Source: a virus
Reading direction: 5' to 3' (one strand)
Virus record (IMG/VR): IMGVR_UViG_3300045988_183134
Coordinates: 64,001 to 128,000 of that record
Length of the DNA: 64,000 bases
The number at the start of each line of letters is the position of its first letter. The stretch's first letter is position 1. Under the pieces are notes generated by a model. It was given only the letters and a program-made list of their open reading frames with translations. It ran no database searches and was not told the DNA's origin. A program made the position numbers and the translations under genes. This document shows positions 1 through 64,000 of the stretch, piece by piece.

Positions 1-1
1 T

Positions 2-454
<453 letters not shown>

Positions 455-466
455 GGAGGTCTCGGA

Positions 467-712
467 ATGTACGACTTTGACCGCATCGTTAAGGCTGCGG
501 AGTCCTGTGACTTTCACGGCGAATTTGCCTCCGACATCAAGCACTGTGAAAATGCACTTAGCATGGGTGGTCTCATGGCCATCAATGCTGAATGTTGGCT
601 TGACGTTCTGAACGCAATGCCGGATACCGAAATCGCAGAGTATGTCCGCACCAAGTACAAGCCCGACCTCTTGAATCCGTTCAAGGGTACGTCGCTTTAC
701 ATCATATCTTAA
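467..712 (+). CDS. hypothetical protein (81 aa)
   Basis: ATG preceded by GAGGAGG; 12 nt after the ligA stop. Confidence 0.6.
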   Translation: MYDFDRIVKAAESCDFHGEFASDIKHCENALSMGGLMAINAECWLDVLNAMPDTEIAEYVRTKYKPDLLNPFKGTSLYIIS

Positions 713-748
713 CCTCTTGCCGCTTGCCCTTTACCGGGTGGGCGGCTT

Positions 749-776
749 TTGCTAATATGTGCAAATCGCGTACACT
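749..776 (+). promoter_or_regulatory. heptamer-type promoter (TTGCTA-N4-GTGCAAA-N5-TACACT)
   Basis: -35 at 749-754, spacer heptamer at 759-765, -10 at 771-776. Same layout as about 24 other promoters in the window. Confidence 0.55.
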
Positions 777-802
777 AAAATAATAGAAAGAAGGTATCAA
801 TA

Positions 803-1405
803 ATGAAATCACATGAAGCTCCTGTTACCGAAAGCATGCAACAATGTATCGACTATATCAAGCAGAATGAAGATGAAATCGCAGAATATGTGAATTCGCT
901 TTTTCTTGCTCAGAAGGATGTAATTAGAGAGCAGCTTTTGGAGAGTTTGGCAGCAATGCTGAACCCCATTCCCACTCATTATGAATGGCGCAGCAATGAT
1001 TGCCCGTATGATTATTCTGGTGAATTGTACGAAGATGGAAAGGTATCTTTGGAGCAGACTGTTAGTGAATTTCTCGAGAGCGAATATACTGGTGCAAGCC
1101 GCGCAACCTATGTATCTCACTATGGTCTATCATATAACACATATGGGGATAGCCTCTCGGACGACACCCTTGAGATTGGCTGCTCCATTATGACCGATGG
1201 AATTAAAGATTTCGTACAGAGGAATGCAGGGATTCCGTGTGAACGATTCTCCCGTGAAGAATTTTTCGACATCAAAACCGAATGTAACGAATTTGACCCG
1301 ATATACGACGAATGCCGCGCCAGCGATTTCTTTTGGGCTACTGCCGCTGTAGAATTTGCAGGCATTGACAAAATGACTTTGAAAGAAGTTCTCGCCGCAG
1401 TATAA
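803..1405 (+). CDS. hypothetical protein (200 aa)
   Basis: ORF with GAAGG-type RBS, followed by the terminator at 1418-1451. Confidence 0.65.
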   Translation: MKSHEAPVTESMQQCIDYIKQNEDEIAEYVNSLFLAQKDVIREQLLESLAAMLNPIPTHYEWRSNDCPYDYSGELYEDGKVSLEQTVSEFLESEYTGASRATYVSHYGLSYNTYGDSLSDDTLEIGCSIMTDGIKDFVQRNAGIPCERFSREEFFDIKTECNEFDPIYDECRASDFFWATAAVEFAGIDKMTLKEVLAAV

Positions 1406-1417
1406 ATTGTCACAAAA

Positions 1418-1451
1418 GCCGTTCACCGTTTGGTGGACGGCTTTTTCTTTT
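1418..1451 (+). terminator. intrinsic terminator
   Basis: GCCGTTCACC-gttt-GGTGGACGGC followed by a T-rich run. Confidence 0.7.
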
Positions 1452-1479
1452 TGACATTTTTTGCGATTTCCCGATAATA

Positions 1480-1617
1480 GTGGAAACACCCAAAACAACG
1501 TGGAAACGTGACGATGCCTTGGCTAGTATCACCTCAAACTATACGGTAAAAGCTAATCTTACTTCCGGTGATTGGAGCGGCACGGTGTCTTTTGCCTGCA
1601 CCATTTCAGGAAACTAA
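1480..1617 (+). pseudogene. 3' remnant of the secreted paralog family found at 55.7-62.7 kb
   Basis: Translates to VETPKTTWKRDDALASITSNYTVKANLTSGDWSGTVSFACTISGN*. This matches the C-terminal motif PKxxWxRxD...TSNYxVSAxLTPGxWxGTATFxC of ORFs 55747, 56287 and 56770. No N-terminal part or signal peptide is present. Confidence 0.6.
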
Positions 1618-2163
1618 ATATCCGGTCTTCTAAATTGTACGATGTGCCGTATATATTATTTTCGTAAAAACTTGGTATTTTGGGTTGACGGCACGTGCGA
1701 TACCCATAGAATAGATAATGTAACAGAGATATCATTGATTTGCCATAGTTCATATACCTCCTGGAAGAAGGACAGATGCCCATATTGGGTTTCTGTCCTT
1801 TTTCTTTTTGAGGATTCCCGCAGATTTTCTGCGTTTTATATAGATTTATCCCACGGAATGTGGACTTCTGGCAGCCGAAGAAAAGGCTGATTATATAGAA
1901 TTGCTATGCTAATCAACATAGCACGCGTACACAGCGTCAATGTGTTTATATAAATGTTCCTGCACGCGAACGCCGCGTTAAGAGCGTATTTATATACCGT
2001 ATAACAATTACAAACCTTTAAGGAGGACATTACCATGATTCGAAACATAATTTAGCGAGTAGACACCATCATTAGCAACCACGAAGCCAAAGCTAAGCAA
2101 TATGCAGTTAGCTATGGTTCATTCGTTCACGGTCTAATTAAGACCTAGCTGAGCAAAGATGGT

Positions 2164-2403
2164 GTGATACTCGCGCTCCTGCTGGAGCAAGTGAAACTGA
2201 CCGAGGCCGCGAAAGCTCTGCTGCTTTTGGCAGTAGTATCAATCGTTGGCGCATTTATTGTGAAGAAAGTCTTCAAAAACTACAGCCACATCAAAGGATT
2301 GGCAGAAAACTTTCTGAAATCAACCGATGTTTTCGGGGCTATCAAAGAGGCAGTTTCTGATATTGCCGATAGCTCCTGCAAAACAGACAACAAAAAAGAA
2401 TAA
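2164..2403 (+). CDS. small membrane protein (79 aa); true 5' end uncertain
   Basis: GTG ORF with one hydrophobic helix (LLLLAVVSIVGAFIV) and a weak RBS. A strong AAGGAGG plus ATG lies at 2035 in the same frame, separated by two TAG codons (see findings). Confidence 0.4.
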   Translation: MILALLLEQVKLTEAAKALLLLAVVSIVGAFIVKKVFKNYSHIKGLAENFLKSTDVFGAIKEAVSDIADSSCKTDNKKE

Positions 2404-2485
2404 TTACATCCCCATATATGGGGCTTACTTGCTGTGGAGATAAATTCGAGAGCAGCACGACAGCCCCACGTTACGGGGTTATATT

Positions 2486-4066
2486 ATGGCTAAGAAGAAT
2501 AACAACGTCACTTTCAACGTCGGCATCACCAACCATTACTTTGACGCTATTTCGCGCCAGAAGTTACCCATGAGCGATGCCGCTTGTGAGCCGGTTGATA
2601 ATGCCATCTCTAATTGCAAAGATGCCATTAACATCTTGGTCGCGATTGTGAAAGGCCATGCCAAAAACCTAATCGGTGTGGTTATTGCCGACTGGGGCAA
2701 TGGTATGTCTAAGGAAAAGCTGCCGGAAAACCTACAGTTTGGCAACGGCCACAGCAATGAGGGCCCGCTGTGCATCCATGGCGTTGGCCTGAATAATTTC
2801 ATTTTGGTTGCCACCCGCAACAAGTATCCCTGGTTCATCGCTTCCAAGCAGCCTGGAGAGGACAGCTATCACCGCGTTGACGGCCCGTTCGCCACGACCA
2901 TGACGATGTCCGAGCAGGAAGAGATTCCTATGGCAGATGTCGTTATGCGTGAGCAGTTTAAGGCTCTTGGCGCTCCTTCTACCATCATCTATGTGGAGAT
3001 GGACAAGGCTACCGCCAGCACCATGCTGACCAAGAACGGCAGCTGCGCTGAGAGCCGGGTCACCAGCCTGAACGTGCTGCGTACCTGCCTGGCTGAGCAC
3101 TTTGGTGTCAAGTACCGCAATTACTTGGCACCTGACGCTACCGGCGTTGCTCCCGCCCGTATCCTGATTCCTGATTTCCATATGGCGAATGGCAAGACGT
3201 GCGATGTGCTCGTCAAGCCTATTTTCCAGCCGTATAAGGAGAAACAGAAGGAAAAGAACTTCACTGTTGACTATGATGGGTACGAGATTCCTGTCAAGGT
3301 TGAGTGTGGTCAGCTGGATACGGATGCGACCAAAGGTGTTGTTACTGGTGGCTATGACTTGAAGCATTTCTACCAGAACAACATGCTTACGCAGGGCTTG
3401 GATATCCAGCTCGGCGAGCGTGTTATCGCCACCGCTCAGTTTGATACCATCTGGGACAAGGCTCGTCACCCGGCCTTCAACGCTTTCACCGGCGTTGTTG
3501 CTGTTGATATTTCCGGTCTGCCGCGTGGGTTCTTGAATACCCTCGCCAACAAGTCGGATATCGACCTGAGCGACAAGGGATGGCGTAAAATTTTCGACGC
3601 TATTGCCGAAAACGTGAAGCCTCTCGAAAGCGAGCCTCTCACTCTTGAGAAATATGCGCAGGATTTTGCAAATCGGCTGGTTGCAGACACCGGGAATGAA
3701 GTTGAACTCCAGTTCCCTCTGTACGCAAACCGGACTCGTATCGACGTTCTGGAACATATCGACGAGTCCCACTGCAAGATTTATGACTTCATGAGCGGCG
3801 TTGCTACTTTGAAGTCTGTAACCGAGCTGCGGACTCATTGGGATGGCATGGTTGCACAGGGCATTCAGCCTGTTTCGGCTGTGATGTTCTGCAATAAGCG
3901 CGGTCCTATGCTCAAACATACCTGCGACGAGATGAACACTCTCGTGCAGGCTATGAATGACGAGGACTTCTACATGACCCTCGAAGCTGCTGGTGGTGAT
4001 GCGTCTAAGATGCCACACTACAACTTCGATGTTATTCTTGACCAGAATATCCCCGTGAAGAAATAA
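2486..4066 (+). CDS. GHKL-superfamily ATPase-like protein (526 aa)
   Basis: N-terminal Bergerat-fold motifs in order: EPVDNAISN (motif I), ADWGNGM (DxGxG), IHGVGLNNF (G-loop). The C-terminal 350 aa are unassigned. Confidence 0.55.
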   Translation: MAKKNNNVTFNVGITNHYFDAISRQKLPMSDAACEPVDNAISNCKDAINILVAIVKGHAKNLIGVVIADWGNGMSKEKLPENLQFGNGHSNEGPLCIHGVGLNNFILVATRNKYPWFIASKQPGEDSYHRVDGPFATTMTMSEQEEIPMADVVMREQFKALGAPSTIIYVEMDKATASTMLTKNGSCAESRVTSLNVLRTCLAEHFGVKYRNYLAPDATGVAPARILIPDFHMANGKTCDVLVKPIFQPYKEKQKEKNFTVDYDGYEIPVKVECGQLDTDATKGVVTGGYDLKHFYQNNMLTQGLDIQLGERVIATAQFDTIWDKARHPAFNAFTGVVAVDISGLPRGFLNTLANKSDIDLSDKGWRKIFDAIAENVKPLESEPLTLEKYAQDFANRLVADTGNEVELQFPLYANRTRIDVLEHIDESHCKIYDFMSGVATLKSVTELRTHWDGMVAQGIQPVSAVMFCNKRGPMLKHTCDEMNTLVQAMNDEDFYMTLEAAGGDASKMPHYNFDVILDQNIPVKK

Positions 4067-4073
4067 CATCACT

Positions 4074-4105
4074 TGCCGTCATCCGAAAGGGTGGCGGCAT
4101 TTTTT
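4074..4105 (+). terminator. intrinsic terminator
   Basis: TGCCGTCATCC-gaaa-GGGTGGCGGCA followed by T6. Confidence 0.7.
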
Positions 4106-4199
4106 GTTGAGCTATTGCTTAAACATCAAGATTCCTCATGTGGAGTGTAGCGTTTTGTACCGATATATGCTATAATTGGCACAAAAAGGAGGAACCGAC

Positions 4200-4580
4200 A
4201 TGGCAGAAAATAATAACAACGGTGGCAAAAACACTAATATCATCACCAAAATTAACGATACCATTTCCAAAGTCCTGGGCGATTTCCCGCCCGTTGTTCA
4301 GACAATCGCAAAAATCGTTGTCTTCGGTGGGCTCATCCTGCTTATCGCCAAAGCCATCGGCTATATTTTCCCGGTTATTGTGAACGTTCTTTTCAACCTC
4401 TTAGTCAAAATCGTTGGCTTCTGCATTCTGGCAGCCTTTCTTTACGGCTGCTGGTACGAGGTAAAACTGCAAATGACTCGCGATGAAAACTCCTTCCTGC
4501 TGAATGAACGACTCAAGTATCAGAAAAAAGAATACGAGGAACGTGAGCACAGAAGACAAGAACGAGATAACAGACGATAA
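4200..4580 (+). CDS. membrane protein with charged C-terminal tail (126 aa)
   Basis: AAAGGAGGA 8 nt upstream of ATG 4200, with a TGcTATAAT extended -10 at 4168-4176. Two hydrophobic helices. The track start at 4176 lies inside the RBS. Confidence 0.65.
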   Translation: MAENNNNGGKNTNIITKINDTISKVLGDFPPVVQTIAKIVVFGGLILLIAKAIGYIFPVIVNVLFNLLVKIVGFCILAAFLYGCWYEVKLQMTRDENSFLLNERLKYQKKEYEEREHRRQERDNRR

Positions 4581-4597
4581 TACATAATCATACATAG

Positions 4598-4628
4598 GCT
4601 GTCCAGCTTCGGTTGGGCAGCTTTTTTT
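4598..4628 (+). terminator. intrinsic terminator
   Basis: GCTGTCCA-gcttcgg-TTGGGCAGC followed by T7. Confidence 0.7.
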
Positions 4629-4637
4629 ATTTTCCTG

Positions 4638-4665
4638 TTGCAGGCTCTTGCGAATCGTATACCAT
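4638..4665 (+). promoter_or_regulatory. heptamer-type promoter (TTGCAG-N4-TTGCGAA-N5-TACCAT)
   Basis: Same spacing and heptamer as the repeated modules. Confidence 0.55.
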
Positions 4666-4688
4666 AAAAAGTATGAAAGGAGTTTATC

Positions 4689-4919
4689 ATGAAAACACTT
4701 GAATCCTTTTTTAGCAGAACTGCACAGTTTGGCTTGCTCATTTATCTGACCGGCTGCTTTGGCCTGTTGATTGTTTTAGGCGCTGCAGTCGCAAAATGGC
4801 TTAAACTCATCGACGTAATTCAATATATTGCCTTTGCTTTTGGACTTGGACTCCTCACTTTGCTTATCGGCATGGTGGGTCTCTCACTCCTCGGCATTAG
4901 GGGTATTGAAGAATTTTAG
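4689..4919 (+). CDS. small membrane protein (76 aa)
   Basis: AAAGGAG RBS; two or three hydrophobic helices. The TAG stop sits inside a hairpin at the start of the iscB upstream region. Confidence 0.6.
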   Translation: MKTLESFFSRTAQFGLLIYLTGCFGLLIVLGAAVAKWLKLIDVIQYIAFAFGLGLLTLLIGMVGLSLLGIRGIEEF

Positions 4920-5095
4920 TGGAATGACCCCATCCCACTAAGTTCCTTCAATATCACAGGCGGATGTACTTTTGTACATCAAGATGACGAGCTGCACTTG
5001 TACGGTTTTCCCAGCTTGCAACCATGCGAAGGCGTCATCTAGCCAAGGGAAACACAACCTCCTGCTTCGGCAGGAGAGATTTATCGTAAAGGAGG
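4905..5095 (+). ncRNA. candidate IscB omega-RNA scaffold (boundaries approximate)
   Basis: Lies directly 5' of iscB, where IscB omega-RNAs are encoded. Nested helices: GATGTAC/GTACATC (4963-4980), GATGACG/CGTCATC (4983-5039), CTCCTGC-TTCG-GCAGGAG (5059-5076). Confidence 0.5.
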
Positions 5096-5103
5096 TGGCG
5101 AAT

Positions 5104-6642
5104 ATGTCCACTGTTTATGTACTTAACAAAGACGGTAAACCTTTGATGCCTACGACTCGCGGCGGACATGTGCGCCACCTGCTTAAAGAGCAAAAAGCAC
5201 GAGTCGTAAGAGCAAAACCGTTTACCATCCAACTGCTGTATGAAACCAATGATGTAGTGCAGCCCCTATATTTAGGCATTGACCCTGGTAGAACCAATAT
5301 CGGCGTTGCCGTTGTTAAAGCAAATGGAACGGCAGTCTTTACGGCACATCTGGAAACTCGCAACAAAGAGGTTCCAAAATTGATGCAAGACCGTAAAAAA
5401 GCCCGCCGTGCAAGACGCACAAACGGCAGACGTTGTCGCCGTCAGCGGAGAGCTAAGGCAAATGGCACCATTTCTAAGAAGTGCGTGAAGCAAGATACTG
5501 CTCAAAGTAAGAATCCTAGCAAACGTGCAAAAGAAATTGGCATCATCAAACGTCGCCTTCCGGGTTATAAGAAAGATGTACTCTGCATTGGTATTAAAAA
5601 CAAAGAAGCAAAGTACACCAATCGCACAAGACCGGAAGGATGGCTTACGCCTACCGCGAATCAGTTGCTCCAAACACACATCAATTTGGTGAGAAAAATG
5701 CAAAAGTTCCTTCCTATCAGTGATGTTGTGCTTGAAGTAAACAAATTTGCGTTCATGCGGCTTGATAATCCTGACATTCAGAAATGGCAGTACCAACAAG
5801 GCCCACTCTACCAAAAAGGGAGTCTTGAAAATGCTGTTTCTGAAATGCAGGAACACCATTGCCTGTTCTGTGATAAACCCATCGACCATTACCACCATGT
5901 AGTGCCGCAATCCGAGAATGGCAGCAACACCATTGCCAATATCGTTGGTCTATGCGCGGAGCATCATAACCTTGTTCATAAAGATGCTGCCTGGCAAAAG
6001 AAACTTGCCAAAGAAAAAGTTGGACTTAACAAAAAGTACGGCGCTTTGAGTGTATTGAATCAAATCATTCCGGCACTGACGAATAAATTGAGTGTGCTAT
6101 TTCCAAAGCACTTTTTTGTGACAGCAGGAAAGAGCACCCATGACTATCGTGCAGCGCACGGTGTAAGTAAAGACCATTGGCTCGACGCTTACTGCATTGC
6201 TTGTTCTGTCTTGCCGAGCAATGTCTGTGATAGCAACATCAACAATCATATGCCGTATGAGCTTAAACAGTTCCGCCGTCATGATAGAAGAGTGTTAAAC
6301 AATGAAAATATGAACCGCGTGTACACACTCGATAATAAGGCAGTTGCTATAAATCGGCATAAAGCAACGGAACAAGAAGCTGCCAGCCTAGAAGAATTTC
6401 GCAAAGAGCATCCGAATGATGTTTGCAAGCTTAAAGTTAAAGAGCACCATCCAACATACAGAAACATGAACCGTAACTATCCAGGAAGCATATTTCTTGT
6501 TGGAAAGCATGTTCATATAATGCAAGGAATAGCTGGCTCTAAAGACGGAAAAGCAACAACATACAAAGACTCTAACGCAAACTCAATAACGGCGAGTAAA
6601 TGCAAATTTGTTGCAAAAAATTCTGGCATATTGTTTGTGTAG
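5104..6642 (+). CDS. iscB: IscB RNA-guided nuclease (512 aa), all catalytic motifs present
   Basis: Motifs in order: PLMP (KDGKPLMPTT), RuvC-I (LGIDPGRTNIG), Arg-rich bridge (RKKARRARRTNGRRCRRQRRA), RuvC-II (VVLEVNKF), HNH (CLFCDKPIDHYHHVVP..NIVGLCAEHHNLVH), RuvC-III (HWLDAYCIA). AAGGAGG lies 8 nt before ATG 5104. The track start at 4972 lies in the structured upstream region. Confidence 0.85.
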   Translation: MSTVYVLNKDGKPLMPTTRGGHVRHLLKEQKARVVRAKPFTIQLLYETNDVVQPLYLGIDPGRTNIGVAVVKANGTAVFTAHLETRNKEVPKLMQDRKKARRARRTNGRRCRRQRRAKANGTISKKCVKQDTAQSKNPSKRAKEIGIIKRRLPGYKKDVLCIGIKNKEAKYTNRTRPEGWLTPTANQLLQTHINLVRKMQKFLPISDVVLEVNKFAFMRLDNPDIQKWQYQQGPLYQKGSLENAVSEMQEHHCLFCDKPIDHYHHVVPQSENGSNTIANIVGLCAEHHNLVHKDAAWQKKLAKEKVGLNKKYGALSVLNQIIPALTNKLSVLFPKHFFVTAGKSTHDYRAAHGVSKDHWLDAYCIACSVLPSNVCDSNINNHMPYELKQFRRHDRRVLNNENMNRVYTLDNKAVAINRHKATEQEAASLEEFRKEHPNDVCKLKVKEHHPTYRNMNRNYPGSIFLVGKHVHIMQGIAGSKDGKATTYKDSNANSITASKCKFVAKNSGILFV

Positions 6643-6718
6643 TATGAATTAAAAGTAATAAAACCACGAAAAATCTTCAATAGCCGCAAAACCGCAAACA
6701 TAAGGAGGCAAAACACGT

Positions 6719-7933
6719 ATGAGTAAAAAGATTATCAATATCACCGCAGCTGCCATGGCACTCGCCGTGACACTTTCCGGCTGCGCCACAGCTGTGGTTC
6801 AGGAACGGAAAGACCAGGCAGCCGCAGTAGCAAGCGCAGAAGCAGCACAGGCTGCCGCAACAGCAACACCGGAACCGACAGCAGAACCGACCCCGGAACC
6901 CATCAATGCCTGGTCTTTGTTGTCGAATCTCCCGGATTTCACGCCCGGCACGCTGGACAATCCTGACACTACCTGGCCGGACGGTATTCCGATGGGGCAG
7001 AGTCCTTTGTCTTACGATGACGGCAGCAAGTTCTATTCGCTGCGCAGCGTTGATACCGGCAAGACACTGGATATCACGGACGTTGCATTACAGGATGTAC
7101 GGGATTTGCCTGTAAAGGGATATCTGAAATTGAACGAACTTGAAAACGGTGATACAGTCATTGGTGAAATCAATGCAGAATCCACAGGCGAAGGCGTAGA
7201 AAAGGAAATCAGTGATTTTTCCATTCACACTGCCAGCAAGGATGACGGCTGTGACTATTATCCGATTGGATATAACGGCGGTTCACTGACCTTGATGCTG
7301 GACGGTCGTGCAGCCAATGATGATGGCATCAATATCGGCGATGCGTTCCTTGACGGTCTCTATTATTCGTCTGTCACTCCGGACAAATTCGACGGCTATC
7401 CGACCGACGGAGAGCCGGAGGAACAGTTCAACTTCCTGTATGGTTTGTTTGGCAATCCGTCCGGTCTCTACTGGACAAACAACGATTCTGTCGCTTTCAA
7501 TTCCAGCAAGCAGTATCGTACCTTTGAAGATTTCCGAGATGCAGATTATGATGTTGAAATTGGCGGCAAGAACTTCTATCTGGTTTGGAACTATGACGGG
7601 TATAGTGTTGTTGCGGCGTGCAACGATACCTTTGACAGCGCTAATGTGAAGGGCACTACGATTCAGGATATTTACTTGTTCCCGAACATGACAGAAACCA
7701 AGTACCTAGTCGAAAATTCCGGCAGCCTGATTAGCGGTTATCTGGGTTATGGTGAAGTTCCCGTCATCTTGACTGGTACATACACATCAGTCAACAGTGA
7801 TTCGACTGTCGAACAGGATACAAGCGCAGAAGAAAACACCGACGCTGAATCTGGTGACAATTCCACGGCGGACGAAAACGCTGAGTCCAGTTCCGATGAT
7901 AACAGCAACAGTTCGGAAAATTCCGATTCTTAA
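6719..7933 (+). CDS. lipoprotein with acidic low-complexity C-terminus (404 aa)
   Basis: Signal peptide with lipobox (AVTLSGC). AAGGAGG RBS. The tail is rich in D, E, S and N. Confidence 0.7.
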   Translation: MSKKIINITAAAMALAVTLSGCATAVVQERKDQAAAVASAEAAQAAATATPEPTAEPTPEPINAWSLLSNLPDFTPGTLDNPDTTWPDGIPMGQSPLSYDDGSKFYSLRSVDTGKTLDITDVALQDVRDLPVKGYLKLNELENGDTVIGEINAESTGEGVEKEISDFSIHTASKDDGCDYYPIGYNGGSLTLMLDGRAANDDGINIGDAFLDGLYYSSVTPDKFDGYPTDGEPEEQFNFLYGLFGNPSGLYWTNNDSVAFNSSKQYRTFEDFRDADYDVEIGGKNFYLVWNYDGYSVVAACNDTFDSANVKGTTIQDIYLFPNMTETKYLVENSGSLISGYLGYGEVPVILTGTYTSVNSDSTVEQDTSAEENTDAESGDNSTADENAESSSDDNSNSSENSDS

Positions 7934-7949
7934 TTCTAAAAAATAGTTA

Positions 7950-8066
7950 TTGCGTATTCGTGCGAAACGCATACAATAAAAATTGTATGATAGATAACAG
8001 CACACATACGCTATAATTTCACAATTCTGAGAAGCAGACTATCCGTTTGGAGGTCTGCTTTTTTTG
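7950..8066 (+). promoter_or_regulatory. promoter-leader module, copy 1 (diverged)
   Basis: TTGCGT-N4-GTGCGAA-N5-TACAAT (7950-7977); box1 TTGTATGATAGATAAC (7983); box2 remnant TTTCACAATT; hairpin GCAGACT..AGGTCTGC plus T7 (8034-8065). Confidence 0.6.
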
Positions 8067-8128
8067 TTGGAATTTTGCGGTGCTTTGCTGACGTTTATCG
8101 TAACTAAACACTACAAGGAGAAAGAAAA

Positions 8129-8452
8129 ATGACCGTAACGAACACTGTAACAGAAACAGAACACTTAACTCCCCTGCGTTCCGCTGTAGAGCACATCAAC
8201 TGGAATACTTTGTACCAGCAGAAAATGGCTCTCGAAGAAGTCTCTGACATGCTCTATGCCAAGAGAAAAGAGGATGACACGTTTGGCAAGGCTTCCGCCT
8301 GGCTCGAAAGCGTCATTGCACTCATGGAACGCTTGGGGGATGCAGCAGAAGAGGAAGGAAAGTTTAATTATCCCGAGCGGGACGAAAACGATGAACATCT
8401 GGATAACAGGTTCAATCATGTGTTGAATCAGTACCCGGATGTGGATATCTGA
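8129..8452 (+). CDS. hypothetical protein (107 aa)
   Basis: AAGGAGAAAG RBS; first gene after module copy 1. Confidence 0.6.
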   Translation: MTVTNTVTETEHLTPLRSAVEHINWNTLYQQKMALEEVSDMLYAKRKEDDTFGKASAWLESVIALMERLGDAAEEEGKFNYPERDENDEHLDNRFNHVLNQYPDVDI

Positions 8453-8473
8453 CCAGTTCATATCAGGAGGACA

Positions 8474-8719
8474 ATGATGCGGATTAACAGCAGTTGTGTG
8501 CTTCACAGCACCACGAGTCTCAACGCAAGAGTTCTTCCGCTCATTGGACGGGTCGGAACTCTTGAGCTGTCAAGTGGGCAGCCACTCGTATTCAAAACAA
8601 CAACACCAAAGCAACAAGACGTCCTGCGTACCAGCACAGTAAAAGCTATTGGCTTTGCAGGAAGCAGAATTTTTGTCAAAACCGAAAGAGGAACCCAATA
8701 CACATTTGAATTCCAATAA
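8474..8719 (+). CDS. hypothetical protein (81 aa)
   Basis: CAGGAGG RBS 5 nt upstream of the ATG. Confidence 0.55.
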   Translation: MMRINSSCVLHSTTSLNARVLPLIGRVGTLELSSGQPLVFKTTTPKQQDVLRTSTVKAIGFAGSRIFVKTERGTQYTFEFQ

Positions 8720-8724
8720 CACCC

Positions 8725-8775
8725 AAGCGGCCACTAATCTCATTTTTTATAGATTGGCGGCCGCTTTTATTTTTA
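8725..8775 (+). terminator. probable terminator
   Basis: AAGCGGCC ... GGCGGCCGCTT followed by a T-rich run; the loop is long. Confidence 0.45.
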
Positions 8776-8802
8776 TCATTTTTTTGAAAGGAAGTTTTTA
8801 AC

Positions 8803-9687
8803 ATGAATTTCATCAATGCCGCCACCAAGAAAGAACGCACCCATGTAGAAGAAATTATCAAGTCTCAGCCTGTTATGCCTCATGAAGGCATAACTGCCAC
8901 TGAGATTGGTATTTGCGGCAAGCAGAATCTTTTCATGGACGTTTATCGCCCGGATAACGATGCCGAAAAGCATCCGATTATCATCGATATCCATGGCGGC
9001 GGCTTGATTGCTGGCCGGAAAGAACAGAATCAGAACCTGGCAACCTGGCTCGCTAAGGAAGGCTATCTCACCTTTGTACCGGATTACCGTCTGGTCCCTG
9101 AAACCAACATCTTTGGTCAAATCACTGATGTCATCAATGCGTTTGCTACTGTAGCTGAATGCGCTGAAGACTTCGGTGGTGACTTGAATCAGGTCTTTGT
9201 AGTAGCCGACAGCGCTGGCGCATTCCTTGCCTGCATGGCAAGCTCTATTCTCCGCTATCCTGTCAAGATGCAGCCGGTAGAGGACGAACTGGAAGAGAAC
9301 GTACCCGAGGCAGCCAAGAAGCTCGTCATCAACGCGATGGGCCTGCAGAGCGGTATGTATTACATCTACAAGGGCCAGGTAGGTTTGCTTCAGAACTACT
9401 ATATGTCTAAGGGCTGGAAGAATCACAGTTATGCTGAGTTCATCAAGCCTGAAACCTATTCCAAACTCATCCCCCCGTGCTATATCTGCACCGGGAAAAA
9501 GGACTTTCTCAAGAAACAGACTTTTGGGTTTAAGAAATGCCTCGAAAACGAGCGCGTTCACCACGACTACGGTTTTGTTTCCAAGAGAGAAACGGTCCAT
9601 GCTTTTGCAGCGCTCTATCCTGAGACTGAATCTGCAGTCGGTGTGAACCGCGAGATGATTCGATTCTTTGACACCTTCAAAAAATAA
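8803..9687 (+). CDS. alpha/beta hydrolase, hormone-sensitive-lipase-like esterase (294 aa)
   Basis: HGGG oxyanion motif (IIIDIHGGGLIAG), nucleophile elbow (VVADSAGA), and a late H in VHHDYGF. Confidence 0.8.
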   Translation: MNFINAATKKERTHVEEIIKSQPVMPHEGITATEIGICGKQNLFMDVYRPDNDAEKHPIIIDIHGGGLIAGRKEQNQNLATWLAKEGYLTFVPDYRLVPETNIFGQITDVINAFATVAECAEDFGGDLNQVFVVADSAGAFLACMASSILRYPVKMQPVEDELEENVPEAAKKLVINAMGLQSGMYYIYKGQVGLLQNYYMSKGWKNHSYAEFIKPETYSKLIPPCYICTGKKDFLKKQTFGFKKCLENERVHHDYGFVSKRETVHAFAALYPETESAVGVNREMIRFFDTFKK

Positions 9688-9702
9688 CAAGGAGCATATT
9701 TT

Positions 9703-10113
9703 ATGACTCACAACGAAATGGTTCATGGTCTCTGCACGCAGGAAACTATTACCGTACAGGACTTTGCTGAACTGATACGATTCACGCTCGATGCCAATGA
9801 AGAAGTCATCTACGACGGATGGATTAACGTCTACGTCCCTATCTGGTTCGATGCAGACAAAGCATTTGGCCTTGATTTGAACTCAGAAGAAAATGCAGAT
9901 TGGATTAACATGTACATTGACTGGCATCCGGACGATACCATTCGTACATACATTTCCTACTGCAACAATTCCACCGATGACCCCGACTTCAATCTCGAAA
10001 TCATCATGAGCCCTCACCACCGGGAATTGTTCAATGCGTATTTCAAAGAACAGTTTAAGGCGGTTTATCACATGAGTGTCGAAGAAGCGTGGGCTAAATT
10101 CGGCACCGAATAA
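9703..10113 (+). CDS. hypothetical protein (136 aa)
   Basis: AAGGAG RBS; tightly packed in the operon. Confidence 0.6.
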   Translation: MTHNEMVHGLCTQETITVQDFAELIRFTLDANEEVIYDGWINVYVPIWFDADKAFGLDLNSEENADWINMYIDWHPDDTIRTYISYCNNSTDDPDFNLEIIMSPHHRELFNAYFKEQFKAVYHMSVEEAWAKFGTE

Positions 10114-10132
10114 TATAGTGAGGAGATATATC

Positions 10133-10621
10133 ATGGCACGTAAAGAAATCAAAATTTTCATGGACGCCAAGGAAGCTGCCAGTTTCCTGAAAACTATCGA
10201 TTGGTCCTGGCTGTTCGGCTTTCTCAGTGAGCGCTATAACGTTTCGCTCAGCCCTCACAAAGAGCTGAAAGACAACGGCGCAGCAATCATCAAGGTCGAA
10301 TGGCCTGATGAACTGATTGAAAAGTGCGGAATGATGGCTGATGTCTTCTCGTCAGTCAAGCTCGTCACGTTCGATTCGTATTTCAAGGAAATCGTGGAAT
10401 ACGATGAAGATAAGTTCAATGAAGAACGTGAAGCATGGCTTACCAATCCGACAAAGACGTTCAGCTATCTCGATTGCGAGGGCATCGTCAAGGAACGGAC
10501 TCTTGCGCTGAACATCTCCCTTCGCTATACGCTGTATGACGGAGGCTACAATTTCGCAACGCTGCTCTATGCGGTTTATTCCGATGTGAACGGCTGGACT
10601 GTACAGATGAAAAAGGAGTAA
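10133..10621 (+). CDS. hypothetical protein (162 aa), paralog of 22771..23286
   Basis: GAGGAG RBS before ATG 10133. Shares IDWxxLFxF, WPxxLxxKCG and GGYNFAxL..GW motifs with ORF 22771. Confidence 0.65.
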   Translation: MARKEIKIFMDAKEAASFLKTIDWSWLFGFLSERYNVSLSPHKELKDNGAAIIKVEWPDELIEKCGMMADVFSSVKLVTFDSYFKEIVEYDEDKFNEEREAWLTNPTKTFSYLDCEGIVKERTLALNISLRYTLYDGGYNFATLLYAVYSDVNGWTVQMKKE

Positions 10622-10626
10622 TAGCA

Positions 10627-11169
10627 ATGGTTGAAATGGCATTCAAAGTAAATCCCGGTTCCGAATTCTACAAGAATTATTTTTCGACAAAGGAGGAAAA
10701 AGCGCACTTCGTTGAAATTGCAAAGCAGTTCTTCGACAAATATTTCCCTGATGAGAAGCTTTCGTATGTTTTGAATGACCGGTTGACGGTCGAATTGACA
10801 CCAGAGCTGCTCGCCAAATACGAATCTCAGGTCATGAAACGCCGTGACCCTCACGGTTTTGTCATCTTCAAACAGCGTTCGCCCATGAACTGCCTGTGGG
10901 AAGATGAGGTCTGTAAGAACGTGAACGGCAAGAAATTCCTTGCCAACCAGTTCTGGTGGGCCAACTTCAACGGTTTTGGCCGCATCACTACGGAGCTGTG
11001 GGATGATGAGCAGGGAAATATCTACGGATATTATTCCTGCGAATATGCAACTCGCAGCACCAAGGTTCCAGACACCGTTACGCAGATTAAGCTGAGTGAA
11101 TATCACGCGGCTTGCGAAGCATACACGGAAGCCAAAAAAGCAACTGCTGACGCCGCTGCTACAGCTTGA
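10627..11169 (+). CDS. hypothetical protein (180 aa)
   Basis: AAAGGAG RBS. Confidence 0.6.
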   Translation: MVEMAFKVNPGSEFYKNYFSTKEEKAHFVEIAKQFFDKYFPDEKLSYVLNDRLTVELTPELLAKYESQVMKRRDPHGFVIFKQRSPMNCLWEDEVCKNVNGKKFLANQFWWANFNGFGRITTELWDDEQGNIYGYYSCEYATRSTKVPDTVTQIKLSEYHAACEAYTEAKKATADAAATA

Positions 11170-11296
11170 CGCTGCTTGCGATGCCGGTAAAATTGTGAAT
11201 GTACGATAGATAGCATCTGCGCATTTCAGCACTCGTACAATTCACAAACTGATACAACTAGGCAGACTCATCACCACGATGGGCCTGCCTTTTTTG
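11166..11296 (+). promoter_or_regulatory. promoter-leader module, copy 2
   Basis: TTGACG-N4-TTGCGAT-N5-TAAAAT (11166-11193); ATTGTGAATGTACGATAGATA (11191-11212); CTCGTACAATTCACAA (11232-11247); hairpin GGCAGACTCA..TGGGCCTGCC plus T6 (11261-11295). Confidence 0.7.
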
Positions 11297-11319
11297 TTTA
11301 CAGAAAAAGGAGAAAAAAT

Positions 11320-11889
11320 ATGAACACAAAACGAATCAAAGAATTGGCTGCACTGACCGATGGAGAACTCGCAAGGAAACTTCTCATCCAGGAGTTTGGC
11401 AATGACTCTGAAACCCATTGGGGAAACAACGCACACGATGAACGTGTGATGGTTACTATCAATCCAGACGGAATCGCTCAAAGGACCTGGGAATCCGACC
11501 ATTGGGTTCGCCTTGACGAATTCGACAAAGACGGTTTCTATGCCCGTGAGATTTACGAGGGAAAATGGGTCGATGAGCCATTGCCCAAAAACGTCATTGC
11601 ACGAAATGTCACAATTGCTGCACCGAAACCTATTCAGCAGGAATCCAAAGACACTGAAATTCTTCGAGCGGCACAAGTCCTGTGCAAGCAGCTGACCGGA
11701 GATGACACCTTTGGATGGAATCCTGAGCTTCTTGCACAGATTGCGGATTGCACGGCAGCTTTGCTTGCCACCAACGGAATCAGCTCTCATTTTCCGAGCG
11801 CCAATACTGAACCCATCTGCTCTTGGGAAAAGCCGGTCGTCGAATATCAGCGTCCGGATTACGCCCTGGAGTATGGTACTAACTACTAA
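11320..11889 (+). CDS. hypothetical protein (189 aa)
   Basis: AAAGGAG RBS after module copy 2. Confidence 0.6.
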   Translation: MNTKRIKELAALTDGELARKLLIQEFGNDSETHWGNNAHDERVMVTINPDGIAQRTWESDHWVRLDEFDKDGFYAREIYEGKWVDEPLPKNVIARNVTIAAPKPIQQESKDTEILRAAQVLCKQLTGDDTFGWNPELLAQIADCTAALLATNGISSHFPSANTEPICSWEKPVVEYQRPDYALEYGTNY

Positions 11890-11904
11890 AACGAGGAGGA
11901 TATC

Positions 11905-12292
11905 ATGGCAAAAAAACTATTTTGGTGTCGTTCTGACCACCAAGGAACACGATAAATATCGTCTTGTAGTATACCGCTATAAGGACCCTGGCATCCTTAA
12001 TACCTGCCCGATGTGTCAGCTGCTTCGGGCCATTCACAAATTCCAGCAGGAATACACTGAAATTCACCGCGAACATTGCAGCCGTATCCCGCCTCGCAAG
12101 TGGTATGAGCTTGGCAGAGTAATGCCGAGTATCGTTCTGCGGAAATACGGCCTGGAAAAGCATTACGAGATGTCATTTGAGCCGAGCCGCGTACCTCCGG
12201 CCTCTGCGCTGAAACTCATCCCTGGTGCGACCGCTTCTAACTGGAAGCAGTACATCTGGTACGTTGATGGTGATGTGACGATGCTTGGCTAA
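11905..12292 (+). pseudogene. frameshifted gene (A7 tract at 11910-11916) or slippage-dependent CDS
   Basis: GAGGAGG plus ATG 11905 opens a 16-codon frame. The long ORF ending at 12292 is in the +1 frame. Removing one A gives an intact MAKNYFGVVLTTKEHDKYRLVVYRY... of about 128 aa. Confidence 0.6.
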
Positions 12293-12298
12293 AGACCA

Positions 12299-12431
12299 TT
12301 GCACATTCGTGCGAGACTCATACAATTAGAATTGTACGATAGATACCAGCAATCGAAAAGGTGCTTTGCCTTTCGTACAATTCACATTTCGCTTGAAGGC
12401 GGACTTCCAATATCTGGAGGTCCGCCTTTTT
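12299..12431 (+). promoter_or_regulatory. promoter-leader module, copy 3
   Basis: TTGCAC-N4-GTGCGAG-N5-TACAAT (12299-12326); TTGTACGATAGATACC (12332); TCGTACAATTCACA (12373); GGCGGACTTCC..GGAGGTCCGCC plus T5 (12398-12431). Confidence 0.75.
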
Positions 12432-12460
12432 GCGTACTTACAAAAAAAGGAGTGTAAATT

Positions 12461-12751
12461 ATGTTTATCATCACAAAAACTTTTACCGATGACGAGGGCC
12501 ATCTTTTCACAAAGGTAAATCCAAAGCAGTATTCCACTCCCGGAGAAGCATACGATGCTATGCGTGAGGATTACCTCAACGAGCTCAAAAGCCGAGGTCT
12601 TGAGGACAACGGTAGTTCCAATGACGATGGCGAATCCTGCCCTGGCGGATACATCATCAGCGATGAGGCTCAAATCTACGATTTTGCCCAATACACCCCG
12701 TATGAACAGCTTCTTCCTGCTGTTTTGTTCGGAGTCCATCGGATTGGTTAA
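12461..12751 (+). CDS. hypothetical protein (96 aa)
   Basis: AAAGGAGTGTA RBS conserved with other modules. Confidence 0.6.
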   Translation: MFIITKTFTDDEGHLFTKVNPKQYSTPGEAYDAMREDYLNELKSRGLEDNGSSNDDGESCPGGYIISDEAQIYDFAQYTPYEQLLPAVLFGVHRIG

Positions 12752-12762
12752 GGAGAATCGCA

Positions 12763-13569
12763 ATGGCTAAGAAAAGTGCAAGAAAAGAAATCACAAAAAT
12801 CAACCTGAAACAAGCTGCGCTCGAAGGTCTTTCCTACGAGAGAGCCTGTGAAACTGCCAAGCGTGCAGGGACCCCCTCTTATCGCTTCACGGTCGGCGAC
12901 AAAGTACAGGTTGGTCACCTTCTAAACTGCGTTGTTGACGAGGCTCTGGAAGGCGGGTACATGTATCTTATCCGCAGTGGTGCAAATTGTGACGACTATT
13001 CCTGCTGGGCCTGGACAAGTGTTCGCCCACTGGATAATGGCAATAGCACGCATTTTGCCAAGCGCAATTCTGCACTGTCCCGCCTGCACTACTCAAACCG
13101 CAGCATGTACTCTCTGCTCAGCTTCCAATACCTGTTCGGCATTGATTTCAACCCTGATTATCAGCGTGGTTCTGTTTGGGGTGATGAGGACAGGGAAAAG
13201 CTGTTGGACAGCATCTTTATGGGTCGCGAGATTGGTCGTTTCGTCTTTAAGCAGCTGCCATTCACTCGCACAAGCAACGATGGCAACTACTATGAAATCG
13301 TTGATGGCAAGCAGCGTATGTTGACCTTGCTTGCTTTTTACGAAAACCGATTCCCGTACAAAGGTGTATTTTACAACGACCTTTCCGTTCTGGATAAAAA
13401 CTGGTTCATGGATGCTTCCATTGGTGTTGCTGAACTTGACCAGAATGCGACCCGTGCGGAGGTCCTGGAAGTATTTCTCGCTCTGAACGAAGGCGGTAAG
13501 CCTGTCACAAAGGAAGTCCTCGACCATGCACGCGAATTGCTGAACGAAGAGAAGGGAGAAGGATTATGA
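12763..13569 (+). CDS. DUF262 / ParB-like nuclease-domain protein (268 aa)
   Basis: DYQRGSVWGDEDREKLLDSIFMG and YEIVDGKQRMLTL match the DUF262 (GmrSD N-terminal) signature. No HNH/DUF1524 half is present. Confidence 0.7.
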   Translation: MAKKSARKEITKINLKQAALEGLSYERACETAKRAGTPSYRFTVGDKVQVGHLLNCVVDEALEGGYMYLIRSGANCDDYSCWAWTSVRPLDNGNSTHFAKRNSALSRLHYSNRSMYSLLSFQYLFGIDFNPDYQRGSVWGDEDREKLLDSIFMGREIGRFVFKQLPFTRTSNDGNYYEIVDGKQRMLTLLAFYENRFPYKGVFYNDLSVLDKNWFMDASIGVAELDQNATRAEVLEVFLALNEGGKPVTKEVLDHARELLNEEKGEGL

Positions 13570-14243
13570 GTCCCATGTTCAAACAAAAGGTCGGTATGAC
13601 GAAAATTTATGCAAAAGGAATCGCAGAACTCTTTCTTATTCGCTGCAATCCCTATCATTGGGACGGCAGCGGGGAAGTGCCTGATAACATCAGCTTCGAT
13701 GTGTACAAGCGAAAAATCGATGAAACATACGATGGCTGCACACTCGAAATTCAGCTTTGCAAACCTGATGGTTGTCTTTGCTATGCGGCTTCTGTTCACC
13801 TGTATGAAGGCGGATTCTGGACAGGGCACGGCATTGGCTGTTTCGACAAGACTGCGATTTGCAACGACCCTGGTTCTGTCGATGCCTTGACAAGCGCCAT
13901 CATGCGAGTGTGCATGATATACGAAAATCTCACAAATTTCCGCAAGGTTTTCGTCAAGTGCCTTACCATCAGCCAGAAACGAATGAACGAAATCAAGCAG
14001 TATACCGATGACGGCAAAGAGCAGGATGAGATTGAGTTCGAATCCGTTGTCTTCGCCGATGGTATGCACATGGATGTTCGCTGCATCCCACGCCACAATG
14101 GACCTTCCTGGTGCGAAGCGGCTATTTATCGTGAGGATGAGGATATCGTCACGTCTGAGCCGAGCAACTCGTTCTACAGCCATTGGGTTTGCCAGACGGC
14201 AAACGCCACCTACCATCTTTATATAGGTATTGCTGACGAATGA
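13566..14243 (+). CDS. hypothetical protein (225 aa), shares a C-terminal domain with 19291..20601
   Basis: ATGA start/stop overlap with the upstream gene. FADGMHMDVRCIP..SWCEAAIY aligns with FSDGYSMDIRCCG..SWAEAILY. Confidence 0.6.
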   Translation: MSPMFKQKVGMTKIYAKGIAELFLIRCNPYHWDGSGEVPDNISFDVYKRKIDETYDGCTLEIQLCKPDGCLCYAASVHLYEGGFWTGHGIGCFDKTAICNDPGSVDALTSAIMRVCMIYENLTNFRKVFVKCLTISQKRMNEIKQYTDDGKEQDEIEFESVVFADGMHMDVRCIPRHNGPSWCEAAIYREDEDIVTSEPSNSFYSHWVCQTANATYHLYIGIADE

Positions 14244-14246
14244 AAC

Positions 14247-14382
14247 TTGACGCGCCTTGCGAACAGCATATCATAGAAATTGTACGATAGATACCAATAA
14301 TCGAAAGGGCATTTTGCCTTTCGTACAATTCACAATTTCGCATGAAGAGCGGACTTCCCACATCGGGAGGTCCGCTCTTTTT
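14247..14382 (+). promoter_or_regulatory. promoter-leader module, copy 4
   Basis: TTGACG-N4-TTGCGAA-N5-TATCAT (14247-14274); TTGTACGATAGATACC (14280); TCGTACAATTCACAAT (14321); GAGCGGACTTCCC..GGGAGGTCCGCTC plus T5 (14347-14382). Confidence 0.75.
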
Positions 14383-14412
14383 GCGTTATAACAACAAAAG
14401 GAGTGTATTTTT

Positions 14413-14898
14413 ATGAAAATGACAATCACAGGCCAAATTGATGGCAAATCCGTGCCGATAACTATTCCGATTGAAAAAGTTATCGAAGCTTTCTGGCCTT
14501 ACGCCACCAAACCTTCTGCTCTCTCTGTTTCCACTGAGCTTGACGCAGACGGCATCAGTGCTAACTTTATGCTCGGCCAGGAAACGAAGGATTCTTATCC
14601 CGGTATCTGGCTCACCAGCAAAAACAGCAATACCGGTCGTGCAGGTTTCTGGTTCTGTTTGGAGCTGCCGAACGAAACCAACGACATGGTAAAAGGCTAT
14701 CTGTACGCTGGCGATGATGAAACAGAGACGGACCAACCTCTAGCTGTTATCGCTGATGGCGTTCGCAACGACGACGATGACTCAAAGCGCATGCTTTGGG
14801 TGGATGAGTCGTTGACTCACGTTGAACCTCTAACCGACAACTATCTGAAACGCCAAGGCGCTGCCACCGAAAAGCAACTCGATGAGTACGACGCTTAA
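14413..14898 (+). CDS. hypothetical protein (161 aa)
   Basis: AAAGGAGTGTA RBS. Confidence 0.6.
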   Translation: MKMTITGQIDGKSVPITIPIEKVIEAFWPYATKPSALSVSTELDADGISANFMLGQETKDSYPGIWLTSKNSNTGRAGFWFCLELPNETNDMVKGYLYAGDDETETDQPLAVIADGVRNDDDDSKRMLWVDESLTHVEPLTDNYLKRQGAATEKQLDEYDA

Positions 14899-14955
14899 AC
14901 TGATACCATAAATTTCCCCACCTAACCAAAAATAACAAATAAGGAGAGTAAAACT

Positions 14956-15984
14956 ATGTATCTCGAAACTATTGATGAAAAAGCGTTCCGCTCTTTTCTT
15001 TCTAATCCTGCTATTTCCGTTCTGGACGGTAACGTTCTGGATAAGCACCACAACTCGAATTTCTACCGTTTTGTCCGCGTTCCTCTTTCCGATGGCGAGC
15101 ATAGTGTCGAGGCATTATTTGGGCAAATGTGCAGTAACTATCCCACCAGCATGAGCAAAAACCATTTTTATGAACAGCATAACCTTGAGTTTATGGCTTA
15201 TGTTGTGGACCACGAAAAGACCTATGCTGAAAGCTATGAGTTCCTGCGATTGTTTGATGTCACCTCTGCTTACACTGGTCCCCATTCCGCAATGGGTGAG
15301 ATGACGAAAACGCTGTGGGATTATCTGGAGCAGAAAACAGTTCTCGACCCTGACTATCTGAACACGCCCGAATTGCAGAACGAGGCTTATGAAAACGCTG
15401 TCAAACAGTATGTCCTGCAAAAGAAAGACACCGCATTTGAAGAAAGCCTTCGTAAATTTCTTGAGCACATTGATGACACCGCGACCATCGAGTTCTTTGC
15501 TAATCCTACCGGATGGGCGGAAAGGGTAGTCAATGTCCTCGATAAGAATCTCACTTCTCGCGATGGCACACCTTTCAGCGAAAGCATCGGGAAAAAATTC
15601 GTTGCCGTCCAACGTCTTACCCAATCAAGGATGCTGGAGTTCCAGTCCAAGCCACATTGTTGGGAAAGTGAGTGCCGTAGTTTGTTTGCTGCGACTGCAA
15701 AAGCAAAAAAAATTCGGCTCGTTATTGAAGCCAATGGAAAAGAAATGCAGGTGCAATATCCTGTTTCCAACCTGATTACTTTTGAAATGATTAAGAATAA
15801 GGTCATTTCTGCATGGGCTATTGCACCGCGCAAGCTCAGCGATGAGGTGAAAGAATTTCTTGCGGAGAACTGCGCTGGCTACAGTAAATACTGGTCTGAT
15901 ATTCCCATGAAGACTGTCTCTCGCATTGAAAGTGGTCGCAAGGTTCTTTGGAAGAATCCTTGCTTTGAGGGAGACAGAAAATAA
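14956..15984 (+). CDS. hypothetical protein (342 aa)
   Basis: AAGGAGAG RBS. Confidence 0.6.
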   Translation: MYLETIDEKAFRSFLSNPAISVLDGNVLDKHHNSNFYRFVRVPLSDGEHSVEALFGQMCSNYPTSMSKNHFYEQHNLEFMAYVVDHEKTYAESYEFLRLFDVTSAYTGPHSAMGEMTKTLWDYLEQKTVLDPDYLNTPELQNEAYENAVKQYVLQKKDTAFEESLRKFLEHIDDTATIEFFANPTGWAERVVNVLDKNLTSRDGTPFSESIGKKFVAVQRLTQSRMLEFQSKPHCWESECRSLFAATAKAKKIRLVIEANGKEMQVQYPVSNLITFEMIKNKVISAWAIAPRKLSDEVKEFLAENCAGYSKYWSDIPMKTVSRIESGRKVLWKNPCFEGDRK

Positions 15985-16030
15985 TGATAGCCGTCAGAAC
16001 AAATTGTGCCGACACTTGATTTATTTCACC

Positions 16031-16061
16031 AGAGTCCCGCAGAAATGCGGGGCTCTTTTTT
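16031..16061 (+). terminator. intrinsic terminator
   Basis: AGAGTCCCGC-agaaat-GCGGGGCTCT followed by T6. Confidence 0.7.
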
Positions 16062-16062
16062 A

Positions 16063-16201
16063 TTGCCAAAATATGCGATTCAGCTAAAATGAAAATTGTA
16101 CGATAGATACCATCTACTTGGCGCGTTTTTTTTGCGTTCGTACAATTCACAATTCTGCAAGCAAAGAGCAGACTCACCGTCTTGGTGGGCCTGCTTTTTT
16201 T
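16063..16201 (+). promoter_or_regulatory. promoter-leader module, copy 5
   Basis: TTGCCA-N4-ATGCGAT-N5-TAAAAT (16063-16090); TTGTACGATAGATACC (16096); TCGTACAATTCACAATT (16138); GCAGACTCACC..GGTGGGCCTGC plus T7 (16168-16201). Confidence 0.75.
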
Positions 16202-16229
16202 GTTTGCACATCTAAAAAGGAGGAAAATT

Positions 16230-16784
16230 ATGAGTCCTACAAATGATATGAAGGCACGTTTATTCGTCGATATGGATGGCACTCTCGCCGTCTGGAAGCA
16301 GGCGGCCTGCTTTGAGGACCTGCTTCAGCCGGGGTATTTCAGAGATTTGCCGCCCTATCAGACGGTTTTGGACGCCGTGAAGATTCTTTGCAACACAAAA
16401 CCAGAACTTGATGTGTATGCACTTTCCGCCTATATGCCGGAAAACCCATATGCAGTTCATGAAAAGAACGCCTGGCTCGACGCTTATCTTCCGGAAATTG
16501 ATTCCGAACACCGCATCTTCGTTGCGTGCGGCAGCAGCAAAGCCAGAGCTGCAGCAAACCGCCTGAAAACGCCGTGCATCGACAGCTCTTTTGTGTTGCT
16601 GGACGATTACTCGGTGAACCTGCATGAATGGAAAGCCAATCGTGGCAGCTGCATTAAGCTCCGCAACGGCATCAACGGCAACGGCGGGACCTGGAAAGGT
16701 GAATCTGTCACTCGATTCGATACCGCCGAAAACATCGCAGACCGTATTTGGAGTATCATCAAAAAAACAAATGCAATGAGCTAA
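16230..16784 (+). CDS. HAD-family 5'(3')-deoxyribonucleotidase-like protein (184 aa)
   Basis: DxDxT motif (LFVDMDGTLAVW) and a late LLDDY motif. AAAGGAGG RBS before ATG 16230. The track start at 16182 lies in the module terminator. Confidence 0.6.
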   Translation: MSPTNDMKARLFVDMDGTLAVWKQAACFEDLLQPGYFRDLPPYQTVLDAVKILCNTKPELDVYALSAYMPENPYAVHEKNAWLDAYLPEIDSEHRIFVACGSSKARAAANRLKTPCIDSSFVLLDDYSVNLHEWKANRGSCIKLRNGINGNGGTWKGESVTRFDTAENIADRIWSIIKKTNAMS

Positions 16785-16796
16785 AGGAGAAATACT

Positions 16797-17012
16797 ATGT
16801 TTCCAAATATCAAAATTGTCGAAGCCATCCGCAAAGAATACCCCGCTGGAACGCGGGTTCGGCTTGTCAAAATGGATGACATCCAGGCACCACCTCTTGG
16901 TACAGAAGGTACGGTTGTTGGTGTCGATGATACCGGCAGCCTCCTGATGCACTGGGACAATGGTTCACATTTGAACATTGTTTATGGTTCGGATGAGGTT
17001 GAGAAAGTCTGA
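16797..17012 (+). CDS. DUF4314-like small protein (71 aa)
   Basis: YPAGTRVRLVKMDDIQAPPLGTEGTVVGVDDTGSLLMHWDNGSHLNIV matches my recollection of the DUF4314 pattern common on Firmicutes mobile elements. Confidence 0.65.
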   Translation: MFPNIKIVEAIRKEYPAGTRVRLVKMDDIQAPPLGTEGTVVGVDDTGSLLMHWDNGSHLNIVYGSDEVEKV

Positions 17013-17021
17013 CAAGCAGAC

Positions 17022-17150
17022 TTGCTCAAACGTGCGATTCCACTAAAATTGAAATTGTACGATAGATAACAGCCCTATGGCCGAAATGCGTACAATTTAC
17101 AATTCTGCAAGACAATCAGCAGACTCACCATCTCGGTGGGCCTGCTTTTT
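17022..17150 (+). promoter_or_regulatory. promoter-leader module, copy 6
   Basis: TTGCTC-N4-GTGCGAT-N5-TAAAAT (17022-17049); TTGTACGATAGATAAC (17055); GCGTACAATTTACAATT (17088); GCAGACTCACC..GGTGGGCCTGC plus T5 (17119-17150). Confidence 0.75.
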
Positions 17151-17179
17151 GCTTTCAAACAATAAAAGGAGAAATAATT

Positions 17180-18025
17180 ATGTATTGCATTCAGTATGAC
17201 GAAATCTGCAAAAAGCACAATTTTGAGCTGAAACACGATGCCCTTGGTGAACGCGTAACCCTCGAGTACCCAGCCGATTCTGTCCCGAAAGATACCATTC
17301 GTCTTTTTCAAAATCATCTTCCTGAGGGAGTATCGGCTATGGCTGAAAAGTACAGCAGCGACCGTTTTGCCATATTCAAGTACAATGCTGCAGCGGCAGC
17401 AGGGAACACCATCGGTCTTACTGAGACCCTGGAAAAAAACAAAAAGGTCTCCGCAGCTCTCTCTGATTTGGCGGACGACCTGAAACAGGCAGAGCTGGAA
17501 GCCAAGACTTGGGTTTGCACCGACCCTGATACATGCCAGTGGCGACGTCAGGTTGGCGGAACCCGATACGAGCTATACGACATTTTCGAAGCTCCAAATG
17601 GCACCTATTTTGTCGTACACGGTGAAGTAGACCCGACCGAGCTTGACCCGGATGACTACGACCAGCTGCTGGAGGCATATTCCGGTTTGCTGGACTCTGC
17701 CAACTGTGAAAGCGAACGCTGGGCATTGATTGCTGAGGCGCAGTTTGAGACCGAAGAACTCTCGATGGAGCGCGAACGCTTTTCAACTTATGAAGGAGCC
17801 GAAAGGGCAATTTGGAAAAAGGTTGGGGCTGACGTTTCAGATGAGAATTCTGCGACCGAAACCCGCCTTGATGCGATTCGGAAACTCGATAAGTTTCATC
17901 TTGCCGTCTTTCTGAACGATGTTCACAGCGGTGCAAAAGACTTTCCTTCCAACAACATGAGCTGGTGTGACTGGCTCAATAAGCCTGATGATGGTCATTT
18001 GTTGGATGTGAAGACTGCTCGATGA
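17180..18025 (+). CDS. hypothetical protein (281 aa)
   Basis: AAAGGAG RBS; acidic protein. Confidence 0.6.
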   Translation: MYCIQYDEICKKHNFELKHDALGERVTLEYPADSVPKDTIRLFQNHLPEGVSAMAEKYSSDRFAIFKYNAAAAAGNTIGLTETLEKNKKVSAALSDLADDLKQAELEAKTWVCTDPDTCQWRRQVGGTRYELYDIFEAPNGTYFVVHGEVDPTELDPDDYDQLLEAYSGLLDSANCESERWALIAEAQFETEELSMERERFSTYEGAERAIWKKVGADVSDENSATETRLDAIRKLDKFHLAVFLNDVHSGAKDFPSNNMSWCDWLNKPDDGHLLDVKTAR

Positions 18026-18510
18026 AACAAGTATGCGTTAAAGCTGATGATAGCCAAACCATCACTGCTATATATGAATTTCTGCACGACTTGGATAATG
18101 AGTATAGCAATTTTAGTAAATGGTACTATAGTACAGTCGTTCCCGGATTGGCAAGTGAAAATCGGATAATTTATACTGTTCTGGACGATGGGAAAATAGT
18201 TGCCGTTCTAATACTAAAAGATTCTGATGAAAAGAAAATTTGTACATTAAGAGTAGCTGAACATTACCGCTGCCAAGGGATTGCTACAAAATTGCTAAAA
18301 ATCGCACATCAGGCATTACAATGTACAAATCCACTCATTACCGTTTCATCAATTCATATCAACGAATTTGAATTTCTGCTAAAGAAAAACGGCTTTACCC
18401 TTTATAAAAAATACGAAAACTACTACAAGCAAGGAATTGTAGAATATGCTTTTAACGGCTTATTGCCTGAAAAGCAAAACGATTGCCGCTTGTCGCAAAA
18501 TGTGGTATAA
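18022..18510 (+). CDS. GNAT-family acetyltransferase-like protein (162 aa)
   Basis: ATGA overlap with the upstream gene. LRVAEHYRCQGIATKLL fits the acetyl-CoA-binding (Q/R)xxGxA loop. AT-richer than its neighbours. Confidence 0.55.
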   Translation: MKQVCVKADDSQTITAIYEFLHDLDNEYSNFSKWYYSTVVPGLASENRIIYTVLDDGKIVAVLILKDSDEKKICTLRVAEHYRCQGIATKLLKIAHQALQCTNPLITVSSIHINEFEFLLKKNGFTLYKKYENYYKQGIVEYAFNGLLPEKQNDCRLSQNVV

Positions 18511-18528
18511 TAGTAAAGAGGTGATACC

Positions 18529-19086
18529 ATGAAAATTTACACTCTGATTGGCGGCGTGAATGGCGCAGGAAAATCCAGCTTAACCGGTTCTTTGCGTTCT
18601 GAGCGTAACGATTTCGGCATTGTGGTTGACCCCGACAAACTAACCATTCAGTGTGGCGGTGACGAATACGAAGGCGGCAAACTCGCTGTTGAGCGTATCG
18701 AGCGTGCCTTAATGGACGGTGTGAATTTCACACAAGAGACGACGCTTTCCGGTGGATATCCCAAGCGGCTTTGCAAACGTGCAAAAGAAGCTGGATATTA
18801 TATTCGTCTGTACTATGTCGGTCTTGATACCGCCGAAGAAAGTATTCGACGAATTCGAAACCGTGTAGAGCGTGGGGGGCATGATATTCCCACTAAGGAT
18901 GTCAACGCCCGTTTTTCTCACCGTTTTGAGGATGTCCTCAAAATTTTGCCATACTGCGATGAAGCTAAGTTTTTCGATAATGACAATGGATTTGTACTTG
19001 TTGCAGAATATCGCAACGGGCAGCTTCTTCCTATTGGAACATATCGACCAACTTGGCTCAGTCAACTTCTGAATCAAGCCCAATAA
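18529..19086 (+). CDS. zeta-toxin-like P-loop kinase / AAA ATPase (185 aa)
   Basis: Walker A (GGVNGAGKSS) at the extreme N-terminus, then QETTLSG and RVERGGHDIP, as in Zeta_toxin/COG4185-type proteins. Confidence 0.55.
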   Translation: MKIYTLIGGVNGAGKSSLTGSLRSERNDFGIVVDPDKLTIQCGGDEYEGGKLAVERIERALMDGVNFTQETTLSGGYPKRLCKRAKEAGYYIRLYYVGLDTAEESIRRIRNRVERGGHDIPTKDVNARFSHRFEDVLKILPYCDEAKFFDNDNGFVLVAEYRNGQLLPIGTYRPTWLSQLLNQAQ

Positions 19087-19093
19087 CATTTTT

Positions 19094-19124
19094 GCCGCTC
19101 ATTCTCGGATGGGCGGCACTTTTT
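19094..19124 (+). terminator. intrinsic terminator
   Basis: GCCGCTCAT-tctcgg-ATGGGCGGC followed by a T run. Confidence 0.7.
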
Positions 19125-19126
19125 GT

Positions 19127-19260
19127 TTGCCAGGCTGTGCGAATGGCATAGAATAATAACTGTACGATAGATACCATTCTACCAAGGCGCATCCTGCGTT
19201 CGTACAATTCACAATTCTGCTTTAAGGCGGACTTCCCGAATTTGGGAGGTCCGCCTTTTT
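19127..19260 (+). promoter_or_regulatory. promoter-leader module, copy 7
   Basis: TTGCCA-N4-GTGCGAA-N5-TAGAAT (19127-19154); CTGTACGATAGATACC (19160); TCGTACAATTCACAATT (19200); GGCGGACTTCCC..GGGAGGTCCGCC plus T5 (19226-19260). Confidence 0.75.
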
Positions 19261-19290
19261 GCGTTCAAAAAAGGAGTGTATTAGAAAATT

Positions 19291-20601
19291 ATGAAAATTC
19301 AAAAAAACAACACAGGCATCCTTATCACCAAAACCGCGAAGCAGCCGAGCGCGAAAATCGAGTTTTCTCTGGATGAGCTCGATGCGCTTTCGGAGTTCTG
19401 CGAGAGGTTGCAGGATGAAAAGGATATCAGAGAATACCTCAACACTGCGGTGACTATTCCGGATTCTGCTGAGGTATCGGCTCCCATTGCCGTCAAGTAT
19501 CTGCACGATGCAGCCCTCTTTGAGCAGCTCATGGACGAAACCAGACGGAATCAGGAAGAGAACCAGAGCAATTTCCTCACTGCCGTCAGCGATGCGGTTT
19601 CTTCCATCGAGAAAAGCCGCGATGTCAAAGAATGGCATGGTTTGACGAAGGAGACTGCGGAGCGTTTCGCCCGTGAATTCATGGCAGAACGGAATCCCGG
19701 TCGTTGGTCGGGGTTTGGTGAGGTTCCTGAAAGTGTCAGCCTTGACCCCCTCAATTTTCCCATCAATGACATTTATCCCAAAGGCAACAAACCCGCCCTT
19801 CGTATGCAGCTTATCAGTGTGACCTATCCCAGCCTTCACAGAGTTTGTGAGTGCAGCATTATTGAGGATGGTGTTGACTTGTGGGCTCGCCGTACGCTGG
19901 ATTCTATGACTGCCGGAACTGTCGAGGACTTGGTCGAGACTGTTCTGTATGTGGCACGCATGTACGAGAGGAGCAAGTGCTTTGAACGCATCTTTGTAAA
20001 CCACATCCAGATGGAGAAATCGGTATACGATGCTCTTATCCGCCATCTCAACGACCCTGACAGCATCAACGACGAGTATCGAATCAGTGATGTCGTATTT
20101 GCCGCAGACAACACCATTGTTTCCGTCCTTTGGGAAGGAAACAGCAAAGATGGTGTTTCTGGTATGGCAACGCTTGCCGTGAACGGCAAGACGGTATACA
20201 AGACAAAGAACACCAAGGTATTCTGCAACCATTGGGTCATCCCATACAACGGTGCCGAATACCATGTTCTTGTCGATGTACTTCCCGAACAAATCATCTT
20301 GGAAGAAACTCTGTACATCAGCAAATCGTCCTCCAAGAAACTCGAAAAGTATCTTTGCGGCGAGGAAGTCCAAGGTTTTGGCTCTTCACTGAGCGAGACT
20401 GCGAAATTTTCTGACGGGTATTCGATGGATATCCGTTGCTGTGGCGATGAGGATACTTCATGGGCCGAAGCTATCCTGTACGACAATACCGGTGTGCAGG
20501 TCGCTATCACCGAAACCTACGAAACCTTCATTGGTTATTGGGAGTTGGATGATGAGACCACCGGCAAGACATATCGTGTCAATGTTGTGACAGTTAAGTG
20601 A
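19291..20601 (+). CDS. hypothetical protein (436 aa), partial paralog of 13566..14243
   Basis: First gene after module copy 7; shared central and C-terminal blocks with ORF 13566. Confidence 0.6.
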   Translation: MKIQKNNTGILITKTAKQPSAKIEFSLDELDALSEFCERLQDEKDIREYLNTAVTIPDSAEVSAPIAVKYLHDAALFEQLMDETRRNQEENQSNFLTAVSDAVSSIEKSRDVKEWHGLTKETAERFAREFMAERNPGRWSGFGEVPESVSLDPLNFPINDIYPKGNKPALRMQLISVTYPSLHRVCECSIIEDGVDLWARRTLDSMTAGTVEDLVETVLYVARMYERSKCFERIFVNHIQMEKSVYDALIRHLNDPDSINDEYRISDVVFAADNTIVSVLWEGNSKDGVSGMATLAVNGKTVYKTKNTKVFCNHWVIPYNGAEYHVLVDVLPEQIILEETLYISKSSSKKLEKYLCGEEVQGFGSSLSETAKFSDGYSMDIRCCGDEDTSWAEAILYDNTGVQVAITETYETFIGYWELDDETTGKTYRVNVVTVK

Positions 20602-20707
20602 GGACTACATATAAATACGATGAGCCGTGACAATTTGTACGGTACGCAGGATTTGAAGAAAAAGTTTTCAAACTAAACACCTACAAAAACAAAGGAGAAT
20701 TTGAAAA

Positions 20708-21040
20708 GTGAAATATCATAACAATGAATACACCATTGTGACAGAACCACCTCTAGGGTATGAAATTTGGAACATTAAAGATGCTCCAAATGGATGTCTA
20801 CCGTTTTGCAGATTGAAAATGATGCAGCCTTTTGGCGGAGCAAGGGAAATCGAACCCGATACTTTGAAGGCAATGAAGTGTGATGGCGCACAAGTGATTT
20901 TGGATGCTATCGGTTTCGGCCCTCAGACTTCGGATGCAATGCAGAAATATATTGCAAAAAACGGGAAGAAAGAAAACGAAAAGTGGATTTGCGAACGTAT
21001 GAAAAAAGCTATCCCTTTTATGAAGAAAATTGGTCTTTAA
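20708..21040 (+). CDS. hypothetical protein (110 aa), GTG start
   Basis: AAAGGAG RBS 9 nt upstream of the GTG. Confidence 0.5.
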   Translation: MKYHNNEYTIVTEPPLGYEIWNIKDAPNGCLPFCRLKMMQPFGGAREIEPDTLKAMKCDGAQVILDAIGFGPQTSDAMQKYIAKNGKKENEKWICERMKKAIPFMKKIGL

Positions 21041-21223
21041 GAAGCTGGTCAAACGCGACAGCAAAGGTCGTATCGACTATTCGTACAGCGATGGGTTTGA
21101 CGGTTTTCGATATGGTCAGGAGCTTCTGTGATTCTGCGATATCGAGACTGCCGCTCAGCGCCTAGGCATCTGACGCCTATACCACAAACCTGAAACCATT
21201 CAAATAAAAAGGAGTGCCATACC

Positions 21224-21883
21224 ATGAGTTACGGTTTTGACATGGGCTTTGCGCAGGCGAACAGTTTGCAGGAAGCCATGGCGATTGCGCTGGAATACAC
21301 GCAATCGCAAATGACCGAAAAAAATATCAGGCAAGCCATCAGGAATAATCGGTATTATATTCCCTCGGTTCGTACCGGATACATTGCGGATGAGGAGAGC
21401 AAAAACTACAGAGCCGATGTACTTGCGGATACCGCTGACCGGTATTGGTTTGAGGCATTGTTTACCTTCCGTTTTCTGTATTGGGAAGAGCACAAGCTGC
21501 TCGGTATCATCATGATGCCGCCAGAAAGCGCAAGCGAGAAATGGCCGCTGAGTGTATATTTTCAGAACTCCTGCGACCAGGATTATCCGTTTTTCGAATG
21601 GAAGGAAGGCAATATCCCGTTCTTTGCGAACGCCGCCGCAAAAGCCGAAAACTATACGGAGGAAGAAATCCGCGCAAAGTTCGACTACGAAATCGAAGAT
21701 GAAGACCTCGAATATTATCGGCGCAATACTTGCTACAATGATATTTTTGAGGCACTCGCCCTCGAATCGTGGCTGGACAATCATTGCACGGATGTGCCGT
21801 TCGTAACTTTTGCTTTGCAGGGAATTCAGAACGAAGCCGAGCGATACCGGTATCTGCAATGGCTGAAAGCCGAAATCCAATAG
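21224..21883 (+). CDS. hypothetical protein (219 aa)
   Basis: AAAGGAGTG RBS. Confidence 0.6.
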   Translation: MSYGFDMGFAQANSLQEAMAIALEYTQSQMTEKNIRQAIRNNRYYIPSVRTGYIADEESKNYRADVLADTADRYWFEALFTFRFLYWEEHKLLGIIMMPPESASEKWPLSVYFQNSCDQDYPFFEWKEGNIPFFANAAAKAENYTEEEIRAKFDYEIEDEDLEYYRRNTCYNDIFEALALESWLDNHCTDVPFVTFALQGIQNEAERYRYLQWLKAEIQ

Positions 21884-21890
21884 CTGGTAC

Positions 21891-22022
21891 TTGCCCCAGT
21901 GTGCGAACCGCATAAAACAGTAACTGTACGATAGATACTATCTAAAGCACAATTCGTGTTCGTACAATTCACAATCTGCAAACAGGCGGACTTCCCGAAT
22001 TTTGGAGGTCCGCTATTTGTTT
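21891..22022 (+). promoter_or_regulatory. promoter-leader module, copy 8
   Basis: TTGCCC-N4-GTGCGAA-N5-TAAAAC (21891-21918); CTGTACGATAGATACT (21924); TCGTACAATTCACAAT (21960); GGCGGACTTCCC..GGAGGTCCGC plus a T-rich tail (21985-22022). Confidence 0.7.
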
Positions 22023-22041
22023 TACTATGAAAGGAGTTTTT

Positions 22042-22764
22042 ATGAGCAACCCAAAAAGACCAGTTTCTACGGTCGAAGAGTTTATCAAGGTTTTCCATGA
22101 GATGAGCGCCCGATACGGTCGCAGCGAACTCTGGTATGACTACATCGACATGCATGCCATTGCACTTGCGAATACCTGTGATTTACGGTGCAGGGATGCA
22201 AGAGAGGAACAGTACAATGCCATCGTCCAGAAATACGACGAGAAGACCGTACAGCAGTTTGCGGTGCTTACCGCCATCACAATGGCCGCGCTCTTGGAAA
22301 ACCCTGAGCAGGATTTTCTTGGCACCGTTTACCATAATCTCGGATTAAGCAAAAGCCAAGCAGGGCAGTTTTTCACGCCGTACAATGTCGGACAGATGAT
22401 GGCACGCATAAACATGCCGGATTCTCTTGTTCTGGACAAGTCCCGTATCCTGCGGGTAAACGACCCGTGCTGTGGTGCCGGATGCCTGCTTCTGGCGGGG
22501 TACAATGTGATGCGCGAGCAGTTGGAATCCACTGACCCGGACTGGGACAAGTATGTTCTGTTTGTGGCACAAGACATTGACCCTCTGGTCTGCAAGATGT
22601 GCTACATTCAAATGTGCTGTATTGGCGTTCCTGGAGTTGTCGTAGTTGGCAACTCTCTGTTACCGGACGCAGAACGGACACCGACAGATTTTTGGTTCAC
22701 GCATAAGTATTTTGCTTTGGACGAGAAAGCTCTCGAAAATACATACCAACAAAAAAAGGAGTAA
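22042..22764 (+). CDS. N6-adenine methyltransferase-like protein lacking the catalytic motif IV (240 aa)
   Basis: GQFFTPYNVGQMMA and the SAM-binding motif I (RVNDPCCGAGCLLLAG) are present. The ORF ends shortly after GNSLLPD with no (N/D)PP(Y/F) motif. Confidence 0.6.
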   Translation: MSNPKRPVSTVEEFIKVFHEMSARYGRSELWYDYIDMHAIALANTCDLRCRDAREEQYNAIVQKYDEKTVQQFAVLTAITMAALLENPEQDFLGTVYHNLGLSKSQAGQFFTPYNVGQMMARINMPDSLVLDKSRILRVNDPCCGAGCLLLAGYNVMREQLESTDPDWDKYVLFVAQDIDPLVCKMCYIQMCCIGVPGVVVVGNSLLPDAERTPTDFWFTHKYFALDEKALENTYQQKKE

Positions 22765-22770
22765 TGACAA

Positions 22771-23286
22771 ATGCATATGGTAACCGAAACCCGCCAGCTC
22801 CGCGATGGCGAGAAACTGACTGAATTTTTCAACCGCATCGATTGGAAGCCGCTGTTTGAGTTCGTCCGACGCTATTTCGGTATCGGCGTGGAACAGCCTC
22901 CTACAACATGCCTCAAACCCAATGGTCGCATCGAGGTGAATTGGCCGGAGAATCTGCGCGATAAGTGTGGTCTTTTCGGCCATACGTACCGCGAAGTATA
23001 TCTGCAGACATTCTCGTCCTGCTGCTTCCACGACATCACCTACGACAAGGACATTGTCGATAAGTACCTCGCTCGTCCGGACTTTTATCGTTTGAATATT
23101 TCTTTGGAAAACGACTGCAACGGCACTTCTTCGGATGCTTATTTGCAGCTGACATTTTCGCTGAAACACATCGAATTTTCCGGAGGGTACAACTTCGCAA
23201 ACCTGTTCAGTGCTGAATACCGTAAAGATACAGGCTGGTTCGTTGTATCCGGAGAAGGCGAAGTCCTCATGGGAGCGAAGAAATAA
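22771..23286 (+). CDS. hypothetical protein (171 aa), paralog of 10133..10621
   Basis: AAAGGAG RBS; shared motifs listed under 10133. Confidence 0.65.
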   Translation: MHMVTETRQLRDGEKLTEFFNRIDWKPLFEFVRRYFGIGVEQPPTTCLKPNGRIEVNWPENLRDKCGLFGHTYREVYLQTFSSCCFHDITYDKDIVDKYLARPDFYRLNISLENDCNGTSSDAYLQLTFSLKHIEFSGGYNFANLFSAEYRKDTGWFVVSGEGEVLMGAKK

Positions 23287-23292
23287 AAAGTC

Positions 23293-23323
23293 GCCGCTCA
23301 TCTTCGGATGGGCGGCATTTTTT
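23293..23323 (+). terminator. intrinsic terminator
   Basis: GCCGCTCAT-cttcgg-ATGGGCGGC followed by a T run. Nearly identical to the terminator at 19094. Confidence 0.7.
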
Positions 23324-23325
23324 GC

Positions 23326-23461
23326 TTGCCAAAATGTGCGAACCGTATAGAATGGTATTTGTACGATAGATACCATCTACTAAGGCACTATTTGCGTTCG
23401 TACAAAAATTCATAATTTCGCTGAGGCGGACTTTCCGAAAAATCGGGAGGTCTGCCTTTTT
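23326..23461 (+). promoter_or_regulatory. promoter-leader module, copy 9
   Basis: TTGCCA-N4-GTGCGAA-N5-TAGAAT (23326-23353); TTGTACGATAGATACC (23358); TCGTACAAAAATTCATAATT (23398); GGCGGACTTTCC..GGGAGGTCTGCC plus T5 (23425-23461). Confidence 0.75.
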
Positions 23462-23480
23462 GCGTAGAAGGGAGTATTTT

Positions 23481-24191
23481 ATGGCAACCAGAAAAATCTT
23501 ATTCCGTGGTCAGACTCGGCGCAAGGGTGAACGGACCTCCATATCCGGTATCCCACTGCCAGGCATCTGGGTCGCGGGCGGCGTCTTTCCTCAGAACAAG
23601 GGATATGATTACGCGATAATCTACCAGCAGAACCCGAAGGTTGAGAAGTACGTTGTACATGCGGACACTATTGGCCAGTATACTGGCATCAACGATTCTC
23701 TCGGCAATTTCATCTTTGAAGATGACATCATCACTTTCTGGCTGAAGAATGATGCGACCCGAACACGCCGCAAGGGTGTAGTCGAGTATTCTGAATCGTC
23801 GGCCCGTTTTATGGCTCGCGTTTGCGAATCCACGGACGTTGTCATGCTCAAGGATTGCTGCTGCATTCACGTGATTGGGAATGTCTTTGACGGTGAATTC
23901 GACAAGAGTGAAAGCGAAATGAAGCAACTTTATACTGAATGCTTGAACCTTGCAAAATCCATTGACGCTATCATGCTCTGCTACAACCCGGACATCGACG
24001 CTCTCAAGGCTGAAAATCTTTCTGATATGGCTGTGCGCTTGCTCGATGGAGTTTCCCGCCGTGACGTTGTCAAGGACTTAGAGGATTTTCGTGACAAGTG
24101 GAGGCATTACAACGAACAGGCAGCAGCAGAATCTCAAGTGATTCTTGACAAAATTTCTGAGCTGTTCGAAAAGGATGGTGATAGCAAATGA
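23481..24191 (+). CDS. YopX-domain protein (236 aa)
   Basis: ILFRGQ.., TIGQYTGINDSLGNFIFEDDII and HVIGNVFD follow the YopX pattern. GGGAG RBS before ATG 23481. Confidence 0.7.
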   Translation: MATRKILFRGQTRRKGERTSISGIPLPGIWVAGGVFPQNKGYDYAIIYQQNPKVEKYVVHADTIGQYTGINDSLGNFIFEDDIITFWLKNDATRTRRKGVVEYSESSARFMARVCESTDVVMLKDCCCIHVIGNVFDGEFDKSESEMKQLYTECLNLAKSIDAIMLCYNPDIDALKAENLSDMAVRLLDGVSRRDVVKDLEDFRDKWRHYNEQAAAESQVILDKISELFEKDGDSK

Positions 24192-24460
24192 CGACCGAAA
24201 CTGAATACCAAAATGCCGTGAACTACCTTACCAAGCTCCTGAATGGCGGCTTGATGGGGGAGCGAGGCAGTAAACCTTTGCGTATAGCCATCGAGGCTTG
24301 TGAGCTGCAAATTCCAAAGCAGCCCATCTCGAAAAGCTGGTCTCCGAACCTCTGCCCACATTGCGATGCGGACTTAGGCGGGGACTACAACGATGGGTAC
24401 TACCAGAATCCACATTATGAGCGATGCCCTGTTTGCGGACAAAAACTCAAATACATCTAA
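24188..24460 (+). CDS. zinc-ribbon small protein (90 aa)
   Basis: CPHCDADLGG ... CPVCGQKL. ATGA overlap with yopX. Confidence 0.6.
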   Translation: MTTETEYQNAVNYLTKLLNGGLMGERGSKPLRIAIEACELQIPKQPISKSWSPNLCPHCDADLGGDYNDGYYQNPHYERCPVCGQKLKYI

Positions 24461-24498
24461 CCGGCAGGGAGCAATCGTTCCCTGGAAATCATTACCCC

Positions 24499-24534
24499 GC
24501 ACAGGCCCCAATGCTGCCTGTGCATGATTTTTTT
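24499..24534 (+). terminator. intrinsic terminator
   Basis: GCACAGG-ccccaatgctg-CCTGTGC followed by atgaT7. Confidence 0.55.
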
Positions 24535-24553
24535 ATATTGCAAGGAGACTATC

Positions 24554-24802
24554 ATGGAATACAACAAGAAGTTTGACCCTGTAGCTCGTATGAGACACGA
24601 AATTGAGCACAGCAAAGAAACTGTCTTGCTCTCGCGTGACGGCAAGATGGTTGGCAAAATTGTCAATCGTCATTCTTACCGCTGCCGAATGGAAGGATGT
24701 CGGGGCTGGCGCATCTGCGTCAAATGGCCAGATGGACACCACACTTACCCCTGCTCCTGCGGCTGCCGGAGCATCGACAAAAACACGCTGCAAATTGTTT
24801 AG
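24554..24802 (+). CDS. Cys-rich small protein (82 aa)
   Basis: AAGGAG RBS. RCRMEGCRGWRICVKWPDGHHTYPCSCGC. Confidence 0.55.
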   Translation: MEYNKKFDPVARMRHEIEHSKETVLLSRDGKMVGKIVNRHSYRCRMEGCRGWRICVKWPDGHHTYPCSCGCRSIDKNTLQIV

Positions 24803-24821
24803 CAGAAAAGGAGAATGTATC

Positions 24822-25202
24822 ATGACTTTACCGACCAACCATCCATACTTTTTCACTTGCCCGCAGTGTGGCTGCAAGCTTATTTCCGTATCCAGCGGTG
24901 TAAAGGCTAAACCGCATTGTCCGGAATGTGACTATTCTGCTGATGACGCATTCGTGGTCAAGGACCGCGTCATGAACGAAGCTATGAATGTCATCGCCGA
25001 TAACGCAGAACTGGCTGAAAATTTTGCCGAAACTGTCAAGAACGAAATTGCAAGCGATGATGATGCCTATGCACACATCGGGTTTCATCTGGCAAACGAT
25101 ATCCGGAATCAGAGTCCTGCATCCGAGGTGCTCTTGACCCTTTGCGGCTGGAACATTGACACGCTACTCGACAAAACGCCTCCCATCGCTATCGAGGACT
25201 GA
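24822..25202 (+). CDS. zinc-ribbon protein (126 aa)
   Basis: AAAGGAG RBS. CPQCGC ... CPECDY. Confidence 0.6.
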   Translation: MTLPTNHPYFFTCPQCGCKLISVSSGVKAKPHCPECDYSADDAFVVKDRVMNEAMNVIADNAELAENFAETVKNEIASDDDAYAHIGFHLANDIRNQSPASEVLLTLCGWNIDTLLDKTPPIAIED

Positions 25203-25249
25203 CGCCATTGGTACTGTCCAGAACGTCAAAACTTTGGCACAAATACGCC

Positions 25250-25386
25250 TTGCTGATACGTGCGAATCAGAGATAATAATATTTGTACGATAGATATCAT
25301 TTGTCTTTGACAAGGTCTCTTGTGCATGTACTATTCACAATTTCGTTGAAGAGCGGACTTCTTGTTATTCAGGAAGCCCGCTTTTT
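25250..25386 (+). promoter_or_regulatory. promoter-leader module, copy 10
   Basis: TTGCTG-N4-GTGCGAA-N5-GATAAT (25250-25277); TTGTACGATAGATATC (25283); GCATGTACTATTCACAATT (25325); GAGCGGACTTCTTG..CAGGAAGCCCGCT plus T5 (25351-25386). Confidence 0.7.
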
Positions 25387-25414
25387 ATATTAAATTTTAA
25401 GGAGTGTATTATCT

Positions 25415-26473
25415 ATGTCTAACAAAACAAACCAATCCGTTCTGGTCAATGACACCAGCAGCTACTACCTCAAGCAGTATGCAGCTCTGCAGTTCCCGGG
25501 CTCCGTTGACAATTTCGGGACCAAGACACCCATTCATCTTTTGCAGCAACAAGAAGAATCTGAGCACAGCGTATCCTTACGTGAAGCTTGCGATTCGGAC
25601 TATGACCTCGATGGTGCGCAGTTCTTGTTCGAGGGCGCGACTTATGACTCGGTGACAGATTTGGTCAAGGACAATCTGTGCCTTGACGACGAAGAATCGA
25701 TTCAGAAATACAATGAGCATCCTCGGTTTGACCCGTTTATTCCGTACGATGAACTGGTTGACAAAAAGAATGCCGACAGGGAAGACATCCGCGATATTCG
25801 TGATTCGCACCGTCTCGACACGATGGCCGACTATGTCGATATGTACTCCACGGCAAGCGGGTATGATACAGCAGATGATATCACGGTTCTGCTTCCTTCT
25901 TCCTCGTATGAAACTGTGGGTATGGCGTTCACACATCAGGCTCTCAAGCAGTATGAGAAGTCGATTGACAATCATCTGTTCCGTAAGCACCGCTGCTATG
26001 CGGCGTGCGGAGAAGGCTATGGCCGTGAAGCTGGCGACTACTACCCCATCATGAATTTCATTCGTGATGCAGGGGAGCAGCTGCTGATTCAGGACCTCGA
26101 GAACTTCGATGTCAAAGTGATGGAGCTCGCTTCCGACGATGAAGTCGCTGACTTTTATTGCGAACATCCTCACGAGTTGTTTCGAGCTGCTTATATCAAA
26201 GTCTCTGAAAAAGACACCATTGGCAAATGCTATTCTCGTCTGTACGTCTTTTGCTCCGGTCACGAGGAAACCTTCTCTGACGGAAGCAGTTTCCCGGTTT
26301 GCGACAGCCATTATGTCAAGGCCGTCAAGGAAGGGAAGGAATACAAAGTTCCTTATCCTTTTGACTGCAACCGTTTCGCCGATGAACTGAACAAAAAGTT
26401 CAATGAAAAGGAACGCTTGACACCCGCTCAGCGCCTTTTCTTCTGGACTGAGTACAAAAAACCTATCGAATAA
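25415..26473 (+). CDS. hypothetical acidic protein (352 aa)
   Basis: AAGGAGTGTA RBS. Confidence 0.6.
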   Translation: MSNKTNQSVLVNDTSSYYLKQYAALQFPGSVDNFGTKTPIHLLQQQEESEHSVSLREACDSDYDLDGAQFLFEGATYDSVTDLVKDNLCLDDEESIQKYNEHPRFDPFIPYDELVDKKNADREDIRDIRDSHRLDTMADYVDMYSTASGYDTADDITVLLPSSSYETVGMAFTHQALKQYEKSIDNHLFRKHRCYAACGEGYGREAGDYYPIMNFIRDAGEQLLIQDLENFDVKVMELASDDEVADFYCEHPHELFRAAYIKVSEKDTIGKCYSRLYVFCSGHEETFSDGSSFPVCDSHYVKAVKEGKEYKVPYPFDCNRFADELNKKFNEKERLTPAQRLFFWTEYKKPIE

Positions 26474-26491
26474 CAAAGAGGAGAAATTGCT

Positions 26492-26692
26492 ATGAAAAGC
26501 TTTAATGTTGTTGTGACCGTTTCCACTACCATCTGCGTTGATGCCAACACCCCTGAGGATGCCATCAAGAAAGTACAGAAGGCACTTGACGCCAACGATG
26601 CTGGGACTGCCATGCAGCTTGGCGAAAACCTGTCGTGTGCTTTGCGCGATGGCGGCTATCAGGTGACGAATGCCGTTGAAGTGGACGAGTAA
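26492..26692 (+). CDS. hypothetical protein (66 aa)
   Basis: AGAGGAG RBS. Confidence 0.55.
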   Translation: MKSFNVVVTVSTTICVDANTPEDAIKKVQKALDANDAGTAMQLGENLSCALRDGGYQVTNAVEVDE

Positions 26693-26705
26693 GGGGAGAT
26701 GCGAT

Positions 26706-26894
26706 ATGACAATCCCTTCGATTCCTTGTCCTTCCTGTGACTTTACGCTCAAGCCTGTCTGGTTCTTAGAAAAGGAGCTGGACAATCACGGCATCCCGAC
26801 CGGACGCACTCGCAAGGCTTGCAGTTGCTTGCTCTGTGATGCGTGCGGGCACAAGGAAACGGTAGATGATACATTTGATGAGCCATACAAATAA
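26706..26894 (+). CDS. zinc-ribbon small protein (62 aa)
   Basis: GGGGAG RBS. CPSCDF ... CLLCDACGH. Confidence 0.55.
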   Translation: MTIPSIPCPSCDFTLKPVWFLEKELDNHGIPTGRTRKACSCLLCDACGHKETVDDTFDEPYK

Positions 26895-26910
26895 ACATGA
26901 GGTGACAAAA

Positions 26911-27078
26911 ATGGTTCGTTTTTATACGCCAAGCTTGTATGGGGCATGCGATGCTCTTGACCTTTACGACATCGACTACGATTTGGATGATGGCGACCGC
27001 ATTATGGTAGACGATTCTCTCTACGATGCTGCTCTCGACGCATTCGATGAGTATGACATTGAGTATGAGGAGGTGTAA
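26911..27078 (+). CDS. small acidic protein, family member 1 of 3 (55 aa)
   Basis: GAGGTG RBS. MVRFYTPSLYGACDALDLYDIDY...YDAALDAFDEYDIEYEEV. Confidence 0.55.
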   Translation: MVRFYTPSLYGACDALDLYDIDYDLDDGDRIMVDDSLYDAALDAFDEYDIEYEEV

Positions 27079-27080
27079 GC

Positions 27081-27290
27081 ATGCCGCGCCCTAACAAAAT
27101 CAATCCTAAGAAGCCTTGTCCGTTTTGTGGCGCTTTCCTCGAAAACGAAGCACCCAGCACCATCTGGTGTCATCCGCACAACAGTTGCTTGCTGAGTCTC
27201 CGTGGCATTGTCGGAGCTGACCAAATCGTTCAGTGGGATACGCGATACGGCGAGATGACTGGCAAAGACAATGCGATTTGTGAGGAATGA
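27081..27290 (+). CDS. zinc-finger small protein (69 aa)
   Basis: GAGGAGG RBS. CPFCGAFL ... HPHNSC. Confidence 0.55.
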   Translation: MPRPNKINPKKPCPFCGAFLENEAPSTIWCHPHNSCLLSLRGIVGADQIVQWDTRYGEMTGKDNAICEE

Positions 27291-27292
27291 TA

Positions 27293-27460
27293 ATGGCCAG
27301 ATTTTTCGTTTATAGCACGAAGGAAGCTGCTGCGGCTTTGAAAGAAGCGCATATCCCTTACCGGGTACACGGCGAGTACTGTATATCGGTGAACAATAAT
27401 GATTACAGCACCGCTGTTGAGGCTTTCTTTCGCAACGATGTAAGTTTTCAACCGGAATAA
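27293..27460 (+). CDS. small protein, family member 2 of 3 (55 aa; below the ORF-track cutoff)
   Basis: ATG 27293 lies 3 nt after the upstream stop. MARFFVYSTKEAAAALKEAHIPY...YSTAVEAFFRNDVSF aligns with 26911 and 27475. Confidence 0.5.
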   Translation: MARFFVYSTKEAAAALKEAHIPYRVHGEYCISVNNNDYSTAVEAFFRNDVSFQPE

Positions 27461-27474
27461 AGGAGGTATTTCTC

Positions 27475-27651
27475 ATTACAAGATTCTTGGCGTTTGGCCT
27501 TGCTGCCGCATGCGCCGCACTTGCTCAAGAAGCGATTCCGTATTCACTTGACTGCCATCGACTGATTCTGGTTGATGAAAGCCATTACTTTGAAACCATT
27601 GATATTTTCGATGATTACGACATCGATTTCGATGTTATCGGAAATTTTTGA
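27475..27651 (+). CDS. small acidic protein, family member 3 of 3 (58 aa), apparent ATT start
   Basis: AGGAGG (27461-27466) lies 8 nt before ATT 27475. (I)TRFLAFGLAAACAALAQEAIPY...YFETIDIFDDYDIDFDV aligns from residue 2 with the other two members. No ATG, GTG or TTG sits at a usable distance. Confidence 0.45.
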   Translation: MTRFLAFGLAAACAALAQEAIPYSLDCHRLILVDESHYFETIDIFDDYDIDFDVIGNF

Positions 27652-27664
27652 AAGGAGAACTGTT

Positions 27665-27940
27665 ATGTTTACAAAAGAACTCTATAAAATCACATGTACC
27701 CGCAACGGTGAAACCAGCGATATCGGCACTTATTTGCTCAAGCCCGGCCCGGAGGCTCCAATGGACTGCTACCGCAACTTTTTGAACAAAACGGATGTGG
27801 CCGTTTCCATCAAAAGCGTGCCGGACGGATTTATCATCACTGATAATTCTGAACCTGACACCAGCTACCACCTGATGTTTATCCCGATGGACGACGATTT
27901 CTGGGCCCGCTGCGCGGCTGAAAAAGAAACGAAACAATAA
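27665..27940 (+). CDS. hypothetical protein (91 aa)
   Basis: AAAGGAG RBS before ATG 27665. The track start at 27572 overlaps the previous small gene. Confidence 0.55.
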   Translation: MFTKELYKITCTRNGETSDIGTYLLKPGPEAPMDCYRNFLNKTDVAVSIKSVPDGFIITDNSEPDTSYHLMFIPMDDDFWARCAAEKETKQ

Positions 27941-27945
27941 TATTT

Positions 27946-27981
27946 GCCCCTTCACTCCTTTTGGAATGAGGGGGCTTTTTT
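27946..27981 (+). terminator. intrinsic terminator
   Basis: GCCCCTTCACTCC-tttt-GGAATGAGGGGGC followed by T6. Confidence 0.75.
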
Positions 27982-28013
27982 AGTGCAAAAGCTCTCATAT
28001 TTGAGGTGAAAAC

Positions 28014-28451
28014 ATGCCGGAAAAAGTCAAAAAGCCCGCTAAACCCACGACTAACTTGTTGCAAAATATCAGGTCGCCGCGACCGTCACAAATCGATGAA
28101 AATGTTCCAAAATCGAAGCACTATCGTTCGGAACTTGAACCCTTGCTTGGTGCTGCCATCACACTCAAATGCCCCGACTGGACAATTTTTCACGAGGAAC
28201 ACTATACAAAAATTTTGCTAAAAGCTGCTTCTGTGATGAAAGCTCCATCCGGCAGATGCGTGCCTCTGCCAATTGCCGTGGACCATGTTTGGGTTGCTGT
28301 TGACCTTGGATGGGAGCAGCGGAACAACCCGCAAGAAGGCTGTTGTTTACTCGTTCGTGGGTTTGTGGAGGAATATGTATCCCTGCTGCACAATACCAGG
28401 AACATCGGTGTACGAGCGTTATCGATACACATTGTTTTTTCTGGGAACTAA
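28014..28451 (+). CDS. hypothetical protein (145 aa)
   Basis: GAGGTG RBS 6 nt upstream. The coding call is weaker than for its neighbours. Confidence 0.4.
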   Translation: MPEKVKKPAKPTTNLLQNIRSPRPSQIDENVPKSKHYRSELEPLLGAAITLKCPDWTIFHEEHYTKILLKAASVMKAPSGRCVPLPIAVDHVWVAVDLGWEQRNNPQEGCCLLVRGFVEEYVSLLHNTRNIGVRALSIHIVFSGN

Positions 28452-28551
28452 GCGTTAGTCGCGTTCGGGCAGCTTCTTTGTTGACAGCCAGGCTGTGCTG
28501 CTGTACGATAATTTCATCGCATCCGAGTCTTAATATTTCTCGTGTTTTTGT

Positions 28552-28670
28552 TTTGACTTCGCTTGCAACCGCCATATACTCTTTAGTGTACAATTGACGA
28601 CATCCTAATCGTCCGTATTCACAATTCTGCAGACAATGGCAGACTTACCGCTTTGGTGGGCCTGTTTTTT
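28552..28670 (+). promoter_or_regulatory. promoter-leader module, copy 11 (degenerate, drives no ORF)
   Basis: TTGACT-N4-TTGCAAC-N5-TATACT (28552-28579); GTGTACAATTGAC; CGTATTCACAATTC (28614); GGCAGACTTACC..GGTGGGCCTG plus T6 (28639-28670). Followed directly by copy 12. Confidence 0.55.
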
Positions 28671-28710
28671 ATGCATTGATGCCGCTTGCTGTTAAGCAGG
28701 TGGTTTTTTG

Positions 28711-28846
28711 TTGACGCTGCTTGCGAACGGCATAAACTTTTAGTTGTACGATAGATATCATCTACCAGGCGCGTTTTGCGTTCGTACAATTCACAATCTC
28801 GTACAATGAAGGCAGATTCACTTTCGGGTGAGTCTGCCTTTTTTGT
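28711..28846 (+). promoter_or_regulatory. promoter-leader module, copy 12 (left copy of the 145-bp direct repeat)
   Basis: TTGACG-N4-TTGCGAA-N5-TAAACT (28711-28738); TTGTACGATAGATATC (28744); TCGTACAATTCACAAT (28782); GGCAGATTCAC..GTGAGTCTGCC plus T6 (28811-28846). The RBS is followed by only ATG-ATA-TAG. Confidence 0.75.
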
Positions 28847-28995
28847 TTGTGATAAAGGAGGAAAACGTATGATATAGCAACGCTAAAATACTTTGTGTCA
28901 ATGTTGTTTTTTGTTGAACCGAGAACTTTTTTGTGCTACAATAAATGTAAAGACAAAAGAGCTCTCCTAAATTTTGAAAGAAAGGAGAGTCCGTA

Positions 28996-29229
28996 ATGAG
29001 CGAGGAACTTACAATGAAAAAATATCATTTTATCATCACGCCTACTGGCGAAAGAAAGCTCGTTTTTTCACCTGATGTTACATACATCGATGGTAAAGAT
29101 GCTGAGTGTCTTTATAATCAAATCATGAATGGCGAACCTTCTACCGAAACCGATGAACAAGCTATGAAAAAAATCGCAGAAGAGGACGCACGTTTGCGGA
29201 CACTTGAAGCAAATGGAGCTCAGATTTGA
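28996..29229 (+). CDS. small protein upstream of the GNAT gene, candidate antitoxin (77 aa)
   Basis: AAAGGAGAG RBS. Own promoter TTGAAC-N17-TACAAT at 28914-28942. Overlaps the GNAT gene by 17 nt. Confidence 0.5.
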   Translation: MSEELTMKKYHFIITPTGERKLVFSPDVTYIDGKDAECLYNQIMNGEPSTETDEQAMKKIAEEDARLRTLEANGAQI

Positions 29230-29776
29230 GCCAAAATTTTATCGGGAACATCTTGGCGAAAAAAGTGACCACAAATCCCTTATCCAAGATTTCCAACCTA
29301 CTAGGCCAGAAGGCTATGGCTTGACAAGATATCTGCAAGACCAAGCTTTCGTTGATGAAGAATCCGGAAATATCCGCACCTATTTGATTCGTCAAAAAGG
29401 GACCGGCGAACTTGTTGGATATTATTCGATTCGTGCAGGAAATATCTTGTTGAGGCAAAATGAATCGACGAATGTCATCTCTGGAATCGAGCTTACGAAT
29501 TTTGCTGTAAACGGCAAATACAGAGTGCGTCACCCTAAAGTTACAATGGTCGGAGCACGAATTTTCTATGGATTTATCATGCCTCAGATAAGAGAAATTC
29601 GTGAAACACTTGGTGTAAAAATTTTGTATATTTTTGCTCTTGACCAAGTTCCTTTGTTAAACTACTACAAACGATTAGGCTTTTTGTCCCTACAAAAGCA
29701 AGACGAACAATTTGTTTATCAAACATGCAAACCGTCCTATGATGTAACTTGCATTTTCATGTATAAACTGTTGTGA
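29213..29776 (+). CDS. GNAT-family acetyltransferase, toxin-like context (187 aa)
   Basis: ELVGYYSIRAGNILL.., IELTNFAVNGKYR.., MVGARIFYGFI.., LLNYYKRLGF give a GNAT beta-alpha pattern. It sits in a two-gene overlapping cassette, like GNAT/antitoxin pairs. Confidence 0.6.
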   Translation: MELRFEPKFYREHLGEKSDHKSLIQDFQPTRPEGYGLTRYLQDQAFVDEESGNIRTYLIRQKGTGELVGYYSIRAGNILLRQNESTNVISGIELTNFAVNGKYRVRHPKVTMVGARIFYGFIMPQIREIRETLGVKILYIFALDQVPLLNYYKRLGFLSLQKQDEQFVYQTCKPSYDVTCIFMYKLL

Positions 29777-29820
29777 TTTTCGCCCGTTTACCGTATCGGT
29801 AGGCGGACTTTGCTTTTTTG

Positions 29821-29957
29821 TTGACGCCGCTTGCGAACGGCATAAACTTTTAGTTGTACGATAGATATCATCTACCAGGCGCGTTTTGCGTTCGTACAAT
29901 TCACAGTCTCGCACATTGAAGGCAGATTCACTTTCGGGTGAGTCTGCCTTTTTTTGT
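29821..29957 (+). promoter_or_regulatory. promoter-leader module, copy 13 (right copy of the 145-bp direct repeat)
   Basis: Near-identical to copy 12 (4 substitutions and 1 indel by eye). Confidence 0.75.
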
Positions 29958-29988
29958 TTGCGCGAACACAAGAAAGGAATTAACAACA

Positions 29989-30210
29989 ATGATTGCAAAC
30001 CTAAAAATCGGTCCGTGCCCTAAGTGTGGAAGCACTACGTTCCATGCGACAGCACACGTCACTCAGACCTGGCTTGTTGATGAGGACGGCGAGTTCATCA
30101 AGGCCGAGACCAACTGCGATGAGGTAACTCATTCTCCCGACACTGAGGACTTGTTTGAGTGCTCTAAATGCGGGGCTGAGGTTCCAGCAAAGTATGTGTA
30201 CAGCGAATGA
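29989..30210 (+). CDS. zinc-ribbon small protein (73 aa)
   Basis: CPKCGS ... CSKCGA. The track start at 29938 lies in the module terminator. Confidence 0.6.
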   Translation: MIANLKIGPCPKCGSTTFHATAHVTQTWLVDEDGEFIKAETNCDEVTHSPDTEDLFECSKCGAEVPAKYVYSE

Positions 30211-30305
30211 TTCCGCGACTACTTTTGCAAAACTATTCGTACATACCATCGTTAAAAAACAGGCATGACCTAACGATTTGTTAGGGTACTATTGGAGGAA
30301 ATACT

Positions 30306-31067
30306 ATGAACAACCGTGTACCTGAAGTCTTTTTGTCCGAGATGTTCGGTGAATTGCGCATTATGAAGGATGACAACAAATTCTATTTTTGTGCCGCAGA
30401 TGTTTGCTCGGCCTTGGGCTATTCAAACCCAAGCCATGAGCTGAACATACATTGCCGCCATGATGGCATCAAGGCTGGCAGGACGGATGTGAACGGCGTT
30501 CCCCGCATCATCAAGTTCATCTCAGAAGGTAACGTGTATCGCCTCATTTGCCGCTCCAACAAACCCGAAGCGGAAAAGTTTGAGACCTGGGTTTTTGACG
30601 AACTCTTGCCCCGGATTCGCCAGACCGGCGGTTATGTGAATGACCCAGTAGTCTTTGTCGATAATTGGCTTCCGAACACGGACGCCAAAACTAAGGCTTT
30701 GCTTGTCACTTCTCTGGAAGCTGTCAAGAATCAGGACAACATTATCGGCGTGCAGCAAGAGAGCGTCGAGTTCCACCGCGCGGTGAGTGCATCTGTGAAC
30801 AGCGTTGATTTCGGCGAGTTTGCAAAGTGCCTTGCCAACGACCATATCAACATCGGCCGCAATCGTCTGATGGCGTGGCTGCGCAAAGAAAAATATATTG
30901 ACTCTGCAAATGTTGCTTACCAGCGCTACATCGAGCAGGGAATTTTTGAGGTCAAAGAAACGGTATACTATGTTGGCACCACTTACCATACTTCTCGAAA
31001 GACCCTGATTACTCCCAAGGGCCAGGTGTATTTGGCCAAAAAAGTATCCAAAGGATACAAAGGTTAA
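30306..31067 (+). CDS. Bro-N / KilAC-domain phage antirepressor-like protein (253 aa)
   Basis: N-terminal Bro-N pattern (FYFCAADVCSALGYSNPS.., FISEGNVYRLICRSNKPEAEKFETWVFDELLPRIRQTGGY). The C-terminal segment FAKCL..IGRNRLMAWLRKEKYI..YQRYIEQGIFEV is KilAC-like. Confidence 0.8.
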   Translation: MNNRVPEVFLSEMFGELRIMKDDNKFYFCAADVCSALGYSNPSHELNIHCRHDGIKAGRTDVNGVPRIIKFISEGNVYRLICRSNKPEAEKFETWVFDELLPRIRQTGGYVNDPVVFVDNWLPNTDAKTKALLVTSLEAVKNQDNIIGVQQESVEFHRAVSASVNSVDFGEFAKCLANDHINIGRNRLMAWLRKEKYIDSANVAYQRYIEQGIFEVKETVYYVGTTYHTSRKTLITPKGQVYLAKKVSKGYKG

Positions 31068-31073
31068 TTTTGC

Positions 31074-31191
31074 TTGACCGCGCTTGCGGAATGAATAAAA
31101 TCAGTCTTGTACGATGGATACCAGCAAATCCATAGTTATTCACAACCTGTAGCAGAAAGCAGACTCATCTTCGGATGGGCCTGCTTTTTTT
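31074..31191 (+). promoter_or_regulatory. promoter-leader module, copy 14 (diverged)
   Basis: TTGACC-N4-TTGCGGA-N5-TAAAAT (31074-31101); CTTGTACGATGGATACC (31107); TTATTCACAACC (31137); GCAGACTCATC..GATGGGCCTGC plus T7 (31159-31191). Confidence 0.65.
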
Positions 31192-31220
31192 GTTTACATG
31201 AAAAAGAAAGGAACGATTTC

Positions 31221-31685
31221 ATGAATTTTAACCCTAATAACCAGAACACTCTTCTTACAAAGAAAGTCGCAGCACTATACGAAGCAATGCAGAAGGCTGG
31301 TGATAGTGGTCTCGCCTTTATGGTCGTTGACAGTCTCAATAGTCTTGCAAATTATGCCAGGTTTTTGGCTGAACAAGAAATCTTAATTCAGCAAGCTCGT
31401 ATCACGATGGATGCTGCAAGCTACCTCATTTTTTATCACAGCGTCGATTCTGCCCGTACCAGTTTGCTCGAAAACGCGGCTGCCAATGTCGCTTTACTCA
31501 ACCGGCTGTGCAAGAAATACAACACAGACCAGATTGCTGGAAATGTGGCAGACGCAATTGAAGCCGAAATGAACTCCGGCAACATGTATTCTCTTGCTAA
31601 TTCCCCGGCCTACACTGCATTCGCCAAAGAGGTTCTCAACACCTATTATACGACCGGTTCAGCCGGAAGCATCTGTAACAAGTAA
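31221..31685 (+). CDS. hypothetical protein (154 aa), paralog of 31772..32194
   Basis: The track start at 31107 lies in the module. Shared blocks: Q(Q/H)ARxTMD.., LLNRLCKKYN/FANRLCVKLN, AFAKEV(L/V). Confidence 0.6.
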   Translation: MNFNPNNQNTLLTKKVAALYEAMQKAGDSGLAFMVVDSLNSLANYARFLAEQEILIQQARITMDAASYLIFYHSVDSARTSLLENAAANVALLNRLCKKYNTDQIAGNVADAIEAEMNSGNMYSLANSPAYTAFAKEVLNTYYTTGSAGSICNK

Positions 31686-31771
31686 ATCAATCCAAGCCCT
31701 TTACGGGGTCCACATTGCGGTGGAGGCAAAAGCCAAGAGCCGCACGATGACCCCGCGTTAAGGGGAGACGT

Positions 31772-32194
31772 ATGAGTATCAATCTGAATAGCCGCAACAA
31801 CACCCTCTGCTGCAAGGTCAACGACCTGTACACCGCCCTCATGGCCTCTGAACTGCTGAACGACTGCGTTGATGACGTTGTCGTGATGCTCAAAACCTGT
31901 GTTGATTACGTCAACATAGTGTCGAGTCAGGAAGTCCAGATACAGCACGCGCGTTTCACGATGGACGGTGAGGAGTTTCGACAGTACGTCATGGAACTCG
32001 ACCGTCATCGCCGTGCGTTGCACGAAGGGCTGATGGCACGGGTGAACTTTGCCAATCGTCTGTGCGTGAAGCTGAACACACCTGTTCTTGCTGAACGGGT
32101 CACGGAAGAGAACCGAGAAACCTATTTTGCTTTCGCAAAAGAGGTGGTCGATTCCTATTTCGGTGAAGCCATGCAGAACGGACGATTGCTCTAG
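31772..32194 (+). CDS. hypothetical protein (140 aa), paralog of 31221..31685
   Basis: GGGGAG RBS; preceded by a structured 86-nt spacer. Confidence 0.6.
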   Translation: MSINLNSRNNTLCCKVNDLYTALMASELLNDCVDDVVVMLKTCVDYVNIVSSQEVQIQHARFTMDGEEFRQYVMELDRHRRALHEGLMARVNFANRLCVKLNTPVLAERVTEENRETYFAFAKEVVDSYFGEAMQNGRLL

Positions 32195-32245
32195 GGCAAC
32201 ATTGTCCCAACCCGTTTTAACACTACAACTATGGAGGTATTTATT

Positions 32246-32698
32246 ATGTCTAATAACAAAGAAATTATCTGCAAACTCATCAAAGCCAAGAACCAGGAGG
32301 CCAACAGCTACACAGACCAAACTTGCTACAATGCTGCCTACTGCTACGGCTATGTGGACGGCGCAACTATGGCACTGAACACTTTGAGCGGCGTACCCGA
32401 ACGCCATAAGTGCTATGCTATCCTGTCCCATTATTCCAATGAAGATATCGGCACGTTTGACTCCGTTGCAATTTGCGGCGGGGTACATATGAGCTTTGAG
32501 TCGGCCAAGAAAGCGGCTGATGAAATGCTTGCGGTCGATAAGGAAAATGGGTGCCACGATGACGCCGTTCCGTACACTCTCGACGATTGCAAAGAGTTTG
32601 ACGACCTTCCTCTGTACATTGCAGGCGAGTGGGTCAAGGACAAATTTGAACACTATCACAACTTTTACGCTGTATTTGAACAGGATGCAGCGCTGTAG
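32246..32698 (+). CDS. hypothetical protein (150 aa)
   Basis: GGAGG 8 nt before ATG 32246. Confidence 0.6.
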   Translation: MSNNKEIICKLIKAKNQEANSYTDQTCYNAAYCYGYVDGATMALNTLSGVPERHKCYAILSHYSNEDIGTFDSVAICGGVHMSFESAKKAADEMLAVDKENGCHDDAVPYTLDDCKEFDDLPLYIAGEWVKDKFEHYHNFYAVFEQDAAL

Positions 32699-32723
32699 AA
32701 AACAGAACGCTGGAGGTGCTCTT

Positions 32724-33050
32724 GTGTTTAAGGTATTAGGCGGCATTGGCCGTTCCGTTCCACTCTACAACGGCAAGGCTCGAATCCTTGTCAAGGCAAT
32801 TATCCCGGTTGCTTCCAGCTACCTCGCTGATATGCAAAGTGTCTGTGAGGCAAACGGCTGGAAATCCGTTCTGGATGAACGCGGTAACCTGGTCGTCTTG
32901 TCTGTTGTGTCCATTGACGCTTACCGGCTTTCCGACAGCACCTTGATGACCGCATATCTGCACTTTGCAGAAACTGCGGCTCAGAAACTTACGGGCTGCA
33001 AAAATCGGTATTTGGTCGCTGGTGTTGTGTCTTACGATGCAGCCGCATAA
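32724..33050 (+). CDS. hypothetical protein (108 aa), GTG start
   Basis: GGAGGTG 5 nt before GTG 32724. The track start at 32496 overlaps the previous gene. Confidence 0.45.
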   Translation: MFKVLGGIGRSVPLYNGKARILVKAIIPVASSYLADMQSVCEANGWKSVLDERGNLVVLSVVSIDAYRLSDSTLMTAYLHFAETAAQKLTGCKNRYLVAGVVSYDAAA

Positions 33051-33063
33051 GGAGGTTAACATT

Positions 33064-33684
33064 ATGAAATACCACGGATTTGAATCACCCATCGATTGGT
33101 CTCAGTACCTTATCCAGAAAGCAGACAAACACGAATATGAACCGTCTGAGCCGGGGAAGAGAGTCGAGGCTTTACTCGAAAAGCTCTACCTGCCGCAGAA
33201 CTCCTATTCCTACGCAAAGTTTCCTCAATGGTTTGCGGATTCCTCTGACAAGGGGACAGAAGAGGAACAGGTACGGTATGTGATGAATCATCTCTGCCCG
33301 AATCTGTACCACTTTTATAAAAATCCGACGCAGAAAGATTTTCGTCTGGGGCCTGATGTTGTGAACCTCATGGTTCACCAGCATATGTGTGAGAACACAC
33401 AGGCGACCATTCTGAACGAGGATGGTTCTCTTTTTCAGGATGGGGTTCATGATACTCACGAGGAAATCCTTCTGCTGACGTTGTTCTTTGAACACGAGTT
33501 CAACGATATGGATATTCGGTGCGCCCGCGTATCGTATACCTCATCGGACGCTGAAATCAAAGCCTGCTTCCTGCACGCGGTTCATAAGCGGTTTGGCTTA
33601 ATGGACCCGGCAGCGGAAAGGCTTTGGCTCAGCAACAAGTCTAACAAAGTTTACCTCATTAAAACAATCCACGGAATCGCTTGA
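33064..33684 (+). CDS. hypothetical protein (206 aa)
   Basis: AAGGAGG RBS before ATG 33064. Confidence 0.6.
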   Translation: MKYHGFESPIDWSQYLIQKADKHEYEPSEPGKRVEALLEKLYLPQNSYSYAKFPQWFADSSDKGTEEEQVRYVMNHLCPNLYHFYKNPTQKDFRLGPDVVNLMVHQHMCENTQATILNEDGSLFQDGVHDTHEEILLLTLFFEHEFNDMDIRCARVSYTSSDAEIKACFLHAVHKRFGLMDPAAERLWLSNKSNKVYLIKTIHGIA

Positions 33685-33709
33685 GCACAAATCAAAGGAG
33701 TGTAAAACT

Positions 33710-34258
33710 ATGAAATCTAATACTATTCGCAACGACTACGCTGCGGCACGAATTTCCGCTATATCCGCCATCATCGCAGCGGAAGCAATCGGAGTCACCC
33801 TGCTTCTCATTCTGATTCAGTCTCTGCTGAAAGCTGTAACTCCGCTGACGTCGGAATCCATTCTGATGCTGGTCCTGGGTTCTTTTGTCAGGACCGGAAC
33901 CACCGCATTCTGCATTTTCGGCGTGCTCTCTGCACTGGCTGCCTTGTACGTGTCAGCTTGTGCGACGAGAGAACGGTATTTTTACATTGAGAAGGGCGAG
34001 CTCAAATTCATAGCCAAGACCAAAGAAATGTTCGGCTGGCTGAAGAATTCTAAGCCCGCAATTGGCTGCTTTGCAACTGCAGGAGCGTTCGTGATAATGG
34101 CGATATCCCTAATTGCTGATATCGGTATCTTCGATTCCGGTCTCAGCCACGAAACGCTCGGTGCCCTCATCAATGTTGCAGTTCTGATGCTTCACATCGC
34201 CGGTGGCTGTATCGTTGCTTCGGTGGCTTGTGCGGTTTGGGACAGCAATAAGATATAG
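33710..34258 (+). CDS. integral membrane protein (182 aa)
   Basis: AAAGGAGTGTA RBS; four hydrophobic helices. Confidence 0.65.
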   Translation: MKSNTIRNDYAAARISAISAIIAAEAIGVTLLLILIQSLLKAVTPLTSESILMLVLGSFVRTGTTAFCIFGVLSALAALYVSACATRERYFYIEKGELKFIAKTKEMFGWLKNSKPAIGCFATAGAFVIMAISLIADIGIFDSGLSHETLGALINVAVLMLHIAGGCIVASVACAVWDSNKI

Positions 34259-34292
34259 GGCTCAAAATTCCAGACCTACGTGTATATAATCC

Positions 34293-34327
34293 AGAGCTGT
34301 CCATCTTCGGATGGGCAGCTCTTTTTG
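34293..34327 (+). terminator. intrinsic terminator
   Basis: AGAGCTGTCCATC-ttcg-GATGGGCAGCTCT followed by T5. Confidence 0.75.
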
Positions 34328-34355
34328 TTGCTCAAATTTGCGAATTGCGGATAAT
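34328..34355 (+). promoter_or_regulatory. heptamer-type promoter (TTGCTC-N4-TTGCGAA-N5-GATAAT)
   Basis: Standard spacing. Now followed only by a 16-codon GTG ORF (34396-34446) that stops about 14 nt before the IS-like hairpin. Confidence 0.55.
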
Positions 34356-34611
34356 AAAAAATATAAAAATCATAAATACAGGAGAGCGAATCGCAGTGAC
34401 AGATTTACTTGGCAATATGATGCGGAATGTGCGAATTGACGAATAAAGAAGAGCGCACGCCCCGTCTATAGCCGTAAGGCTTAGGCGGGGTTAGCTCGTG
34501 TTTAAGGACAAGAATCAGGATTTTTTATTTTCCGTTCTGATAAAGGTATTGCCTGGTTGTGCGAACTGGATACTGTAAAATTATAGTGAACCGCAAGGGA
34601 GGTGAGCCACT

Positions 34612-35721
34612 TTGAAAGTACATAAAGGCTATAAATTTCGGCTAGAGCCTACAGAAGAACAGAAAGTCAAAATCAATAAAACGCTCGGCTGCTGCCGTTT
34701 TGTATATAACTCTATGCTAGATAGGCGTATAAAAGCTTATCAACGGCGCGGTGAAAGTATGAGCTATATTGATACACAAAATCTGCTTCCTCAGATGAAA
34801 ACTTATCTTCCTTGGCTTGCTGAAGTAGATAGTCAAGCACTCAAATATAGCTGTCGTCAGTTAAATAATGCCTATAAAGGCTTTTTCGAAGACGGTAAAG
34901 GGTTCCCCCAATTCAAACGAAAACGGGGAGAAGAAAGCTATACAACTACAAAAGCAAAAAGCATTAAAGTTGACGAAAAGTACATTCAGCTTCCGACACT
35001 TGGGAAGATGCGTTATCGTAAGAGTCGCAACATTGAGGGACGCATCTGTAAGGCAACAATCCGTCGCTCAGCAAGCGGCAAATACTATGTAAGTATTCTT
35101 TGCGAAGTAGAAGTAATGCCGCTTCCGGTTAAAGATACCGTCATCGGTTTAGATGTTGGCATCAAATCTTTTGCTGTTGACAGCAATGGAAAAGAATATC
35201 CAAACAATAAATATCTTCAGAAAGCGGAAGCTAAACTAAAGCGTGAGCAGAAAAAGCTGTCACGCAAAAAGAAAGGTTCTGCCAACTGGGAGAAGCAACG
35301 TATCAAGGTGGCTTGCTGCCACGAAAAAGTGACCAATAAGCGAAAAGATGCCCTACACAAGTTGTCATCTACACTGGTGAAAGAAAACCAAATCATCTGT
35401 GTAGAAGACCTCAATGTAAATGGTATGGTTCGCAATCACAACCTTGCTAAAAGTATTTCCGATGTTTCTTGGGGAGAGTTCTTCCGACAACTTGATTATA
35501 AATCCAGTTGGGCAGGAAGAGCAGTTGTAAAAATACCAACCTTCTATCCAAGCAGCCAGACCTGCTCTTGCTGCGGCTACCAAAACAAAGAGGTAAAAAA
35601 CCTCAATGTTCGGCATTGGGTCTGTCCGAAATGTAACACATCACACGATAGGGATAAAAATGCAGCAGAAAACATTCTAAAGAAAGGAATGGACATGCTG
35701 GCTACGCCAGCCGCCTCATAG
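34612..35721 (+). CDS. tnpB: TnpB RNA-guided endonuclease (369 aa), TTG start
   Basis: [18 protein letters not shown]-terminus. RuvC D ([12 protein letters not shown]), E (ICVEDLNV), zinc finger (CSCCGYQ..CPKCN), D ([11 protein letters not shown]). GGGAGGTG RBS. Confidence 0.9.
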
Positions 35722-35860
35722 CCACAGACGAACAGTACGGTCAGGACGACCGAATCTTAAAGTCTGTGGAGAGCGAACCTCTATCAAGGGCTGCGGCCTG
35801 CGGTAAGCTCGCTCTATGAAGCAGAAATCCATACTGAGTAACGGGGCAACCCGTGAAAAG
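35600..35860 (+). ncRNA. candidate TnpB omega/reRNA (overlaps the tnpB 3' end; boundaries approximate)
   Basis: This is the position expected for TnpB guide-RNA scaffolds. Helices: CCACAGAC/GTCTGTGG (35722-35770), AGAGCGA/TCGCTCT (35770-35815). Confidence 0.45.
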
Positions 35861-35878
35861 TTGGAAGTCCGAATCATT

Positions 35879-37384
35879 ATGCTTGCAATCAAAGCCAAAA
35901 GGTCAAATAAAACACTCTATCTATTCGCGTCCATCATCGTAACTGCCATTGCTGTCATTATGGCAGAACGGCAAGGAGTCGTTGACAGCGATTATTTCTG
36001 GCATATCACCCTGGGAAAAAGTATCTGGCAAAATAAAGCCATCCCAACTCAGGACACTTTCTCCTGGCTAAGCCCGGAACTCAATTTGCAGGAAACCGCT
36101 CATTCCTGGCTCAGCAGCCTGATTCTTTACGCGTTTTCCTGCATTTCCACAAATCCTGTCTACGGAATGCTTGCATTCATCGCAGTGACAGTCTTTGCCT
36201 ACTGTCTGTTCATTGAATATATCTGGGGCAGACAAATCAAAGACCCTTTCATGAATGTCTTGGCTTTGGCTCTTGTCACGCTGCCGCTTGACTGGGCAGG
36301 AAGACCGCAAAACATCGGCTTAACGCTCTTTGCAATCGGATTCTATCTGCTGAACAAAGTCTATGAAGAACCTGACACAAAGCTCCGCTGGCTGCTTCCT
36401 GTTGTGAGCGTTCTTTGGGCAAACCTGCACGGCGGGGCATTGCCCATTCTGCTCGCGTTCAATCTGCTGTTCTTGGTCTTGTGCTTTGCTCCTGACATCA
36501 ATGCCTTTGATATCTATAACGAAAAGGGCGACTCAAAGAAGCGGTTCCGTGCCCTGTTCCAGGTCTTTCTTTCCGATATTTTGGCCGGACTCCTGAATCC
36601 ATACGGCATCAAGCTCTATATCTATTTCTTTGTGACAAACAATGAAACGACCAAGAAATATGTTTCTGAATGGATGCCGAGCCATCTTGCCAATGAAGTT
36701 GTGTTTCTGTGCCTTGCCTTCTTGTTTCTGATTGTAGCTTACCGAATGAAGGTAAAGCTCACAGAATTTGCCCCGTATCTCTGCTGCCTGTTCATGACAG
36801 CAATGTATGTCCGAATCCGCAGCTATTGGGTTATCGTCATGACTCCCCTCATTTACCGGTTCCTCACTTCTCTTATCTCCGCACAGGAAAACCGGATGTG
36901 GAAAGCTGGCGGCAGGCCCAACAGTTCCTGGGCGGGAAACACCAAGAAATACACTATCGCTGCAGCTGCCGTGCTCGTTCTTGTATCTGCTGTCTATGCA
37001 CCTTCCATGGCCAACGACCCCGATAAGACAGGGGATTACATCACAGCTGACCTTGTCTCATACATCCAAGACCTCAACCCGCAGCGGCTCTATACCTCCT
37101 ACAATGATGGCGGGTATTGCATCTATCATGGCATCAAAAGCTTCGCGGATTCCAGAGCAGACCTATTCCCGGACGATGTCATCGAAGCAAGTGTGAATTT
37201 TGCATTCATGAGCTATTCCACCGACACTGGCATGGAAGACTGTTTGAATCAATTTGACTTTGATGCCATCCTTTTACGGCGCTCCCAAAGCGGTCCCTGC
37301 ATCGAATATCTAAACCAACTTTCTGGCTGGACACAAGGATATAAAGACGATTATTTCGTTGTTTTTGTACCTTCCGAAACCTAA
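35879..37384 (+). CDS. polytopic membrane protein with C-terminal soluble domain (501 aa), possibly glycosyltransferase-39-like
   Basis: At least 10 hydrophobic helices, then a soluble domain of about 130 aa. The track start at 35816 lies inside the tnpB 3' RNA region. The functional guess rests on topology only. Confidence 0.5.
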   Translation: MLAIKAKRSNKTLYLFASIIVTAIAVIMAERQGVVDSDYFWHITLGKSIWQNKAIPTQDTFSWLSPELNLQETAHSWLSSLILYAFSCISTNPVYGMLAFIAVTVFAYCLFIEYIWGRQIKDPFMNVLALALVTLPLDWAGRPQNIGLTLFAIGFYLLNKVYEEPDTKLRWLLPVVSVLWANLHGGALPILLAFNLLFLVLCFAPDINAFDIYNEKGDSKKRFRALFQVFLSDILAGLLNPYGIKLYIYFFVTNNETTKKYVSEWMPSHLANEVVFLCLAFLFLIVAYRMKVKLTEFAPYLCCLFMTAMYVRIRSYWVIVMTPLIYRFLTSLISAQENRMWKAGGRPNSSWAGNTKKYTIAAAAVLVLVSAVYAPSMANDPDKTGDYITADLVSYIQDLNPQRLYTSYNDGGYCIYHGIKSFADSRADLFPDDVIEASVNFAFMSYSTDTGMEDCLNQFDFDAILLRRSQSGPCIEYLNQLSGWTQGYKDDYFVVFVPSET

Positions 37385-37391
37385 AAATCTC

Positions 37392-37427
37392 TGCCCTTGA
37401 CCGGATTTTTCGGCCAGGGGCATTTTT
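37392..37427 (+). terminator. intrinsic terminator
   Basis: CCCTTGACCG-gattttt-CGGCCAGGGG followed by caT5. Confidence 0.65.
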
Positions 37428-37661
37428 GTACATATGTTTAGTGAAATCTAAACGGCTGACCGCTTTCTGGACAAGGCTTTCGAGTATTCAAATCGACTCT
37501 GGATTTTGTTCCAGGCTTGTTTTGTGCAATATTTACAAACTTTCTTTATTATGGGCGGTCGATTTGTAGTGTTGCTATCTAGCGAAGGTGTGCGAATTGC
37601 AGACAATGAAAGTATGGGTTAAAATCCCAACACCTGAATACAAAATCAGAAGGACACATCA

Positions 37662-39812
37662 ATGCTAAATAACAGCTATACAAAAACGAATACCATCTTC
37701 GGACAGGCGCTTGGATGCACTGCCCTTGATGACGCATTTGTAAAGCTGCTGAGTGATGTAAATGCCGATGGCGTGACTCAGTTCCTGATTCGGACAAATG
37801 GCGAAGAGAAAATGAAGACCGTTGCCCAAATCAATTCTGAGTCTCTGGAAGCGGGTGTTCGTGAGCGCATCTTTGATAAAGTCAGCCCGAAATATGGGAC
37901 CCCGACTTATTGGGATACCTCTACCAACATCTACTTCTCCATCAATACGTTCCATCCTCAGAAATCTCTGCGCGGAAAAGGTATCCGTCGTAAGGCGGAT
38001 GTCGAAAAGCTGCGCGCTCTGTTCTTTGACATTGATTGCCACGGCGAAAACGCACCAGCTGACATCAGCGACCGCATCGGTGAACTTGTACTGGATGCCG
38101 TGAATCATCATGAGATTCCGGACTGTGCAGTTTCTAACAGCGGCCGTGGTGTTGGCTTGTTTGTGTTTCTTGAACCCTGCAACCCAAACAATCTCTCTTA
38201 CGGCTTGGCCTACAGCGGCGTACATAGAGCAATTTCTCTCAAGCTGAATGAGTTGATTGAGAAGGCCCAGTTCACGGCAAATGTTGAGCTGGATAAGGCG
38301 GTTCATGAAACCAACCGCGTTGCTCGTCTGCCTGGTACTTACAACACCAAGGCAAAACGCTGCTGCCATTGTATTCGGGTCCCTGAAGGAAAGCCCTTCA
38401 ACCTGCTGAAGCTCGCCGACCAGTATGAAGTCCCTTATCGGTTTGCTGATGAGAAAGTTGCTCCGTCTGACGCGAATTTCAACAAGACTGAGGACGAAAT
38501 CCTTGACTGGGCTAAAAAGCGCTTCGCGGCAATGTGCATGCGCTATCCGCATCTTCTTGAAGTTCTGAACAATTACAAGAAGAAGGAAGAACGGAAAGCA
38601 AACTTCGTCTGCCGCTTTGAGCTGGCGCTTCGTTACCTTCAGGCAAATCCGTGTGGTGAAGGAAACCGCCACAACACCCTCTTGGCTGTACTTTCCACCT
38701 GCTATGACCGTGGCGGTCATCCGGATATGGATAAGGCACAGCTCATCAACCGCACTTTTTCTCAGCCACTTTCTGACAAGGAAGTTGCGCATCTCGTTTC
38801 CACCTGCAAATACCCTTGCAAGAACTCGACGATTGAAGCACTCTCCGGCATTCCCGCAAGTGCTCTCAAGAATCCCAAAGCTAAGGCGGAAGGGAAGAAG
38901 AACGAAAGCGAATCTAAGCCAAAGCGTTACGAAAAAGGCGAAATTCCGCCTCCGATTGCAAGCTCCAAGGCTGACCGTTACATGCTCGGTGTTCTCATCA
39001 ACCACGGCATCATTCCCGACCTCCGCATCCGGAACCATCGTCAGAAGTACGAGGCTCAGGAACGCCGGAAACAGCGCATGGTCATCTATGACCGTATCCC
39101 GGAACTCTATGCTTCCGGAATGTCCGTTCGTGCCATTGCAAAGGAACTGAAAATCTCGGTTCCCACTGTATATGAGCAGGCTAAAGTGCGTGGTCTTGAT
39201 ATCGTGGAGAAGGAACAGCAGGCATTCCGCGTCAAGAACCTGACAGCTCAGCGACTCGTTGAGATGGGATATCAGAAGCAGAAAGTTGCTGAACTGATGG
39301 GCGTTAACCGGAACACGGTGTTCAACGCTCTGAACCGGACTTTTGATTCTGTGTCTGAAGAAGACCTTATGCTCATTGACAAGGCGGTTAATAAGCTCAT
39401 TGGTCGTGTCGAGGTTATCGTGGAGACTCCCGAACCACAGACGGCTGACGAGCTGGAAACGGCAAAGCCGCAGGAAGCTAATGAAACTACTGTGACTGCT
39501 GAATCCGCTGAAACTGCTGAGACGGTTGCGACCGCCAAGGCTGCGGACAGTACCGAGACCGTCACTACCGAGAAGGAGTGTTCTTCTAAGGATGACAACA
39601 AGCCAGACGACAATGTACCTTTTGCTCCATTCAGTGATGCGTACAATCAGCTGTGCTTTGAACCTCAATCCCACAAAGGTTGGCACTCCGTCAAGGATGC
39701 GTTGAACAACTACGCGACCAGCTGCTGCTCTGCGATAAGTCAGCTCTGGGATGGCGTTGGCAAAGTTCAAAGGCACTTTGACTACGGTCGAGCGCAGCAA
39801 GCCGCAACCTGA
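37662..39812 (+). CDS. replication protein: primase-polymerase-like N-terminus, PriCT-like middle, two C-terminal HTH motifs (716 aa)
   Basis: LRALFFDIDCHGEN (acidic catalytic motif), SNSGRGVGLFVF, NRVARLPGTYNTKAKR, PriCT-like NRHNTLLAVLSTCYDRGG..PLSDKEVAHLVSTC. HTH segments: MSVRAIAKELKISVPTVYE and KQKVAELMGVNRNTVFN. Confidence 0.55.
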   Translation: MLNNSYTKTNTIFGQALGCTALDDAFVKLLSDVNADGVTQFLIRTNGEEKMKTVAQINSESLEAGVRERIFDKVSPKYGTPTYWDTSTNIYFSINTFHPQKSLRGKGIRRKADVEKLRALFFDIDCHGENAPADISDRIGELVLDAVNHHEIPDCAVSNSGRGVGLFVFLEPCNPNNLSYGLAYSGVHRAISLKLNELIEKAQFTANVELDKAVHETNRVARLPGTYNTKAKRCCHCIRVPEGKPFNLLKLADQYEVPYRFADEKVAPSDANFNKTEDEILDWAKKRFAAMCMRYPHLLEVLNNYKKKEERKANFVCRFELALRYLQANPCGEGNRHNTLLAVLSTCYDRGGHPDMDKAQLINRTFSQPLSDKEVAHLVSTCKYPCKNSTIEALSGIPASALKNPKAKAEGKKNESESKPKRYEKGEIPPPIASSKADRYMLGVLINHGIIPDLRIRNHRQKYEAQERRKQRMVIYDRIPELYASGMSVRAIAKELKISVPTVYEQAKVRGLDIVEKEQQAFRVKNLTAQRLVEMGYQKQKVAELMGVNRNTVFNALNRTFDSVSEEDLMLIDKAVNKLIGRVEVIVETPEPQTADELETAKPQEANETTVTAESAETAETVATAKAADSTETVTTEKECSSKDDNKPDDNVPFAPFSDAYNQLCFEPQSHKGWHSVKDALNNYATSCCSAISQLWDGVGKVQRHFDYGRAQQAAT

Positions 39813-39924
39813 ACCTTTTTAGTACCTTCACAATTTGATACTATCTCTTTTGCGCGAATCGAACCTTAAAAAGCTATATGCTGGAAGTCATTTCTAATTG
39901 AACCTGTATCTCTGGTCGGCAAAC

Positions 39925-40281
39925 GGACACACTCATTCATGAGCGAGAACACAAGTTTGCCGGGTTGATGTGCAGGATTTGAAGCGAATCTCTTCCTTTT
40001 GTGCAAAGTTCAATTCACTATTGACAGTCCCGGTGAGGCAAAATTTAGACTCACACGTTCGAGAAGGACACGCCCATTTATGAGTGAGAACAAAATTCCC
40101 GAACAGGCTGCGGCTCAGGAGTCACGCTCGCAATGCCGGGATGCTGGTAGAGGATTTCACGGACCACAAATGCTGGCAAACGCTACAGTATTTTCGCATT
40201 CATGCTGTTGTTTCAAAACCAAAACCACAGGATAAGTGTATCCTTTCGGAGGACACGCCCGCTTGCGAGTGAGAACGAAAT
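39925..40281. repeat. three 31-bp direct repeats (iteron-like)
   Basis: GGACACACTCATTCATGAGCGAGAACACAAG (39925), GGACACGCCCATTTATGAGTGAGAACAAAAT (40066), GGACACGCCCGCTTGCGAGTGAGAACGAAAT (40251). Confidence 0.7.
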
Positions 40282-40515
40282 CTAAAGGAATCTGACACAA
40301 ATCCCACCCTTTTGGGGCTGACAGTTGAACTGCGGACGGATGAAGTGGCCCACGTGGCGGCCATGACGGCTTTTCCGACTTAAAAATTTATAGTCGGCTG
40401 GACTGGTAATAGGAGTTCAGGAGCCCGATTTCTCCTGAAAAACGGACCCTGCCTAAGAATGTCAAACGAGTTGGCAATGTTCTTCAGGCTTTTGTTCGCG
40501 TCCCCTTAGTAGAAC

Positions 40516-40538
40516 TCTATATATTATATATAAAGGGC
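40516..40538. other. AT-rich tract (possible unwinding element)
   Basis: CTCTATATATTATATATAAAGGG, lying between the iterons and the tandem repeats. Confidence 0.4.
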
Positions 40539-40574
40539 ATTGATAAGTAAGAGAGACTACTAGATTTGAACTGA

Positions 40575-40670
40575 GAAGGATTGGCTTAGAGTTAGCTTAG
40601 GATTGCTTAGGATTAGCTTTGAGTTCCTTGGGATTGGCTTTGTCATAGCTTTACCTTAGGAAACCCACTA
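40575..40670. repeat. degenerate tandem repeats of about 10 bp (GATTRGCTTAG-like)
   Basis: GGATTGGCTTAGA GTTAGCTTAG GATTGCTTAG GATTAGCTTTGAG TTCCTTGG GATTGGCTTTG ... CCTTAGG; about one unit per helical turn. Confidence 0.6.
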
Positions 40671-40733
40671 TTCCTTAGCTGCAATTTGGCGACCGTTGCG
40701 GGTTGTTGCGAGTTGTGTCCACTGCCGTCTGGA

Positions 40734-40838
40734 GCGTAGCTGCCTTGCTTTTGGGCTGGTGCTTCTTTGCTCCCTGGCATTCGCGTAGCTGCTTGTTTCT
40801 CATCCCTCCACATTCCGTGCCTTAGCTTGCGTAGCTGC
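40734..40838. repeat. three GCGTAGCTGC direct repeats spaced 49 and 46 bp apart
   Basis: Copies start at 40734, 40783 and 40829. Confidence 0.6.
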
Positions 40839-40913
40839 TCCATTGGGCTTCGGCTGCCTGGATTTCTTGTTTCTTGCATTTGTGTCTAAACTGCTAACAA
40901 TTCGCCCTTCGCA

Positions 40914-40942
40914 TTGAGGGCATGTTCGGCTCATGGTATAAT
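40914..40942 (+). promoter_or_regulatory. promoter with extended -10 (TTGAGG-N17-TGgTATAAT)
   Basis: -35 at 40914-40919, TG at 40934-40935, TATAAT at 40937-40942. Not heptamer-type. Confidence 0.6.
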
Positions 40943-40967
40943 TAAATCATAGCAGGAGGAGCTGGAC

Positions 40968-41141
40968 ATGAAGCGATATCGGTACTTGTGCATCTGCAAG
41001 GCAAACAAACCTGACTGCCAATATGCCTGCCTTTGCCGTATCGCATCTGCCAGATTCCCATTGTGGCGGGTTCCGAAATTTTGCTGCTTGAAGCGGCTTG
41101 GGACCTGTACGTACCAAAGCGTGTGGAAGGTGATTGTGTGA
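40968..41141 (+). CDS. Cys-rich basic small protein (57 aa; below the ORF-track cutoff)
   Basis: AGGAGG 8 nt before the ATG. MKRYRYLCICKANKPDCQYACLCRIASARFPLWRVPKFCCLKRLGTCTYQSVWKVIV has 8 Cys. The stop overlaps the next start (GTGTGA). Confidence 0.55.
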   Translation: MKRYRYLCICKANKPDCQYACLCRIASARFPLWRVPKFCCLKRLGTCTYQSVWKVIV

Positions 41142-41881
41142 GCAGCAGCATGATTCTTGAACATCTCGATGCCTGGCAGGGACAATGCCTTGTCTTAACC
41201 ATTGTGGTGATTCTTGCTATCGAATGGCTTGGCCGGAACTTGAGTCTCTGGCTTGTCATGAAAGCTTTCGGCACTAAGACGGCAAGGTTCTACGATACCC
41301 GTGTTACTGCAATCGGCGTTATCCACCACGAGCTTTCCCATCTCCTGGTTGCCATCTTCACCGGTGCTCGAATCGATGGCGTGAAGCTCTACAAGATTTT
41401 CCAGAAACAGGATGACGAAGTTCTCGGCTATGTGAACTACACGCCACGCGGCCTTTATCCGTTCCGCTGCATCCAGCAGACCCTCATCGGCATTGCCCCA
41501 GGAATCCTCGGCATGGTTCAGATTTGCACCATGAGCCAGCTGCTTCTTGGGTTCTGGTCGAGTCTTGGCAATGACTGCTTCAAGCATCCTGCCATCTGGA
41601 TACTCGCAATCGTCATGAGCCAGATAGCATATCATTCCTGCCCGAGCCGGTACGATATCCAGGGCTCGTGGTTCTGCATCGGCCTTGTGGTCCTTGCATT
41701 CTGTCTGTTCCGGGACAATATCTTTCCTACCTGGTTCGCCTTGCAGGTCATCCAGTGTGTGGCATTCGCCGTTATCCTTGCATCCGCACCCGTGATGCTC
41801 CTGAGCGTCATCGTGATGGTTGCTAAACTCATAAAGCACCTTGTCTTTGCTGGAGGTAAACAAATCTTTGAAGTTCGATAA
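41138..41881 (+). CDS. membrane protein with HExxH-like motif (DUF3267 / zincin-like), 247 aa
   Basis: IHHELSHLLVAIFTG lies within a polytopic membrane protein. GTG 41138 is coupled to the upstream smORF; ATG 41150 is an alternative start. Confidence 0.5.
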   Translation: MSSSMILEHLDAWQGQCLVLTIVVILAIEWLGRNLSLWLVMKAFGTKTARFYDTRVTAIGVIHHELSHLLVAIFTGARIDGVKLYKIFQKQDDEVLGYVNYTPRGLYPFRCIQQTLIGIAPGILGMVQICTMSQLLLGFWSSLGNDCFKHPAIWILAIVMSQIAYHSCPSRYDIQGSWFCIGLVVLAFCLFRDNIFPTWFALQVIQCVAFAVILASAPVMLLSVIVMVAKLIKHLVFAGGKQIFEVR

Positions 41882-42482
41882 ACTCTATCTTCGCGTTACG
41901 GCTCTGCTCAATGGCCGCGAAGTTCATTACGACTATGTCATCAGCCCGAACGCCGATGACCTGACCGATGAAAAGGCCGACTTGATGAAAAAGGAACTCT
42001 CGGAATCTCTGCTCAAAGACCTTCCGGCTGGCACAAAAATCCTTAGCACTGAGTTCATCCCGGAAACGGAGATGATTGCTCCGATTTTCGACGGAGACCG
42101 GGTCACTTCATGGCGGTTCCTCGATTACGTTGCAAACATCCTTTCTCCCGAACCTGACATGAACGGAAACCTGCATCCGAAATTCACCCCGCTCGCTGTT
42201 GTGCGCGTGATGGTGGACGAGGATGTTTCGTTGATTCAGCTGGAAGAACGGGAACGAATCCGAATCATGGTCGGGAACTATGTTATGGAATTGACCAAAG
42301 CTCCGATTTACGCCATACAGCAAATTACGCCGGACGATTACTGGCGTATTCTGAAAGGCATCGGTGTGATGCGAAACTTCCCGACCTCTCAGAGAATCCT
42401 TGTGAAGGTCGTCTCCTTGGCGGAACTCAAACGCTGCACGGAACGGCGCAGGAAACGGTTCGAGGAGAACGAAAAGGGCTGA
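41868..42482 (+). CDS. hypothetical protein (204 aa), TTG start
   Basis: GGAGGT at 41851. Start choice is uncertain (41841 or 41868). Confidence 0.45.
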   Translation: MKFDKLYLRVTALLNGREVHYDYVISPNADDLTDEKADLMKKELSESLLKDLPAGTKILSTEFIPETEMIAPIFDGDRVTSWRFLDYVANILSPEPDMNGNLHPKFTPLAVVRVMVDEDVSLIQLEERERIRIMVGNYVMELTKAPIYAIQQITPDDYWRILKGIGVMRNFPTSQRILVKVVSLAELKRCTERRRKRFEENEKG

Positions 42483-42604
42483 ATGAACAGCTTGCCCTTT
42501 GCCTGTACGTTCGCCGGAACCCTCACACCCCGCCCACCAATGCATCGTTCAGAACGTCTGCAGTAACCTTGGTGAGCCTGGTTGCTAAATCTTTTGGCAG
42601 ATAC

Positions 42605-42632
42605 TTGTATTCCATTGCGAATCCCGTACACT
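42605..42632 (+). promoter_or_regulatory. heptamer-type promoter (TTGTAT-N4-TTGCGAA-N5-TACACT)
   Basis: Standard spacing, upstream of the 42678-46211 operon. Confidence 0.5.
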
Positions 42633-42677
42633 GTGAAGTATCGTGAATACCCACAAACCTGAAAGGCGGTTTTTATC

Positions 42678-43034
42678 ATGCTGAAAAATATTCTTGCCGT
42701 GATTGGTGCTGTGACGGTTGCTGCTGTTGCTTATGTGGCTTTCAGCGACCACGTGATTGTGAAAATTGAACCCGATGAAGAAGGCCCTGAGGACCCCGAA
42801 GAGCCGGAAGAACCCGAAGAGCCTACAAAGCCTTCTGAACCACAGGAAGAAGACCACAAGTTGACCTTCGATGAGCTTGTTCGCAAGATGGATGAATCCG
42901 AGGAACGCTTGGCTGAAGCGGAAGCAGCTGCTGCCGCCAAAGACGATGACAATGATGAGGATGACGAGGACGATGAGCCCGAATCCAAAGTCGAAGAAGT
43001 CAAAATCCAGGATGACTCGACTGAAACTGAGTGA
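42678..43034 (+). CDS. membrane-anchored acidic low-complexity protein (118 aa)
   Basis: N-terminal TM helix, then PEDPEEPEEPEEP and D/E-rich tracts. Confidence 0.55.
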   Translation: MLKNILAVIGAVTVAAVAYVAFSDHVIVKIEPDEEGPEDPEEPEEPEEPTKPSEPQEEDHKLTFDELVRKMDESEERLAEAEAAAAAKDDDNDEDDEDDEPESKVEEVKIQDDSTETE

Positions 43035-43049
43035 CAAGGAGTAAAAGCT

Positions 43050-43601
43050 ATGGACACTGATACTCGTATTTCCGTGATTGCAGGACGGCCCGGAGCCGGT
43101 AAGACTCGCTGGGCTGCCAGGGAAGTGGTTGAGACGCTTCGCGACGTGAACAACGTCGTCATTTACATCGGCTTTGACCGGGAGTTTGAGCGTATCTGCC
43201 GGATGGTTTCGGACACCTATGGCAGCAAACCTCACGGCAAGCTCCTCTTTGCGTTGCAGGATGGCGCAGGGGAAGCAATCGGAAAGGCCGTCGATATCGC
43301 CAATAACGGGGAGCCCCGCATGTATCTCGGCAATGAGGACGATGACGAGTACCAGAACAATCGGCGGATGGTGTTTGTGTTCTATGACCAGTGCCGCCAC
43401 GATATCTTCAACGGTCGCCGCGACCTCCTGAGAGCTGCTGCCAGGGCCGGGGTTCATGTCAATGTCCTTTGCCAGATTTTCAGCCAAATTGACCGTGGTG
43501 ATGTGGATTGGCTGAACGAATACTGCACGCCTTTCGTCATTTCGAAGTCCCGTGAACCGCGCCTGGCAACGCAGGAAGAGATTCAGGAAAAGTACCGTTA
43601 A
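43050..43601 (+). CDS. P-loop NTPase (183 aa)
   Basis: Walker A (VIAGRPGAGKTRWA) and a Walker-B-like VFVFYDQ. Confidence 0.55.
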   Translation: MDTDTRISVIAGRPGAGKTRWAAREVVETLRDVNNVVIYIGFDREFERICRMVSDTYGSKPHGKLLFALQDGAGEAIGKAVDIANNGEPRMYLGNEDDDEYQNNRRMVFVFYDQCRHDIFNGRRDLLRAAARAGVHVNVLCQIFSQIDRGDVDWLNEYCTPFVISKSREPRLATQEEIQEKYR

Positions 43602-43754
43602 GCCATCTGAACCATCTGTTGCCGGAGAACGGAAACCTATTTTCGCTGTTGCGGGAAGTTTTGCTGGCGTATATCATAAGCTGCACGGGCGGCCGATACA
43701 GGATGTCAGCCGGTATGAGACAGTCATCAATGGCTTAGACTAGAGAGGACGACA

Positions 43755-46211
43755 ATGGCAAAGACACTGGTTATCGCTGAGAAGCCTTCGCTTGGACGCA
43801 GCATTGCGTCGGGACTCACCTGGTGGAAGAACGAACAGTTCACACGGCAGGGAAAAGACCGGAATACATGGCTGGAAAGCCAGAATTATATCGTGGCTTC
43901 CTCCGTTGGACATCTGTACGAACTCATTGACCTGGATGCGTATTTTCCGGATTATGAGCCGGGGAAAAAACATTCCTGGACGATGGAACGGCTTCCGTTC
44001 TTTCCCGACAACTGGAATTTTAAGTTCGAGGGGAAGGACAATGTCAAGAGCCTGATTCGAACTATCAATAGCCTGATGAACCGCACAGACGTTGATAAGA
44101 TTTATAATGCCGGAGACCCTGACCGGGAAGGTCAGCGGTTGGTTGATGAAATCATCTATTACGGCCTCAAAAAGCCGAAACCTATCTATCGACTTTGGCT
44201 GCCTGATACGACCAATAAGACCGTCAAGCAGGCGTTTGAAACGGCAAAGCCCAATGACGGGTATGCGGATTTTTCCTCCTCTGCCGAGACTCGCAGTGAG
44301 ATGGACTGGCTCTTGGGAATTGAGCTGACTCGGTATGTGTCCGTCAAGGCAGGCACTTTTATCCGCATCGGACGCTGCGTCTGCCCGATTGTTGCCCATG
44401 TCATTGAACGCGAGAAGGCTATTCGGGATTTTGTTCCGAAACCGTACTCCGCCGTTTCCAGCAAGGAGAAGACGAACGGTGAGGACATTGAACTGACCAG
44501 TAAACGGACGTTCGAGGAAGGCCATGAAGCCGAAGCTCAGGCGTTGGCGGATGCCTTCAACCAGGCGGGCGCGACCGTGACGAGCGTCAAGACCGAACGC
44601 AAGACTGTCAATCCAGGTAAGCTCTTCTCGATGAGCGACTTGCAGAGCTTCGCCTGTAAGGCCGATAAGACCCTGTCTCCGGCAGATGTTCTCGCCGCAA
44701 CGCAGGCACTCTATGAAGGCGGATTCGTCACCTACCCGCGTACTAACAGCAGCTACCTTGCCACGAATGAAACCGTCAAGGTGGACGCAGCCATCAAAGG
44801 TTTAGCGCAGAACGGAATTACGGGCCTTGTCAATAAGCCGGGCCTTAAATCGATTTATGACGACAGTAAAATCGAGGCTCACTCTGCTATCACCCCGACC
44901 GGTAAATGGCCTGGAGCATTGGCAGGAGCACAGAAAACGGTTTTTGAATGTATCTTGAATCGATTCTGTGCCGTTTTCTGTGCGGAGGATTGCACCGTGG
45001 ACCGAACCACGATTGTCATTCATTGCCATGACGAGGACTTCATGCTGAAAGGTGATGTACAGGTCACTCCCGGTTGGCGGAAATTCGAGAAGCCGTCAAA
45101 TGGCGACAAGATGCTCCCGAAGCTCAACAAGGGTGATGCGGTAAACATCAATTTCCAGCTGGTCGGAAAGATGACGACACCTCCGAAACGGTATACGGTC
45201 GAAGCCCTTAATAACTGGATGGTCGCCCCGATGCGCGGTGCTGAAAAAGAAGATACCGAATATACCGATGCCGAATGGAAAGAGATTCTTTCTGACGCTA
45301 CCATCTGCACCGAAGCAACCCGTGCTGATACGGTAGACCGATGCGTCAAGAGCCAGTACATTTCCCTCAAAAAGGGCGTGTATTACGGTGAACCTGCAGG
45401 ATTCCAGCTGGTCGATATCATGGATAAGCTCGGCATTGTTTTGGATGTTCCCGTGACCGTTAACCTTTCCAAGCAGCTGCACTCCATCAAGGACGGAAAC
45501 CTGACCCGCGTTCAGGTTTTGGAGTTCACCAAACAGACCCTTGAGAGCATCATGTCAAAGGATGTGACGATTGAAGCTGCACAGGGAGCCAGCAGCAAGT
45601 ATCCAGTTCTCTGCCAGTGCCCAAAATGCGGCAAGGATGTTGTGGAAACAAAGCTTGCCTATGCATGTACCGGGAAAGACTCTGATGGGAAACGATGCCC
45701 GGTCGCAATCTGGAAGAAGAACAAGTTCCTTGAAGCGCTCGGCAAAGAAATGACCAAAGCAACAGCAAAGGCTCTGCTCACAAAAGGCAAAGCTCCGCTC
45801 AAAGGATGCACAAGCGCCAAGACCGGCAAGAAATACGACTGCATTCTAACATGCGACTTTTCCGGAGACCGACTAGCTTATCACATCGAATTTGACGGCG
45901 CTCCTGTATCGTTTGGAAGCAAAGTCGGAAAATGCCCGTTCTGCGGAAAGCCTGTGGCAGAGACGGCAAAAGCCTTCACCTGCACGAACAAGTCTTGCGG
46001 CGCGGCGCTCTGGAAGGAATCGAAGCTGTATGGCAATGAGCTTGATGTTGATGCCGATATTGCCAAGACTCTTCTCTCCGGGAAAACCGTCGAAGCCACG
46101 ATTCAGAACAAAGAGAGAACCGGCACACAGGATGTTGAGGTTGGGATTGAACCGTATACGGCACCCAATGGCAGAAAATATATCGGCCTTTGCATCATGA
46201 AAACCAAATAG
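43755..46211 (+). CDS. topB: type IA DNA topoisomerase (topoisomerase III-like) with C-terminal zinc ribbons (818 aa)
   Basis: Toprim motifs (LVIAEKPS, GDPDREGQ), active-site Tyr context (GFVTYPRTNSSYL), and three CxxC..C..C zinc-ribbon units at the C-terminus. Confidence 0.9.
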   Translation: MAKTLVIAEKPSLGRSIASGLTWWKNEQFTRQGKDRNTWLESQNYIVASSVGHLYELIDLDAYFPDYEPGKKHSWTMERLPFFPDNWNFKFEGKDNVKSLIRTINSLMNRTDVDKIYNAGDPDREGQRLVDEIIYYGLKKPKPIYRLWLPDTTNKTVKQAFETAKPNDGYADFSSSAETRSEMDWLLGIELTRYVSVKAGTFIRIGRCVCPIVAHVIEREKAIRDFVPKPYSAVSSKEKTNGEDIELTSKRTFEEGHEAEAQALADAFNQAGATVTSVKTERKTVNPGKLFSMSDLQSFACKADKTLSPADVLAATQALYEGGFVTYPRTNSSYLATNETVKVDAAIKGLAQNGITGLVNKPGLKSIYDDSKIEAHSAITPTGKWPGALAGAQKTVFECILNRFCAVFCAEDCTVDRTTIVIHCHDEDFMLKGDVQVTPGWRKFEKPSNGDKMLPKLNKGDAVNINFQLVGKMTTPPKRYTVEALNNWMVAPMRGAEKEDTEYTDAEWKEILSDATICTEATRADTVDRCVKSQYISLKKGVYYGEPAGFQLVDIMDKLGIVLDVPVTVNLSKQLHSIKDGNLTRVQVLEFTKQTLESIMSKDVTIEAAQGASSKYPVLCQCPKCGKDVVETKLAYACTGKDSDGKRCPVAIWKKNKFLEALGKEMTKATAKALLTKGKAPLKGCTSAKTGKKYDCILTCDFSGDRLAYHIEFDGAPVSFGSKVGKCPFCGKPVAETAKAFTCTNKSCGAALWKESKLYGNELDVDADIAKTLLSGKTVEATIQNKERTGTQDVEVGIEPYTAPNGRKYIGLCIMKTK

Positions 46212-46225
46212 TTAATTTGCCTCAT

Positions 46226-46255
46226 CGCCTGCCCATTTTGGGTGGGCGTTTTTTG
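46226..46255 (+). terminator. intrinsic terminator
   Basis: CGCCTGCCCA-tttt-GGGTGGGCG followed by T6. Confidence 0.65.
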
Positions 46256-46283
46256 TTGCCAAGCTGTGCGAATTGCGTATGAT
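46256..46283 (+). promoter_or_regulatory. heptamer-type promoter (TTGCCA-N4-GTGCGAA-N5-TATGAT)
   Basis: Standard spacing. It overlaps the ORF-track start at 46273, which is therefore rejected. Confidence 0.55.
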
Positions 46284-46347
46284 TAAGAACAGTGATAAGA
46301 AACTAAAAATCAACGGTAGAAGGACAAACACATTGAAGCTATATTTT

Positions 46348-47058
46348 ATGAAAGTCGGGTATTTCCTGATATTTATTTTCGCAATCCTCAATTTTTCGGG
46401 GCTGAAGCAAACGGAATTCGAAATCCGGCAGCTGGATAGCACGGCAAGAATCCTGACAACTCATGCGGAAGCGGTACAGGCAGCACAAGAACAACCAACG
46501 TTGAACGCAGCGGCCGCCGCCGCTCTAACGAGAGCCGATACCCAAATCGCGATTGCTTCGTTCTCAAATGAGAATGTAGCGGGGGAAGCAAAACGACTCG
46601 CGTCTCTCTGCAACGCAAACATCAAAGAGAAGTCCATTACGGCATCGGTGTCGAATGACGCGGTTCTGGAAGAGATGGCGAGAAGACCGAATATGTATGG
46701 GCGGCTCGTGATTCCTTCCGTGGGAGTCAATGTGGCGTTGTTTGCAGTCGTCAGCCAGGCAGCAGCGGATGCACAGGACAGCGCTGCATATTTTCCGTTC
46801 AAAAACTATATGCTGGTTGCGGACCACTGGAATCAGGGGTTCTGGAAAATCAAGCGTTGCTCGGTTGGAACGAAAGCTTATATTTATCGCGGAACTTCGA
46901 TACAAACGCTTACATGTACCGGCATCTGTCGCGGCGTGAACGCTGGTTATGATTTGCTGTATGAGGATGGGTCGAGCGTTACGACAGGCAGCGGAACCAT
47001 CATGTATACCTGCAACGGTTCGAATTATCACGATATCACATTGACTTTTTGGAGCTGA
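46348..47058 (+). CDS. sortase-like membrane-anchored protein (236 aa), assignment tentative
   Basis: N-terminal TM helix. GRLVIPSVGVNVALF, LVADHWNQGF (His) and TIMYTCNG (Cys) are in sortase order, but no conserved Arg is seen after the TC motif. Confidence 0.35.
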   Translation: MKVGYFLIFIFAILNFSGLKQTEFEIRQLDSTARILTTHAEAVQAAQEQPTLNAAAAAALTRADTQIAIASFSNENVAGEAKRLASLCNANIKEKSITASVSNDAVLEEMARRPNMYGRLVIPSVGVNVALFAVVSQAAADAQDSAAYFPFKNYMLVADHWNQGFWKIKRCSVGTKAYIYRGTSIQTLTCTGICRGVNAGYDLLYEDGSSVTTGSGTIMYTCNGSNYHDITLTFWS

Positions 47059-47063
47059 GTTTT

Positions 47064-47960
47064 ATGCAGAAGAATAATAAAAAGATGACATGCCTTGCGG
47101 CGATTCTCATGGCAGCACTTGCTGCATTGCTGATTTTCGCTATCGTTGACGCGAACCGCATCAATCGTAGTCTTTCTAAGCTGCAGCAAACGGTGAATTA
47201 TGAAGAGCGGCTGGAACCTTTGCTGTTCTATGGCGCAACCGCTGAAACTGCCGAGACGGCTGCAACAGCCGAAACCGCAAAGACTCTGGAGCCGGAGCTG
47301 AACTTCACCGTGACGAAAAGCGGCATTGTTCCAGATGACGGCTCCTATGTTCCGGTCACGCTGGGCGACGTGACTGTCTGCATTCCTGTCGCCGCTGCCG
47401 GGCAGGGCGGATGCACGGTGACCTATTGCTCCGGTAATTCCACTGCCGCAATCGGGGATTACAAAATTGCGTTGGTGGAAGGGAATACGGAAGACTCCGT
47501 TGTGACTTTCCAAAACGACGACAAGGAAATCCTGTCGGGGATAAGGACGATGGGAGAAGGATTGACTTTGACCGTTGCTGCTGAAGCCGAGGAAGGGCAG
47601 GAGACGGAACAAGAGGCAGTGATTGAAAAGCTGCTTGCTGATGCAGTAATCACCGATACAGCTCCTGCGACAACCGTGTTTGGAGAAACCGTAAAAGACG
47701 ATGTCGTAATCGAAGCGGACGATGGCTATTTGCAGCTGCAGCTGAATGACAACACCGTTTTGGTATCGACTTTCTCTTTCAATTATGACAAAAACGTATT
47801 CTCTAAAACTCTGAATCTTCCCGGTGGACTCACCGTTCGATACGGGAACGTGCAGGACAAAGAGACCGGGTATATCCCGTTTGTCTCTACGGTAAATAAC
47901 CGCAATATCAAAATTCTTGCAACCAGTGTAGAAGCGTTGCAGGGATTCTTCCAGGGCTAA
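47064..47960 (+). CDS. membrane-anchored protein (298 aa), paralog of 48109..49005
   Basis: N-terminal TM helix and TAETAETAATAETA repeat. Shares D(V/T)TVCIP, ILSGIR/LISGTR, LL(A/D)(D/G)AV and VEALQGFF/VEQLLGVF blocks with ORF 48109. Confidence 0.6.
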   Translation: MQKNNKKMTCLAAILMAALAALLIFAIVDANRINRSLSKLQQTVNYEERLEPLLFYGATAETAETAATAETAKTLEPELNFTVTKSGIVPDDGSYVPVTLGDVTVCIPVAAAGQGGCTVTYCSGNSTAAIGDYKIALVEGNTEDSVVTFQNDDKEILSGIRTMGEGLTLTVAAEAEEGQETEQEAVIEKLLADAVITDTAPATTVFGETVKDDVVIEADDGYLQLQLNDNTVLVSTFSFNYDKNVFSKTLNLPGGLTVRYGNVQDKETGYIPFVSTVNNRNIKILATSVEALQGFFQG

Positions 47961-48033
47961 TACGTTCTGAACCAATCTTTCACTGAGCCATCTGCCCGTT
48001 TCGGGGGGGGTGGCTTTTGTGTTGGCACTTTGC

Positions 48034-48061
48034 TTGCCAGTTCTTGCGATGCTCGTATCAT
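48034..48061 (+). promoter_or_regulatory. heptamer-type promoter (TTGCCA-N4-TTGCGAT-N5-TATCAT)
   Basis: Standard spacing. It lies inside the ORF-track N-terminal extension (48010). Confidence 0.5.
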
Positions 48062-48108
48062 TAGAAACTGAATCAGTATTTTTTGCGGGGAATCGGGTGA
48101 GGAGAACC

Positions 48109-49005
48109 ATGAAAAACAACGGAGAAAAGCTTGAAGGGCTGATGATTGCGGCGATGCTGCTGATTTTTGTCACAAGCATCTGGGCGTTCAGGGACGCTCA
48201 AAGAATGCACGAAAAGTTGGCGGAGAAGGTACAGCAGACGCCGGAAACGGCTGAATTTGCAGAGTTTGTATCTCATTTATTGCCAGCAACGCCGGAAACG
48301 GCAGAAATCACTCCATTTGATGCAAGTGACCCGCACATGAATTTTGTTGCAAGCAAAGAAAGACTCAAATTGACTCTCAATTCCTGTGTGCCGCTCTCTT
48401 TGGATGATACAACGGTCTGCATTCCGATACAGAGCATCGGTGAAAGGAGCCTGGTATCGTATCAGACGCAAGACCATACGGCCTGCGTTGGGGCCTATCA
48501 TATGACTCTTGTGAATGGGCACAAGAAAGAAGGCGTCAACTTTCTTCTGATAAATGATTCCGCCTTGATATCCGGAACAAGGAACATCAATGAGGATACC
48601 AGCCTTGTCGTCACGGCACTTGTCAAGGTGAATGAAGAACAGCAGCAAACCAAAGTGATACAACAGCTTTTGGATGGAGCGGTTCTTTGTGATGTCGCAC
48701 CGACCATCACAATCTTTGGCGTTCCAGTTAAGAACAATTCGATGATTGAAGTGGATAACGCTCTTGCCAAAATCGAAACGAATCAGGGCAGGGTATTTAT
48801 CACAAGCTCGGCCGCTATCAAGGAATCCAAGCCTCTCGATGAATCTGTGGTTCTGCCATCCGGCATTGAAGCCAAATACAACAGCACTGCCCGAACCGGG
48901 TCTGGGGATATTGTTTTCGTGATTGAGCAGGATGGCTGCAGATATTATCTGCTGGCTCCGAGCGTGGAGCAACTGCTCGGCGTGTTTGGCAATTCTGAAT
49001 CTTAA
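48109..49005 (+). CDS. membrane-anchored protein (298 aa), paralog of 47064..47960
   Basis: GAGGAG RBS before ATG 48109; N-terminal TM helix. Confidence 0.6.
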   Translation: MKNNGEKLEGLMIAAMLLIFVTSIWAFRDAQRMHEKLAEKVQQTPETAEFAEFVSHLLPATPETAEITPFDASDPHMNFVASKERLKLTLNSCVPLSLDDTTVCIPIQSIGERSLVSYQTQDHTACVGAYHMTLVNGHKKEGVNFLLINDSALISGTRNINEDTSLVVTALVKVNEEQQQTKVIQQLLDGAVLCDVAPTITIFGVPVKNNSMIEVDNALAKIETNQGRVFITSSAAIKESKPLDESVVLPSGIEAKYNSTARTGSGDIVFVIEQDGCRYYLLAPSVEQLLGVFGNSES

Positions 49006-49052
49006 TCAAGGCTTTTGCGGTTGCAACTGACATCAAGGAGGGTATCAATCAA

Positions 49053-49256
49053 ATGTGCAATTACAGTGACTTTGTCGAGCAGCAGGGACTCAAAAAAGGC
49101 CGCGAAGAAGGGCATCTCGAATCTCTTTCTGAGAGCGTTGCGAACCTCGTTCGTTCGGGACATTTTTCCATTGAAGCAGCGCTGGACATTTTGAAGGTGT
49201 CTGCTGATATTCGCTCGACTGTCAAAGAAAACGCTGAGAAAGCGCTCAGTAAATAA
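49053..49256 (+). CDS. hypothetical protein (67 aa)
   Basis: AAGGAGGG RBS. Confidence 0.5.
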   Translation: MCNYSDFVEQQGLKKGREEGHLESLSESVANLVRSGHFSIEAALDILKVSADIRSTVKENAEKALSK

Positions 49257-49331
49257 CAATAAGCCGTTGCCTATGCTGGGGGCAGCGGCTTCTTCTCTTT
49301 GCTACGCAGTGCTGTCGGCCTCACAAATCTC

Positions 49332-49459
49332 TTGCAATATTGTGCGAACAGCATATCATAAAAAATGTACGATAGATAACAGCCTTTTGGCCCAATGCGT
49401 ACAATTCATATTCTGCAGCTAAATTAGCAGACTCACCAATTCGGTGGGCCTGCTTTTTT
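49332..49459 (+). promoter_or_regulatory. promoter-leader module, copy 15
   Basis: TTGCAA-N4-GTGCGAA-N5-TATCAT (49332-49359); ATGTACGATAGATAAC (49365); GCGTACAATTCATATTC (49397); GCAGACTCACC..GGTGGGCCTGC plus T6 (49427-49459). Confidence 0.75.
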
Positions 49460-49541
49460 ATTTGCAAGAAAGGAGTGCCGACAGTTTTCTGTCAACCATT
49501 TCCGAAAAAACAAATATCAATCAAAAGAAAGGACAAATTGT

Positions 49542-50084
49542 ATGTTTAACGCAACCTGCCTAATCAAGACCGACATCGATACCGTGAACAAATGTATGGG
49601 GCAAAATCCCTACAATCCTGAGACGTTTCTTCAGAACTTTGCGTCTCGTCTGACATCTTTCAATGACCCCCTTCTCAATATGTACCCAACATCCGAGATT
49701 GCAGGAAACATCGAAGACGAGGATGTTATTCTGGGCCTTCGCGAACCGCAAAAACTCATTGAATGGGCGAAAACCATGAAGGAACGCACGCAGTGCATGG
49801 CAATGGCTGAGTTCAGTGCAGCATTGCAGAAGCATAAAGCAGAAGGCATCGATATCACAAAGCCGATGTATACCTGCCTGCGCTCCATTGAAATGGATTC
49901 CAACGAATCTTATCTTCTTCGCTACGCCGCTGAACTGCTCGACAACCATCCAAACCCGGAATGCGGTGAGCTGTTTTATGACGGCGACTCCTGGAAGTGT
50001 TTCCCAAACGGTTTTCAGCTGAAAGACATCGAAGCTCATGCTGAGGACTACATCATCATTCCGGGGCTGTTCTATGACGACTGA
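49542..50084 (+). CDS. hypothetical protein (180 aa)
   Basis: GAAAGGA RBS. Confidence 0.55.
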   Translation: MFNATCLIKTDIDTVNKCMGQNPYNPETFLQNFASRLTSFNDPLLNMYPTSEIAGNIEDEDVILGLREPQKLIEWAKTMKERTQCMAMAEFSAALQKHKAEGIDITKPMYTCLRSIEMDSNESYLLRYAAELLDNHPNPECGELFYDGDSWKCFPNGFQLKDIEAHAEDYIIIPGLFYDD

Positions 50085-50104
50085 TTGAAAACGAAAGGAA
50101 TTTT

Positions 50105-50341
50105 ATGGACTGGAAATTTATCATGTGTCTGCTCGTTATGTGCTCCACCACCGTCTGGAAGCTTCTGGAAATCCTCACCTACGGTGAGATTCAGGTCCGG
50201 CAGGTGGATGACATCATGATGATGTATATGACATTTACCATCTACGCCGCCTATAAGGCTGGCATGGCGGTTCAGGCCAAAAAAACGAAGCAAACCGAAG
50301 AAAATATCGCAACCACCTCTGATAAGCAAAAAGGAGAATGA
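50105..50341 (+). CDS. small membrane protein (78 aa)
   Basis: AAAGGA RBS; two hydrophobic helices. Confidence 0.55.
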   Translation: MDWKFIMCLLVMCSTTVWKLLEILTYGEIQVRQVDDIMMMYMTFTIYAAYKAGMAVQAKKTKQTEENIATTSDKQKGE

Positions 50342-50345
50342 CTCT

Positions 50346-51113
50346 ATGTATCAGCTGCAAAACATCGATTATCTGTACCGTATCTCGACTATGACCGGCT
50401 CGTCCAAGCTCGTTACCGTTCAGGCGGACAGAGACTCCCATGACCTGAACGATAAGCATTTCGTGATGCTGAATCTGTGCCGGGCAATCGTGAATTTCGC
50501 CAATGAAGGGCACGTGATTTCAGCTGTGTATGAACTGGAACCAGATGGGACCTCCAAGCGGGTTGCCTATCGCGGATTGCCGGAATACCAGGAAGCACTC
50601 AAAGACCCTGAACCGGATGTGATTGTTGCAAAATTTGCAACGAACTTTTCGTCCGGCGCTTCGTTCGCTTCACAATGCCGCGTGAATCAAAAGAGCCGTG
50701 AAGTGTTCGACATTGAGGCTTCCGGGACTCCTTCTGATAATGATGATATTTCTGAACGCCTTGTTTCGCTGGATGACGGCGAACACTGGCATCAGGTTCA
50801 CTGCATTGATGATATCCTCGATGAATACGACGATGATATTGACAATGCTTTGGATGCTCTGTATTCCATCGAAGCTCACGGTGATATCGACGGGGACTAC
50901 TGGTGTACTACCACCGATAAAGACCTGAACCGAACCATTCGTGAATGCCGCACCGAAATTCTCGTTGATGCGCTGCTTGCTCGCGGCTCTGAGGCGGTAG
51001 AAGAATTTCTCGGTTATCCCGTGAATATGTCGGAAGCCGAATGCGTGCTCGAAGAATACCTGAATAACCTGTCCGATGAGGATTTGGCAAACGCCTTCTT
51101 CGAAACTCTTTGA
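50346..51113 (+). CDS. hypothetical acidic protein (255 aa)
   Basis: AAAGGAG RBS. Confidence 0.6.
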   Translation: MYQLQNIDYLYRISTMTGSSKLVTVQADRDSHDLNDKHFVMLNLCRAIVNFANEGHVISAVYELEPDGTSKRVAYRGLPEYQEALKDPEPDVIVAKFATNFSSGASFASQCRVNQKSREVFDIEASGTPSDNDDISERLVSLDDGEHWHQVHCIDDILDEYDDDIDNALDALYSIEAHGDIDGDYWCTTTDKDLNRTIRECRTEILVDALLARGSEAVEEFLGYPVNMSEAECVLEEYLNNLSDEDLANAFFETL

Positions 51114-51123
51114 GTTACCGCAC

Positions 51124-51254
51124 TTGCGCAGATGTGCGAACAGGATATTATAAAAATTGTACGATAGATACCATCTACTAGGCGCGTTTTGCGTTCGTAC
51201 AATTCATAATTTCGCTTGAAGGCGGACTTCCCATACCGGGAGGCCCGCCTTTTT
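51124..51254 (+). promoter_or_regulatory. promoter-leader module, copy 16
   Basis: TTGCGC-N4-GTGCGAA-N5-TATTAT (51124-51151); TTGTACGATAGATACC (51157); TCGTACAATTCATAATT (51195); GGCGGACTTCCC..GGGAGGCCCGCC plus T5 (51221-51254). Confidence 0.75.
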
Positions 51255-51282
51255 GCATCAAAAATTACAGGAGGTAAATACC

Positions 51283-51912
51283 ATGTTCAACATTATGAAT
51301 CTCAACAACATCGAAAACATTTTCTACTGGACCGACAATAACGGTGCTGTTTCTCTTCCCGGAGATACTGCCCTAACGTATCGGACCAAATCGGACCTTC
51401 CTCGGTTCGTGGCTGCCGTTTACAGTGCGCTGAACACCGATAGTGGTGTTTCAGAACGTGTTGTCACCCTGAACGGCCACTGCGGTTTGCTGTTGGATGT
51501 ACTCTACGATAAGGACTGGGTATCGGAGACTTTCTCTAATCTCAACTGTGAGATTCCAGACGAAATCATCATGAACCTGTTCGGCGCTGCCTTGCCGTGT
51601 CTGGCACAGATAATGTGGAATGATATCCACACCTCACTTAACAAGACGGAACATTGTTCGAACTGCCCCGACCTCAGAATTTTGGTTGGCCAAAATACAG
51701 ATAAGGATGGTCATGAGCTTTGCTTCTTCATTCCCTTTGGCGGCACAGAGTTTGACCATGATGAACGAATCAGGTGCGCACATGCGGCTCGCGTTGTAGA
51801 GAATTATCTAGACAATGTGGCTTATGGCAAAAAGGTAGAAACATATATTCGTGGACTCGTTGAAGCTGCCAGTATTGACGGCGCTATTTCTGAAAGCAAC
51901 ACGGAGGTGTGA
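51283..51912 (+). CDS. hypothetical protein (209 aa)
   Basis: CAGGAGG RBS before ATG 51283. Confidence 0.6.
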   Translation: MFNIMNLNNIENIFYWTDNNGAVSLPGDTALTYRTKSDLPRFVAAVYSALNTDSGVSERVVTLNGHCGLLLDVLYDKDWVSETFSNLNCEIPDEIIMNLFGAALPCLAQIMWNDIHTSLNKTEHCSNCPDLRILVGQNTDKDGHELCFFIPFGGTEFDHDERIRCAHAARVVENYLDNVAYGKKVETYIRGLVEAASIDGAISESNTEV

Positions 51913-51915
51913 GCT

Positions 51916-51996
51916 ATGCTTATCAAGAATATCAAGTGGGATACGGACGGCGACATGGAGGCTCTTGCCTCCTTACCAATAAAAAGGGTGCCGTAA
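51916..51996 (+). CDS. 26-aa ORF MLIKNIKWDTDGDMEALASLPIKRVP, possibly the truncated 5' part of a small gene
   Basis: GGAGG 8 nt upstream. The IKWDTDGD..LP opening resembles, from memory, small 50-70-aa proteins on Firmicutes mobile elements. The sequence changes character right after it. Confidence 0.35.
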   Translation: MLIKNIKWDTDGDMEALASLPIKRVP

Positions 51997-52107
51997 ATGT
52001 AGAGTTCAAAGTACCTGCAAAAAATGGTCAAAAATCTGCAAGCCTTAAAAAGCTTAAAATCGTAAAGACGACAGATTCCATGCATTCTGCATGGGAAAAA
52101 ATATCTT

Positions 52108-52240
52108 AATCATTTAAAGAAAGGAGTAGCAGGGTATTTGTGCTAACTGAGTACACTTCAAATTGCCTCTTGGTTAGCGCATTCCTCACCGCCTAAGTCA
52201 AGTCGCAAGCGACTATAGACGGTGTACCCTGCGCACATAA
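52108..52240 (+). repeat. copy of the iscB-2 3' end plus right-end hairpin region, without an iscB gene
   Basis: Collinear blocks shared with 61287-61400: TCATTTAAA, GAAAGGAG, AGCAGG, GCGCATTCCTC, CCTAAG, CTATAGA, CATAATT. Hairpin CACCGCCTAAGTC..GACTATAGACGGTG at 52187-52224. Confidence 0.6.
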
Positions 52241-52241
52241 T

Positions 52242-52706
52242 TTGATGAAATGGAATGTATTTTGTAACGAAAACGCTCCTTATCGTATTTATTATCGTCA
52301 AATTGAGATTGATGGATATGAGATGTATGTCATGTTTCCATTGCCAATGACTGGCATGGAATGTGGCTGGGCAGTATCGCATGGCGCAACTACGGCAGCT
52401 ACCATTCAGGAAGCGGTTCAAAAGTTTTATCCCTTTATGATAGAGTATATCTGCGATAAAGAGGATTCCGACAACGATACGCAACAATACATTCTCAAAA
52501 ACCTCAATTCTCTTGGCAGCTCTGTGGATTTTTGGGGCAGAAAAAATGACCGTCAACATGTCATTGACGGCATGAGCGCAACGCAGAAATCGCAGCTTTT
52601 ATGCTATATTCTGCGAAATCATGAAGTCTTTGGCAAGATGACTTGCCGTGACTGGAAGAATTGGCTGCTGGATGACGCTGAACCTCAGTTTGGTATCTGG
52701 TTCTGA
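52242..52706 (+). CDS. hypothetical protein (154 aa)
   Basis: ORF starts 10-13 nt after the hairpin structure (TTG 52242 or ATG 52245), with no adjacent SD. Confidence 0.5.
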   Translation: MMKWNVFCNENAPYRIYYRQIEIDGYEMYVMFPLPMTGMECGWAVSHGATTAATIQEAVQKFYPFMIEYICDKEDSDNDTQQYILKNLNSLGSSVDFWGRKNDRQHVIDGMSATQKSQLLCYILRNHEVFGKMTCRDWKNWLLDDAEPQFGIWF

Positions 52707-52901
52707 TGGCATTAAAAACGGCAGGCAACATCCCGGCCCTGAACAACAAGAAGGACAAGCGTGCTTCGTTTCCGGTCGTCGTGCATCGGGAAGTTTTACC
52801 CTCAAAAAGCTTGACGGCACGCGTATTTCCAAAGGTGTAACATTTAAAAAATTGCGGCTATTAGAGCCTGCAACAAATTATCTAATAGAAAGGATGTGAA
52901 C

Positions 52902-52943
52902 GGGCAATTCCTCCCACGACTAAAGTCGCGGGTCTCCTTGCCC
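52902..52943 (+). repeat. compact variant of the same hairpin element
   Basis: GGGCAA-TTCCTCCCACGACT-aa-AGTCGCGGGTCTCC-TTGCCC, preceded by AAAGGA and followed 6 nt later by ATG 52950. Confidence 0.5.
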
Positions 52944-52949
52944 TGATTT

Positions 52950-53918
52950 ATGAAAGCTGAAATTAAATTTGCAAACACAAGCAATGGACCCAAAGCCTTT
53001 GTCAAGACTTTTGACGATGATTGGACTCCTATGAGCACGCCGCTCAAGGCATACAAAAAAGACATGCGCAGTATCAAGCCTGCAGGTAACTACGAAGAAG
53101 GAAAGGACTACATGGTAGCCGTCAGCCCTTGGGTTCTTGAAGCATTTCTGAAAGCCAATCAGATTGATTATGTTCAGCTGATTCGCGGCCAGGACCTCAA
53201 GAATCCGCCCGTTGGCAGCATTCGGTATGCGAACGAGAAGGAAGTCGTCTGGTACGAGTATTCTTCCGCAACCACCACACGCCGCTGCACGGACTTGTCC
53301 CGCGCAAAAAGCTTTGTTCAGGAATGGGTCAATCTTGATTGTCCTACACTCAAACGCTTTAGCACGAATCAGAAAGTGCTTTCCGTGAACGGCTTTGGCG
53401 CTGCGGTTCCGCTGTTTGAAAGCCCGCTGGTCGATACCTCCTATGTCGATACTGTCATCGCAGACGATATTGAAGACAAGGAAATCGAAGGACTACGCAA
53501 GCATCTGAACCCGGATGGCGTAATCTCGCAGCTGCTGAACAATGTTCAGAAAGCGAGAGCCGAGAAGGGAATCGATGAAGTGGAAAGCCGCGTCAAGCAG
53601 GTCGAAACCCAGATTCGCCTTTTCCTGCGCACTCCGGAAATCGAAAACAAAATCAAAGACATCGAAACTGCTCATCTCAATGAGGAGGGCGGCTTTGACT
53701 GTGGTTTCATTTTCTGGTATCCGAAAGCTGATTCTCAGCTCGAAAAGGACATGAGCCTGCTGGTCGGTGCCAACAGGCGCAAGCTGAGCTGGCTCGATAT
53801 TGCGGTTCCGACTTTCAGCCAGAGCGTTAATGTTCAGAGATACGGCGCAGAGCTTGTCAAGAAACTCGCAAAAGAGCGTCTTGGCATTGAACTCTATTAT
53901 CATTCGGAGCTCGACTAA
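52950..53918 (+). CDS. hypothetical protein (322 aa)
   Basis: Long ORF with no adjacent SD (see the hairpin finding). Confidence 0.55.
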   Translation: MKAEIKFANTSNGPKAFVKTFDDDWTPMSTPLKAYKKDMRSIKPAGNYEEGKDYMVAVSPWVLEAFLKANQIDYVQLIRGQDLKNPPVGSIRYANEKEVVWYEYSSATTTRRCTDLSRAKSFVQEWVNLDCPTLKRFSTNQKVLSVNGFGAAVPLFESPLVDTSYVDTVIADDIEDKEIEGLRKHLNPDGVISQLLNNVQKARAEKGIDEVESRVKQVETQIRLFLRTPEIENKIKDIETAHLNEEGGFDCGFIFWYPKADSQLEKDMSLLVGANRRKLSWLDIAVPTFSQSVNVQRYGAELVKKLAKERLGIELYYHSELD

Positions 53919-53919
53919 T

Positions 53920-54600
53920 ATGCCTGACATGAGAATTTCATTGATGAAAGGGGAGACAATCCCCAGAGATATCAAGGGCCGCAGAATCATTTGCTGCTTT
54001 TGCAATGACAAGGGGACTTGGGATACCAAGACTCTTGAGAAATTTGCAAAGAGATTCCCGAAAGCAAAAGAGTGGTACTTACATAAGCTGCCAGAACAGC
54101 TTCGGTATCCCGGTCAGGTTCTATTCTGTCCGGGCAATAACGAGAACACGATTGTGGCAATTATGATTTGCAGTACTGAAACCGCCGACAAGTACGGCTC
54201 GAAAATTCAGTTCCCGTATCTGTACGGGTGTCTCTTGCAGGCGATGGTCAAGGCCAAACAAGCTGAGGCTTCCGTCATCGTATCAAAGCTCGGAACCGAT
54301 ATGGTCGAATGGCAGTGGAGAAAACTTATTTGGATTCTGAACCATGCGGCGGAAATGAATGAAGGGGTAACGGCAATCGCAGTTTCACCCTATGATTTGT
54401 CTGATGTGTTCGTTGAACCCAAAAAGAAGAAGTCCACTTCCAGAAAGACGAAAGCCAAAAAAGATTTGGAAGATTCCGAAGAGACCGATAGCGAAAAGGA
54501 CAACTGGGATGGTCCTCAAGAAAACGGCAGAGACCAACAGCTCAGCATGCCTGATGAAAAAGAAGACAAGAAATATAGTAAATACGATAATTTGCGCTAA
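53920..54600 (+). CDS. hypothetical protein (226 aa), weak macro-domain-like pattern, charged C-terminal tail
   Basis: ATG lies 1 nt after the upstream stop. IICCFCNDKGTWD..FAKRFPKAKEWY..PGQVLF..IVAIMICST..VSKLGTDMVEWQW loosely follows macro-domain secondary-structure spacing, but the glycine-rich loop is not conserved. Confidence 0.45.
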   Translation: MPDMRISLMKGETIPRDIKGRRIICCFCNDKGTWDTKTLEKFAKRFPKAKEWYLHKLPEQLRYPGQVLFCPGNNENTIVAIMICSTETADKYGSKIQFPYLYGCLLQAMVKAKQAEASVIVSKLGTDMVEWQWRKLIWILNHAAEMNEGVTAIAVSPYDLSDVFVEPKKKKSTSRKTKAKKDLEDSEETDSEKDNWDGPQENGRDQQLSMPDEKEDKKYSKYDNLR

Positions 54601-54607
54601 CTTACGA

Positions 54608-54635
54608 GCTCCTGCAGCAATGCAGGGGCTTTTTT
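54608..54635 (+). terminator. intrinsic terminator
   Basis: CTCCTGCA-gcaa-TGCAGGGG followed by cT6. Confidence 0.7.
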
Positions 54636-54686
54636 GTTGTCTTTCTACAAAAATTTCATTTTTACAGTTTCGAGGCTCTTTTTTGC

Positions 54687-54714
54687 TTGCCTCACTGTGC
54701 GAATCAAAGATAAT
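54687..54714 (+). promoter_or_regulatory. heptamer-type promoter (TTGCCT-N4-GTGCGAA-N5-GATAAT)
   Basis: Standard spacing, upstream of the surface-protein module. Confidence 0.55.
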
Positions 54715-54771
54715 GAAGACAACAGCCTAAAAGTGGCACTAAAAAGTAGCAATCAAGAAAGAGGTTATAAC

Positions 54772-55608
54772 ATGGCAACTAAGTTTTATCTTGCCGAAAT
54801 TCCGGATGATTTTCCGGCAACCAACGTCAAATTTGAAAATATGACCAAGCCACTGTTGGCGATTCCGGCCAAGATGGTTGATGGGAAGCCGATTACGATT
54901 GTCGGCTACATCAATGCTGGCCAGAAAAAATACAAAGCAAACGATTACGGCTTTGTTGAGTTCAATGACAACGGGGCCGATTTTGCGCAGTTCAAAGACG
55001 CCAATATGGATACTCGGTATTCCGTGAGAGAAAAGGTTTCCGGTGATATTCTCGGATACCTGCCGCTTGAAACCGGGGAACTCGTTGGCATTGTGCGTGA
55101 GAAGGAAAAACCGATTCTTCTTCTGATTATCGCGGTGATTGCTGCTCTCGTGCTGCTCGTTGCCCTTATCACTGCAAGCCTTTATAAAATGGTGAACAAG
55201 CCCCTTGATGGCAGCGGCAGCGATGCCAGCTCCGCAAGCAGCGAAATCGTGATTGCTGACGGCGAAGCGTATGACGGGACGATGGACAACGGCAAAACCG
55301 ATTCCGAGGAGATGCGATTCATCGAATTCCCGGCATTCACGACCATCTATGTGAGCCCTGACAGTACCGTGGACCTGGTGAACCCGGAAAGCAACCATGT
55401 CTACTTCAAATATACGATTCTTGAGAACGATGAAGTGCTCTATGAATCCGATTACATTGCCCCAGGCCAGAAATACGCCTGGCAGGCATCGGATTACATT
55501 ACCGGGGCAGGAGAGCACGCTGTGGTGTTCTCGGTATCTACTGTCGGTGTAGATGACCAACAGCCGCGCAATGGCGCTGAGTTTGCGGTCACGGCCGTTG
55601 TATCTTAA
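54772..55608 (+). CDS. single-pass membrane protein (278 aa)
   Basis: AGAGG RBS before ATG 54772. Central TM helix (PILLLIIAVIAALVLLVALITASLY). Confidence 0.6.
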   Translation: MATKFYLAEIPDDFPATNVKFENMTKPLLAIPAKMVDGKPITIVGYINAGQKKYKANDYGFVEFNDNGADFAQFKDANMDTRYSVREKVSGDILGYLPLETGELVGIVREKEKPILLLIIAVIAALVLLVALITASLYKMVNKPLDGSGSDASSASSEIVIADGEAYDGTMDNGKTDSEEMRFIEFPAFTTIYVSPDSTVDLVNPESNHVYFKYTILENDEVLYESDYIAPGQKYAWQASDYITGAGEHAVVFSVSTVGVDDQQPRNGAEFAVTAVVS

Positions 55609-55746
55609 CTGGGCTGAATTGCGCGACAAGCGCATTTTGGTAAACTCGCAAGGGAGATAAATAGTAAAAGACAAGGGCTCGAATCAGCTGATGGCCTTGC
55701 ACATGGCTGATTTTGTGTCCGCAATCAACGAAGGAGGTTTCTGAAG

Positions 55747-56184
55747 ATGAAACTCGCCAAAGCTATGTCGATGGCCCTCGCTTGTGCGATGGCCGCGACT
55801 ATGTGTGCAACCTCCGCTTTTGCTGCAACTTCCGGCAGCACGAAGGTTAATGCCACTGTTACCCCGTCCTACACCCTGACCGTCCCTGAATCCATTACCC
55901 TGACCAACAACAAAGGCGGGAGTGGCACCTACACTGGTACGATTCCCGTCAACGTAAAGGGCGACATCGGTGAAGGTCAGTCCGTGACCGTTACTTCCAC
56001 TGCGCCTATCATGAAGTGCTCTGGTTCAAAGAACGTTACGGCTTCCTTTACCGGCACTCCTAAGAAGAGCTGGACCCGTATGGAGACTTCTGGTCAGGGC
56101 ACGACTGACAACTACGGTCTGTCTGCAGTCCTGACTCCTGGTGTTTGGGAAGGCACTGCTACCTTCTCCTGCGCTCTGGCATAA
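55747..56184 (+). CDS. secreted protein, paralog family member A (145 aa)
   Basis: Signal peptide ..SAFA/AT. Family motifs: SYTLTVPESITL, GSGTYTGTIPVNVKGD, PKKSWTRME, TPGVWEGTATFSCALA. Confidence 0.7.
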   Translation: MKLAKAMSMALACAMAATMCATSAFAATSGSTKVNATVTPSYTLTVPESITLTNNKGGSGTYTGTIPVNVKGDIGEGQSVTVTSTAPIMKCSGSKNVTASFTGTPKKSWTRMETSGQGTTDNYGLSAVLTPGVWEGTATFSCALA

Positions 56185-56229
56185 TCAATCCCCATAACGC
56201 AACTGGGGTATCCCGCACAAAACCGAAAA

Positions 56230-56268
56230 GCGGTCGGCCTCACAAGCAGGCTGGCCGCCTTTTCTTTT
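56230..56268 (+). terminator. intrinsic terminator
   Basis: GCGGTCGGCC-tcacaagca-GGCTGGCCGC followed by a T-rich run. Confidence 0.6.
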
Positions 56269-56286
56269 GAATACGGAGGTTTTACC

Positions 56287-56730
56287 ATGAAACTGAAAAA
56301 ACTTACAGCAGCGGCATTGAGCTTTGTAATGATGCTTGGCATCAATACAGCCCCCGCATTTGCCGCTACGAGTAAATCTGCATCTACCGCGATTACCGCA
56401 GAGGTCGGGTCTGGGTATACAGTCACTGTCCCTGAAAAAATCGCGCTGACCAGCACGACTACAGGAACCGGCACGTATACGGGTACGATTGCTGTCAACA
56501 TCAAGGGAGATGTAGCAGCCAATCAAACGGTAACGGTTGCGGCAACTGCGCCTACGATGAAAGATACAGCAGGAAACAGCGTTGCTGCTACATTTACGTC
56601 TACCCCCAAGACAAAATGGTCACGGACTGACATGCAGGGCAATGGCACCACCAGTAACTATGTTGTTTCTGCATCCCTCACCCCCGGCAGCTGGACCGGA
56701 ACCGCGACCTTTACCTGTACTTTGGCTTAA
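56287..56730 (+). CDS. secreted protein, paralog family member B (147 aa)
   Basis: Signal peptide ..PAFA/AT. GYTVTVPEKIAL, GTGTYTGTIAVNIKGD, PKTKWSRTD, TPGSWTGTATFTCTLA. Confidence 0.7.
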   Translation: MKLKKLTAAALSFVMMLGINTAPAFAATSKSASTAITAEVGSGYTVTVPEKIALTSTTTGTGTYTGTIAVNIKGDVAANQTVTVAATAPTMKDTAGNSVAATFTSTPKTKWSRTDMQGNGTTSNYVVSASLTPGSWTGTATFTCTLA

Positions 56731-56769
56731 ATCTTGGAATCATGCCGCTATGCAGAGGAGGGCATTATT

Positions 56770-57204
56770 ATGAAGACATCAAAGAAAGTTCTGGCAGCCC
56801 TTCTGGCGATTTGTCTCAATACCGGAACTGCTCTGGCCGAAGTGGATAAGACTGCGACAACGGCGCTTGTTGCCGATGTGACTTCCGGGTATACGATTAC
56901 GGTGCCGGAAACTGTTGCATTGTCGAAGAGTACGGACGGGTCCGGTACTTATACGGGTATAATCCCGGTAAATCTCAAAGGCAGCGTTGGCAGTAACGAA
57001 AAAGTGACGGTGACTACCACAGTGACCGATATGACCGATGCGTCTGGGACTAAGGCTCCCGTGACATTCACGGCAAAACCGAAAACGGTCTGGTCATACT
57101 CCGACTTGCTGAATGGCGGAACTACAAGCAATTATGTGGTTTCCGCGACACTGACAGCAGGCAGCTGGAAGGGTACAGCTACATTTTCCTGCACGATGTC
57201 ATAA
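56770..57204 (+). CDS. secreted protein, paralog family member C (144 aa)
   Basis: GAGGAGG RBS and signal peptide. GYTITVPETVAL, GSGTYTGIIPVNLKGS, PKTVWSYSD, TAGSWKGTATFSCTMS. Confidence 0.7.
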   Translation: MKTSKKVLAALLAICLNTGTALAEVDKTATTALVADVTSGYTITVPETVALSKSTDGSGTYTGIIPVNLKGSVGSNEKVTVTTTVTDMTDASGTKAPVTFTAKPKTVWSYSDLLNGGTTSNYVVSATLTAGSWKGTATFSCTMS

Positions 57205-57232
57205 TGCCAAATTCGAAAGGATGTGAAAATCT

Positions 57233-59653
57233 GTGAACATCAAAAAAGCGGCTGCGAGTTTTCTATTTATGATTTTTGCCATGGTATGTAATGTGTCCAT
57301 GGCATTTGCAAGCTGGGGTGGCATGGGCTACAAAAACTGCGTGCTGTGCGGCGCATTGGTAACGCCTATGCCTACATATGGTGGCACACAGAAGTACACT
57401 GAATTCTACAACTGTGAAGAAGTTGAGGGCCTAACATCGAGCACAACTCAACGATATGCCCTGAAAAATATGTACGTTGTCAGCAACGCAGATGGCGTTA
57501 TCTGCACAAATTGCGTTGAACGTATTATCAGCGAACACAAAGGCGGCACGGGCGGTGAAGTTGATGAATCAGTGTACATCATTACCGTTCCCGAATCAGT
57601 GACACTAAGCAATGAAAACGGTGGCACTGGAGATTATGCTAACACCGTTTCTATCAAGGCAACGGGCAAACTGCTGACAAACCAGAAAGTATTTTTTAAT
57701 ACCTCTGCTCCGACCATGCACCGCGACGGCAGCACCGATGTTGTCTGCACCGCCACTGCTACCACTGCAACAGAATGGGACGCAACTGCTGTAAAAGGGA
57801 AAACTGCACAAACCGATTATTCCGTGACTGCGCACCTCACTCCAGGCGAATGGACCGGCAATATGGTGTTTTACGCTTCGGTAGGAGATACCTATACAGT
57901 TGAGGTAGGAGACAATTCTGTATTGCTTTCTCCTGCTTATGAGGATAAAACTCATATTGTATTTGAATCCGATAACCCCTCCGTGGCTTCCATTAGTTCG
58001 GACGGCCATATTATCGCTTCGGCAATCGGAACTGCGAACATCACGAAGACCGCATATGACAGTACCGGGACTCGCGTCATCTATTCGTCCAAATACACCA
58101 TCAATGTCACGGCGCAGATGCCGTTGATGGATGTGAGCCGTCTTGCTTCTGTATTGACGACTCTTTCCTCTCAGGGAAAAAACATCACCGTTATTTCGTT
58201 CGGCAATTATACAGTTCCGGGCAATGCAACGACCTATGACGTATCCGGCCAGGGTGACAAATCGATTGTCGCGTATGTTCCGACCACGATGTATGGCGGC
58301 TGGTGGTGGGGCGTTCAGAATGGCACAGAGCTTCGAGTGACAGATACGAACCGTGATATGGTGGCGTTTGCTTCCGGTAACAGCGTTTGCTTCAAAAGCG
58401 GTGCGTCTGACACTTCTACGGTTTTTGACAATATCAAGACCATTAACTTTGATGCAGTTGACACGACTCGCGTGACATCCGCTGCTTACGCATTCTATAA
58501 CATGAAGTCACTAACTACAATTACTGGACTCAGCCGTTGGGATACCAGTAAAATCACGACGATGAACAGCATGTTCAAGGGATGCACAGGACTTAAAAGC
58601 CTTGATTTCAGCAGCTTTAACACCAAAAATGTCACGGATTTCTCCAGTATGATGTATGGATGCACGGGTCTTTCGAAAATCACGGTCGCGGATACTTTTG
58701 CGACAGCTTATCTCCCGACTCCGGGCTTTTCCACGGGCTTTACCTACGTGAGCAGCAAGATGGGTCTTACCATTGCCGGAAACCCTTCCAGCGCTTTGAG
58801 CAGCTATAATTTCACTTCCGATAACCGTACCGTGACATACGATACTTCTACCGCATCTGATGATGAGTCCGATAATGAATTTCCGAACGAGGATTCCGAC
58901 AGCACCGTGGCACCTGCGCCGACAGCTTCGATGAACGTTTCAAACCTGGCGCAGGCAATGACGCAGCTCAAGGAATCCGGGACTGAAATCAAGGCGATTT
59001 CCTTTGGCGGCTATCAGGTCCCGGAATCGGCCAAAGTATTTGATGTCTCTGGAATCGGCTCCAGTACAATTCTGGCTTTTGTAAAAGAAGGCGAGAACCG
59101 GCTCTACGTCACGAATTCGGCTGGCGGAACACTTGTCTTTGGTGAGGGAAACAGCATTTCTTTTGATGAAAATGAGGCATTTGCCGACATTGAAAACATC
59201 GAGTATCAGAACGTTGATACTTCGCAGGTGACTTCTGCGGCATCTGCTTTTTCCGGGATGAAGAAGCTCACCAGCATTGGTGGATTAGAGAACTGGAACA
59301 TGTCGAACATCACTACGATGAACAGGATGTGTTATCAGTGTGAGGCTTTGCAGTCTATTGCCGGGATGGAGAAGTGGGATACCTCGAAAGTAACTGATAT
59401 GAGTGAAGCTTTTGCCGGTTGTCTTTCTCTCTCGGATGCTTCGCCGACAGATGGCTGGGATACCAGCAGCGTGACGAACAAAGAGAACATGTTTGCTGGC
59501 GCACTGTGCGAAAAAGCACCGGAGATAGCCAATGATACAGAGAACACTGATACTGATGCGGATTCGTCTGAGGGAAATTCCGAGCAAGCTGAAAGCAAAG
59601 CAAAAAACAAAGAGGGTCAACAACCCCCGCCTAAACCGGTTCACCGGTTATAG
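57233..59653 (+). CDS. large surface protein (806 aa): signal peptide, CxxC..CxxC module, family domain, Big_2-like domain, two BspA/DUF285-type LRR blocks
   Basis: GTG start. CVLCGA..CTNCVE. YIITVPESVTL..TPGEWTGNMVFYASV. NPSVASISSDGHIIASAIGTANITK. Repeats such as LSRWDTSKITTMNSMFKGCTGLKSLD and LENWNMSNITTMNRMCYQCEAL. The last 10 codons (residues PPPKPVHRL and part of the preceding Q) and the stop lie in the IS-like hairpin 59625-59659. Confidence 0.7.
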   Translation: MNIKKAAASFLFMIFAMVCNVSMAFASWGGMGYKNCVLCGALVTPMPTYGGTQKYTEFYNCEEVEGLTSSTTQRYALKNMYVVSNADGVICTNCVERIISEHKGGTGGEVDESVYIITVPESVTLSNENGGTGDYANTVSIKATGKLLTNQKVFFNTSAPTMHRDGSTDVVCTATATTATEWDATAVKGKTAQTDYSVTAHLTPGEWTGNMVFYASVGDTYTVEVGDNSVLLSPAYEDKTHIVFESDNPSVASISSDGHIIASAIGTANITKTAYDSTGTRVIYSSKYTINVTAQMPLMDVSRLASVLTTLSSQGKNITVISFGNYTVPGNATTYDVSGQGDKSIVAYVPTTMYGGWWWGVQNGTELRVTDTNRDMVAFASGNSVCFKSGASDTSTVFDNIKTINFDAVDTTRVTSAAYAFYNMKSLTTITGLSRWDTSKITTMNSMFKGCTGLKSLDFSSFNTKNVTDFSSMMYGCTGLSKITVADTFATAYLPTPGFSTGFTYVSSKMGLTIAGNPSSALSSYNFTSDNRTVTYDTSTASDDESDNEFPNEDSDSTVAPAPTASMNVSNLAQAMTQLKESGTEIKAISFGGYQVPESAKVFDVSGIGSSTILAFVKEGENRLYVTNSAGGTLVFGEGNSISFDENEAFADIENIEYQNVDTSQVTSAASAFSGMKKLTSIGGLENWNMSNITTMNRMCYQCEALQSIAGMEKWDTSKVTDMSEAFAGCLSLSDASPTDGWDTSSVTNKENMFAGALCEKAPEIANDTENTDTDADSSEGNSEQAESKAKNKEGQQPPPKPVHRL

Positions 59654-59659
59654 ACGGGG

Positions 59660-59915
59660 CTTGCGGGGCAACCCGTAAGCCCGGTTGATTAGCCTAAGTC
59701 TGCTGCTCCAGCGGCAGGAAACTACGTTGTGTACTAATAATATAGGCACCTTACTCATGCTCCACAAGTGGTGAGCTCTGCGGATGTTTGTTAAAAATCT
59801 CTGAGGGTAGGAGACGTGCAAACATCATACCGAAAGGTAAAACAGTACAACAACATTGGCGATGTGGACCACGGGGCGCAAGCCCTGACTTATCGATTCA
59901 TTATTTACGAAAGGA
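59660..59915 (+). ncRNA. candidate IscB omega-RNA scaffold (boundaries approximate)
   Basis: Directly 5' of iscB-2. Helices: GGGCTTGCGGG-GCAA-CCCGTAAGCCC (59657-59682), CTGCTGC-tcca-GCGGCAG (59700-59717), GGGGC-GCAA-GCCCT (59873-59886). TTATCG..GAAAGGAG 3' end as in copy 1. Confidence 0.5.
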
Positions 59916-59924
59916 GTACCTTGC

Positions 59925-61295
59925 ATGAGCACTTGCGTTTGTGTTCTCAGCAACAGTGGTGAACGCTTAATGCCTACCATCCGTCTTGGCAAGGTACGCC
60001 GACTCTTGAAAGACGGAAAAGCAAAAATCGTCAAGCATCATCCTTTTACTATTCAACTGCTGTATGACAGCAAAACGAACACACAACCCATCGAAATCTG
60101 CGAAGACGTGGGCTACAACTACATCGGCATCAGCGTAAAAAGCGAATCCCACGAATATGTGTCTGCCCAGTATGATACATTACAGGATGAGAAAGCCTGC
60201 CACGACAGTTGTCGTAAGTTGCGCCGAACCCGCAGAAATAGACTGCGCTACCGTAAACCGCGCTTCGATAACCGCAAGCGCGGCGAAGGTTGGCTTGCAC
60301 CTTCTCTGGAACATAAGAAGCAGCTGAATATCCGTCTTATCGAACGGTATGTATCTGTAATCCCGATTACTCATGCAACGGTTGAAGTTGGTTCTTTTGA
60401 CACAATGTTGCTGCAAGCCATCCAGAAAGGCAAATCAAAACCGGAAGGTGTAGACTACCAGAAAGGTCCCCGCTACAACTTGGCAACTTTGCGTGAGGCA
60501 GTGTTCTACCGTGATAATTACACCTGCCAAGTTTTTGGACGCAAAATCGCGGATGGTGCCATTTTACATATGCACCACATGTTCTACTGGAAAGGAAGAC
60601 ACGGCTACCAGCTTGATGAGTTGGTTACAGCGTGTGAAAAATGCCACACGCCAGCAAATCATCAAAAAGGCGGCAAGCTCTTCGGTTTTGGCGAAGATAA
60701 AGAATTTGCCAATCTTTCAGGTGCAGCGTTTATGAACGCTGTTTGCTGGCAGATAGTAGATGCACTGCACGCCACATACGGTAAGGAATTTGTGACCATC
60801 ACTTATGGTGCGATGACAAAGGAAAAGCGAATCATTCTTGGCATAGAGAAAACCCACAACAACGATGCGTATGCAATGGGAGATTATCATCCGGTACATC
60901 GTTGCGTGTTTAGGCATTACCAAAAACGACGCAGAAACAATCGTGTGCTGGAAAAATTCTACGATGCCACTTATATCGACACCCGCACCGGTAACAAAGC
61001 AAAAGGTAAAGAACTTTTTAACGGCAGAATTAGCCGTAATCACAAAAAGAATTCTGAAGACCTGCACAAGTACCGCAGCAAAAAGGTGTCGAAGGGGCGT
61101 CGCTCTATAAGAAGACAGCGCTATGCAATTCAGCCATACGACACTGTGCGTCTCGAAAGTAAAACATACATTACAAGCGGGTGCCATAACAAAGGCACAA
61201 GACTTTTGATTCCTGCTAATGGGAAAAGTAAGTCCGTAGCAATTTCCAAAGTTCAAGTTGTTTGCCATGCGGGAGCATGGATACAAATCATTTAA
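59925..61295 (+). CDS. iscB: IscB-like nuclease (456 aa) with a divergent HNH insert
   Basis: ERLMPT (PLMP-like), RuvC-I ICEDVGYNYIG, Arg-rich LRRTRRNRLRYRKPRFDNRKR, RuvC-II ATVEVGSFD, RuvC-III HNNDAYAMG. The HNH region YTCQVFGRK..LHMHHMF..QLDELVTACEKCH lacks the first CxxC pair and the conserved Asn. Confidence 0.75.
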   Translation: MSTCVCVLSNSGERLMPTIRLGKVRRLLKDGKAKIVKHHPFTIQLLYDSKTNTQPIEICEDVGYNYIGISVKSESHEYVSAQYDTLQDEKACHDSCRKLRRTRRNRLRYRKPRFDNRKRGEGWLAPSLEHKKQLNIRLIERYVSVIPITHATVEVGSFDTMLLQAIQKGKSKPEGVDYQKGPRYNLATLREAVFYRDNYTCQVFGRKIADGAILHMHHMFYWKGRHGYQLDELVTACEKCHTPANHQKGGKLFGFGEDKEFANLSGAAFMNAVCWQIVDALHATYGKEFVTITYGAMTKEKRIILGIEKTHNNDAYAMGDYHPVHRCVFRHYQKRRRNNRVLEKFYDATYIDTRTGNKAKGKELFNGRISRNHKKNSEDLHKYRSKKVSKGRRSIRRQRYAIQPYDTVRLESKTYITSGCHNKGTRLLIPANGKSKSVAISKVQVVCHAGAWIQII

Positions 61296-61404
61296 ATGTT
61301 GAAAGGAGGTAAGCAGGAAATGCTGTATCTTAGTCTTTTCTAAGAAGCGCATTCCTCCCCACCTAAGCCTTACGGCTATAGATGGGGTGTCCTGCTCCAT
61401 AATT

Positions 61405-62103
61405 ATGAACATGAAGGCTATCAAGCGCTTTGCTATGCTTTTGGCAGTGCTGTCTCCTTTTCTTTTGAATGTGTCGTTCGGATTTGCCGATACCGCTACA
61501 CGGACATGTTCGGTCTGTGGGCAGAAATTCACTGTGACAACCCCGGCCGCTGATGACGCCAAAACATTCGAGGCGTACAACAAGGTAAACTCGATTAAAG
61601 GCGTTGAGTCGGATAAGAGCGCTACTTATACCGCAATTACGGATGCAAATGTCTATGCAACGACCATTAACGGAAAGCCTCTGTGCTCGAATTGTCTGAG
61701 TACGATGGGCGCTGCTACTTCTACCGGTAAAGGATTGCCGAAAACGGCTTCCACTCAGCTGCTTGCGAGCGCAACGGCGGTCTATACGATTACGGTTCCC
61801 GAAACTGTTAAGCTGACAGGCGTTGACAGTGGCCCTGGCTCATATACGGCTGACATCACCATGACTTTGAAAGGTGATGTCGAGGAGAATGCGGTGATTG
61901 TGGTATCTGTGGACGGTGGAACCATGACCAACACTGCGGGCAAAACCGCTGCTGTCACGGTATCCAATCGGACCAAAAGCGAGTGGTCCCGAGCAGATTT
62001 GCTGAACGATGGAACGAGTGCAACTTGCAAAGTCTCTGCGGAGCTTGACCCCGGGCACTGGACCGGCACGGCAACATTCAGCTGCGAGAAACAGTATAAG
62101 TGA
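61405..62103 (+). CDS. secreted protein, paralog family member D with N-terminal CxxC..CxxC module (232 aa)
   Basis: Signal peptide ..SFGFA/DT. CSVCGQ..CSNCLS. VYTITVPETVKL..DPGHWTGTATFSCEKQYK. The start (61405 or 61411) has no adjacent SD and follows the IS right-end structure. Confidence 0.6.
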   Translation: MNMKAIKRFAMLLAVLSPFLLNVSFGFADTATRTCSVCGQKFTVTTPAADDAKTFEAYNKVNSIKGVESDKSATYTAITDANVYATTINGKPLCSNCLSTMGAATSTGKGLPKTASTQLLASATAVYTITVPETVKLTGVDSGPGSYTADITMTLKGDVEENAVIVVSVDGGTMTNTAGKTAAVTVSNRTKSEWSRADLLNDGTSATCKVSAELDPGHWTGTATFSCEKQYK

Positions 62104-62130
62104 TGAATTTCTTGGAAAGGAGGGAACTGT

Positions 62131-62655
62131 ATGCGTTTGAAAGCTGTAGGGGCAGAAATTCTTGCCGCGCTGACGCTTGCCTGTCCAGTCTTAGCGTTCT
62201 CTGAACCAATTGGTTCGGATGACGCTGTCATAGATGCCGATGATACGATTGCGGCAGATACACCCGACTCGGATTCTAATGACACCGCCTGGCTGAGCGC
62301 TTCCAAGGATACTTCAACGCAGGTCACAGCGGAAGTGGACAGCTTTTATACATTGACCGTTCCGGAAGAAATCACGCTGAATGGTTCGGATGGTACTGGC
62401 ATCCAGACTGGCACAATTCCGGTCACTTTAATGGGGGATATCCCTCTCAAGGGAACTGTTCAAGTCAAAACCACTGCTACGCCTCTGCAGGCGAAAGGCT
62501 CTGTAGATGTGCCTATGACCATCGCAACACCAAAGGTTGAATGGAATCGCACTGAGATGCTCGGAGACGGAACGAGTTCAGACTATTCCGTAAGCGCAGT
62601 TCTTGCTCCTGGCGACTGGACTGGCACAGTGACGTTTGAATGCTTGGTGCAATAA
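62131..62655 (+). CDS. secreted protein, paralog family member E (174 aa)
   Basis: AAAGGAGGG RBS and signal peptide. FYTLTVPEEITL..GTIPVTLMGD..PKVEWNRTE..APGDWTGTVTFECLVQ. Confidence 0.7.
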   Translation: MRLKAVGAEILAALTLACPVLAFSEPIGSDDAVIDADDTIAADTPDSDSNDTAWLSASKDTSTQVTAEVDSFYTLTVPEEITLNGSDGTGIQTGTIPVTLMGDIPLKGTVQVKTTATPLQAKGSVDVPMTIATPKVEWNRTEMLGDGTSSDYSVSAVLAPGDWTGTVTFECLVQ

Positions 62656-62673
62656 ATGCCAACAAATCTTATA

Positions 62674-62703
62674 CCGCTTGCCCTTTTGGGTAGGCGGCTT
62701 TTT
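62674..62703 (+). terminator. intrinsic terminator
   Basis: CCGCTTGCCC-tttt-GGGTAGGCGG followed by cT5. Confidence 0.65.
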
Positions 62704-62772
62704 GCTAGGTATTTGTTGTGCGTTCTGAACACGGCAGCTATGGCCTATCTTGTTTCCGGCATAAAAAGCAGG

Positions 62773-62827
62773 CACAATATATTGTGTTTTGGTATTGCAA
62801 TATACCATATATTGTGGTACAATATAT
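62773..62827 (+). promoter_or_regulatory. promoter (TTGCAA-N17-TACAAT) embedded in three ACAATATAT-type palindromic operator-like sites
   Basis: CACAATATATTGTG (62773-62786, perfect palindrome), CAATATAccaTATATTG (62798-62814), ACAATATAT (62819-62827). -35 at 62795-62800 and -10 at 62818-62823. Confidence 0.55.
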
Positions 62828-62829
62828 CT

Positions 62830-63127
62830 ACTGGCTCAAATGATAGCAAAGAACCTAAAGTTTGAGCATTTTCGTGTATGGCTATGAGACCGCTTCCTTC
62901 TACTTGAAGATAATATGAAATCATGTCAGCGGTTTCGCTCTCCGTCACGGCTCGAGAACATAACAATACGGCTATATATCCGCTTCCTTCATTTCTAGAA
63001 GAACAAGGAAGTCGGCTCGCATTTTTTGTGCTGCTGACTTCAACACGTTAGCGGATATGCTTTCCGTATCTATTACGTGTCTCATCCACCCGTGTCGAGT
63101 TTTTCTCGGCGCGGGATTTTTGTTTTG
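62830..63127 (+). promoter_or_regulatory. long structured leader with two terminator-like hairpins
   Basis: GAGACCGCT/AGCGGTTTC helix (62887-62937). CCGCTTCCTT..AAGGAAGTCGG plus T6 (62980-63027). CCCGTGTCGAG-ttttt-CTCGGCGCGGG plus a T-rich run (63089-63126), immediately before the RBS. Confidence 0.5.
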
Positions 63128-63143
63128 TTAGGAGGTCATTTGA

Positions 63144-64000
63144 ATGCTGACTGTTTATGATTTTAACCGCGTCACGTTTGCACATCATCGTGGCATCGTA
63201 CCACCCATGCCCGCACAAGAAGGGAAGAAAGCGGTGGAGAAACGCTATGTCTGTTCAGCGAACATGAAATTGATGGAATACGGCTATATTATGGCGCGAG
63301 ACCTCTTTGATGCCTGCTGCAAGGCCGAATACAATGATTTCCTCAAGACCTGGTCTGCGCTGTATGACTGTGTCACGGAGGATGGCAAGGCAATTTCTCA
63401 GACTTCTCCCATCTGGCCGAATTTCCCGGACGATGCGATGAAAGCCGACCTTGTGGACCTGTATGTTGTCAACTTCCTCAATTATCTGACCTGCGGCGAA
63501 TGGCAGCCAGACTTTGACCCAACAAAATTTTGCCCGGCACTGGACCGCAGCCATCTTCTTGCTGTGAAACAGATTCCGGCGTGTGATGAGGAGGAAATCT
63601 ACCGCTATTCCGTACAGAGCATTACCGGGCATTCTCCTCTGTCTCCTGACGAGGCGTCCTGCGTTTTCGATACTTTGATGCATGATATTGATTTCACATC
63701 TGAGCTGATGGACCGCATGAAACCCAAGCATATTCCATGCAAGGAAAATCTTGCTCTGTATGTGTCTCGCATTGTCTCTCGTCCCGAATGGCGGGAACAG
63801 GCATGCTTCCGGGATTTCAAGAGCTCTACCGATGTGCTGCGCCTGGCCGCAGCAATGAGCGACCAGGATGTGAGTCTTTCGAAAGCCCCGAAATTCCGGA
63901 ACTTTAAGCGCGGTGAACGTCGTCAGCTGCTGGAACTTCTGGAACACACTGATAAGAACGAGGGCTTTGCATTGCATCCCGAAGAGTTCAAGCGATTGGG
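63144..64000 (+). CDS. hypothetical protein, 5' part (open to the window end; absent from the ORF track)
   Basis: TTAGGAGGT lies 6 nt before ATG 63144. 285 codons with no stop up to position 64000. It explains the antisense shadow ORF 63255..63977. Confidence 0.65.
   Translation, partial: MLTVYDFNRVTFAHHRGIVPPMPAQEGKKAVEKRYVCSANMKLMEYGYIMARDLFDACCKAEYNDFLKTWSALYDCVTEDGKAISQTSPIWPNFPDDAMKADLVDLYVVNFLNYLTCGEWQPDFDPTKFCPALDRSHLLAVKQIPACDEEEIYRYSVQSITGHSPLSPDEASCVFDTLMHDIDFTSELMDRMKPKHIPCKENLALYVSRIVSRPEWREQACFRDFKSSTDVLRLAAAMSDQDVSLSKAPKFRNFKRGERRQLLELLEHTDKNEGFALHPEEFKRL

Follow-up and report, generated by a model that had tools for sequence, protein, structure and literature searches.

Why should a hairpin of intrinsic-terminator shape stand between a promoter and its gene, and why at so many genes of one element? 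In the window (the whole stretch of 64,000 nt that was analysed), a unit of ~150 bp, made of a promoter, a folded RNA leader and a terminator, precedes at least 16 unrelated accessory genes. Here we examine what this unit is and what it may do.

Module copies and the element that carries them

The initial annotation counted sixteen copies in 7950-51254, and this number is correct. In the window, a covariance model trained on 59 diverse leaders recovered 15 strong copies at 50-101 bits, a degenerate 16th copy (28584-28672, 39 bits) and, outside the range annotated initially, a 17th (1702-1803, 34 bits). With their promoters, these are 15 canonical modules, the degenerate one at 28553-28672 and the 17th at 1685-1803, and all of them lie on the + strand. 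In scans of the window, box 1 (TTGTACGATAGATACC, at most 3 mismatches) gave 15 matches, on the + strand only, with 0.22 expected, and box 2 gave 11 + strand matches with 0.24 expected. The copies are as follows.

1685-1803, + strand: 17th copy, diverged; promoter-leader-terminator order kept; 34 bits
7950-8065, + strand: module 1; -35 at 7950, leader and terminator; gene start 8129; 50 bits
11166-11295, + strand: module 2; promoter, leader and terminator; gene start 11320; 79 bits
12299-12431, + strand: module 3; inner hairpin CGAAAAGG/CCTTTCG; gene start 12461; 93 bits
14247-14382, + strand: module 4; gene start 14413; 101 bits; folding z -9.3
16063-16201, + strand: module 5; terminator flavour GCAGACTCACC/GGTGGGCCTGC; gene start 16230 (NT5C-like); 99 bits
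17022-17150, + strand: module 6; genes from 17180 (unknown, GNAT, zeta-like kinase); 73 bits
19127-19260, + strand: module 7, the example of the initial annotation; gene start 19291; 94 bits; folding z -6.4
21891-22020, + strand: module 8; gene start 22042 (solitary N6 DNA methyltransferase); 74 bits
23326-23461, + strand: module 9; AAA insertion in box 2; gene start 23481 (YopX); 77 bits
25250-25388, + strand: module 10; degenerate box 2 (ATGTACT); gene start 25415; 72 bits
28553-28672, + strand: module 11; degenerate, orphan; 39 bits
28711-28844, + strand: module 12; then RBS and 2-codon ORF remnant at 28869; 91 bits
29821-29954, + strand: module 13; gene start 29989, then Bro-N/ANT at 30306; 89 bits
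31074-31191, + strand: module 14; short form without box 2; gene start 31221 (DUF3232); 53 bits
49332-49460, + strand: module 15; gene start 49542; 72 bits
51124-51254, + strand: module 16; gene start 51283; 99 bits

Box 2 had been assigned to every copy; it is present in most, and missing or degenerate in the copies at 7983, 31107 and 25283. Module 1 has no canonical box 2, and its box 1 variant TTGTATGA is matched by a compensating CATACG; in module 14, the box 1 variant UGGAU is likewise matched by AUCCA. Module 11 keeps its promoter, ATTCACAAT, the X segment and the terminator, lacks GATAGATA and has no gene, the promoter of module 12 coming directly after it. The next real gene behind module 12 starts only at 28996.

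The element is a large mobile DNA of human-gut Clostridia, and most likely a "Hodor"-type conjugative megaplasmid misclassified as viral, which makes the generic "element" of the initial annotation more specific. The leader matched no family in Rfam, those of put, nut and conAn type included, and its pattern was not found in GenBank phages or PLSDB plasmids. It occurred in 2 of 185,579 species genomes, both of them MAGs with several copies on large element-like contigs.

Order of parts and coupling to genes

Modules run in the order promoter, box 1, variable hairpin, box 2, single-stranded AUUCACAAU, terminator, RBS and gene. This order had been described before, and it is borne out by measured spacer, -10-to-box 1, terminator and start-codon distances. 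The promoter is of sigma-A type with a hexamer spacer of 16 nt, within which TGCGA, absent from the earlier description, is invariant. The distance from the -10 to TGTACGA is 6 nt, and box 1 sits at the predicted transcript start. From box 1 to AUUCACA the median distance is 45 nt (range 17 to 72 nt), the ATTCACA motif directly adjoining the 3′ side of box 2. The predicted terminated RNA is ~102 nt long, and in 12 of 15 copies the T-run is followed by the start codon after 19-34 nt. Leaderless promoters of the same type, TGCGA included, serve backbone genes at 4638, 42605, 46256, 48034 and 54687, the leader thus being an add-on for a subset of genes.

At lambda PR′, a promoter, a -10-like hexamer within the initial 10 nt and, ~100 nt downstream, a terminator follow one another, and the module layout agrees with this. 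In Q-type antitermination, TACGAT of box 1 would serve as a -10-like element at which sigma-A pauses polymerase at ~+20, a DNA-binding antiterminator would load, and polymerase would then read through the leader terminator, as happens at lambda PR′ with its 6S RNA; in another processive form, the 5′ RNA domain itself would modify polymerase, like put or canT. Both critical positions of the -10 consensus, A2 and T6, are kept in TACGAT, and at 28481-28509 this sequence was scored as a -10 hexamer 17 nt past a TTGACA. However, TGCGA, the sole candidate for a Q site, occurs at leaderless promoters as well, and Rfam gave no antitermination RNA match. The initial annotation proposed a search for NusG/LoaP-like, Q-like or RNA-binding antiterminator genes, and neither the ~90 ORFs of the window nor the precomputed Pfam hits for 20 kb of flanks contained any of the CAT/ANTAR, Q, N, NusG and LoaP type families. 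Moreover, 6 of 15 cassettes end in a terminator of their own immediately before the next -35, an arrangement that suits local control better than processive control; such terminators and 16 separate promoters would be pointless under processive read-through, and covariation at the RNA level would be left unexplained. Processive antitermination is thus improbable. Of the three readings offered initially, element-wide antitermination or attenuation has the best support, but in the form of an attenuator, with a hairpin that covaries with the terminator base (see below).

Among distinct module copies, 144 of 145 have an SD and an ORF behind them, at a median of 29 nt past the T-run. This bears on the earlier suggestion of free-standing small RNAs, in which the ~100-nt terminated RNAs would be the product, a small RNA or decoy family with an exposed AUUCACAAU "seed", and the genes would receive incidental read-through. 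The RNA does have an sRNA-like shape (5′ stem-loops, a conserved single-stranded stretch and a terminator with U-tail), its dose from many strong promoters would be high, and one copy (28553-28672) is an orphan. But that copy is degenerate, complementary targets are not in excess on the + strand of the window, and nearly every other copy leads directly into an RBS and ORF. We consider it very improbable that small RNAs are the main role of the modules.

Leader folding and the putative switch

Box 1 is nearly invariant across 13-16 nt, some of which are left unpaired by all RNA models, and the most conserved 3′ element is AUUCACAAU rather than box 2 as a whole. Pairing of box 1 with box 2 forms P1, which begins at the predicted +1. 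Rare variants in P1 and P2 are compensated (UGUAUG/CAUACG, AGUGU/ACACU, UGGAU/AUCCA), and P1 also shows compensation of a G-U-only kind; outer P1 positions are uncompensated, with ACT, AAT and GTT variants opposite an unchanged AAT. The inner hairpin P3 has more than 20 different stems with a mean z of -2.1 against shuffles, as expected from the initial view that its sequence varies while pairing is kept. Unpaired GAUAGAUAMC and AUUCACAAU are constrained, and adjacent positions vary freely.

Both boxes are TYGTACRA near-palindromes, and they may instead be DNA operators (box 1 at +1 to +16) for one master repressor. Cassette promoters would then be shut in an established host and fire transiently after transfer, the terminator merely insulating and damping leakage. 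The extent of box 1 conservation, its overlap with the predicted start site and the uncompensated outer P1 variants all favor such an operator, as do the genes served (see below) and published precedents of one operator at ~4-10 promoters per mobile element (PMC8708921, PMC10516654), EGeRS2/Reg of p576 and SPBRE/MrpR of SPbeta being the likeness. A 5′ stabilizer combined with an operator pair, as also proposed initially, would agree with a P1 that starts at the predicted +1 and a box 1 conserved far beyond pairing needs. However, the spacing between box 1 and ATTCACA varies 17 to 72 nt, and box 1 invariably reads TTGTACGA, with the reverse complement in box 2, an order that is never swapped. 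Pairing that is kept while hairpin sequences change is needless for a DNA site, and G-U-only compensation also speaks against one. Such operators would leave AUUCACAAU, X:Y and the ever-present terminator unexplained, and no repressor candidate was found. We regard DNA operators as unlikely, but as deserving real weight.

The terminator hairpin spans 23-44 nt with a median of -18.8 kcal/mol and a T5-T7 tail. In its 12-bp stem, 97% of cells are paired and 8 pairs have compensatory changes, values that no shuffle equals; the initial annotation had proposed a check for covariation. Pair 91-110 is U-G in 42, U-A in 14 and C-G in 2 leaders. The G-U positions noted earlier are real, and the + strand folds better than the - strand (z of -6.4, -4.5 and -9.3 vs -5.0, -3.4 and -7.1). 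This strand preference bears on a role in ssDNA at conjugative entry, where the inverted repeats would serve, for example, in priming (as ssi sites) or as a single-strand promoter like Frpo. In favor of this, the element is probably conjugative, all copies share one orientation, and pLS20 carries a structured repeat, EGeRS1, whose action is suspected to be in ssDNA or RNA (PMC8708921). Nevertheless, the -35 and -10 lie outside every hairpin and would form no duplex promoter in ssDNA, the G-T positions favor the coding-sense strand while the template strand needed carries C-A mismatches, and the T-run and fixed RBS distance are RNA-level features. A role in ssDNA is the most improbable of the alternatives.

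A weak X:Y hairpin of 5-7 bp, new relative to the initial annotation like the leaderless promoters, the coupling to genes and the breakpoint clustering described below, overlaps the terminator base and covaries with the terminator. The nascent X:Y window has a median of -5.2 kcal/mol and folds in 92% of leaders. Duplexes of cognate X and Y score -6.0, those of non-cognate partners -5.3 (permutation p < 0.0005) and those with a shuffled Y -3.1. Once re-registered, X:Y is paired in 558 of 570 cells. The switching pair is U-A in 40, C-G in 52 and U-G in 18, and C-A in 4 where ~22 are expected. These statistics overstate independence because leaders are related by descent and recombination, and only one pair within X:Y truly covaries. 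Judged from sequence, X:Y over the terminator base is an antiterminator/terminator layout.

Our preferred reading, held tentatively at somewhat short of an even chance, is that an element-specific transcription-attenuation leader governs shuffled accessory cassettes as one regulon, which probably serves establishment or anti-defence. The module would be the head of a self-contained expression cassette, at which host sigma-A RNA polymerase initiates from a strong promoter sharing the TGCGA spacer motif of all the element's promoters. The transcript would open with box 1 and fold a 5′-terminal domain in which P1 closes the conserved purine-rich loop GAUAGAUAMC, with an optional small hairpin P2 and the variable P3 inside. 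Single-stranded AUUCACAAU and the weak X:Y hairpin (~ -5 kcal/mol) would follow, Y being the first 5-7 nt of the ~ -19 kcal/mol terminator, which ends 20-35 nt ahead of the start codon. By default the terminator would win, most transcripts presumably ending as ~100-nt RNAs, and downstream genes would be expressed solely when its formation is blocked. The blocker would be an element-encoded factor, most likely an RNA-binding protein that reads the invariant loop and single-stranded box and stabilizes X:Y. Confinement of the pattern to so few species genomes argues for an element-encoded signal rather than a general metabolite. Most likely, one signal turns all module-headed genes on together, and 16 to 25 or more cassettes may respond jointly, for example upon plasmid entry into a new host. 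The sequences themselves show the anatomy, conservation, covariation, strand specificity, gene coupling and clustered breakpoints, whereas the transcription start, termination itself, the trans-factor with its nature and the biological trigger are inferred.

Several points count against attenuation. Establishment genes are expected to be ON in a naive recipient, and a strong terminator predicts OFF by default. The conservation of box 1 goes beyond what pairing needs, and its position (+1 to +16) is one where a DNA operator or a sigma-dependent pause site could equally well lie. In addition, X does not overlap P1, and no obvious structural link leads from the 5′ domain to the switch.

Cassette exchange and known repeated units

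Cassette genes include a solitary methyltransferase, a DUF262/NsnA-like protein and many small acidic proteins, and they look like establishment or anti-defence genes. Homology breakpoints between sister elements fall inside modules in 20 of 62 distinct cases (6.7% expected, p 2e-9). Breaks in homology to sister contigs lie at 12373 and 12458 in the module 3 region and at 14258 in module 4, and both junctions of one cassette replacement lie within modules. Near-identical units of ~150 bp can serve as homologous-recombination linkers for cassette exchange, and the module most likely also acts as a splice point for gene swapping.

Breakpoint clustering is also consistent with a constitutive cassette head that needs no dedicated regulator, in which the 5′ P1 would shield mRNA from 5′-end-dependent RNases, and the terminator would stop read-through coming from upstream cassettes and let pass a fixed fraction of its own cassette's transcripts, giving a low dose from a strong promoter. 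Recombination would uphold the sequence identity of the modules (concerted evolution), as it does for PeSL cassettes, which are experimentally supported recombining units of promoter and stem-loop (PMC2839356). The coincidence of the P1 start with the predicted +1 fits, and in 9 of 15 modules no terminator precedes the promoter, leaving the leader terminator as the sole stop for the upstream operon. However, a constitutive head would not explain the constraint on unpaired GAUAGAUAMC and AUUCACAAU amid freely varying neighbors, nor the covarying X:Y hairpin; a ~ -19 kcal/mol terminator behind its own promoter would be a costly route to low expression, and the leader is dispensable for backbone genes. 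This makes a constitutive head rather unlikely, and attenuation remains our preferred reading.

The initial annotation knew of no described system with this repeated layout. Repeated regulatory units ahead of many variable genes are in fact present in three published systems: PeSL cassettes of T4-like phages (PMC2839356), EGeRS1/2 of pLS20-family plasmids (PMC8708921) and SPBRE/MrpR of SPbeta (PMC10516654). Unlike the modules described here, none of them runs from promoter through structured leader to terminator, and in this respect the earlier statement stands.

The module, its promoter and the genes behind it

Scans of the window bore out the repeated, ordered module described in the initial annotation. 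Box 1, TTGTACGATAGATACC, gave 15 matches with up to 3 mismatches, all on the + strand, where 0.22 were expected, and box 2 gave 11 + strand matches against 0.24 expected. When a covariance model built from 59 diverse leaders (R1) was run on the window, it recovered the same 15 copies as the box 1 scan, with scores of 50-101 bits, and two weaker copies.

Weaker module copies recovered by R1
28584-28672, + strand: degenerate copy (39 bits)
1702-1803, + strand: further diverged copy, outside the range first annotated (34 bits)

Measurements of consensus and spacing returned the order of parts that had been read from the sequence, namely promoter, box 1, hairpin, box 2, terminator, RBS and start codon. 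In the consensus scan, the -35 and -10 hexamers of the modules matched at 9-10 of 12 positions with a spacer of 16 nt, and the TTG of the -35, the -11A and the -7T were invariant both in the 15 window copies and in 186 copies. The modules thereby have the features of sigma-A/sigma-70 promoters (both hexamers, 16-18-nt spacing, and A2 and T6 of the -10), with a predicted start site. The -10 is 6 nt from TGTACGA, the distance from box 1 to AUUCACA has a median of 45 nt, and the terminator hairpin of 23-44 nt (median -18.8 kcal/mol) is followed by T5-T7, giving a predicted module RNA of ~102 nt. The start codon lies 19-34 nt past the T-run in 12 of the 15 copies.

In the module promoters, the spacer contains TGCGA without variation, at about -23 to -19. 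All promoters of the element that could be recognised have the form TTGnnn-N5-TGCGA-N6-TAnAAT with a 16-nt spacer, and leaderless promoters of the same type at 1451, 4638, 34328, 34549, 42605, 46256, 48034 and 54687 precede backbone genes, such as the topoisomerase III operon and the surface-protein operon. Hence, TGCGA is a signature of all promoters of the element, with the leader as an addition at a subset of genes. To our knowledge, an invariant TGCGA at this position is not a feature of sigma-A promoters; it may be the mark of a promoter-specific factor or of a host-specific preference. The gene for TnpB (OrfB_IS605 / Cas12f-like TNB) at 34549-35721 is also preceded by the TGCGA-type promoter of the element, so the signature fronts a transposon-type nuclease gene as well.

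At 28481-28509, a deletion derivative of the module has its -35, together with the first spacer half (…GGCTGTGC), fused straight to TGTACGATAAT. The TACGAT of its box 1 lies 17 nt past TTGACA and was scored as a -10 hexamer, and thus TACGAT of box 1 is -10-like. Such a hexamer at about +5 to +10, with a terminator downstream at about +75-100, would suit Q-like pausing at TACGAT, or else a put-/canT-like cis RNA. We consider this reading improbable, since TGCGA, the candidate Q-binding element, is common to the leaderless promoters, and Pfam scans gave no Q-family protein.

Genes follow the modules almost without exception. Among copies with enough downstream sequence, 144 of 145 distinct ones are followed by an SD and an ORF of at least 40 codons, at a median of 29 nt from the T-run and within 60 nt in 126 of the 144. 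The only orphan copy in the window (28553-28672) is degenerate, and the next module follows it directly. That module (module 12, 28711-28844) has a good RBS and then an ORF of 2 codons, ATG ATA TAG, at 28869-28877, and the next real gene begins 151 nt past its T-run. The short ORF looks like the stump of a deleted cassette gene, a cassette being a module with the gene or genes behind it; the orphan and the remnant behind module 12 are decay products of cassette loss. Small RNAs as the product of the modules are accordingly very improbable: with 144 of 145 copies before an SD and an ORF, and the orphan degenerate, the modules are gene leaders and not free-standing small-RNA genes.

In the window, the module-driven genes are mutually unrelated accessory genes. 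They include enzymes (an esterase, a GNAT acetyltransferase, a zeta-like kinase, an NT5C-like nucleotidase and a solitary N6 methyltransferase) as well as DUF262/GmrSD_N (NsnA-like), YopX, Bro-N/ANT (antirepressor-like), DUF3232 and zinc-ribbon proteins. Many of the products are small and very acidic, with, for example, 19 D/E in 70 aa or 26 in 136 aa, and in this composition they are reminiscent of DNA-mimic anti-restriction proteins.

Small acidic module-driven proteins
8129-8452: no Pfam match
9703-10113: no Pfam match
14413-14898: no Pfam match
26866-27078: no Pfam match
49542-50084: no Pfam match
51283-51912: no Pfam match

Predicted folds of the leader RNA and the competing hairpin

At the RNA level, UGUACGAUAGAUA and AUUCACAAU are the most conserved stretches of the leader. 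Its typical 5' fold is predicted to consist of three helices. P1, in which AUUGUACGA of box 1 pairs with UCGUACAAU of box 2, begins at the predicted +1; P2, a small hairpin (UAGAU-AnC-AUCUA), is optional; and P3 abuts box 2 and varies in sequence with its pairing kept. The inner hairpin of changing sequence and kept pairing, noticed in the initial annotation, was thus recovered as more than 20 different P3 stems, with a mean z of -2.1 against shuffles and 66% of leaders below -1.64. Because the pattern used to collect the large set included box 1, double changes in P1 are absent there and P1 is beyond a covariation test; its outer positions vary without compensation. Rare variants of the P1 core are compensated, as in UGUAUG/CAUACG of copy 7983 and in AGUGU/ACACU, and GUGCG/CGUGC is compensated via two G-U pairs. 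Likewise, UGGAU in P2 of copy 31107 is compensated by AUCCA.

The terminator came out of the covariation check on aligned leaders with clear support: 97% of cells are paired over its 12 pairs, and compensatory changes occur in 8 of the 12. It is also the sole structure recovered by RNAalifold on a MAFFT alignment. With stems of 10-15 pairs followed by T5-T7, the hairpins have the sequence features of intrinsic (Rho-independent) terminators and would probably act as such. One terminator pair is U-G in 42 leaders, U-A in 14 and C-G in 2, and in three tested copies the folding z was better on the + strand (-6.4, -4.5 and -9.3) than on the - strand (-5.0, -3.4 and -7.1). The conserved U-G position and the better folding of the + strand argue that the structures belong to the sense RNA, in agreement with what the initial annotation had argued from G-U positions. 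A function of single-stranded DNA during transfer is hardly probable at all, and its form as a Frpo-like ssDNA promoter was ruled out because the promoter hexamers lie outside all hairpins.

The strong terminator faces a weak competitor. X, the five nt after AUUCACAAU (UUCGC, UCUGC or UCCGC), pairs with Y, the first five nt of the terminator 5' arm (GCGGA, GCAGA or GUGGA). The nascent window from AUUCACA to terminator nt 10 folds into this X:Y hairpin in 92% of 116 distinct leaders, with a median of -5.2 kcal/mol. X:Y duplex energies were -6.0 kcal/mol for cognate and -5.3 kcal/mol for non-cognate partners (permutation p < 0.0005), and the controls gave -3.1 kcal/mol for shuffled sequences and -2.7 kcal/mol for another leader window. 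When X was re-registered on a model-based alignment (A5) of 114 distinct leaders, X and Y were paired in 558 of 570 cells, and the central pair was U-A in 40, C-G in 52 and U-G in 18 leaders, with the incompatible C-A in 4 against about 22 expected. An alternative, covarying hairpin over the terminator 5' arm was thus found, in which one pair truly and strongly covaries and the other changes are wobbles, among leaders that are non-independent, being related by descent and recombination.

Judged from these alignments, X:Y and the terminator would form a classical antiterminator/terminator arrangement. X:Y being weak and the terminator strong, termination is the expected default unless the weak hairpin is stabilised. 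X does not overlap P1, and hence secondary structure gives no link from the 5' domain to the switch.

In the GGCGGACU flavour of the terminator, a conserved GCG(U) follows the T-run, at 12427-12436, 14378-14387, 19256-19265 and 23457-23466. This GCG(U) is complementary to X (CGC), so that in read-through RNA the terminator stem could extend via A-tract:U-tract pairing to X:GCG. The extension appears in MFE folds and is a predicted third partner of X, exclusive to read-through RNA. The cassette-end terminators at 19093-19118, 23293-23316 and 28681-28704 resemble one another in sequence, with the form GCCGCTCAT(T)CTYGGATGGGCGGC; they sit just upstream of the next -35, and GCRGACU, a motif of leader terminators, is missing from them. 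In some copies, the repeated unit may therefore reach further upstream.

Several other identities were considered for the leader. Rfam 15 gave no match at the gathering score and only chance-level matches at E ≤5, and a known regulatory RNA (riboswitch, put, EAR, LoaP leader or T-box) was ruled out with nothing relevant in Rfam. A K-turn or pseudoknot between the conserved loop and AUUCACAAU was ruled out for want of complementarity. A leader peptide ATG TAC GAT AGA TAA/TAG was rejected, as it is found in only two copies, with TTG in most copies and an SD in none. TGCGAA with box 1 was also considered as an ECF-type or other alternative-sigma promoter, a reading that was dropped because AAC is not conserved. 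In the search for a trans-RNA partner, the + strand of the window had no excess of sequences complementary to AUUCACAAU or GAUAGAUACC.

The host element and recombination at the modules

The module pattern is abundant among IMG/VR contigs of 30-270 kb. In an exact-pattern search of 185,579 species genomes, which distant relatives could escape, it was found only in two Clostridiales MAGs, in multiple copies and on contigs of the element. This restriction to the element argues against a general metabolite riboswitch, whose aptamer would be used in chromosomal genes of many bacteria. Neither the region nor a single module had a match among GenBank phages or in PLSDB (megablast, blastn). The clusters into which the window proteins fall have 1,500-6,700 members, located on human-gut assembly contigs of up to 291 kb, and element proteins are listed in thousands of blocks of a public assembly collection, mostly human-gut metagenome assemblies.

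Sequence evidence points to a conjugative megaplasmid as the host element, though IMG/VR lists it as viral. The topoisomerase III has its best match, at 37% identity, on Clostridium perfringens and C. baratii conjugative plasmids; among its best 5000 plasmid matches, 4054 are on conjugative plasmids, and against 'phage' records identity is only 27%. A sortase gene and a PcfJ-family gene lie just right of the window, an LRR/DUF285/Big_2 surface protein is encoded inside it, and PHROGs found no structural genes in it. The 278-aa protein at 54772, a candidate by its 'capsid-position', was modelled poorly (pLDDT 59), as a beta-sandwich anchored by a membrane helix, and was set aside as a capsid because this predicted model is not capsid-like.

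The 'Hodor' megaplasmids of the human gut, described in a 2026 preprint, are conjugative, of 211-389 kb and with 47.1% GC in group 1; they carry multiple sortases, a surface-protein module and TnpB, geNomad consistently classes them as viral, plasmid databases do not include them, and they occur in >9,000 metagenomes (PMC12934698). Contigs related to the window are 200-291 kb long, GC is 0.42-0.52, the window carries TnpB, and the element is in IMG/VR and not in PLSDB. In these features, the element matches the description of the 'Hodor' megaplasmids (PMC12934698), and it is most likely of this type. A large phage or phage early region, first assumed from IMG/VR matches, YopX and Bro/ANT, was dropped as the primary context in view of the plasmid-like topoisomerase III, the sortase and PcfJ genes, the lack of PHROGs structural matches and the matching element of this preprint. 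Its text does not mention promoters, terminators or intergenic repeats (PMC12934698), and hence the module appears to be undescribed.

Related contigs L131-L134 hold further strong modules upstream of the window, e.g. at 6143-6241 of L131 and 226-325 of L133; these lie in the 10 kb to the left of the window and adjoin a gene for NAD-dependent DNA ligase. The module array is therefore longer than the 17 copies of the window. A HEARO (omega) RNA match (95.5 bits) at 59616-59872 lies directly upstream of an IscB-like RRXRR/HNH gene at 59925-61295. Another IscB-like gene, at 4972-6642, represents a polymorphic insertion, the site being filled in the window and in L131 (~80% identity); the insertion is absent at that site in L132-L134, two of which carry IscB elsewhere.

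Megablast of the window against ~120 related loci gave 62 distinct internal homology breakpoints. Twenty of these fall inside modules, where depth-weighted coverage predicts 6.7% (p about 2e-9), a ~5-fold enrichment. In L134, the cassette at 12461-14243 is swapped for another gene, with junctions at 12373 (in leader 3) and 14258 (in promoter 4), and in L132 homology stops at 12458, just before the start codon. The varied positions of junctions within modules argue for homologous rather than site-specific recombination; integron attC-like sites were ruled out for the same variability and for the lack of core-site motifs. On this breakpoint evidence, the modules would have a second role as recombination linkers. 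Sequence identity among copies is partly due to recombination rather than to selection.

Proposed attenuation, its alternatives and related systems

Transcription attenuation through an element-specific factor is the best-supported reading of the modules, and one that we hold at slightly less than even confidence. In such a mechanism, the strong sigma-A promoter would fire, the transcript would fold into the 5' domain, and the terminator would halt most transcripts at about 100 nt. The factor would then read the invariant unpaired nt and stabilise X:Y, and polymerase would proceed into the cassette. The key claim is regulated read-through, which we infer. Processive antitermination of the put-, Q-, N- or conAn-type needs no more than a single site for each operon. 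Here, several cassettes are closed by a terminator of their own that immediately precedes the following promoter (at 16031, 19093, 23293, 28681 and 29784), and local control is therefore the more natural reading.

The main weakness of the attenuation reading is that no regulator was found in the window and its 20 kb flanks. The initial annotation had advised a search for an element antiterminator gene (NusG/LoaP-like, Q-like or RNA-binding), and this came back empty: those 84 kb of the ~230-390-kb element contain no known RNA-binding antiterminator domain, and none of about 90 ORFs run through Pfam, PHROGs and PADLOC came out as a candidate antiterminator, sigma factor or repressor linked to the modules. 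The window has just one DNA-binding candidate of any size, with no module attached: a 716-aa protein (37662-39812) labelled by JGI as a CsgD-family regulator, whose N-terminal part is primase/polymerase-like (phrog_2478) and whose C-terminal part contains two HTH motifs (HTH_7/HTH_23, Terminase_5-like). A second weakness is that, in a naive recipient, one would expect establishment genes to be ON by default. A constitutive head, which stabilises the message, insulates it and sets the expression level, is a decidedly unlikely account of the leader.

Box 1 and box 2 may instead be DNA operators through which a master repressor acts, in the manner of EGeRS2/Reg or SPBRE/MrpR. Such operators would suit the extreme conservation of box 1 and its placement at the start site, but the spacing of the boxes is variable, the two always stand in a fixed complementary orientation, the pairing of P3 is conserved, and AUUCACAAU and X:Y are left unexplained. 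Promoter and repeated boxes are present, and no RHH/HTH repressor was recognised behind any module. We regard the operator reading as unlikely. A hybrid is possible, in which one protein binds both P1 RNA and box 1 DNA, since the P1 helix reproduces the duplex of box 1 DNA exactly in RNA form. The anti-CRISPR regulator Aca2 is reportedly one protein that binds both DNA and RNA.

A broader form of the attenuation reading is doubtful but would reach further. The leader would be a new class of cis-regulatory RNA with its own element-encoded antiterminator or anti-antiterminator, in which at least 16, and probably more, identical switches control the whole hypervariable accessory and anti-defence set of a highly prevalent family of gut megaplasmids, and the same units serve as the recombination sites that assemble this set. 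If the attenuation reading is right, one small RNA switch governs at least 16, probably more, unrelated accessory genes of the element, and a leader search alone would define its establishment or anti-defence regulon. It would also give a new attenuator family with a ~100-nt RNA and clear mutational predictions and, after the PeSLs of T4-like phages, a second independent case of regulatory cassettes driving gene shuffling, in a Gram-positive plasmid. In addition, for the engineering of gut Clostridia, the module offers promoter, insulator and 5' UTR in one compact part.

Protein-dependent attenuators of Bacillota (BglG/LicT-RAT, ANTAR, PyrR and TRAP) have a weak antiterminator hairpin that overlaps the 5' arm of a strong terminator. 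As in the modules, a promoter is followed by a leader with both folds just before the gene, and the conserved unpaired nt of the modules likewise suggest recognition by a protein. These systems control one or a few chromosomal operons, whereas at least 16 plasmid cassettes carry modules, which have no sequence or Rfam similarity to them and no cognate domains in the window. Lambda Q at PR' resembles the modules in having a promoter and then a terminator, as in the layout of 6S RNA. In put of HK022 (PMC9378689), conAn2 of pLS20 (PMC8191782) and canT of Tn916 (PMC11658703), an element-encoded cis element just past the promoter decides read-through of terminators, as proposed here. Such cis elements are present in one or two copies on each mobile element, and their processive action covers long operons (PMC9378689, PMC8191782, PMC11658703), and conAn2 is a large RNA with a partner protein (PMC8191782), whereas the module is a 100-nt unit before each small cassette, several with their own end terminators. 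The zipper-type cATT of pLS20, likewise on a Gram-positive conjugative plasmid, is an attenuator whose leader can adopt either a terminator or an antiterminator fold, but it is a single leader of 456 nt before the conjugation operon, with a long extended antiterminator stem and no repeated cassettes (PMC13401043).

The EGeRS of pLS20-family conjugative plasmids are similar in that one regulatory sequence (EGeRS1/EGeRS2) upstream of several variable-gene operons makes a regulon, and the operons hold highly variable establishment and anti-restriction genes of a Gram-positive conjugative plasmid (PMC8708921). EGeRS2 is a strong sigma-A promoter with regulator sites, sometimes just past the start site, and EGeRS1 is structured and blocks read-through in one orientation (PMC8708921). 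Unlike the modules, EGeRS2 comes without a leader terminator, and an RHH repressor binds its operators, which are dual heptamers; EGeRS1 is GC-rich, promoterless and of 420-750 bp (PMC8708921). A plasmid has 4-5 copies of EGeRS (PMC8708921), against at least 16 modules here, with no sequence similarity and no Reg-like gene identified in our element. In SPBRE/MrpR of the Bacillus prophage SPbeta, itself a large mobile element, about 10 promoters share a short repeated element and, as proposed here, one master regulator controls many transcription units (PMC10516654). SPBRE differs in being a 15-bp DNA operator of a recombinase-like repressor, with no RNA structure or terminator (PMC10516654), and no MrpR-like protein was found here.

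PeSLs, like the modules, are units of ~100-150 bp with a strong sigma-70/sigma-A promoter and a terminator stem-loop, present in many copies before unrelated accessory or ORFan genes of a hypervariable region (PMC2839356, PMC4122927), and recombination between copies shuffles their cassettes (PMC2839356). Their stem-loop is placed inside the promoter or overlaps with it, and the only transcription that it stops comes from upstream (PMC2839356, PMC4122927), whereas the terminator of the modules lies about 70-100 nt past their own predicted start, behind a structured leader and a competing hairpin. There is no sequence similarity between the two, and the modules are on a probable Bacillota plasmid, not a T4-like phage. 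The modules thus stand outside these known families, as they do not have the PeSL layout, have no Rfam match, and are accompanied by none of the proteins that define Q, conAn, BglG and ANTAR systems in the 84 kb examined. The module joins two known ideas, repeated cassettes that define or shuffle a regulon (PeSL, EGeRS, SPBRE) and a terminator/antiterminator leader, and is a new RNA family with a new layout on a very prevalent, barely studied element.

Follow-up and report, generated by a model that had tools for sequence, protein, structure and literature searches.

Non-autonomous ISC elements in a phage-like genome and a possible split ribosome-binding site in their iscB-distal ends

A 64,000-nt window of a phage-like viral genome from human-gut samples (positions 64,001–128,000 of IMG/VR record IMGVR_UViG_3300045988_183134) holds one intact element (59616–61404), two 5'-truncated remnants (51974–52244 and 52752–52949) and an orphan hairpin (H1). 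As a whole these are best explained, with a probability of roughly 0.85 from the comparative data, as non-autonomous ISC elements of the IS200/IS605 superfamily, which would travel as single-stranded DNA and depend for this on a Y1 transposase (TnpA) acting in trans. Hairpins H1–H4 are subterminal hairpins of such non-autonomous ISC (IscB) elements. An earlier sequence-only reading of the window overlooked that these are the already described recognition hairpins of the Y1 transposase and that the ATG beside them is the element target/TAM; the element class, including its N|ATGA / TTCAT target, is already known. What may be new is that the element ends carry their own ribosome-binding site together with a folding bridge, set before a host start codon. 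We infer that a transposon-borne split ribosome-binding site is plausible, at about even odds.

Table 1 Coordinates of the ISC features and adjoining genes in the window
Feature	Position	Strand	Basis or remark
H1, orphan hairpin of the H1–H4 design	34460..34490	-	nearly identical to H2; one A-T to G-C double change apart
Type-2a remnant, last 45 iscB codons (...TNKKGAVNVEFKVPAKNGQKSASLKKLKIVKTTDSMHSAWEKIS*)	51974..52109	+	blastn to 50+ loci, translation
Type-2a remnant, iscB-distal end	52110..52244	+	88–96% identity to intact L032, L033, L035, L058
Type-2a SD, GAAAGGAG	52119-52126	+	
Type-2a P1, 5' strand; 3' strand	52129-52136; 52225-52232	+	
Type-2a P2	52139-52151 with 52169-52181	+	
Type-2a hairpin H3	52187-52224	+	loop with 5-nt AAGTC duplication
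Type-2a tail	52233-52244	+	
ORF154, resident phage gene	52245..52706	+	ATG adjoins type-2a remnant end
Type-3 ISC remnant	52752..52949	+	translation; longer copy in L097; junction microhomology
Type-3 SD-like GAAAGGA	52888-52894	+	
Type-3 IscB C-terminal codons (...CFVSGRRASGSFTLKKLDGTRISKGVTFKKLRLLEPATNYLIERM*)	stop at 52897-52899	+	
Type-3 P1	52902-52907 with 52938-52943	+	
Type-3 hairpin H5	52913-52932	+	
Type-3 tail, TGATTT	52944-52949	+	
ORF322, host gene	52950..53918	+	ATG adjoins type-3 remnant
Omega RNA (HEARO), type-1 ISC	59616..59872	+	Rfam RF02033, 95.5 bits vs gathering score 83
Hairpin H4	59625-59659		
iscB-2, 456 aa	59925..61295	+	Pfam RRXRR 2.2e-45, HNH 3.7e-4
Type-1 iscB-distal end (TnpA-sense left end)	61296..61404	+	flank comparison, fold
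Type-1 SD, GAAAGGAGG	61301-61309	+	
Type-1 P1, 5' strand; 3' strand	61312-61318; 61390-61396	+	
Type-1 P2	61329-61344	+	
Type-1 hairpin H2	61357-61387	+	
Type-1 tail, CCATAATT	61397-61404	+	
Downstream host gene, secreted protein	61405..62103	+	empty sites L083–L093

All five hairpins that the sequence-only reading had grouped under one design exist where it placed them, and the design holds for H1–H4 but not for H5. H1–H4 are imperfect hairpins of 12–14 bp with one bulge and one C.A mismatch; read on the opposite strand, the bulged A and C.A mismatch of the + strand are a bulged T and a G.T wobble. Compensatory stem differences, as first noted from a few copies, were borne out by an alignment of 22 distinct variants drawn from the window and 250 fetched loci, in which 97.2% of cells pair and 6 of the 14 hairpin pairs have changed on both sides. 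The covariation score was 0.285 against 0.144 ± 0.015 in shuffled alignments (0/500 shuffles reached 0.285), and registers slid from the proposed one paired at only 31–46%. The CTAAG/CTATAGA asymmetry, said to be kept in every copy, fails in H5 (CCCACGAC-TAAA-GTCGCGGG), which is the hairpin of a separate element type (type 3), where it is found at both ends; three independent ATG contexts also contain it. H1 is confined to the orthologous locus of L129, L146 and L161 and lies outside the conserved ends of a neighbouring tnpB; since 20 relatives of this tnpB carry a different upstream end and H1 is so restricted, its candidacy as the left end of the tnpB element was dropped. Orphan hairpins resembling H1, with the tail CGTGCGCTCTTC, are present in 73 viral contigs.

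The intact element (type 1) begins at 59616 (GTCAACAAC), a terminus set by flank divergence among loci and by the empty sites L083–L093, and terminates at 61404, immediately 5' of ATGAAC; elsewhere an identical distal end is followed by about ten unrelated ATGAA flanks. H4 is the first stem-loop of the omega RNA, doubling as the omega-side subterminal hairpin, and H2 forms the opposite end. Type 1 (H4, H2) and type 3 each have subterminal hairpins of a single design at their two ends and lack terminal inverted repeats. Relatives of iscB-2 number 134 in viral contigs, IscB homologues overall come to roughly 5,000, and megablast of 49500–56000 and 57000–64000 against GenBank phages returned no match. 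An Rfam scan by E-value gave no further HEARO, the right ends match no Rfam family, and H1, H2, H3 and H5 lie outside every HEARO match. The downstream gene here lacks its native Shine-Dalgarno (SD) sequence (AAGGAGGGG), and 72 nt of the gene before it are gone as well; both are present in the empty sites, where this SD stands 6 nt ahead of 61411, probably the native start.

Insertion is site-specific, beside N|ATGA / TTCAT and without target duplication, as seen at an exact junction inside the D-loop of a tRNA-Ser gene (GTCCGA / element / ATGATTTAAGG), in the empty sites L083–L093, L106, L109 and L112, available for two window genes, and in the flanks, about 23 independent ones of which start with ATG. 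The iscB-distal end would be the TnpA-sense left end, with its hairpin 17–23 nt from the cleavage point and the target TTCAT (ATGAA on the iscB strand) adjoining it, and the omega-RNA end would be the right end, with its hairpin 9 nt from the terminus. For iscB-2 the predicted TAM would be ATGAA, on the 3' side of a 16-nt target identical to 59600–59615. No Y1_Tnp domain was found by Pfam scan among the 110 window ORFs (≥120 aa), nor a TnpA by tblastn in 803 kb with an approximate IS608 TnpA query. In one locus (L248), a Y1_Tnp gene (2657–3361) lies close to an iscB of 66% identity, and the 3' end of this transposase gene is followed closely by an H-like hairpin. Because the target begins with ATG, surviving insertions lie directly 5' of host start codons, a position in which insertion would separate the host gene from its own SD. 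Left flanks often finish as an SD followed by a spacer (L009, with GAGAAGGAGTGTTTTT / element / ATGAAAAAG, is one case), and in comparison with empty sites the native SD either stays upstream of the element or is deleted.

The stretch at 52108–52240 had been described as collinear with the right end of iscB-2 and as an iscB-less, possibly deleted copy, and both descriptions were confirmed. Aligned with 61280–61425, 52095–52265 gave 74% column identity, and the same stretch matches, at 88–96% identity, the right end of another IscB sub-type (type 2a) present in >50 viral contigs. Homology to type 2a begins sharply at 51974, 134 nt to the left of the limit first drawn, and stops at 52244; the blastn match to 50+ loci starts at IscB codon ~421, leaving 45 C-terminal codons upstream of the end. 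Before these codons stands a truncated phage gene (MLIKNIKWDTDGD..., from 51917), fused to them at a TACC microhomology; the intact form of this gene, of 77 aa, is found in L081. Both remnants arose by deletion between microhomologies, which left a truncated phage gene fused to the 3' part of an iscB.

The order AAAGGAG, structure, ATG was recovered ahead of 61405, 52245 and 52950. Among the start codons first proposed, 52950 was retained, and the likely starts of the other two genes are ATG 52245 rather than TTG 52242 and ATG 61411 rather than 61405. The same layout (GAAAGGAG, 2–7 nt, a closing helix P1, one or more hairpins, and 6–12 nt to an element end set against the host-gene ATG) recurs in at least eight diverged IscB lineages (types 1, 2a, 2b and 3, L115, L127, L237/L247 and L245), which have IscB identities of 50–97% and different hairpins. 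The two linkers sum to 2+8, 2+12, 2+11, 7+6, 3+10, 2+10 and 3+10 nt, and the layout alone, from sequence and predicted folds, gives 10–14 unpaired nt in eight lineages. P1, the outer helix previously thought to covary, has a GCAGG/CCTGC core common to the types, and only its inner end differs in complementary fashion between them, a comparison made by eye, since MAFFT set the type-1 and type-2 strands out of register and P1 was counted within the type-2 family only. Within that family it is 87% paired with no double change, and it does not form in the MFE of L044, L047 or L127; fold z-scores are modest (−1.2 to −2.9). The SD-like GAAAGGA of type 3 falls within conserved codons (IERM*). A mini-ORF behind the type-1 SD (MLYLSLF*) was rejected: its ATG is ACG in L011 and L016–L020, and type 2 has no equivalent.

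We propose tentatively, at a little under even odds given the sequence comparisons, that an IscB clade with an ATG-starting target/TAM has acquired, in the iscB-distal end, a portable ribosome-binding site of the split kind, in which an SD and a helix that folds away the TnpA hairpin would permit insertion between a host SD and start codon with the gene still translated. The SD just 3' of the iscB stop would serve as the replacement ribosome-binding site, and P1 would fold away the intervening 70–100 nt (P2 and the TnpA hairpin), leaving 10–14 unpaired nt between SD and ATG, so that ribosomes could still translate the downstream host gene from read-through transcripts. This proposal gains comparative support from the recurrence of the module in eight lineages, its roughly constant linker sums and its absence where ATG is not targeted. 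Against it, the effective spacing of 10–14 nt plus a helix end exceeds the usual optimum, and the P1 core is conserved rather than covarying.

The junction ATG heads an ORF of at least 100 codons in 15/23 contexts, compared with 24% of the window's ATGRA sites (p = 3e-5), and lineages without SD and P1 are never found at protein starts: L024/25/27, with AAA as their flank, are positioned upstream of intact SDs, and L079 is positioned before a tRNA. In the L054 group, inside a tRNA, SD and P1 have decayed, which is suggestive but not significant against an overall divergence of ~16% (hand count). Deletion remnants that keep the junction all retain the full SD-to-ATG block, L110 being cut just 5 nt before the SD, and no + strand terminator was found in the type-1 or type-2a ends. 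Downstream genes are under purifying selection (dN/dS 0.09–0.26), which is not datable to the time after insertion. Because identical element sequences adjoin genes that differ by 13–16% from their first codons on, gene divergence predates the junctions, and dN/dS was dropped as proof of post-insertion translation.

The module could instead act as DNA only, with the region from iscB stop to terminus serving TnpA in left-end recognition and cleavage-site guidance, or shielding the 3' end of the iscB mRNA; the SD-like run would then be a by-product or relic, and downstream genes would be translated poorly, SD-independently or not at all. The hairpin and tail are clearly of TnpA type, from their covariation and from likeness to described elements (PMC4810608), the P1 core is invariant, and the 3' strand of P1 may itself serve TnpA because it is present in the L024 type without its 5' partner. 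We nevertheless consider this reading unlikely, as the SD and the 5' strand of P1 form an extra block confined to ATG-abutting lineages and recurring in eight of them amid unalignable surroundings, and as G.U-only changes in P2 and in P1 (L245, where two positions of the 5' strand are altered and pairing is kept) suit pairing on the iscB-sense strand, not on the TnpA strand. Less probable still is that GAAAGGAG acts as an mRNA stabiliser of the STAB-SD type rather than in initiation, a parked 30S subunit shielding the host message against RNase J, which degrades 5'-to-3', once read-through transcripts have been processed, for instance by excision of the omega RNA. A conserved, near-canonical SD about 90–125 nt ahead of the start codon recalls that of cry3A at about −129 (PMC4113751), and the hosts belong to the Firmicutes (L081 being a MAG of the Lachnospiraceae), but the closing helix beside the SD, the near-constant linker sum with its compensating partition (7+6 vs 2+11) and the use of a start codon without a nearby SD would be left unexplained.

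The sequence-only reading had offered sequestration by an anti-SD run as its alternative, in which the CCTCC of CGCATTCCTCC would pair with the SD, hide it and silence the downstream gene. Type 1 does have GGAGG/CCTCC complementarity, but such a riboregulator is very improbable because lineages without any SD (L079, L024/25/27) conserve CGCATTCC(T)C as well, and also since type 2a could form 3–4 bp only and the SD is mostly unpaired in predicted ensembles (0.55–0.98). Finally, H3 and H5 do flank ORF154, which had been taken as possible cargo of a PATE-like non-autonomous element, but this can be set aside almost entirely: the two hairpins are iscB-distal ends of different element types in the same orientation, each preceded by IscB C-terminal codons with no omega-side end upstream, rather than a left and a right end flanking no transposase or nuclease; they come from separate microhomology deletions, so ORF154 is not cargo; and the genes exist free of them, the ORF154 N-terminus behind its own SD in L081 (2930–3000) and ORF322 with its own SD 7–9 nt upstream in L106, L109 and L112.

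To our knowledge, self-splicing IStrons are the sole known answer to how IscB and TnpB elements, from which Cas9 and Cas12 descend, survive in compact genomes without being lethal to the host. If the split ribosome-binding site is real, it would be a second answer, combining start-codon targeting with a replacement ribosome-binding site and using the element's own transposase-binding structure as spacer, a cost-minimising device analogous in purpose to IStron self-splicing. It would account for deletion remnants keeping the iscB-distal end, provide a split site that occurs in nature and is both large and portable, and warn annotators that SD-less genes directly 3' of such ends are probably real; gene-editing groups would gain several compact IscB/omega pairs that are new and use an ATGAA-type TAM. 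Should the module be non-functional, the locus consists of ordinary ISC elements and debris.

Described ISC transposons have subterminal hairpins and an N|ATGA target (Kapitonov, Makarova and Koonin 2016, PMC4810608), and the elements here resemble them in their IscB ORF, 5'-GTCA terminus, imperfect subterminal hairpins at both ends, N|ATGA insertion, lack of TnpA in cis and same-design antisense hairpins elsewhere. They differ in forming new sub-types in large gut phage-like genomes and in an iscB-distal end with a block of SD, closing helix and P2 that is undescribed in that work. In ISGst5 of Geobacillus stearothermophilus, the IscB TAM TTCAT (ATGAA on the iscB strand) adjoins the TnpA-sense left end and the omega RNA, with its guide from the flank, lies at the opposite, right end (Meers et al. 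2023, 10.1101/2023.03.14.532601), as here, and iscB is likewise co-oriented with the upstream gene; identical elements beside diverged flanks fit guide-RNA-driven retention and homing. Unlike ISGst5, the present elements are known from sequence and have no TnpA in the window, and we found no discussion of start-codon placement or an SD module in the ISGst5 work. The type-1 omega RNA scores above the gathering threshold for HEARO RNA (RF02033, the IscB omega RNA), with H4 as its first hairpin.

In IS608 and ISDra2, TnpA likewise recognises imperfect hairpins at the ends, whose active strand carries an extrahelical T; the target is not duplicated, and cleavage falls ~19 nt 5' of the hairpin at the left end and ~10 nt 3' of the one at the right end. 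The hairpin-to-cleavage distances here, 17–23 and 9 nt on the strand opposite iscB, would by analogy match these, and sequence and target differ. The mRNA-stabilising STAB-SD of cry3A (PMC4113751) shares a strong SD-like run ~100 nt ahead of the start codon and a Firmicute setting with the present ends, but it is non-initiating and needs no bridging helix, unlike the module proposed here. In the split ribosome-binding sites of T4 genes 38 and 25, structure between SD and AUG gives a workable spacing (27 to 11 nt in gene 25; PMC3014915), as the predicted change from 95–125 to 10–14 nt would here; in our elements, however, the bridge is a multi-helix junction of 70–100 nt that doubles as a transposon end, and the SD comes from the mobile element and the AUG from whichever host gene was hit.

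An Rfam scan of the whole window returned HEARO / omega RNA as the sole family (95.5 bits, gathering score 83). Since the hairpin H4 starts this RNA and a second hairpin, H2, lies 62 nt beyond the iscB-2 stop codon, the two hairpins mark opposite ends of a single iscB unit, an intact IscB-carrying (ISC) element. A scan of viral contigs for IscB-2 gave 134 relatives, of which 80 were kept, and two copies were also present in one Lachnospiraceae MAG; the 3' flanks sort into types 1, 2a, 2b, 2c (in tRNA), an L079 type, an L024 type and type 3. On the omega side, flanks diverge directly ahead of GTCAAC/GTCAAT, 9 nt short of the hairpin, and on the iscB-distal side 17-23 nt to the right of the hairpin, one element lies exactly within a tRNA-Ser D-loop (GTCCGA/element/ATGATTTAAGG), and empty sites (the same host gene without an element) were found for two window genes, which together fix the element borders. 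The right flank opens with ATGAA in type 1 and with ATGA/ATGG in types 2 and 3. The elements are non-autonomous, since none of 110 window ORFs contains a Y1_Tnp domain. Locus L248 (2605-3361) supplies a candidate family for the cognate transposase: a 234-aa Y1_Tnp gene, encoded in the opposite direction to a 66%-identical iscB 1.1 kb off. An H-like hairpin (CCCCGCCCGATTTCCAAAATCGGACGGGGG) lies immediately beyond the 3' end of this Y1_Tnp gene. The second, divergent iscB-1 of the window (~513 aa, 25% identical to iscB-2) lacks both an upstream HEARO match and a downstream H-type hairpin, and the gene after it has an ordinary SD.

The region 52108-52943 and the related sites read as the sequence-only reading had described, and its proposal of five copies of one hairpin design stands for H1-H4. 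On alignment, H1 (reverse-complemented), H2, H3 and H4 share a 5-bp outer stem followed by a C.A mismatch, CTAAG facing CTATAG (one A bulged) and an inner stem with its loop. H5 (CCCACGAC-TAAA-GTCGCGGG, one A.C mismatch) is unlike them in sequence and belongs to a third element type, which carries it at each end. Among 22 distinct hairpin variants from the window and related loci, 97.2% of cells are paired, 6 of 14 pairs show both-sided changes, the covariation score is 0.285 (0.144 +/- 0.015 in shuffles, 0/500 of which reach it) and registers shifted by 1-3 columns pair at only 31-46%; this bears out the proposed compensatory changes. Read on the strand that opposes iscB, the design has a bulged T for the bulged A and a G.T wobble for the C.A mismatch, which we take to be the look of IS608-type TnpA hairpins. 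H1 is an orphan: it was found only at the orthologous locus, and the upstream end is a different one in relatives of the tnpB next to it. In 73 viral contigs (L164-L236) there are orphan hairpins built like H1/H2 and bearing the tail CGTGCGCTCTTC; most directly precede a gene for NAD-dependent DNA ligase, with no iscB or tnpB adjacent.

Two iscB-less remnants are, by homology, deletion derivatives that retain the iscB-distal end, as had been proposed for 52108-52240. The first has 88-96% identity to the last ~135 coding nt and right end of type-2a elements (blastn, 50500-54000 against the loci), beginning abruptly at 51974 in >50 loci; the frame upstream of H3 is an IscB C-terminus (...HSAWEKIS*), and left of the junction, which falls at a TACC common to both parents, the sequence is the 5' part of a small phage gene (MLIKNIKWDTDGD...), of which L081 and L109 have the complete 77-aa version. 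In the second, 52752-52899 codes for ...GRRASGSFTLKKLDGTRISKGVTFKKLRLLEPATNYLIERM*, a type-3 IscB C-terminus with a longer copy in L097, fused at a CAAG..GGACAAG microhomology with the opening 15 codons of a different gene. The intervening ORF154 had been suggested as cargo bracketed by H3 and H5; both brackets being deletion derivatives, and its N-terminus standing in L081 behind its own SD with no element, the cargo idea fails and ORF154 is a resident gene. Other debris, chimeric and nested, includes a fusion, within the hairpin, of a type-1 5' half and a type-2b 3' half, giving a mismatched stem (L022, 4371-4490), a piece of type-2a P2 (inner helix) joined to a type-3 end (L110, 2420-2500) and the ORF154 N-terminus fused to iscB codon ~109 (L081, 2930-3160).

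Positions of features in the window
Feature	Positions	Remarks
Intact ISC element	59616-61404	type 1
HEARO / omega RNA	59616-59872	first stem-loop is H4
IscB ORF (iscB-2)	59925-61295	type 1; RRXRR 2e-45 + HNH
iscB-1	4972-6642	5104-6642 from ATG 5104
TnpB ORF	34612-35721	
TnpB element	34612-35721 and 35722-35880	
H1	34460-34490	inverted
H2	61357-61387	
H3	52187-52224	
H4	59625-59659	
H5	52902-52943	hairpin 52913-52932
Remnant, type 2a	51974-52244	
Remnant, type 3	52752-52949	
ORF154	52245-52706	52242-52706 in the sequence-only reading
ORF322	52950-53918	
Intergenic module copies 1-8	1684-1737, 7949-8002, 11166-11302, 12298-12452, 14246-14390, 16030-16211, 17021-17171, 19094-19281	
Intergenic module copies 9-16	21890-22040, 23293-23482, 25249-25363, 28701-28851, 29811-29961, 31073-31126, 49326-49480, 51123-51275	

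Element junctions are associated with start codons. Across 23 independent ATG junctions from viral loci and the window, 15 ATGs open an ORF of at least 100 codons, 2 are at tRNA genes and 6 open short ORFs; in the window, only 24% of ATGRA sites open ORFs of at least 100 codons, and 5% do so close to an ORF start (p = 3e-5 and p = 3e-14, respectively). Left flanks ending in an SD plus spacer (L009, GAGAAGGAGTGTTTTT; L004, GAGGAGGCAGAC; L017, AAAGGGGAATTGAA) and the ORF322 empty sites, with an SD 7-9 nt ahead of the same ATG, place these insertions exactly between host SD and start codon. Beside the intact element the native SD is gone. Empty sites L083-L093 (2300-2500) read ...AAAGAGG/ATGAAGCC...72 nt.../ATGAACATGAAGG, the 72 nt including the SD AAGGAGGGG, whereas in the window the element sits between AAAGAGG and ATGAACATG (59600-59616 and 61405). 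The 72 nt between two ATGAA target sites, comprising the end of the upstream BIG2/LRR/DUF285 gene and the SD of the next gene, are thus absent; the upstream ORF now stops within the omega RNA, at 59653, and the downstream gene 61411 has lost its SD. Both junctions being legitimate ATGAA sites, the simplest history would be recombination between copies inserted at the two.

The order of SD, structure and ATG noticed from the sequence holds in types 1, 2a and 3. Type 1 runs from the iscB stop through GAAAGGAGG, 2 nt, AGCAGGA (5' strand of P1, the closing helix), P2, CGCATTCCTC, the TnpA hairpin, 2 nt, TCCTGCT (P1 3' strand), CCATAATT and the element end to ATG; type 2a has GAAAGGAG, 2 nt, GCAGGGTA ... 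TACCCTGC, 12 nt, ATG; and type 3 has GAAAGGA, 7 nt, GGGCAA ... TTGCCC, 6 nt, ATG. The same order recurs in the more distant IscB loci fetched for comparison, L115 (67% identity), L127 (50%, different hairpin), L237/L247 (65-66%) and L245 (61%, another hairpin), where the called downstream gene begins exactly at the junction ATG. Unpaired linkers total 10-14 nt with varying partition (2+8, 2+12, 2+11, 7+6, 3+10, 2+10, 3+10), and in L245 the P1 5' strand AGTGGGAT still pairs with ATCCTGCT via two G.U pairs. Predicted folds give a three-way junction in types 1, 2a, 3, L028 and L115 with the SD mostly unpaired, and do not form P1 in L044, L047 and L127; fold z-scores are only -1.2 to -2.9. In the type-2 family, paired cells amount to 100% in P3, the TnpA hairpin (double changes at 3 pairs, one-sided at 3), 91% in P2 (one double change; 7 one-sided, all G.U exchanges) and 87% in P1 (no double changes; 3 one-sided).

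Every remnant that retains the junction keeps the whole SD-to-ATG block, and the L110 deletion ends 5 nt ahead of the SD. Lineages without SD and P1 never lie between host SD and start codon: the flank begins AAA in L024, L025 and L027, whose elements precede either intact SDs or a promoter module; those of L079 and L082 stand 2 nt ahead of a tRNA gene; and the L054 group (L054, L059, L061, L064, L067; about 3001-4530) interrupts a phage tRNA-Ser gene exactly within its D-loop, with SD (GAAAGAAA) and P1 both decayed. The tRNA-linked sub-types (L054 group; L079/L082) have SD and outer helix decayed or absent. Type-1 and type-2a ends contain no + strand terminator and no convincing promoter, and downstream genes must therefore be read from element-crossing transcripts.

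We infer that SD and P1 may act as a split ribosome-binding site, by analogy with T4 genes 38 and 25, where structure reduces a 22-nt spacing to 5 nt and a 27-nt spacing to 11 nt (PMC3014915). Against this stand the long effective spacing, the invariant P1 core, the partnerless P1 3' strand in the L024 type and the coding nature of the type-3 SD-like run. Rival explanations are that the run is a STAB-SD-like mRNA stabiliser (PMC4113751) or that the module is a relic or has a purely DNA-level role. A further rival, sequestration of the SD by CCTCC, loses weight, since CGCATTCC is kept even in the absence of an SD.

Element ends are identical between contigs in type 2a (0/126 nt, L035-L056) and type 1 (0/108 nt, L012-L094), beside host genes that differ by 13-16% from the first codons, right at the junction. 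This points to the same element having spread recently to orthologous sites in diverged phages, which is what guide-RNA-assisted homing would give. It also makes the dN/dS of downstream genes (0.09-0.26) uninformative as a sign of post-insertion purifying selection.

Elsewhere in the window, ~16 copies of one intergenic module comprise TTGnnn..TGCGAA..ATAAAAT, which resembles a promoter, and the conserved leader boxes TTGTACGATAGATACCATCT and GCGTTCGTACAATTCACAAT, followed by a GC hairpin with T-run and after it the next gene's SD. The module has no Rfam match and looks like a promoter, leader and terminator unit under antitermination-type control. Relatives of the TnpB element (L130-L149) also lie within SD-to-ATG spacers, with an SD and spacer closing the left flank, an ATG within 6-10 nt in the right one, and short identical runs at both junctions (ATTTGG/ATTTGG, AAAACA/AAAACA, GTGTTA/GTGTTA) that are unexpected for IS200/IS605; the window copy has lost the canonical left end (GGCTATTCAAC...).

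The literature search, as far as it reached, found no earlier description of the proposed transposon-borne SD-plus-bridge ahead of host start codons, which the comparative anatomy of eight lineages supports as a coherent variant. The hairpins and solo ends themselves are ordinary additions to a known class, and the window-type elements match its published accounts. In ISC transposons, imperfect hairpins for a Y1 transposase lie subterminally, the target is N/ATGA, and hairpins are shared, in antisense orientation, with TnpB-only elements (PMC4810608). In the Geobacillus IscB element the target-adjacent motif TTCAT abuts the left end, omega RNA occupies the right end, and iscB points the same way as the gene upstream of it (10.1101/2023.03.14.532601).
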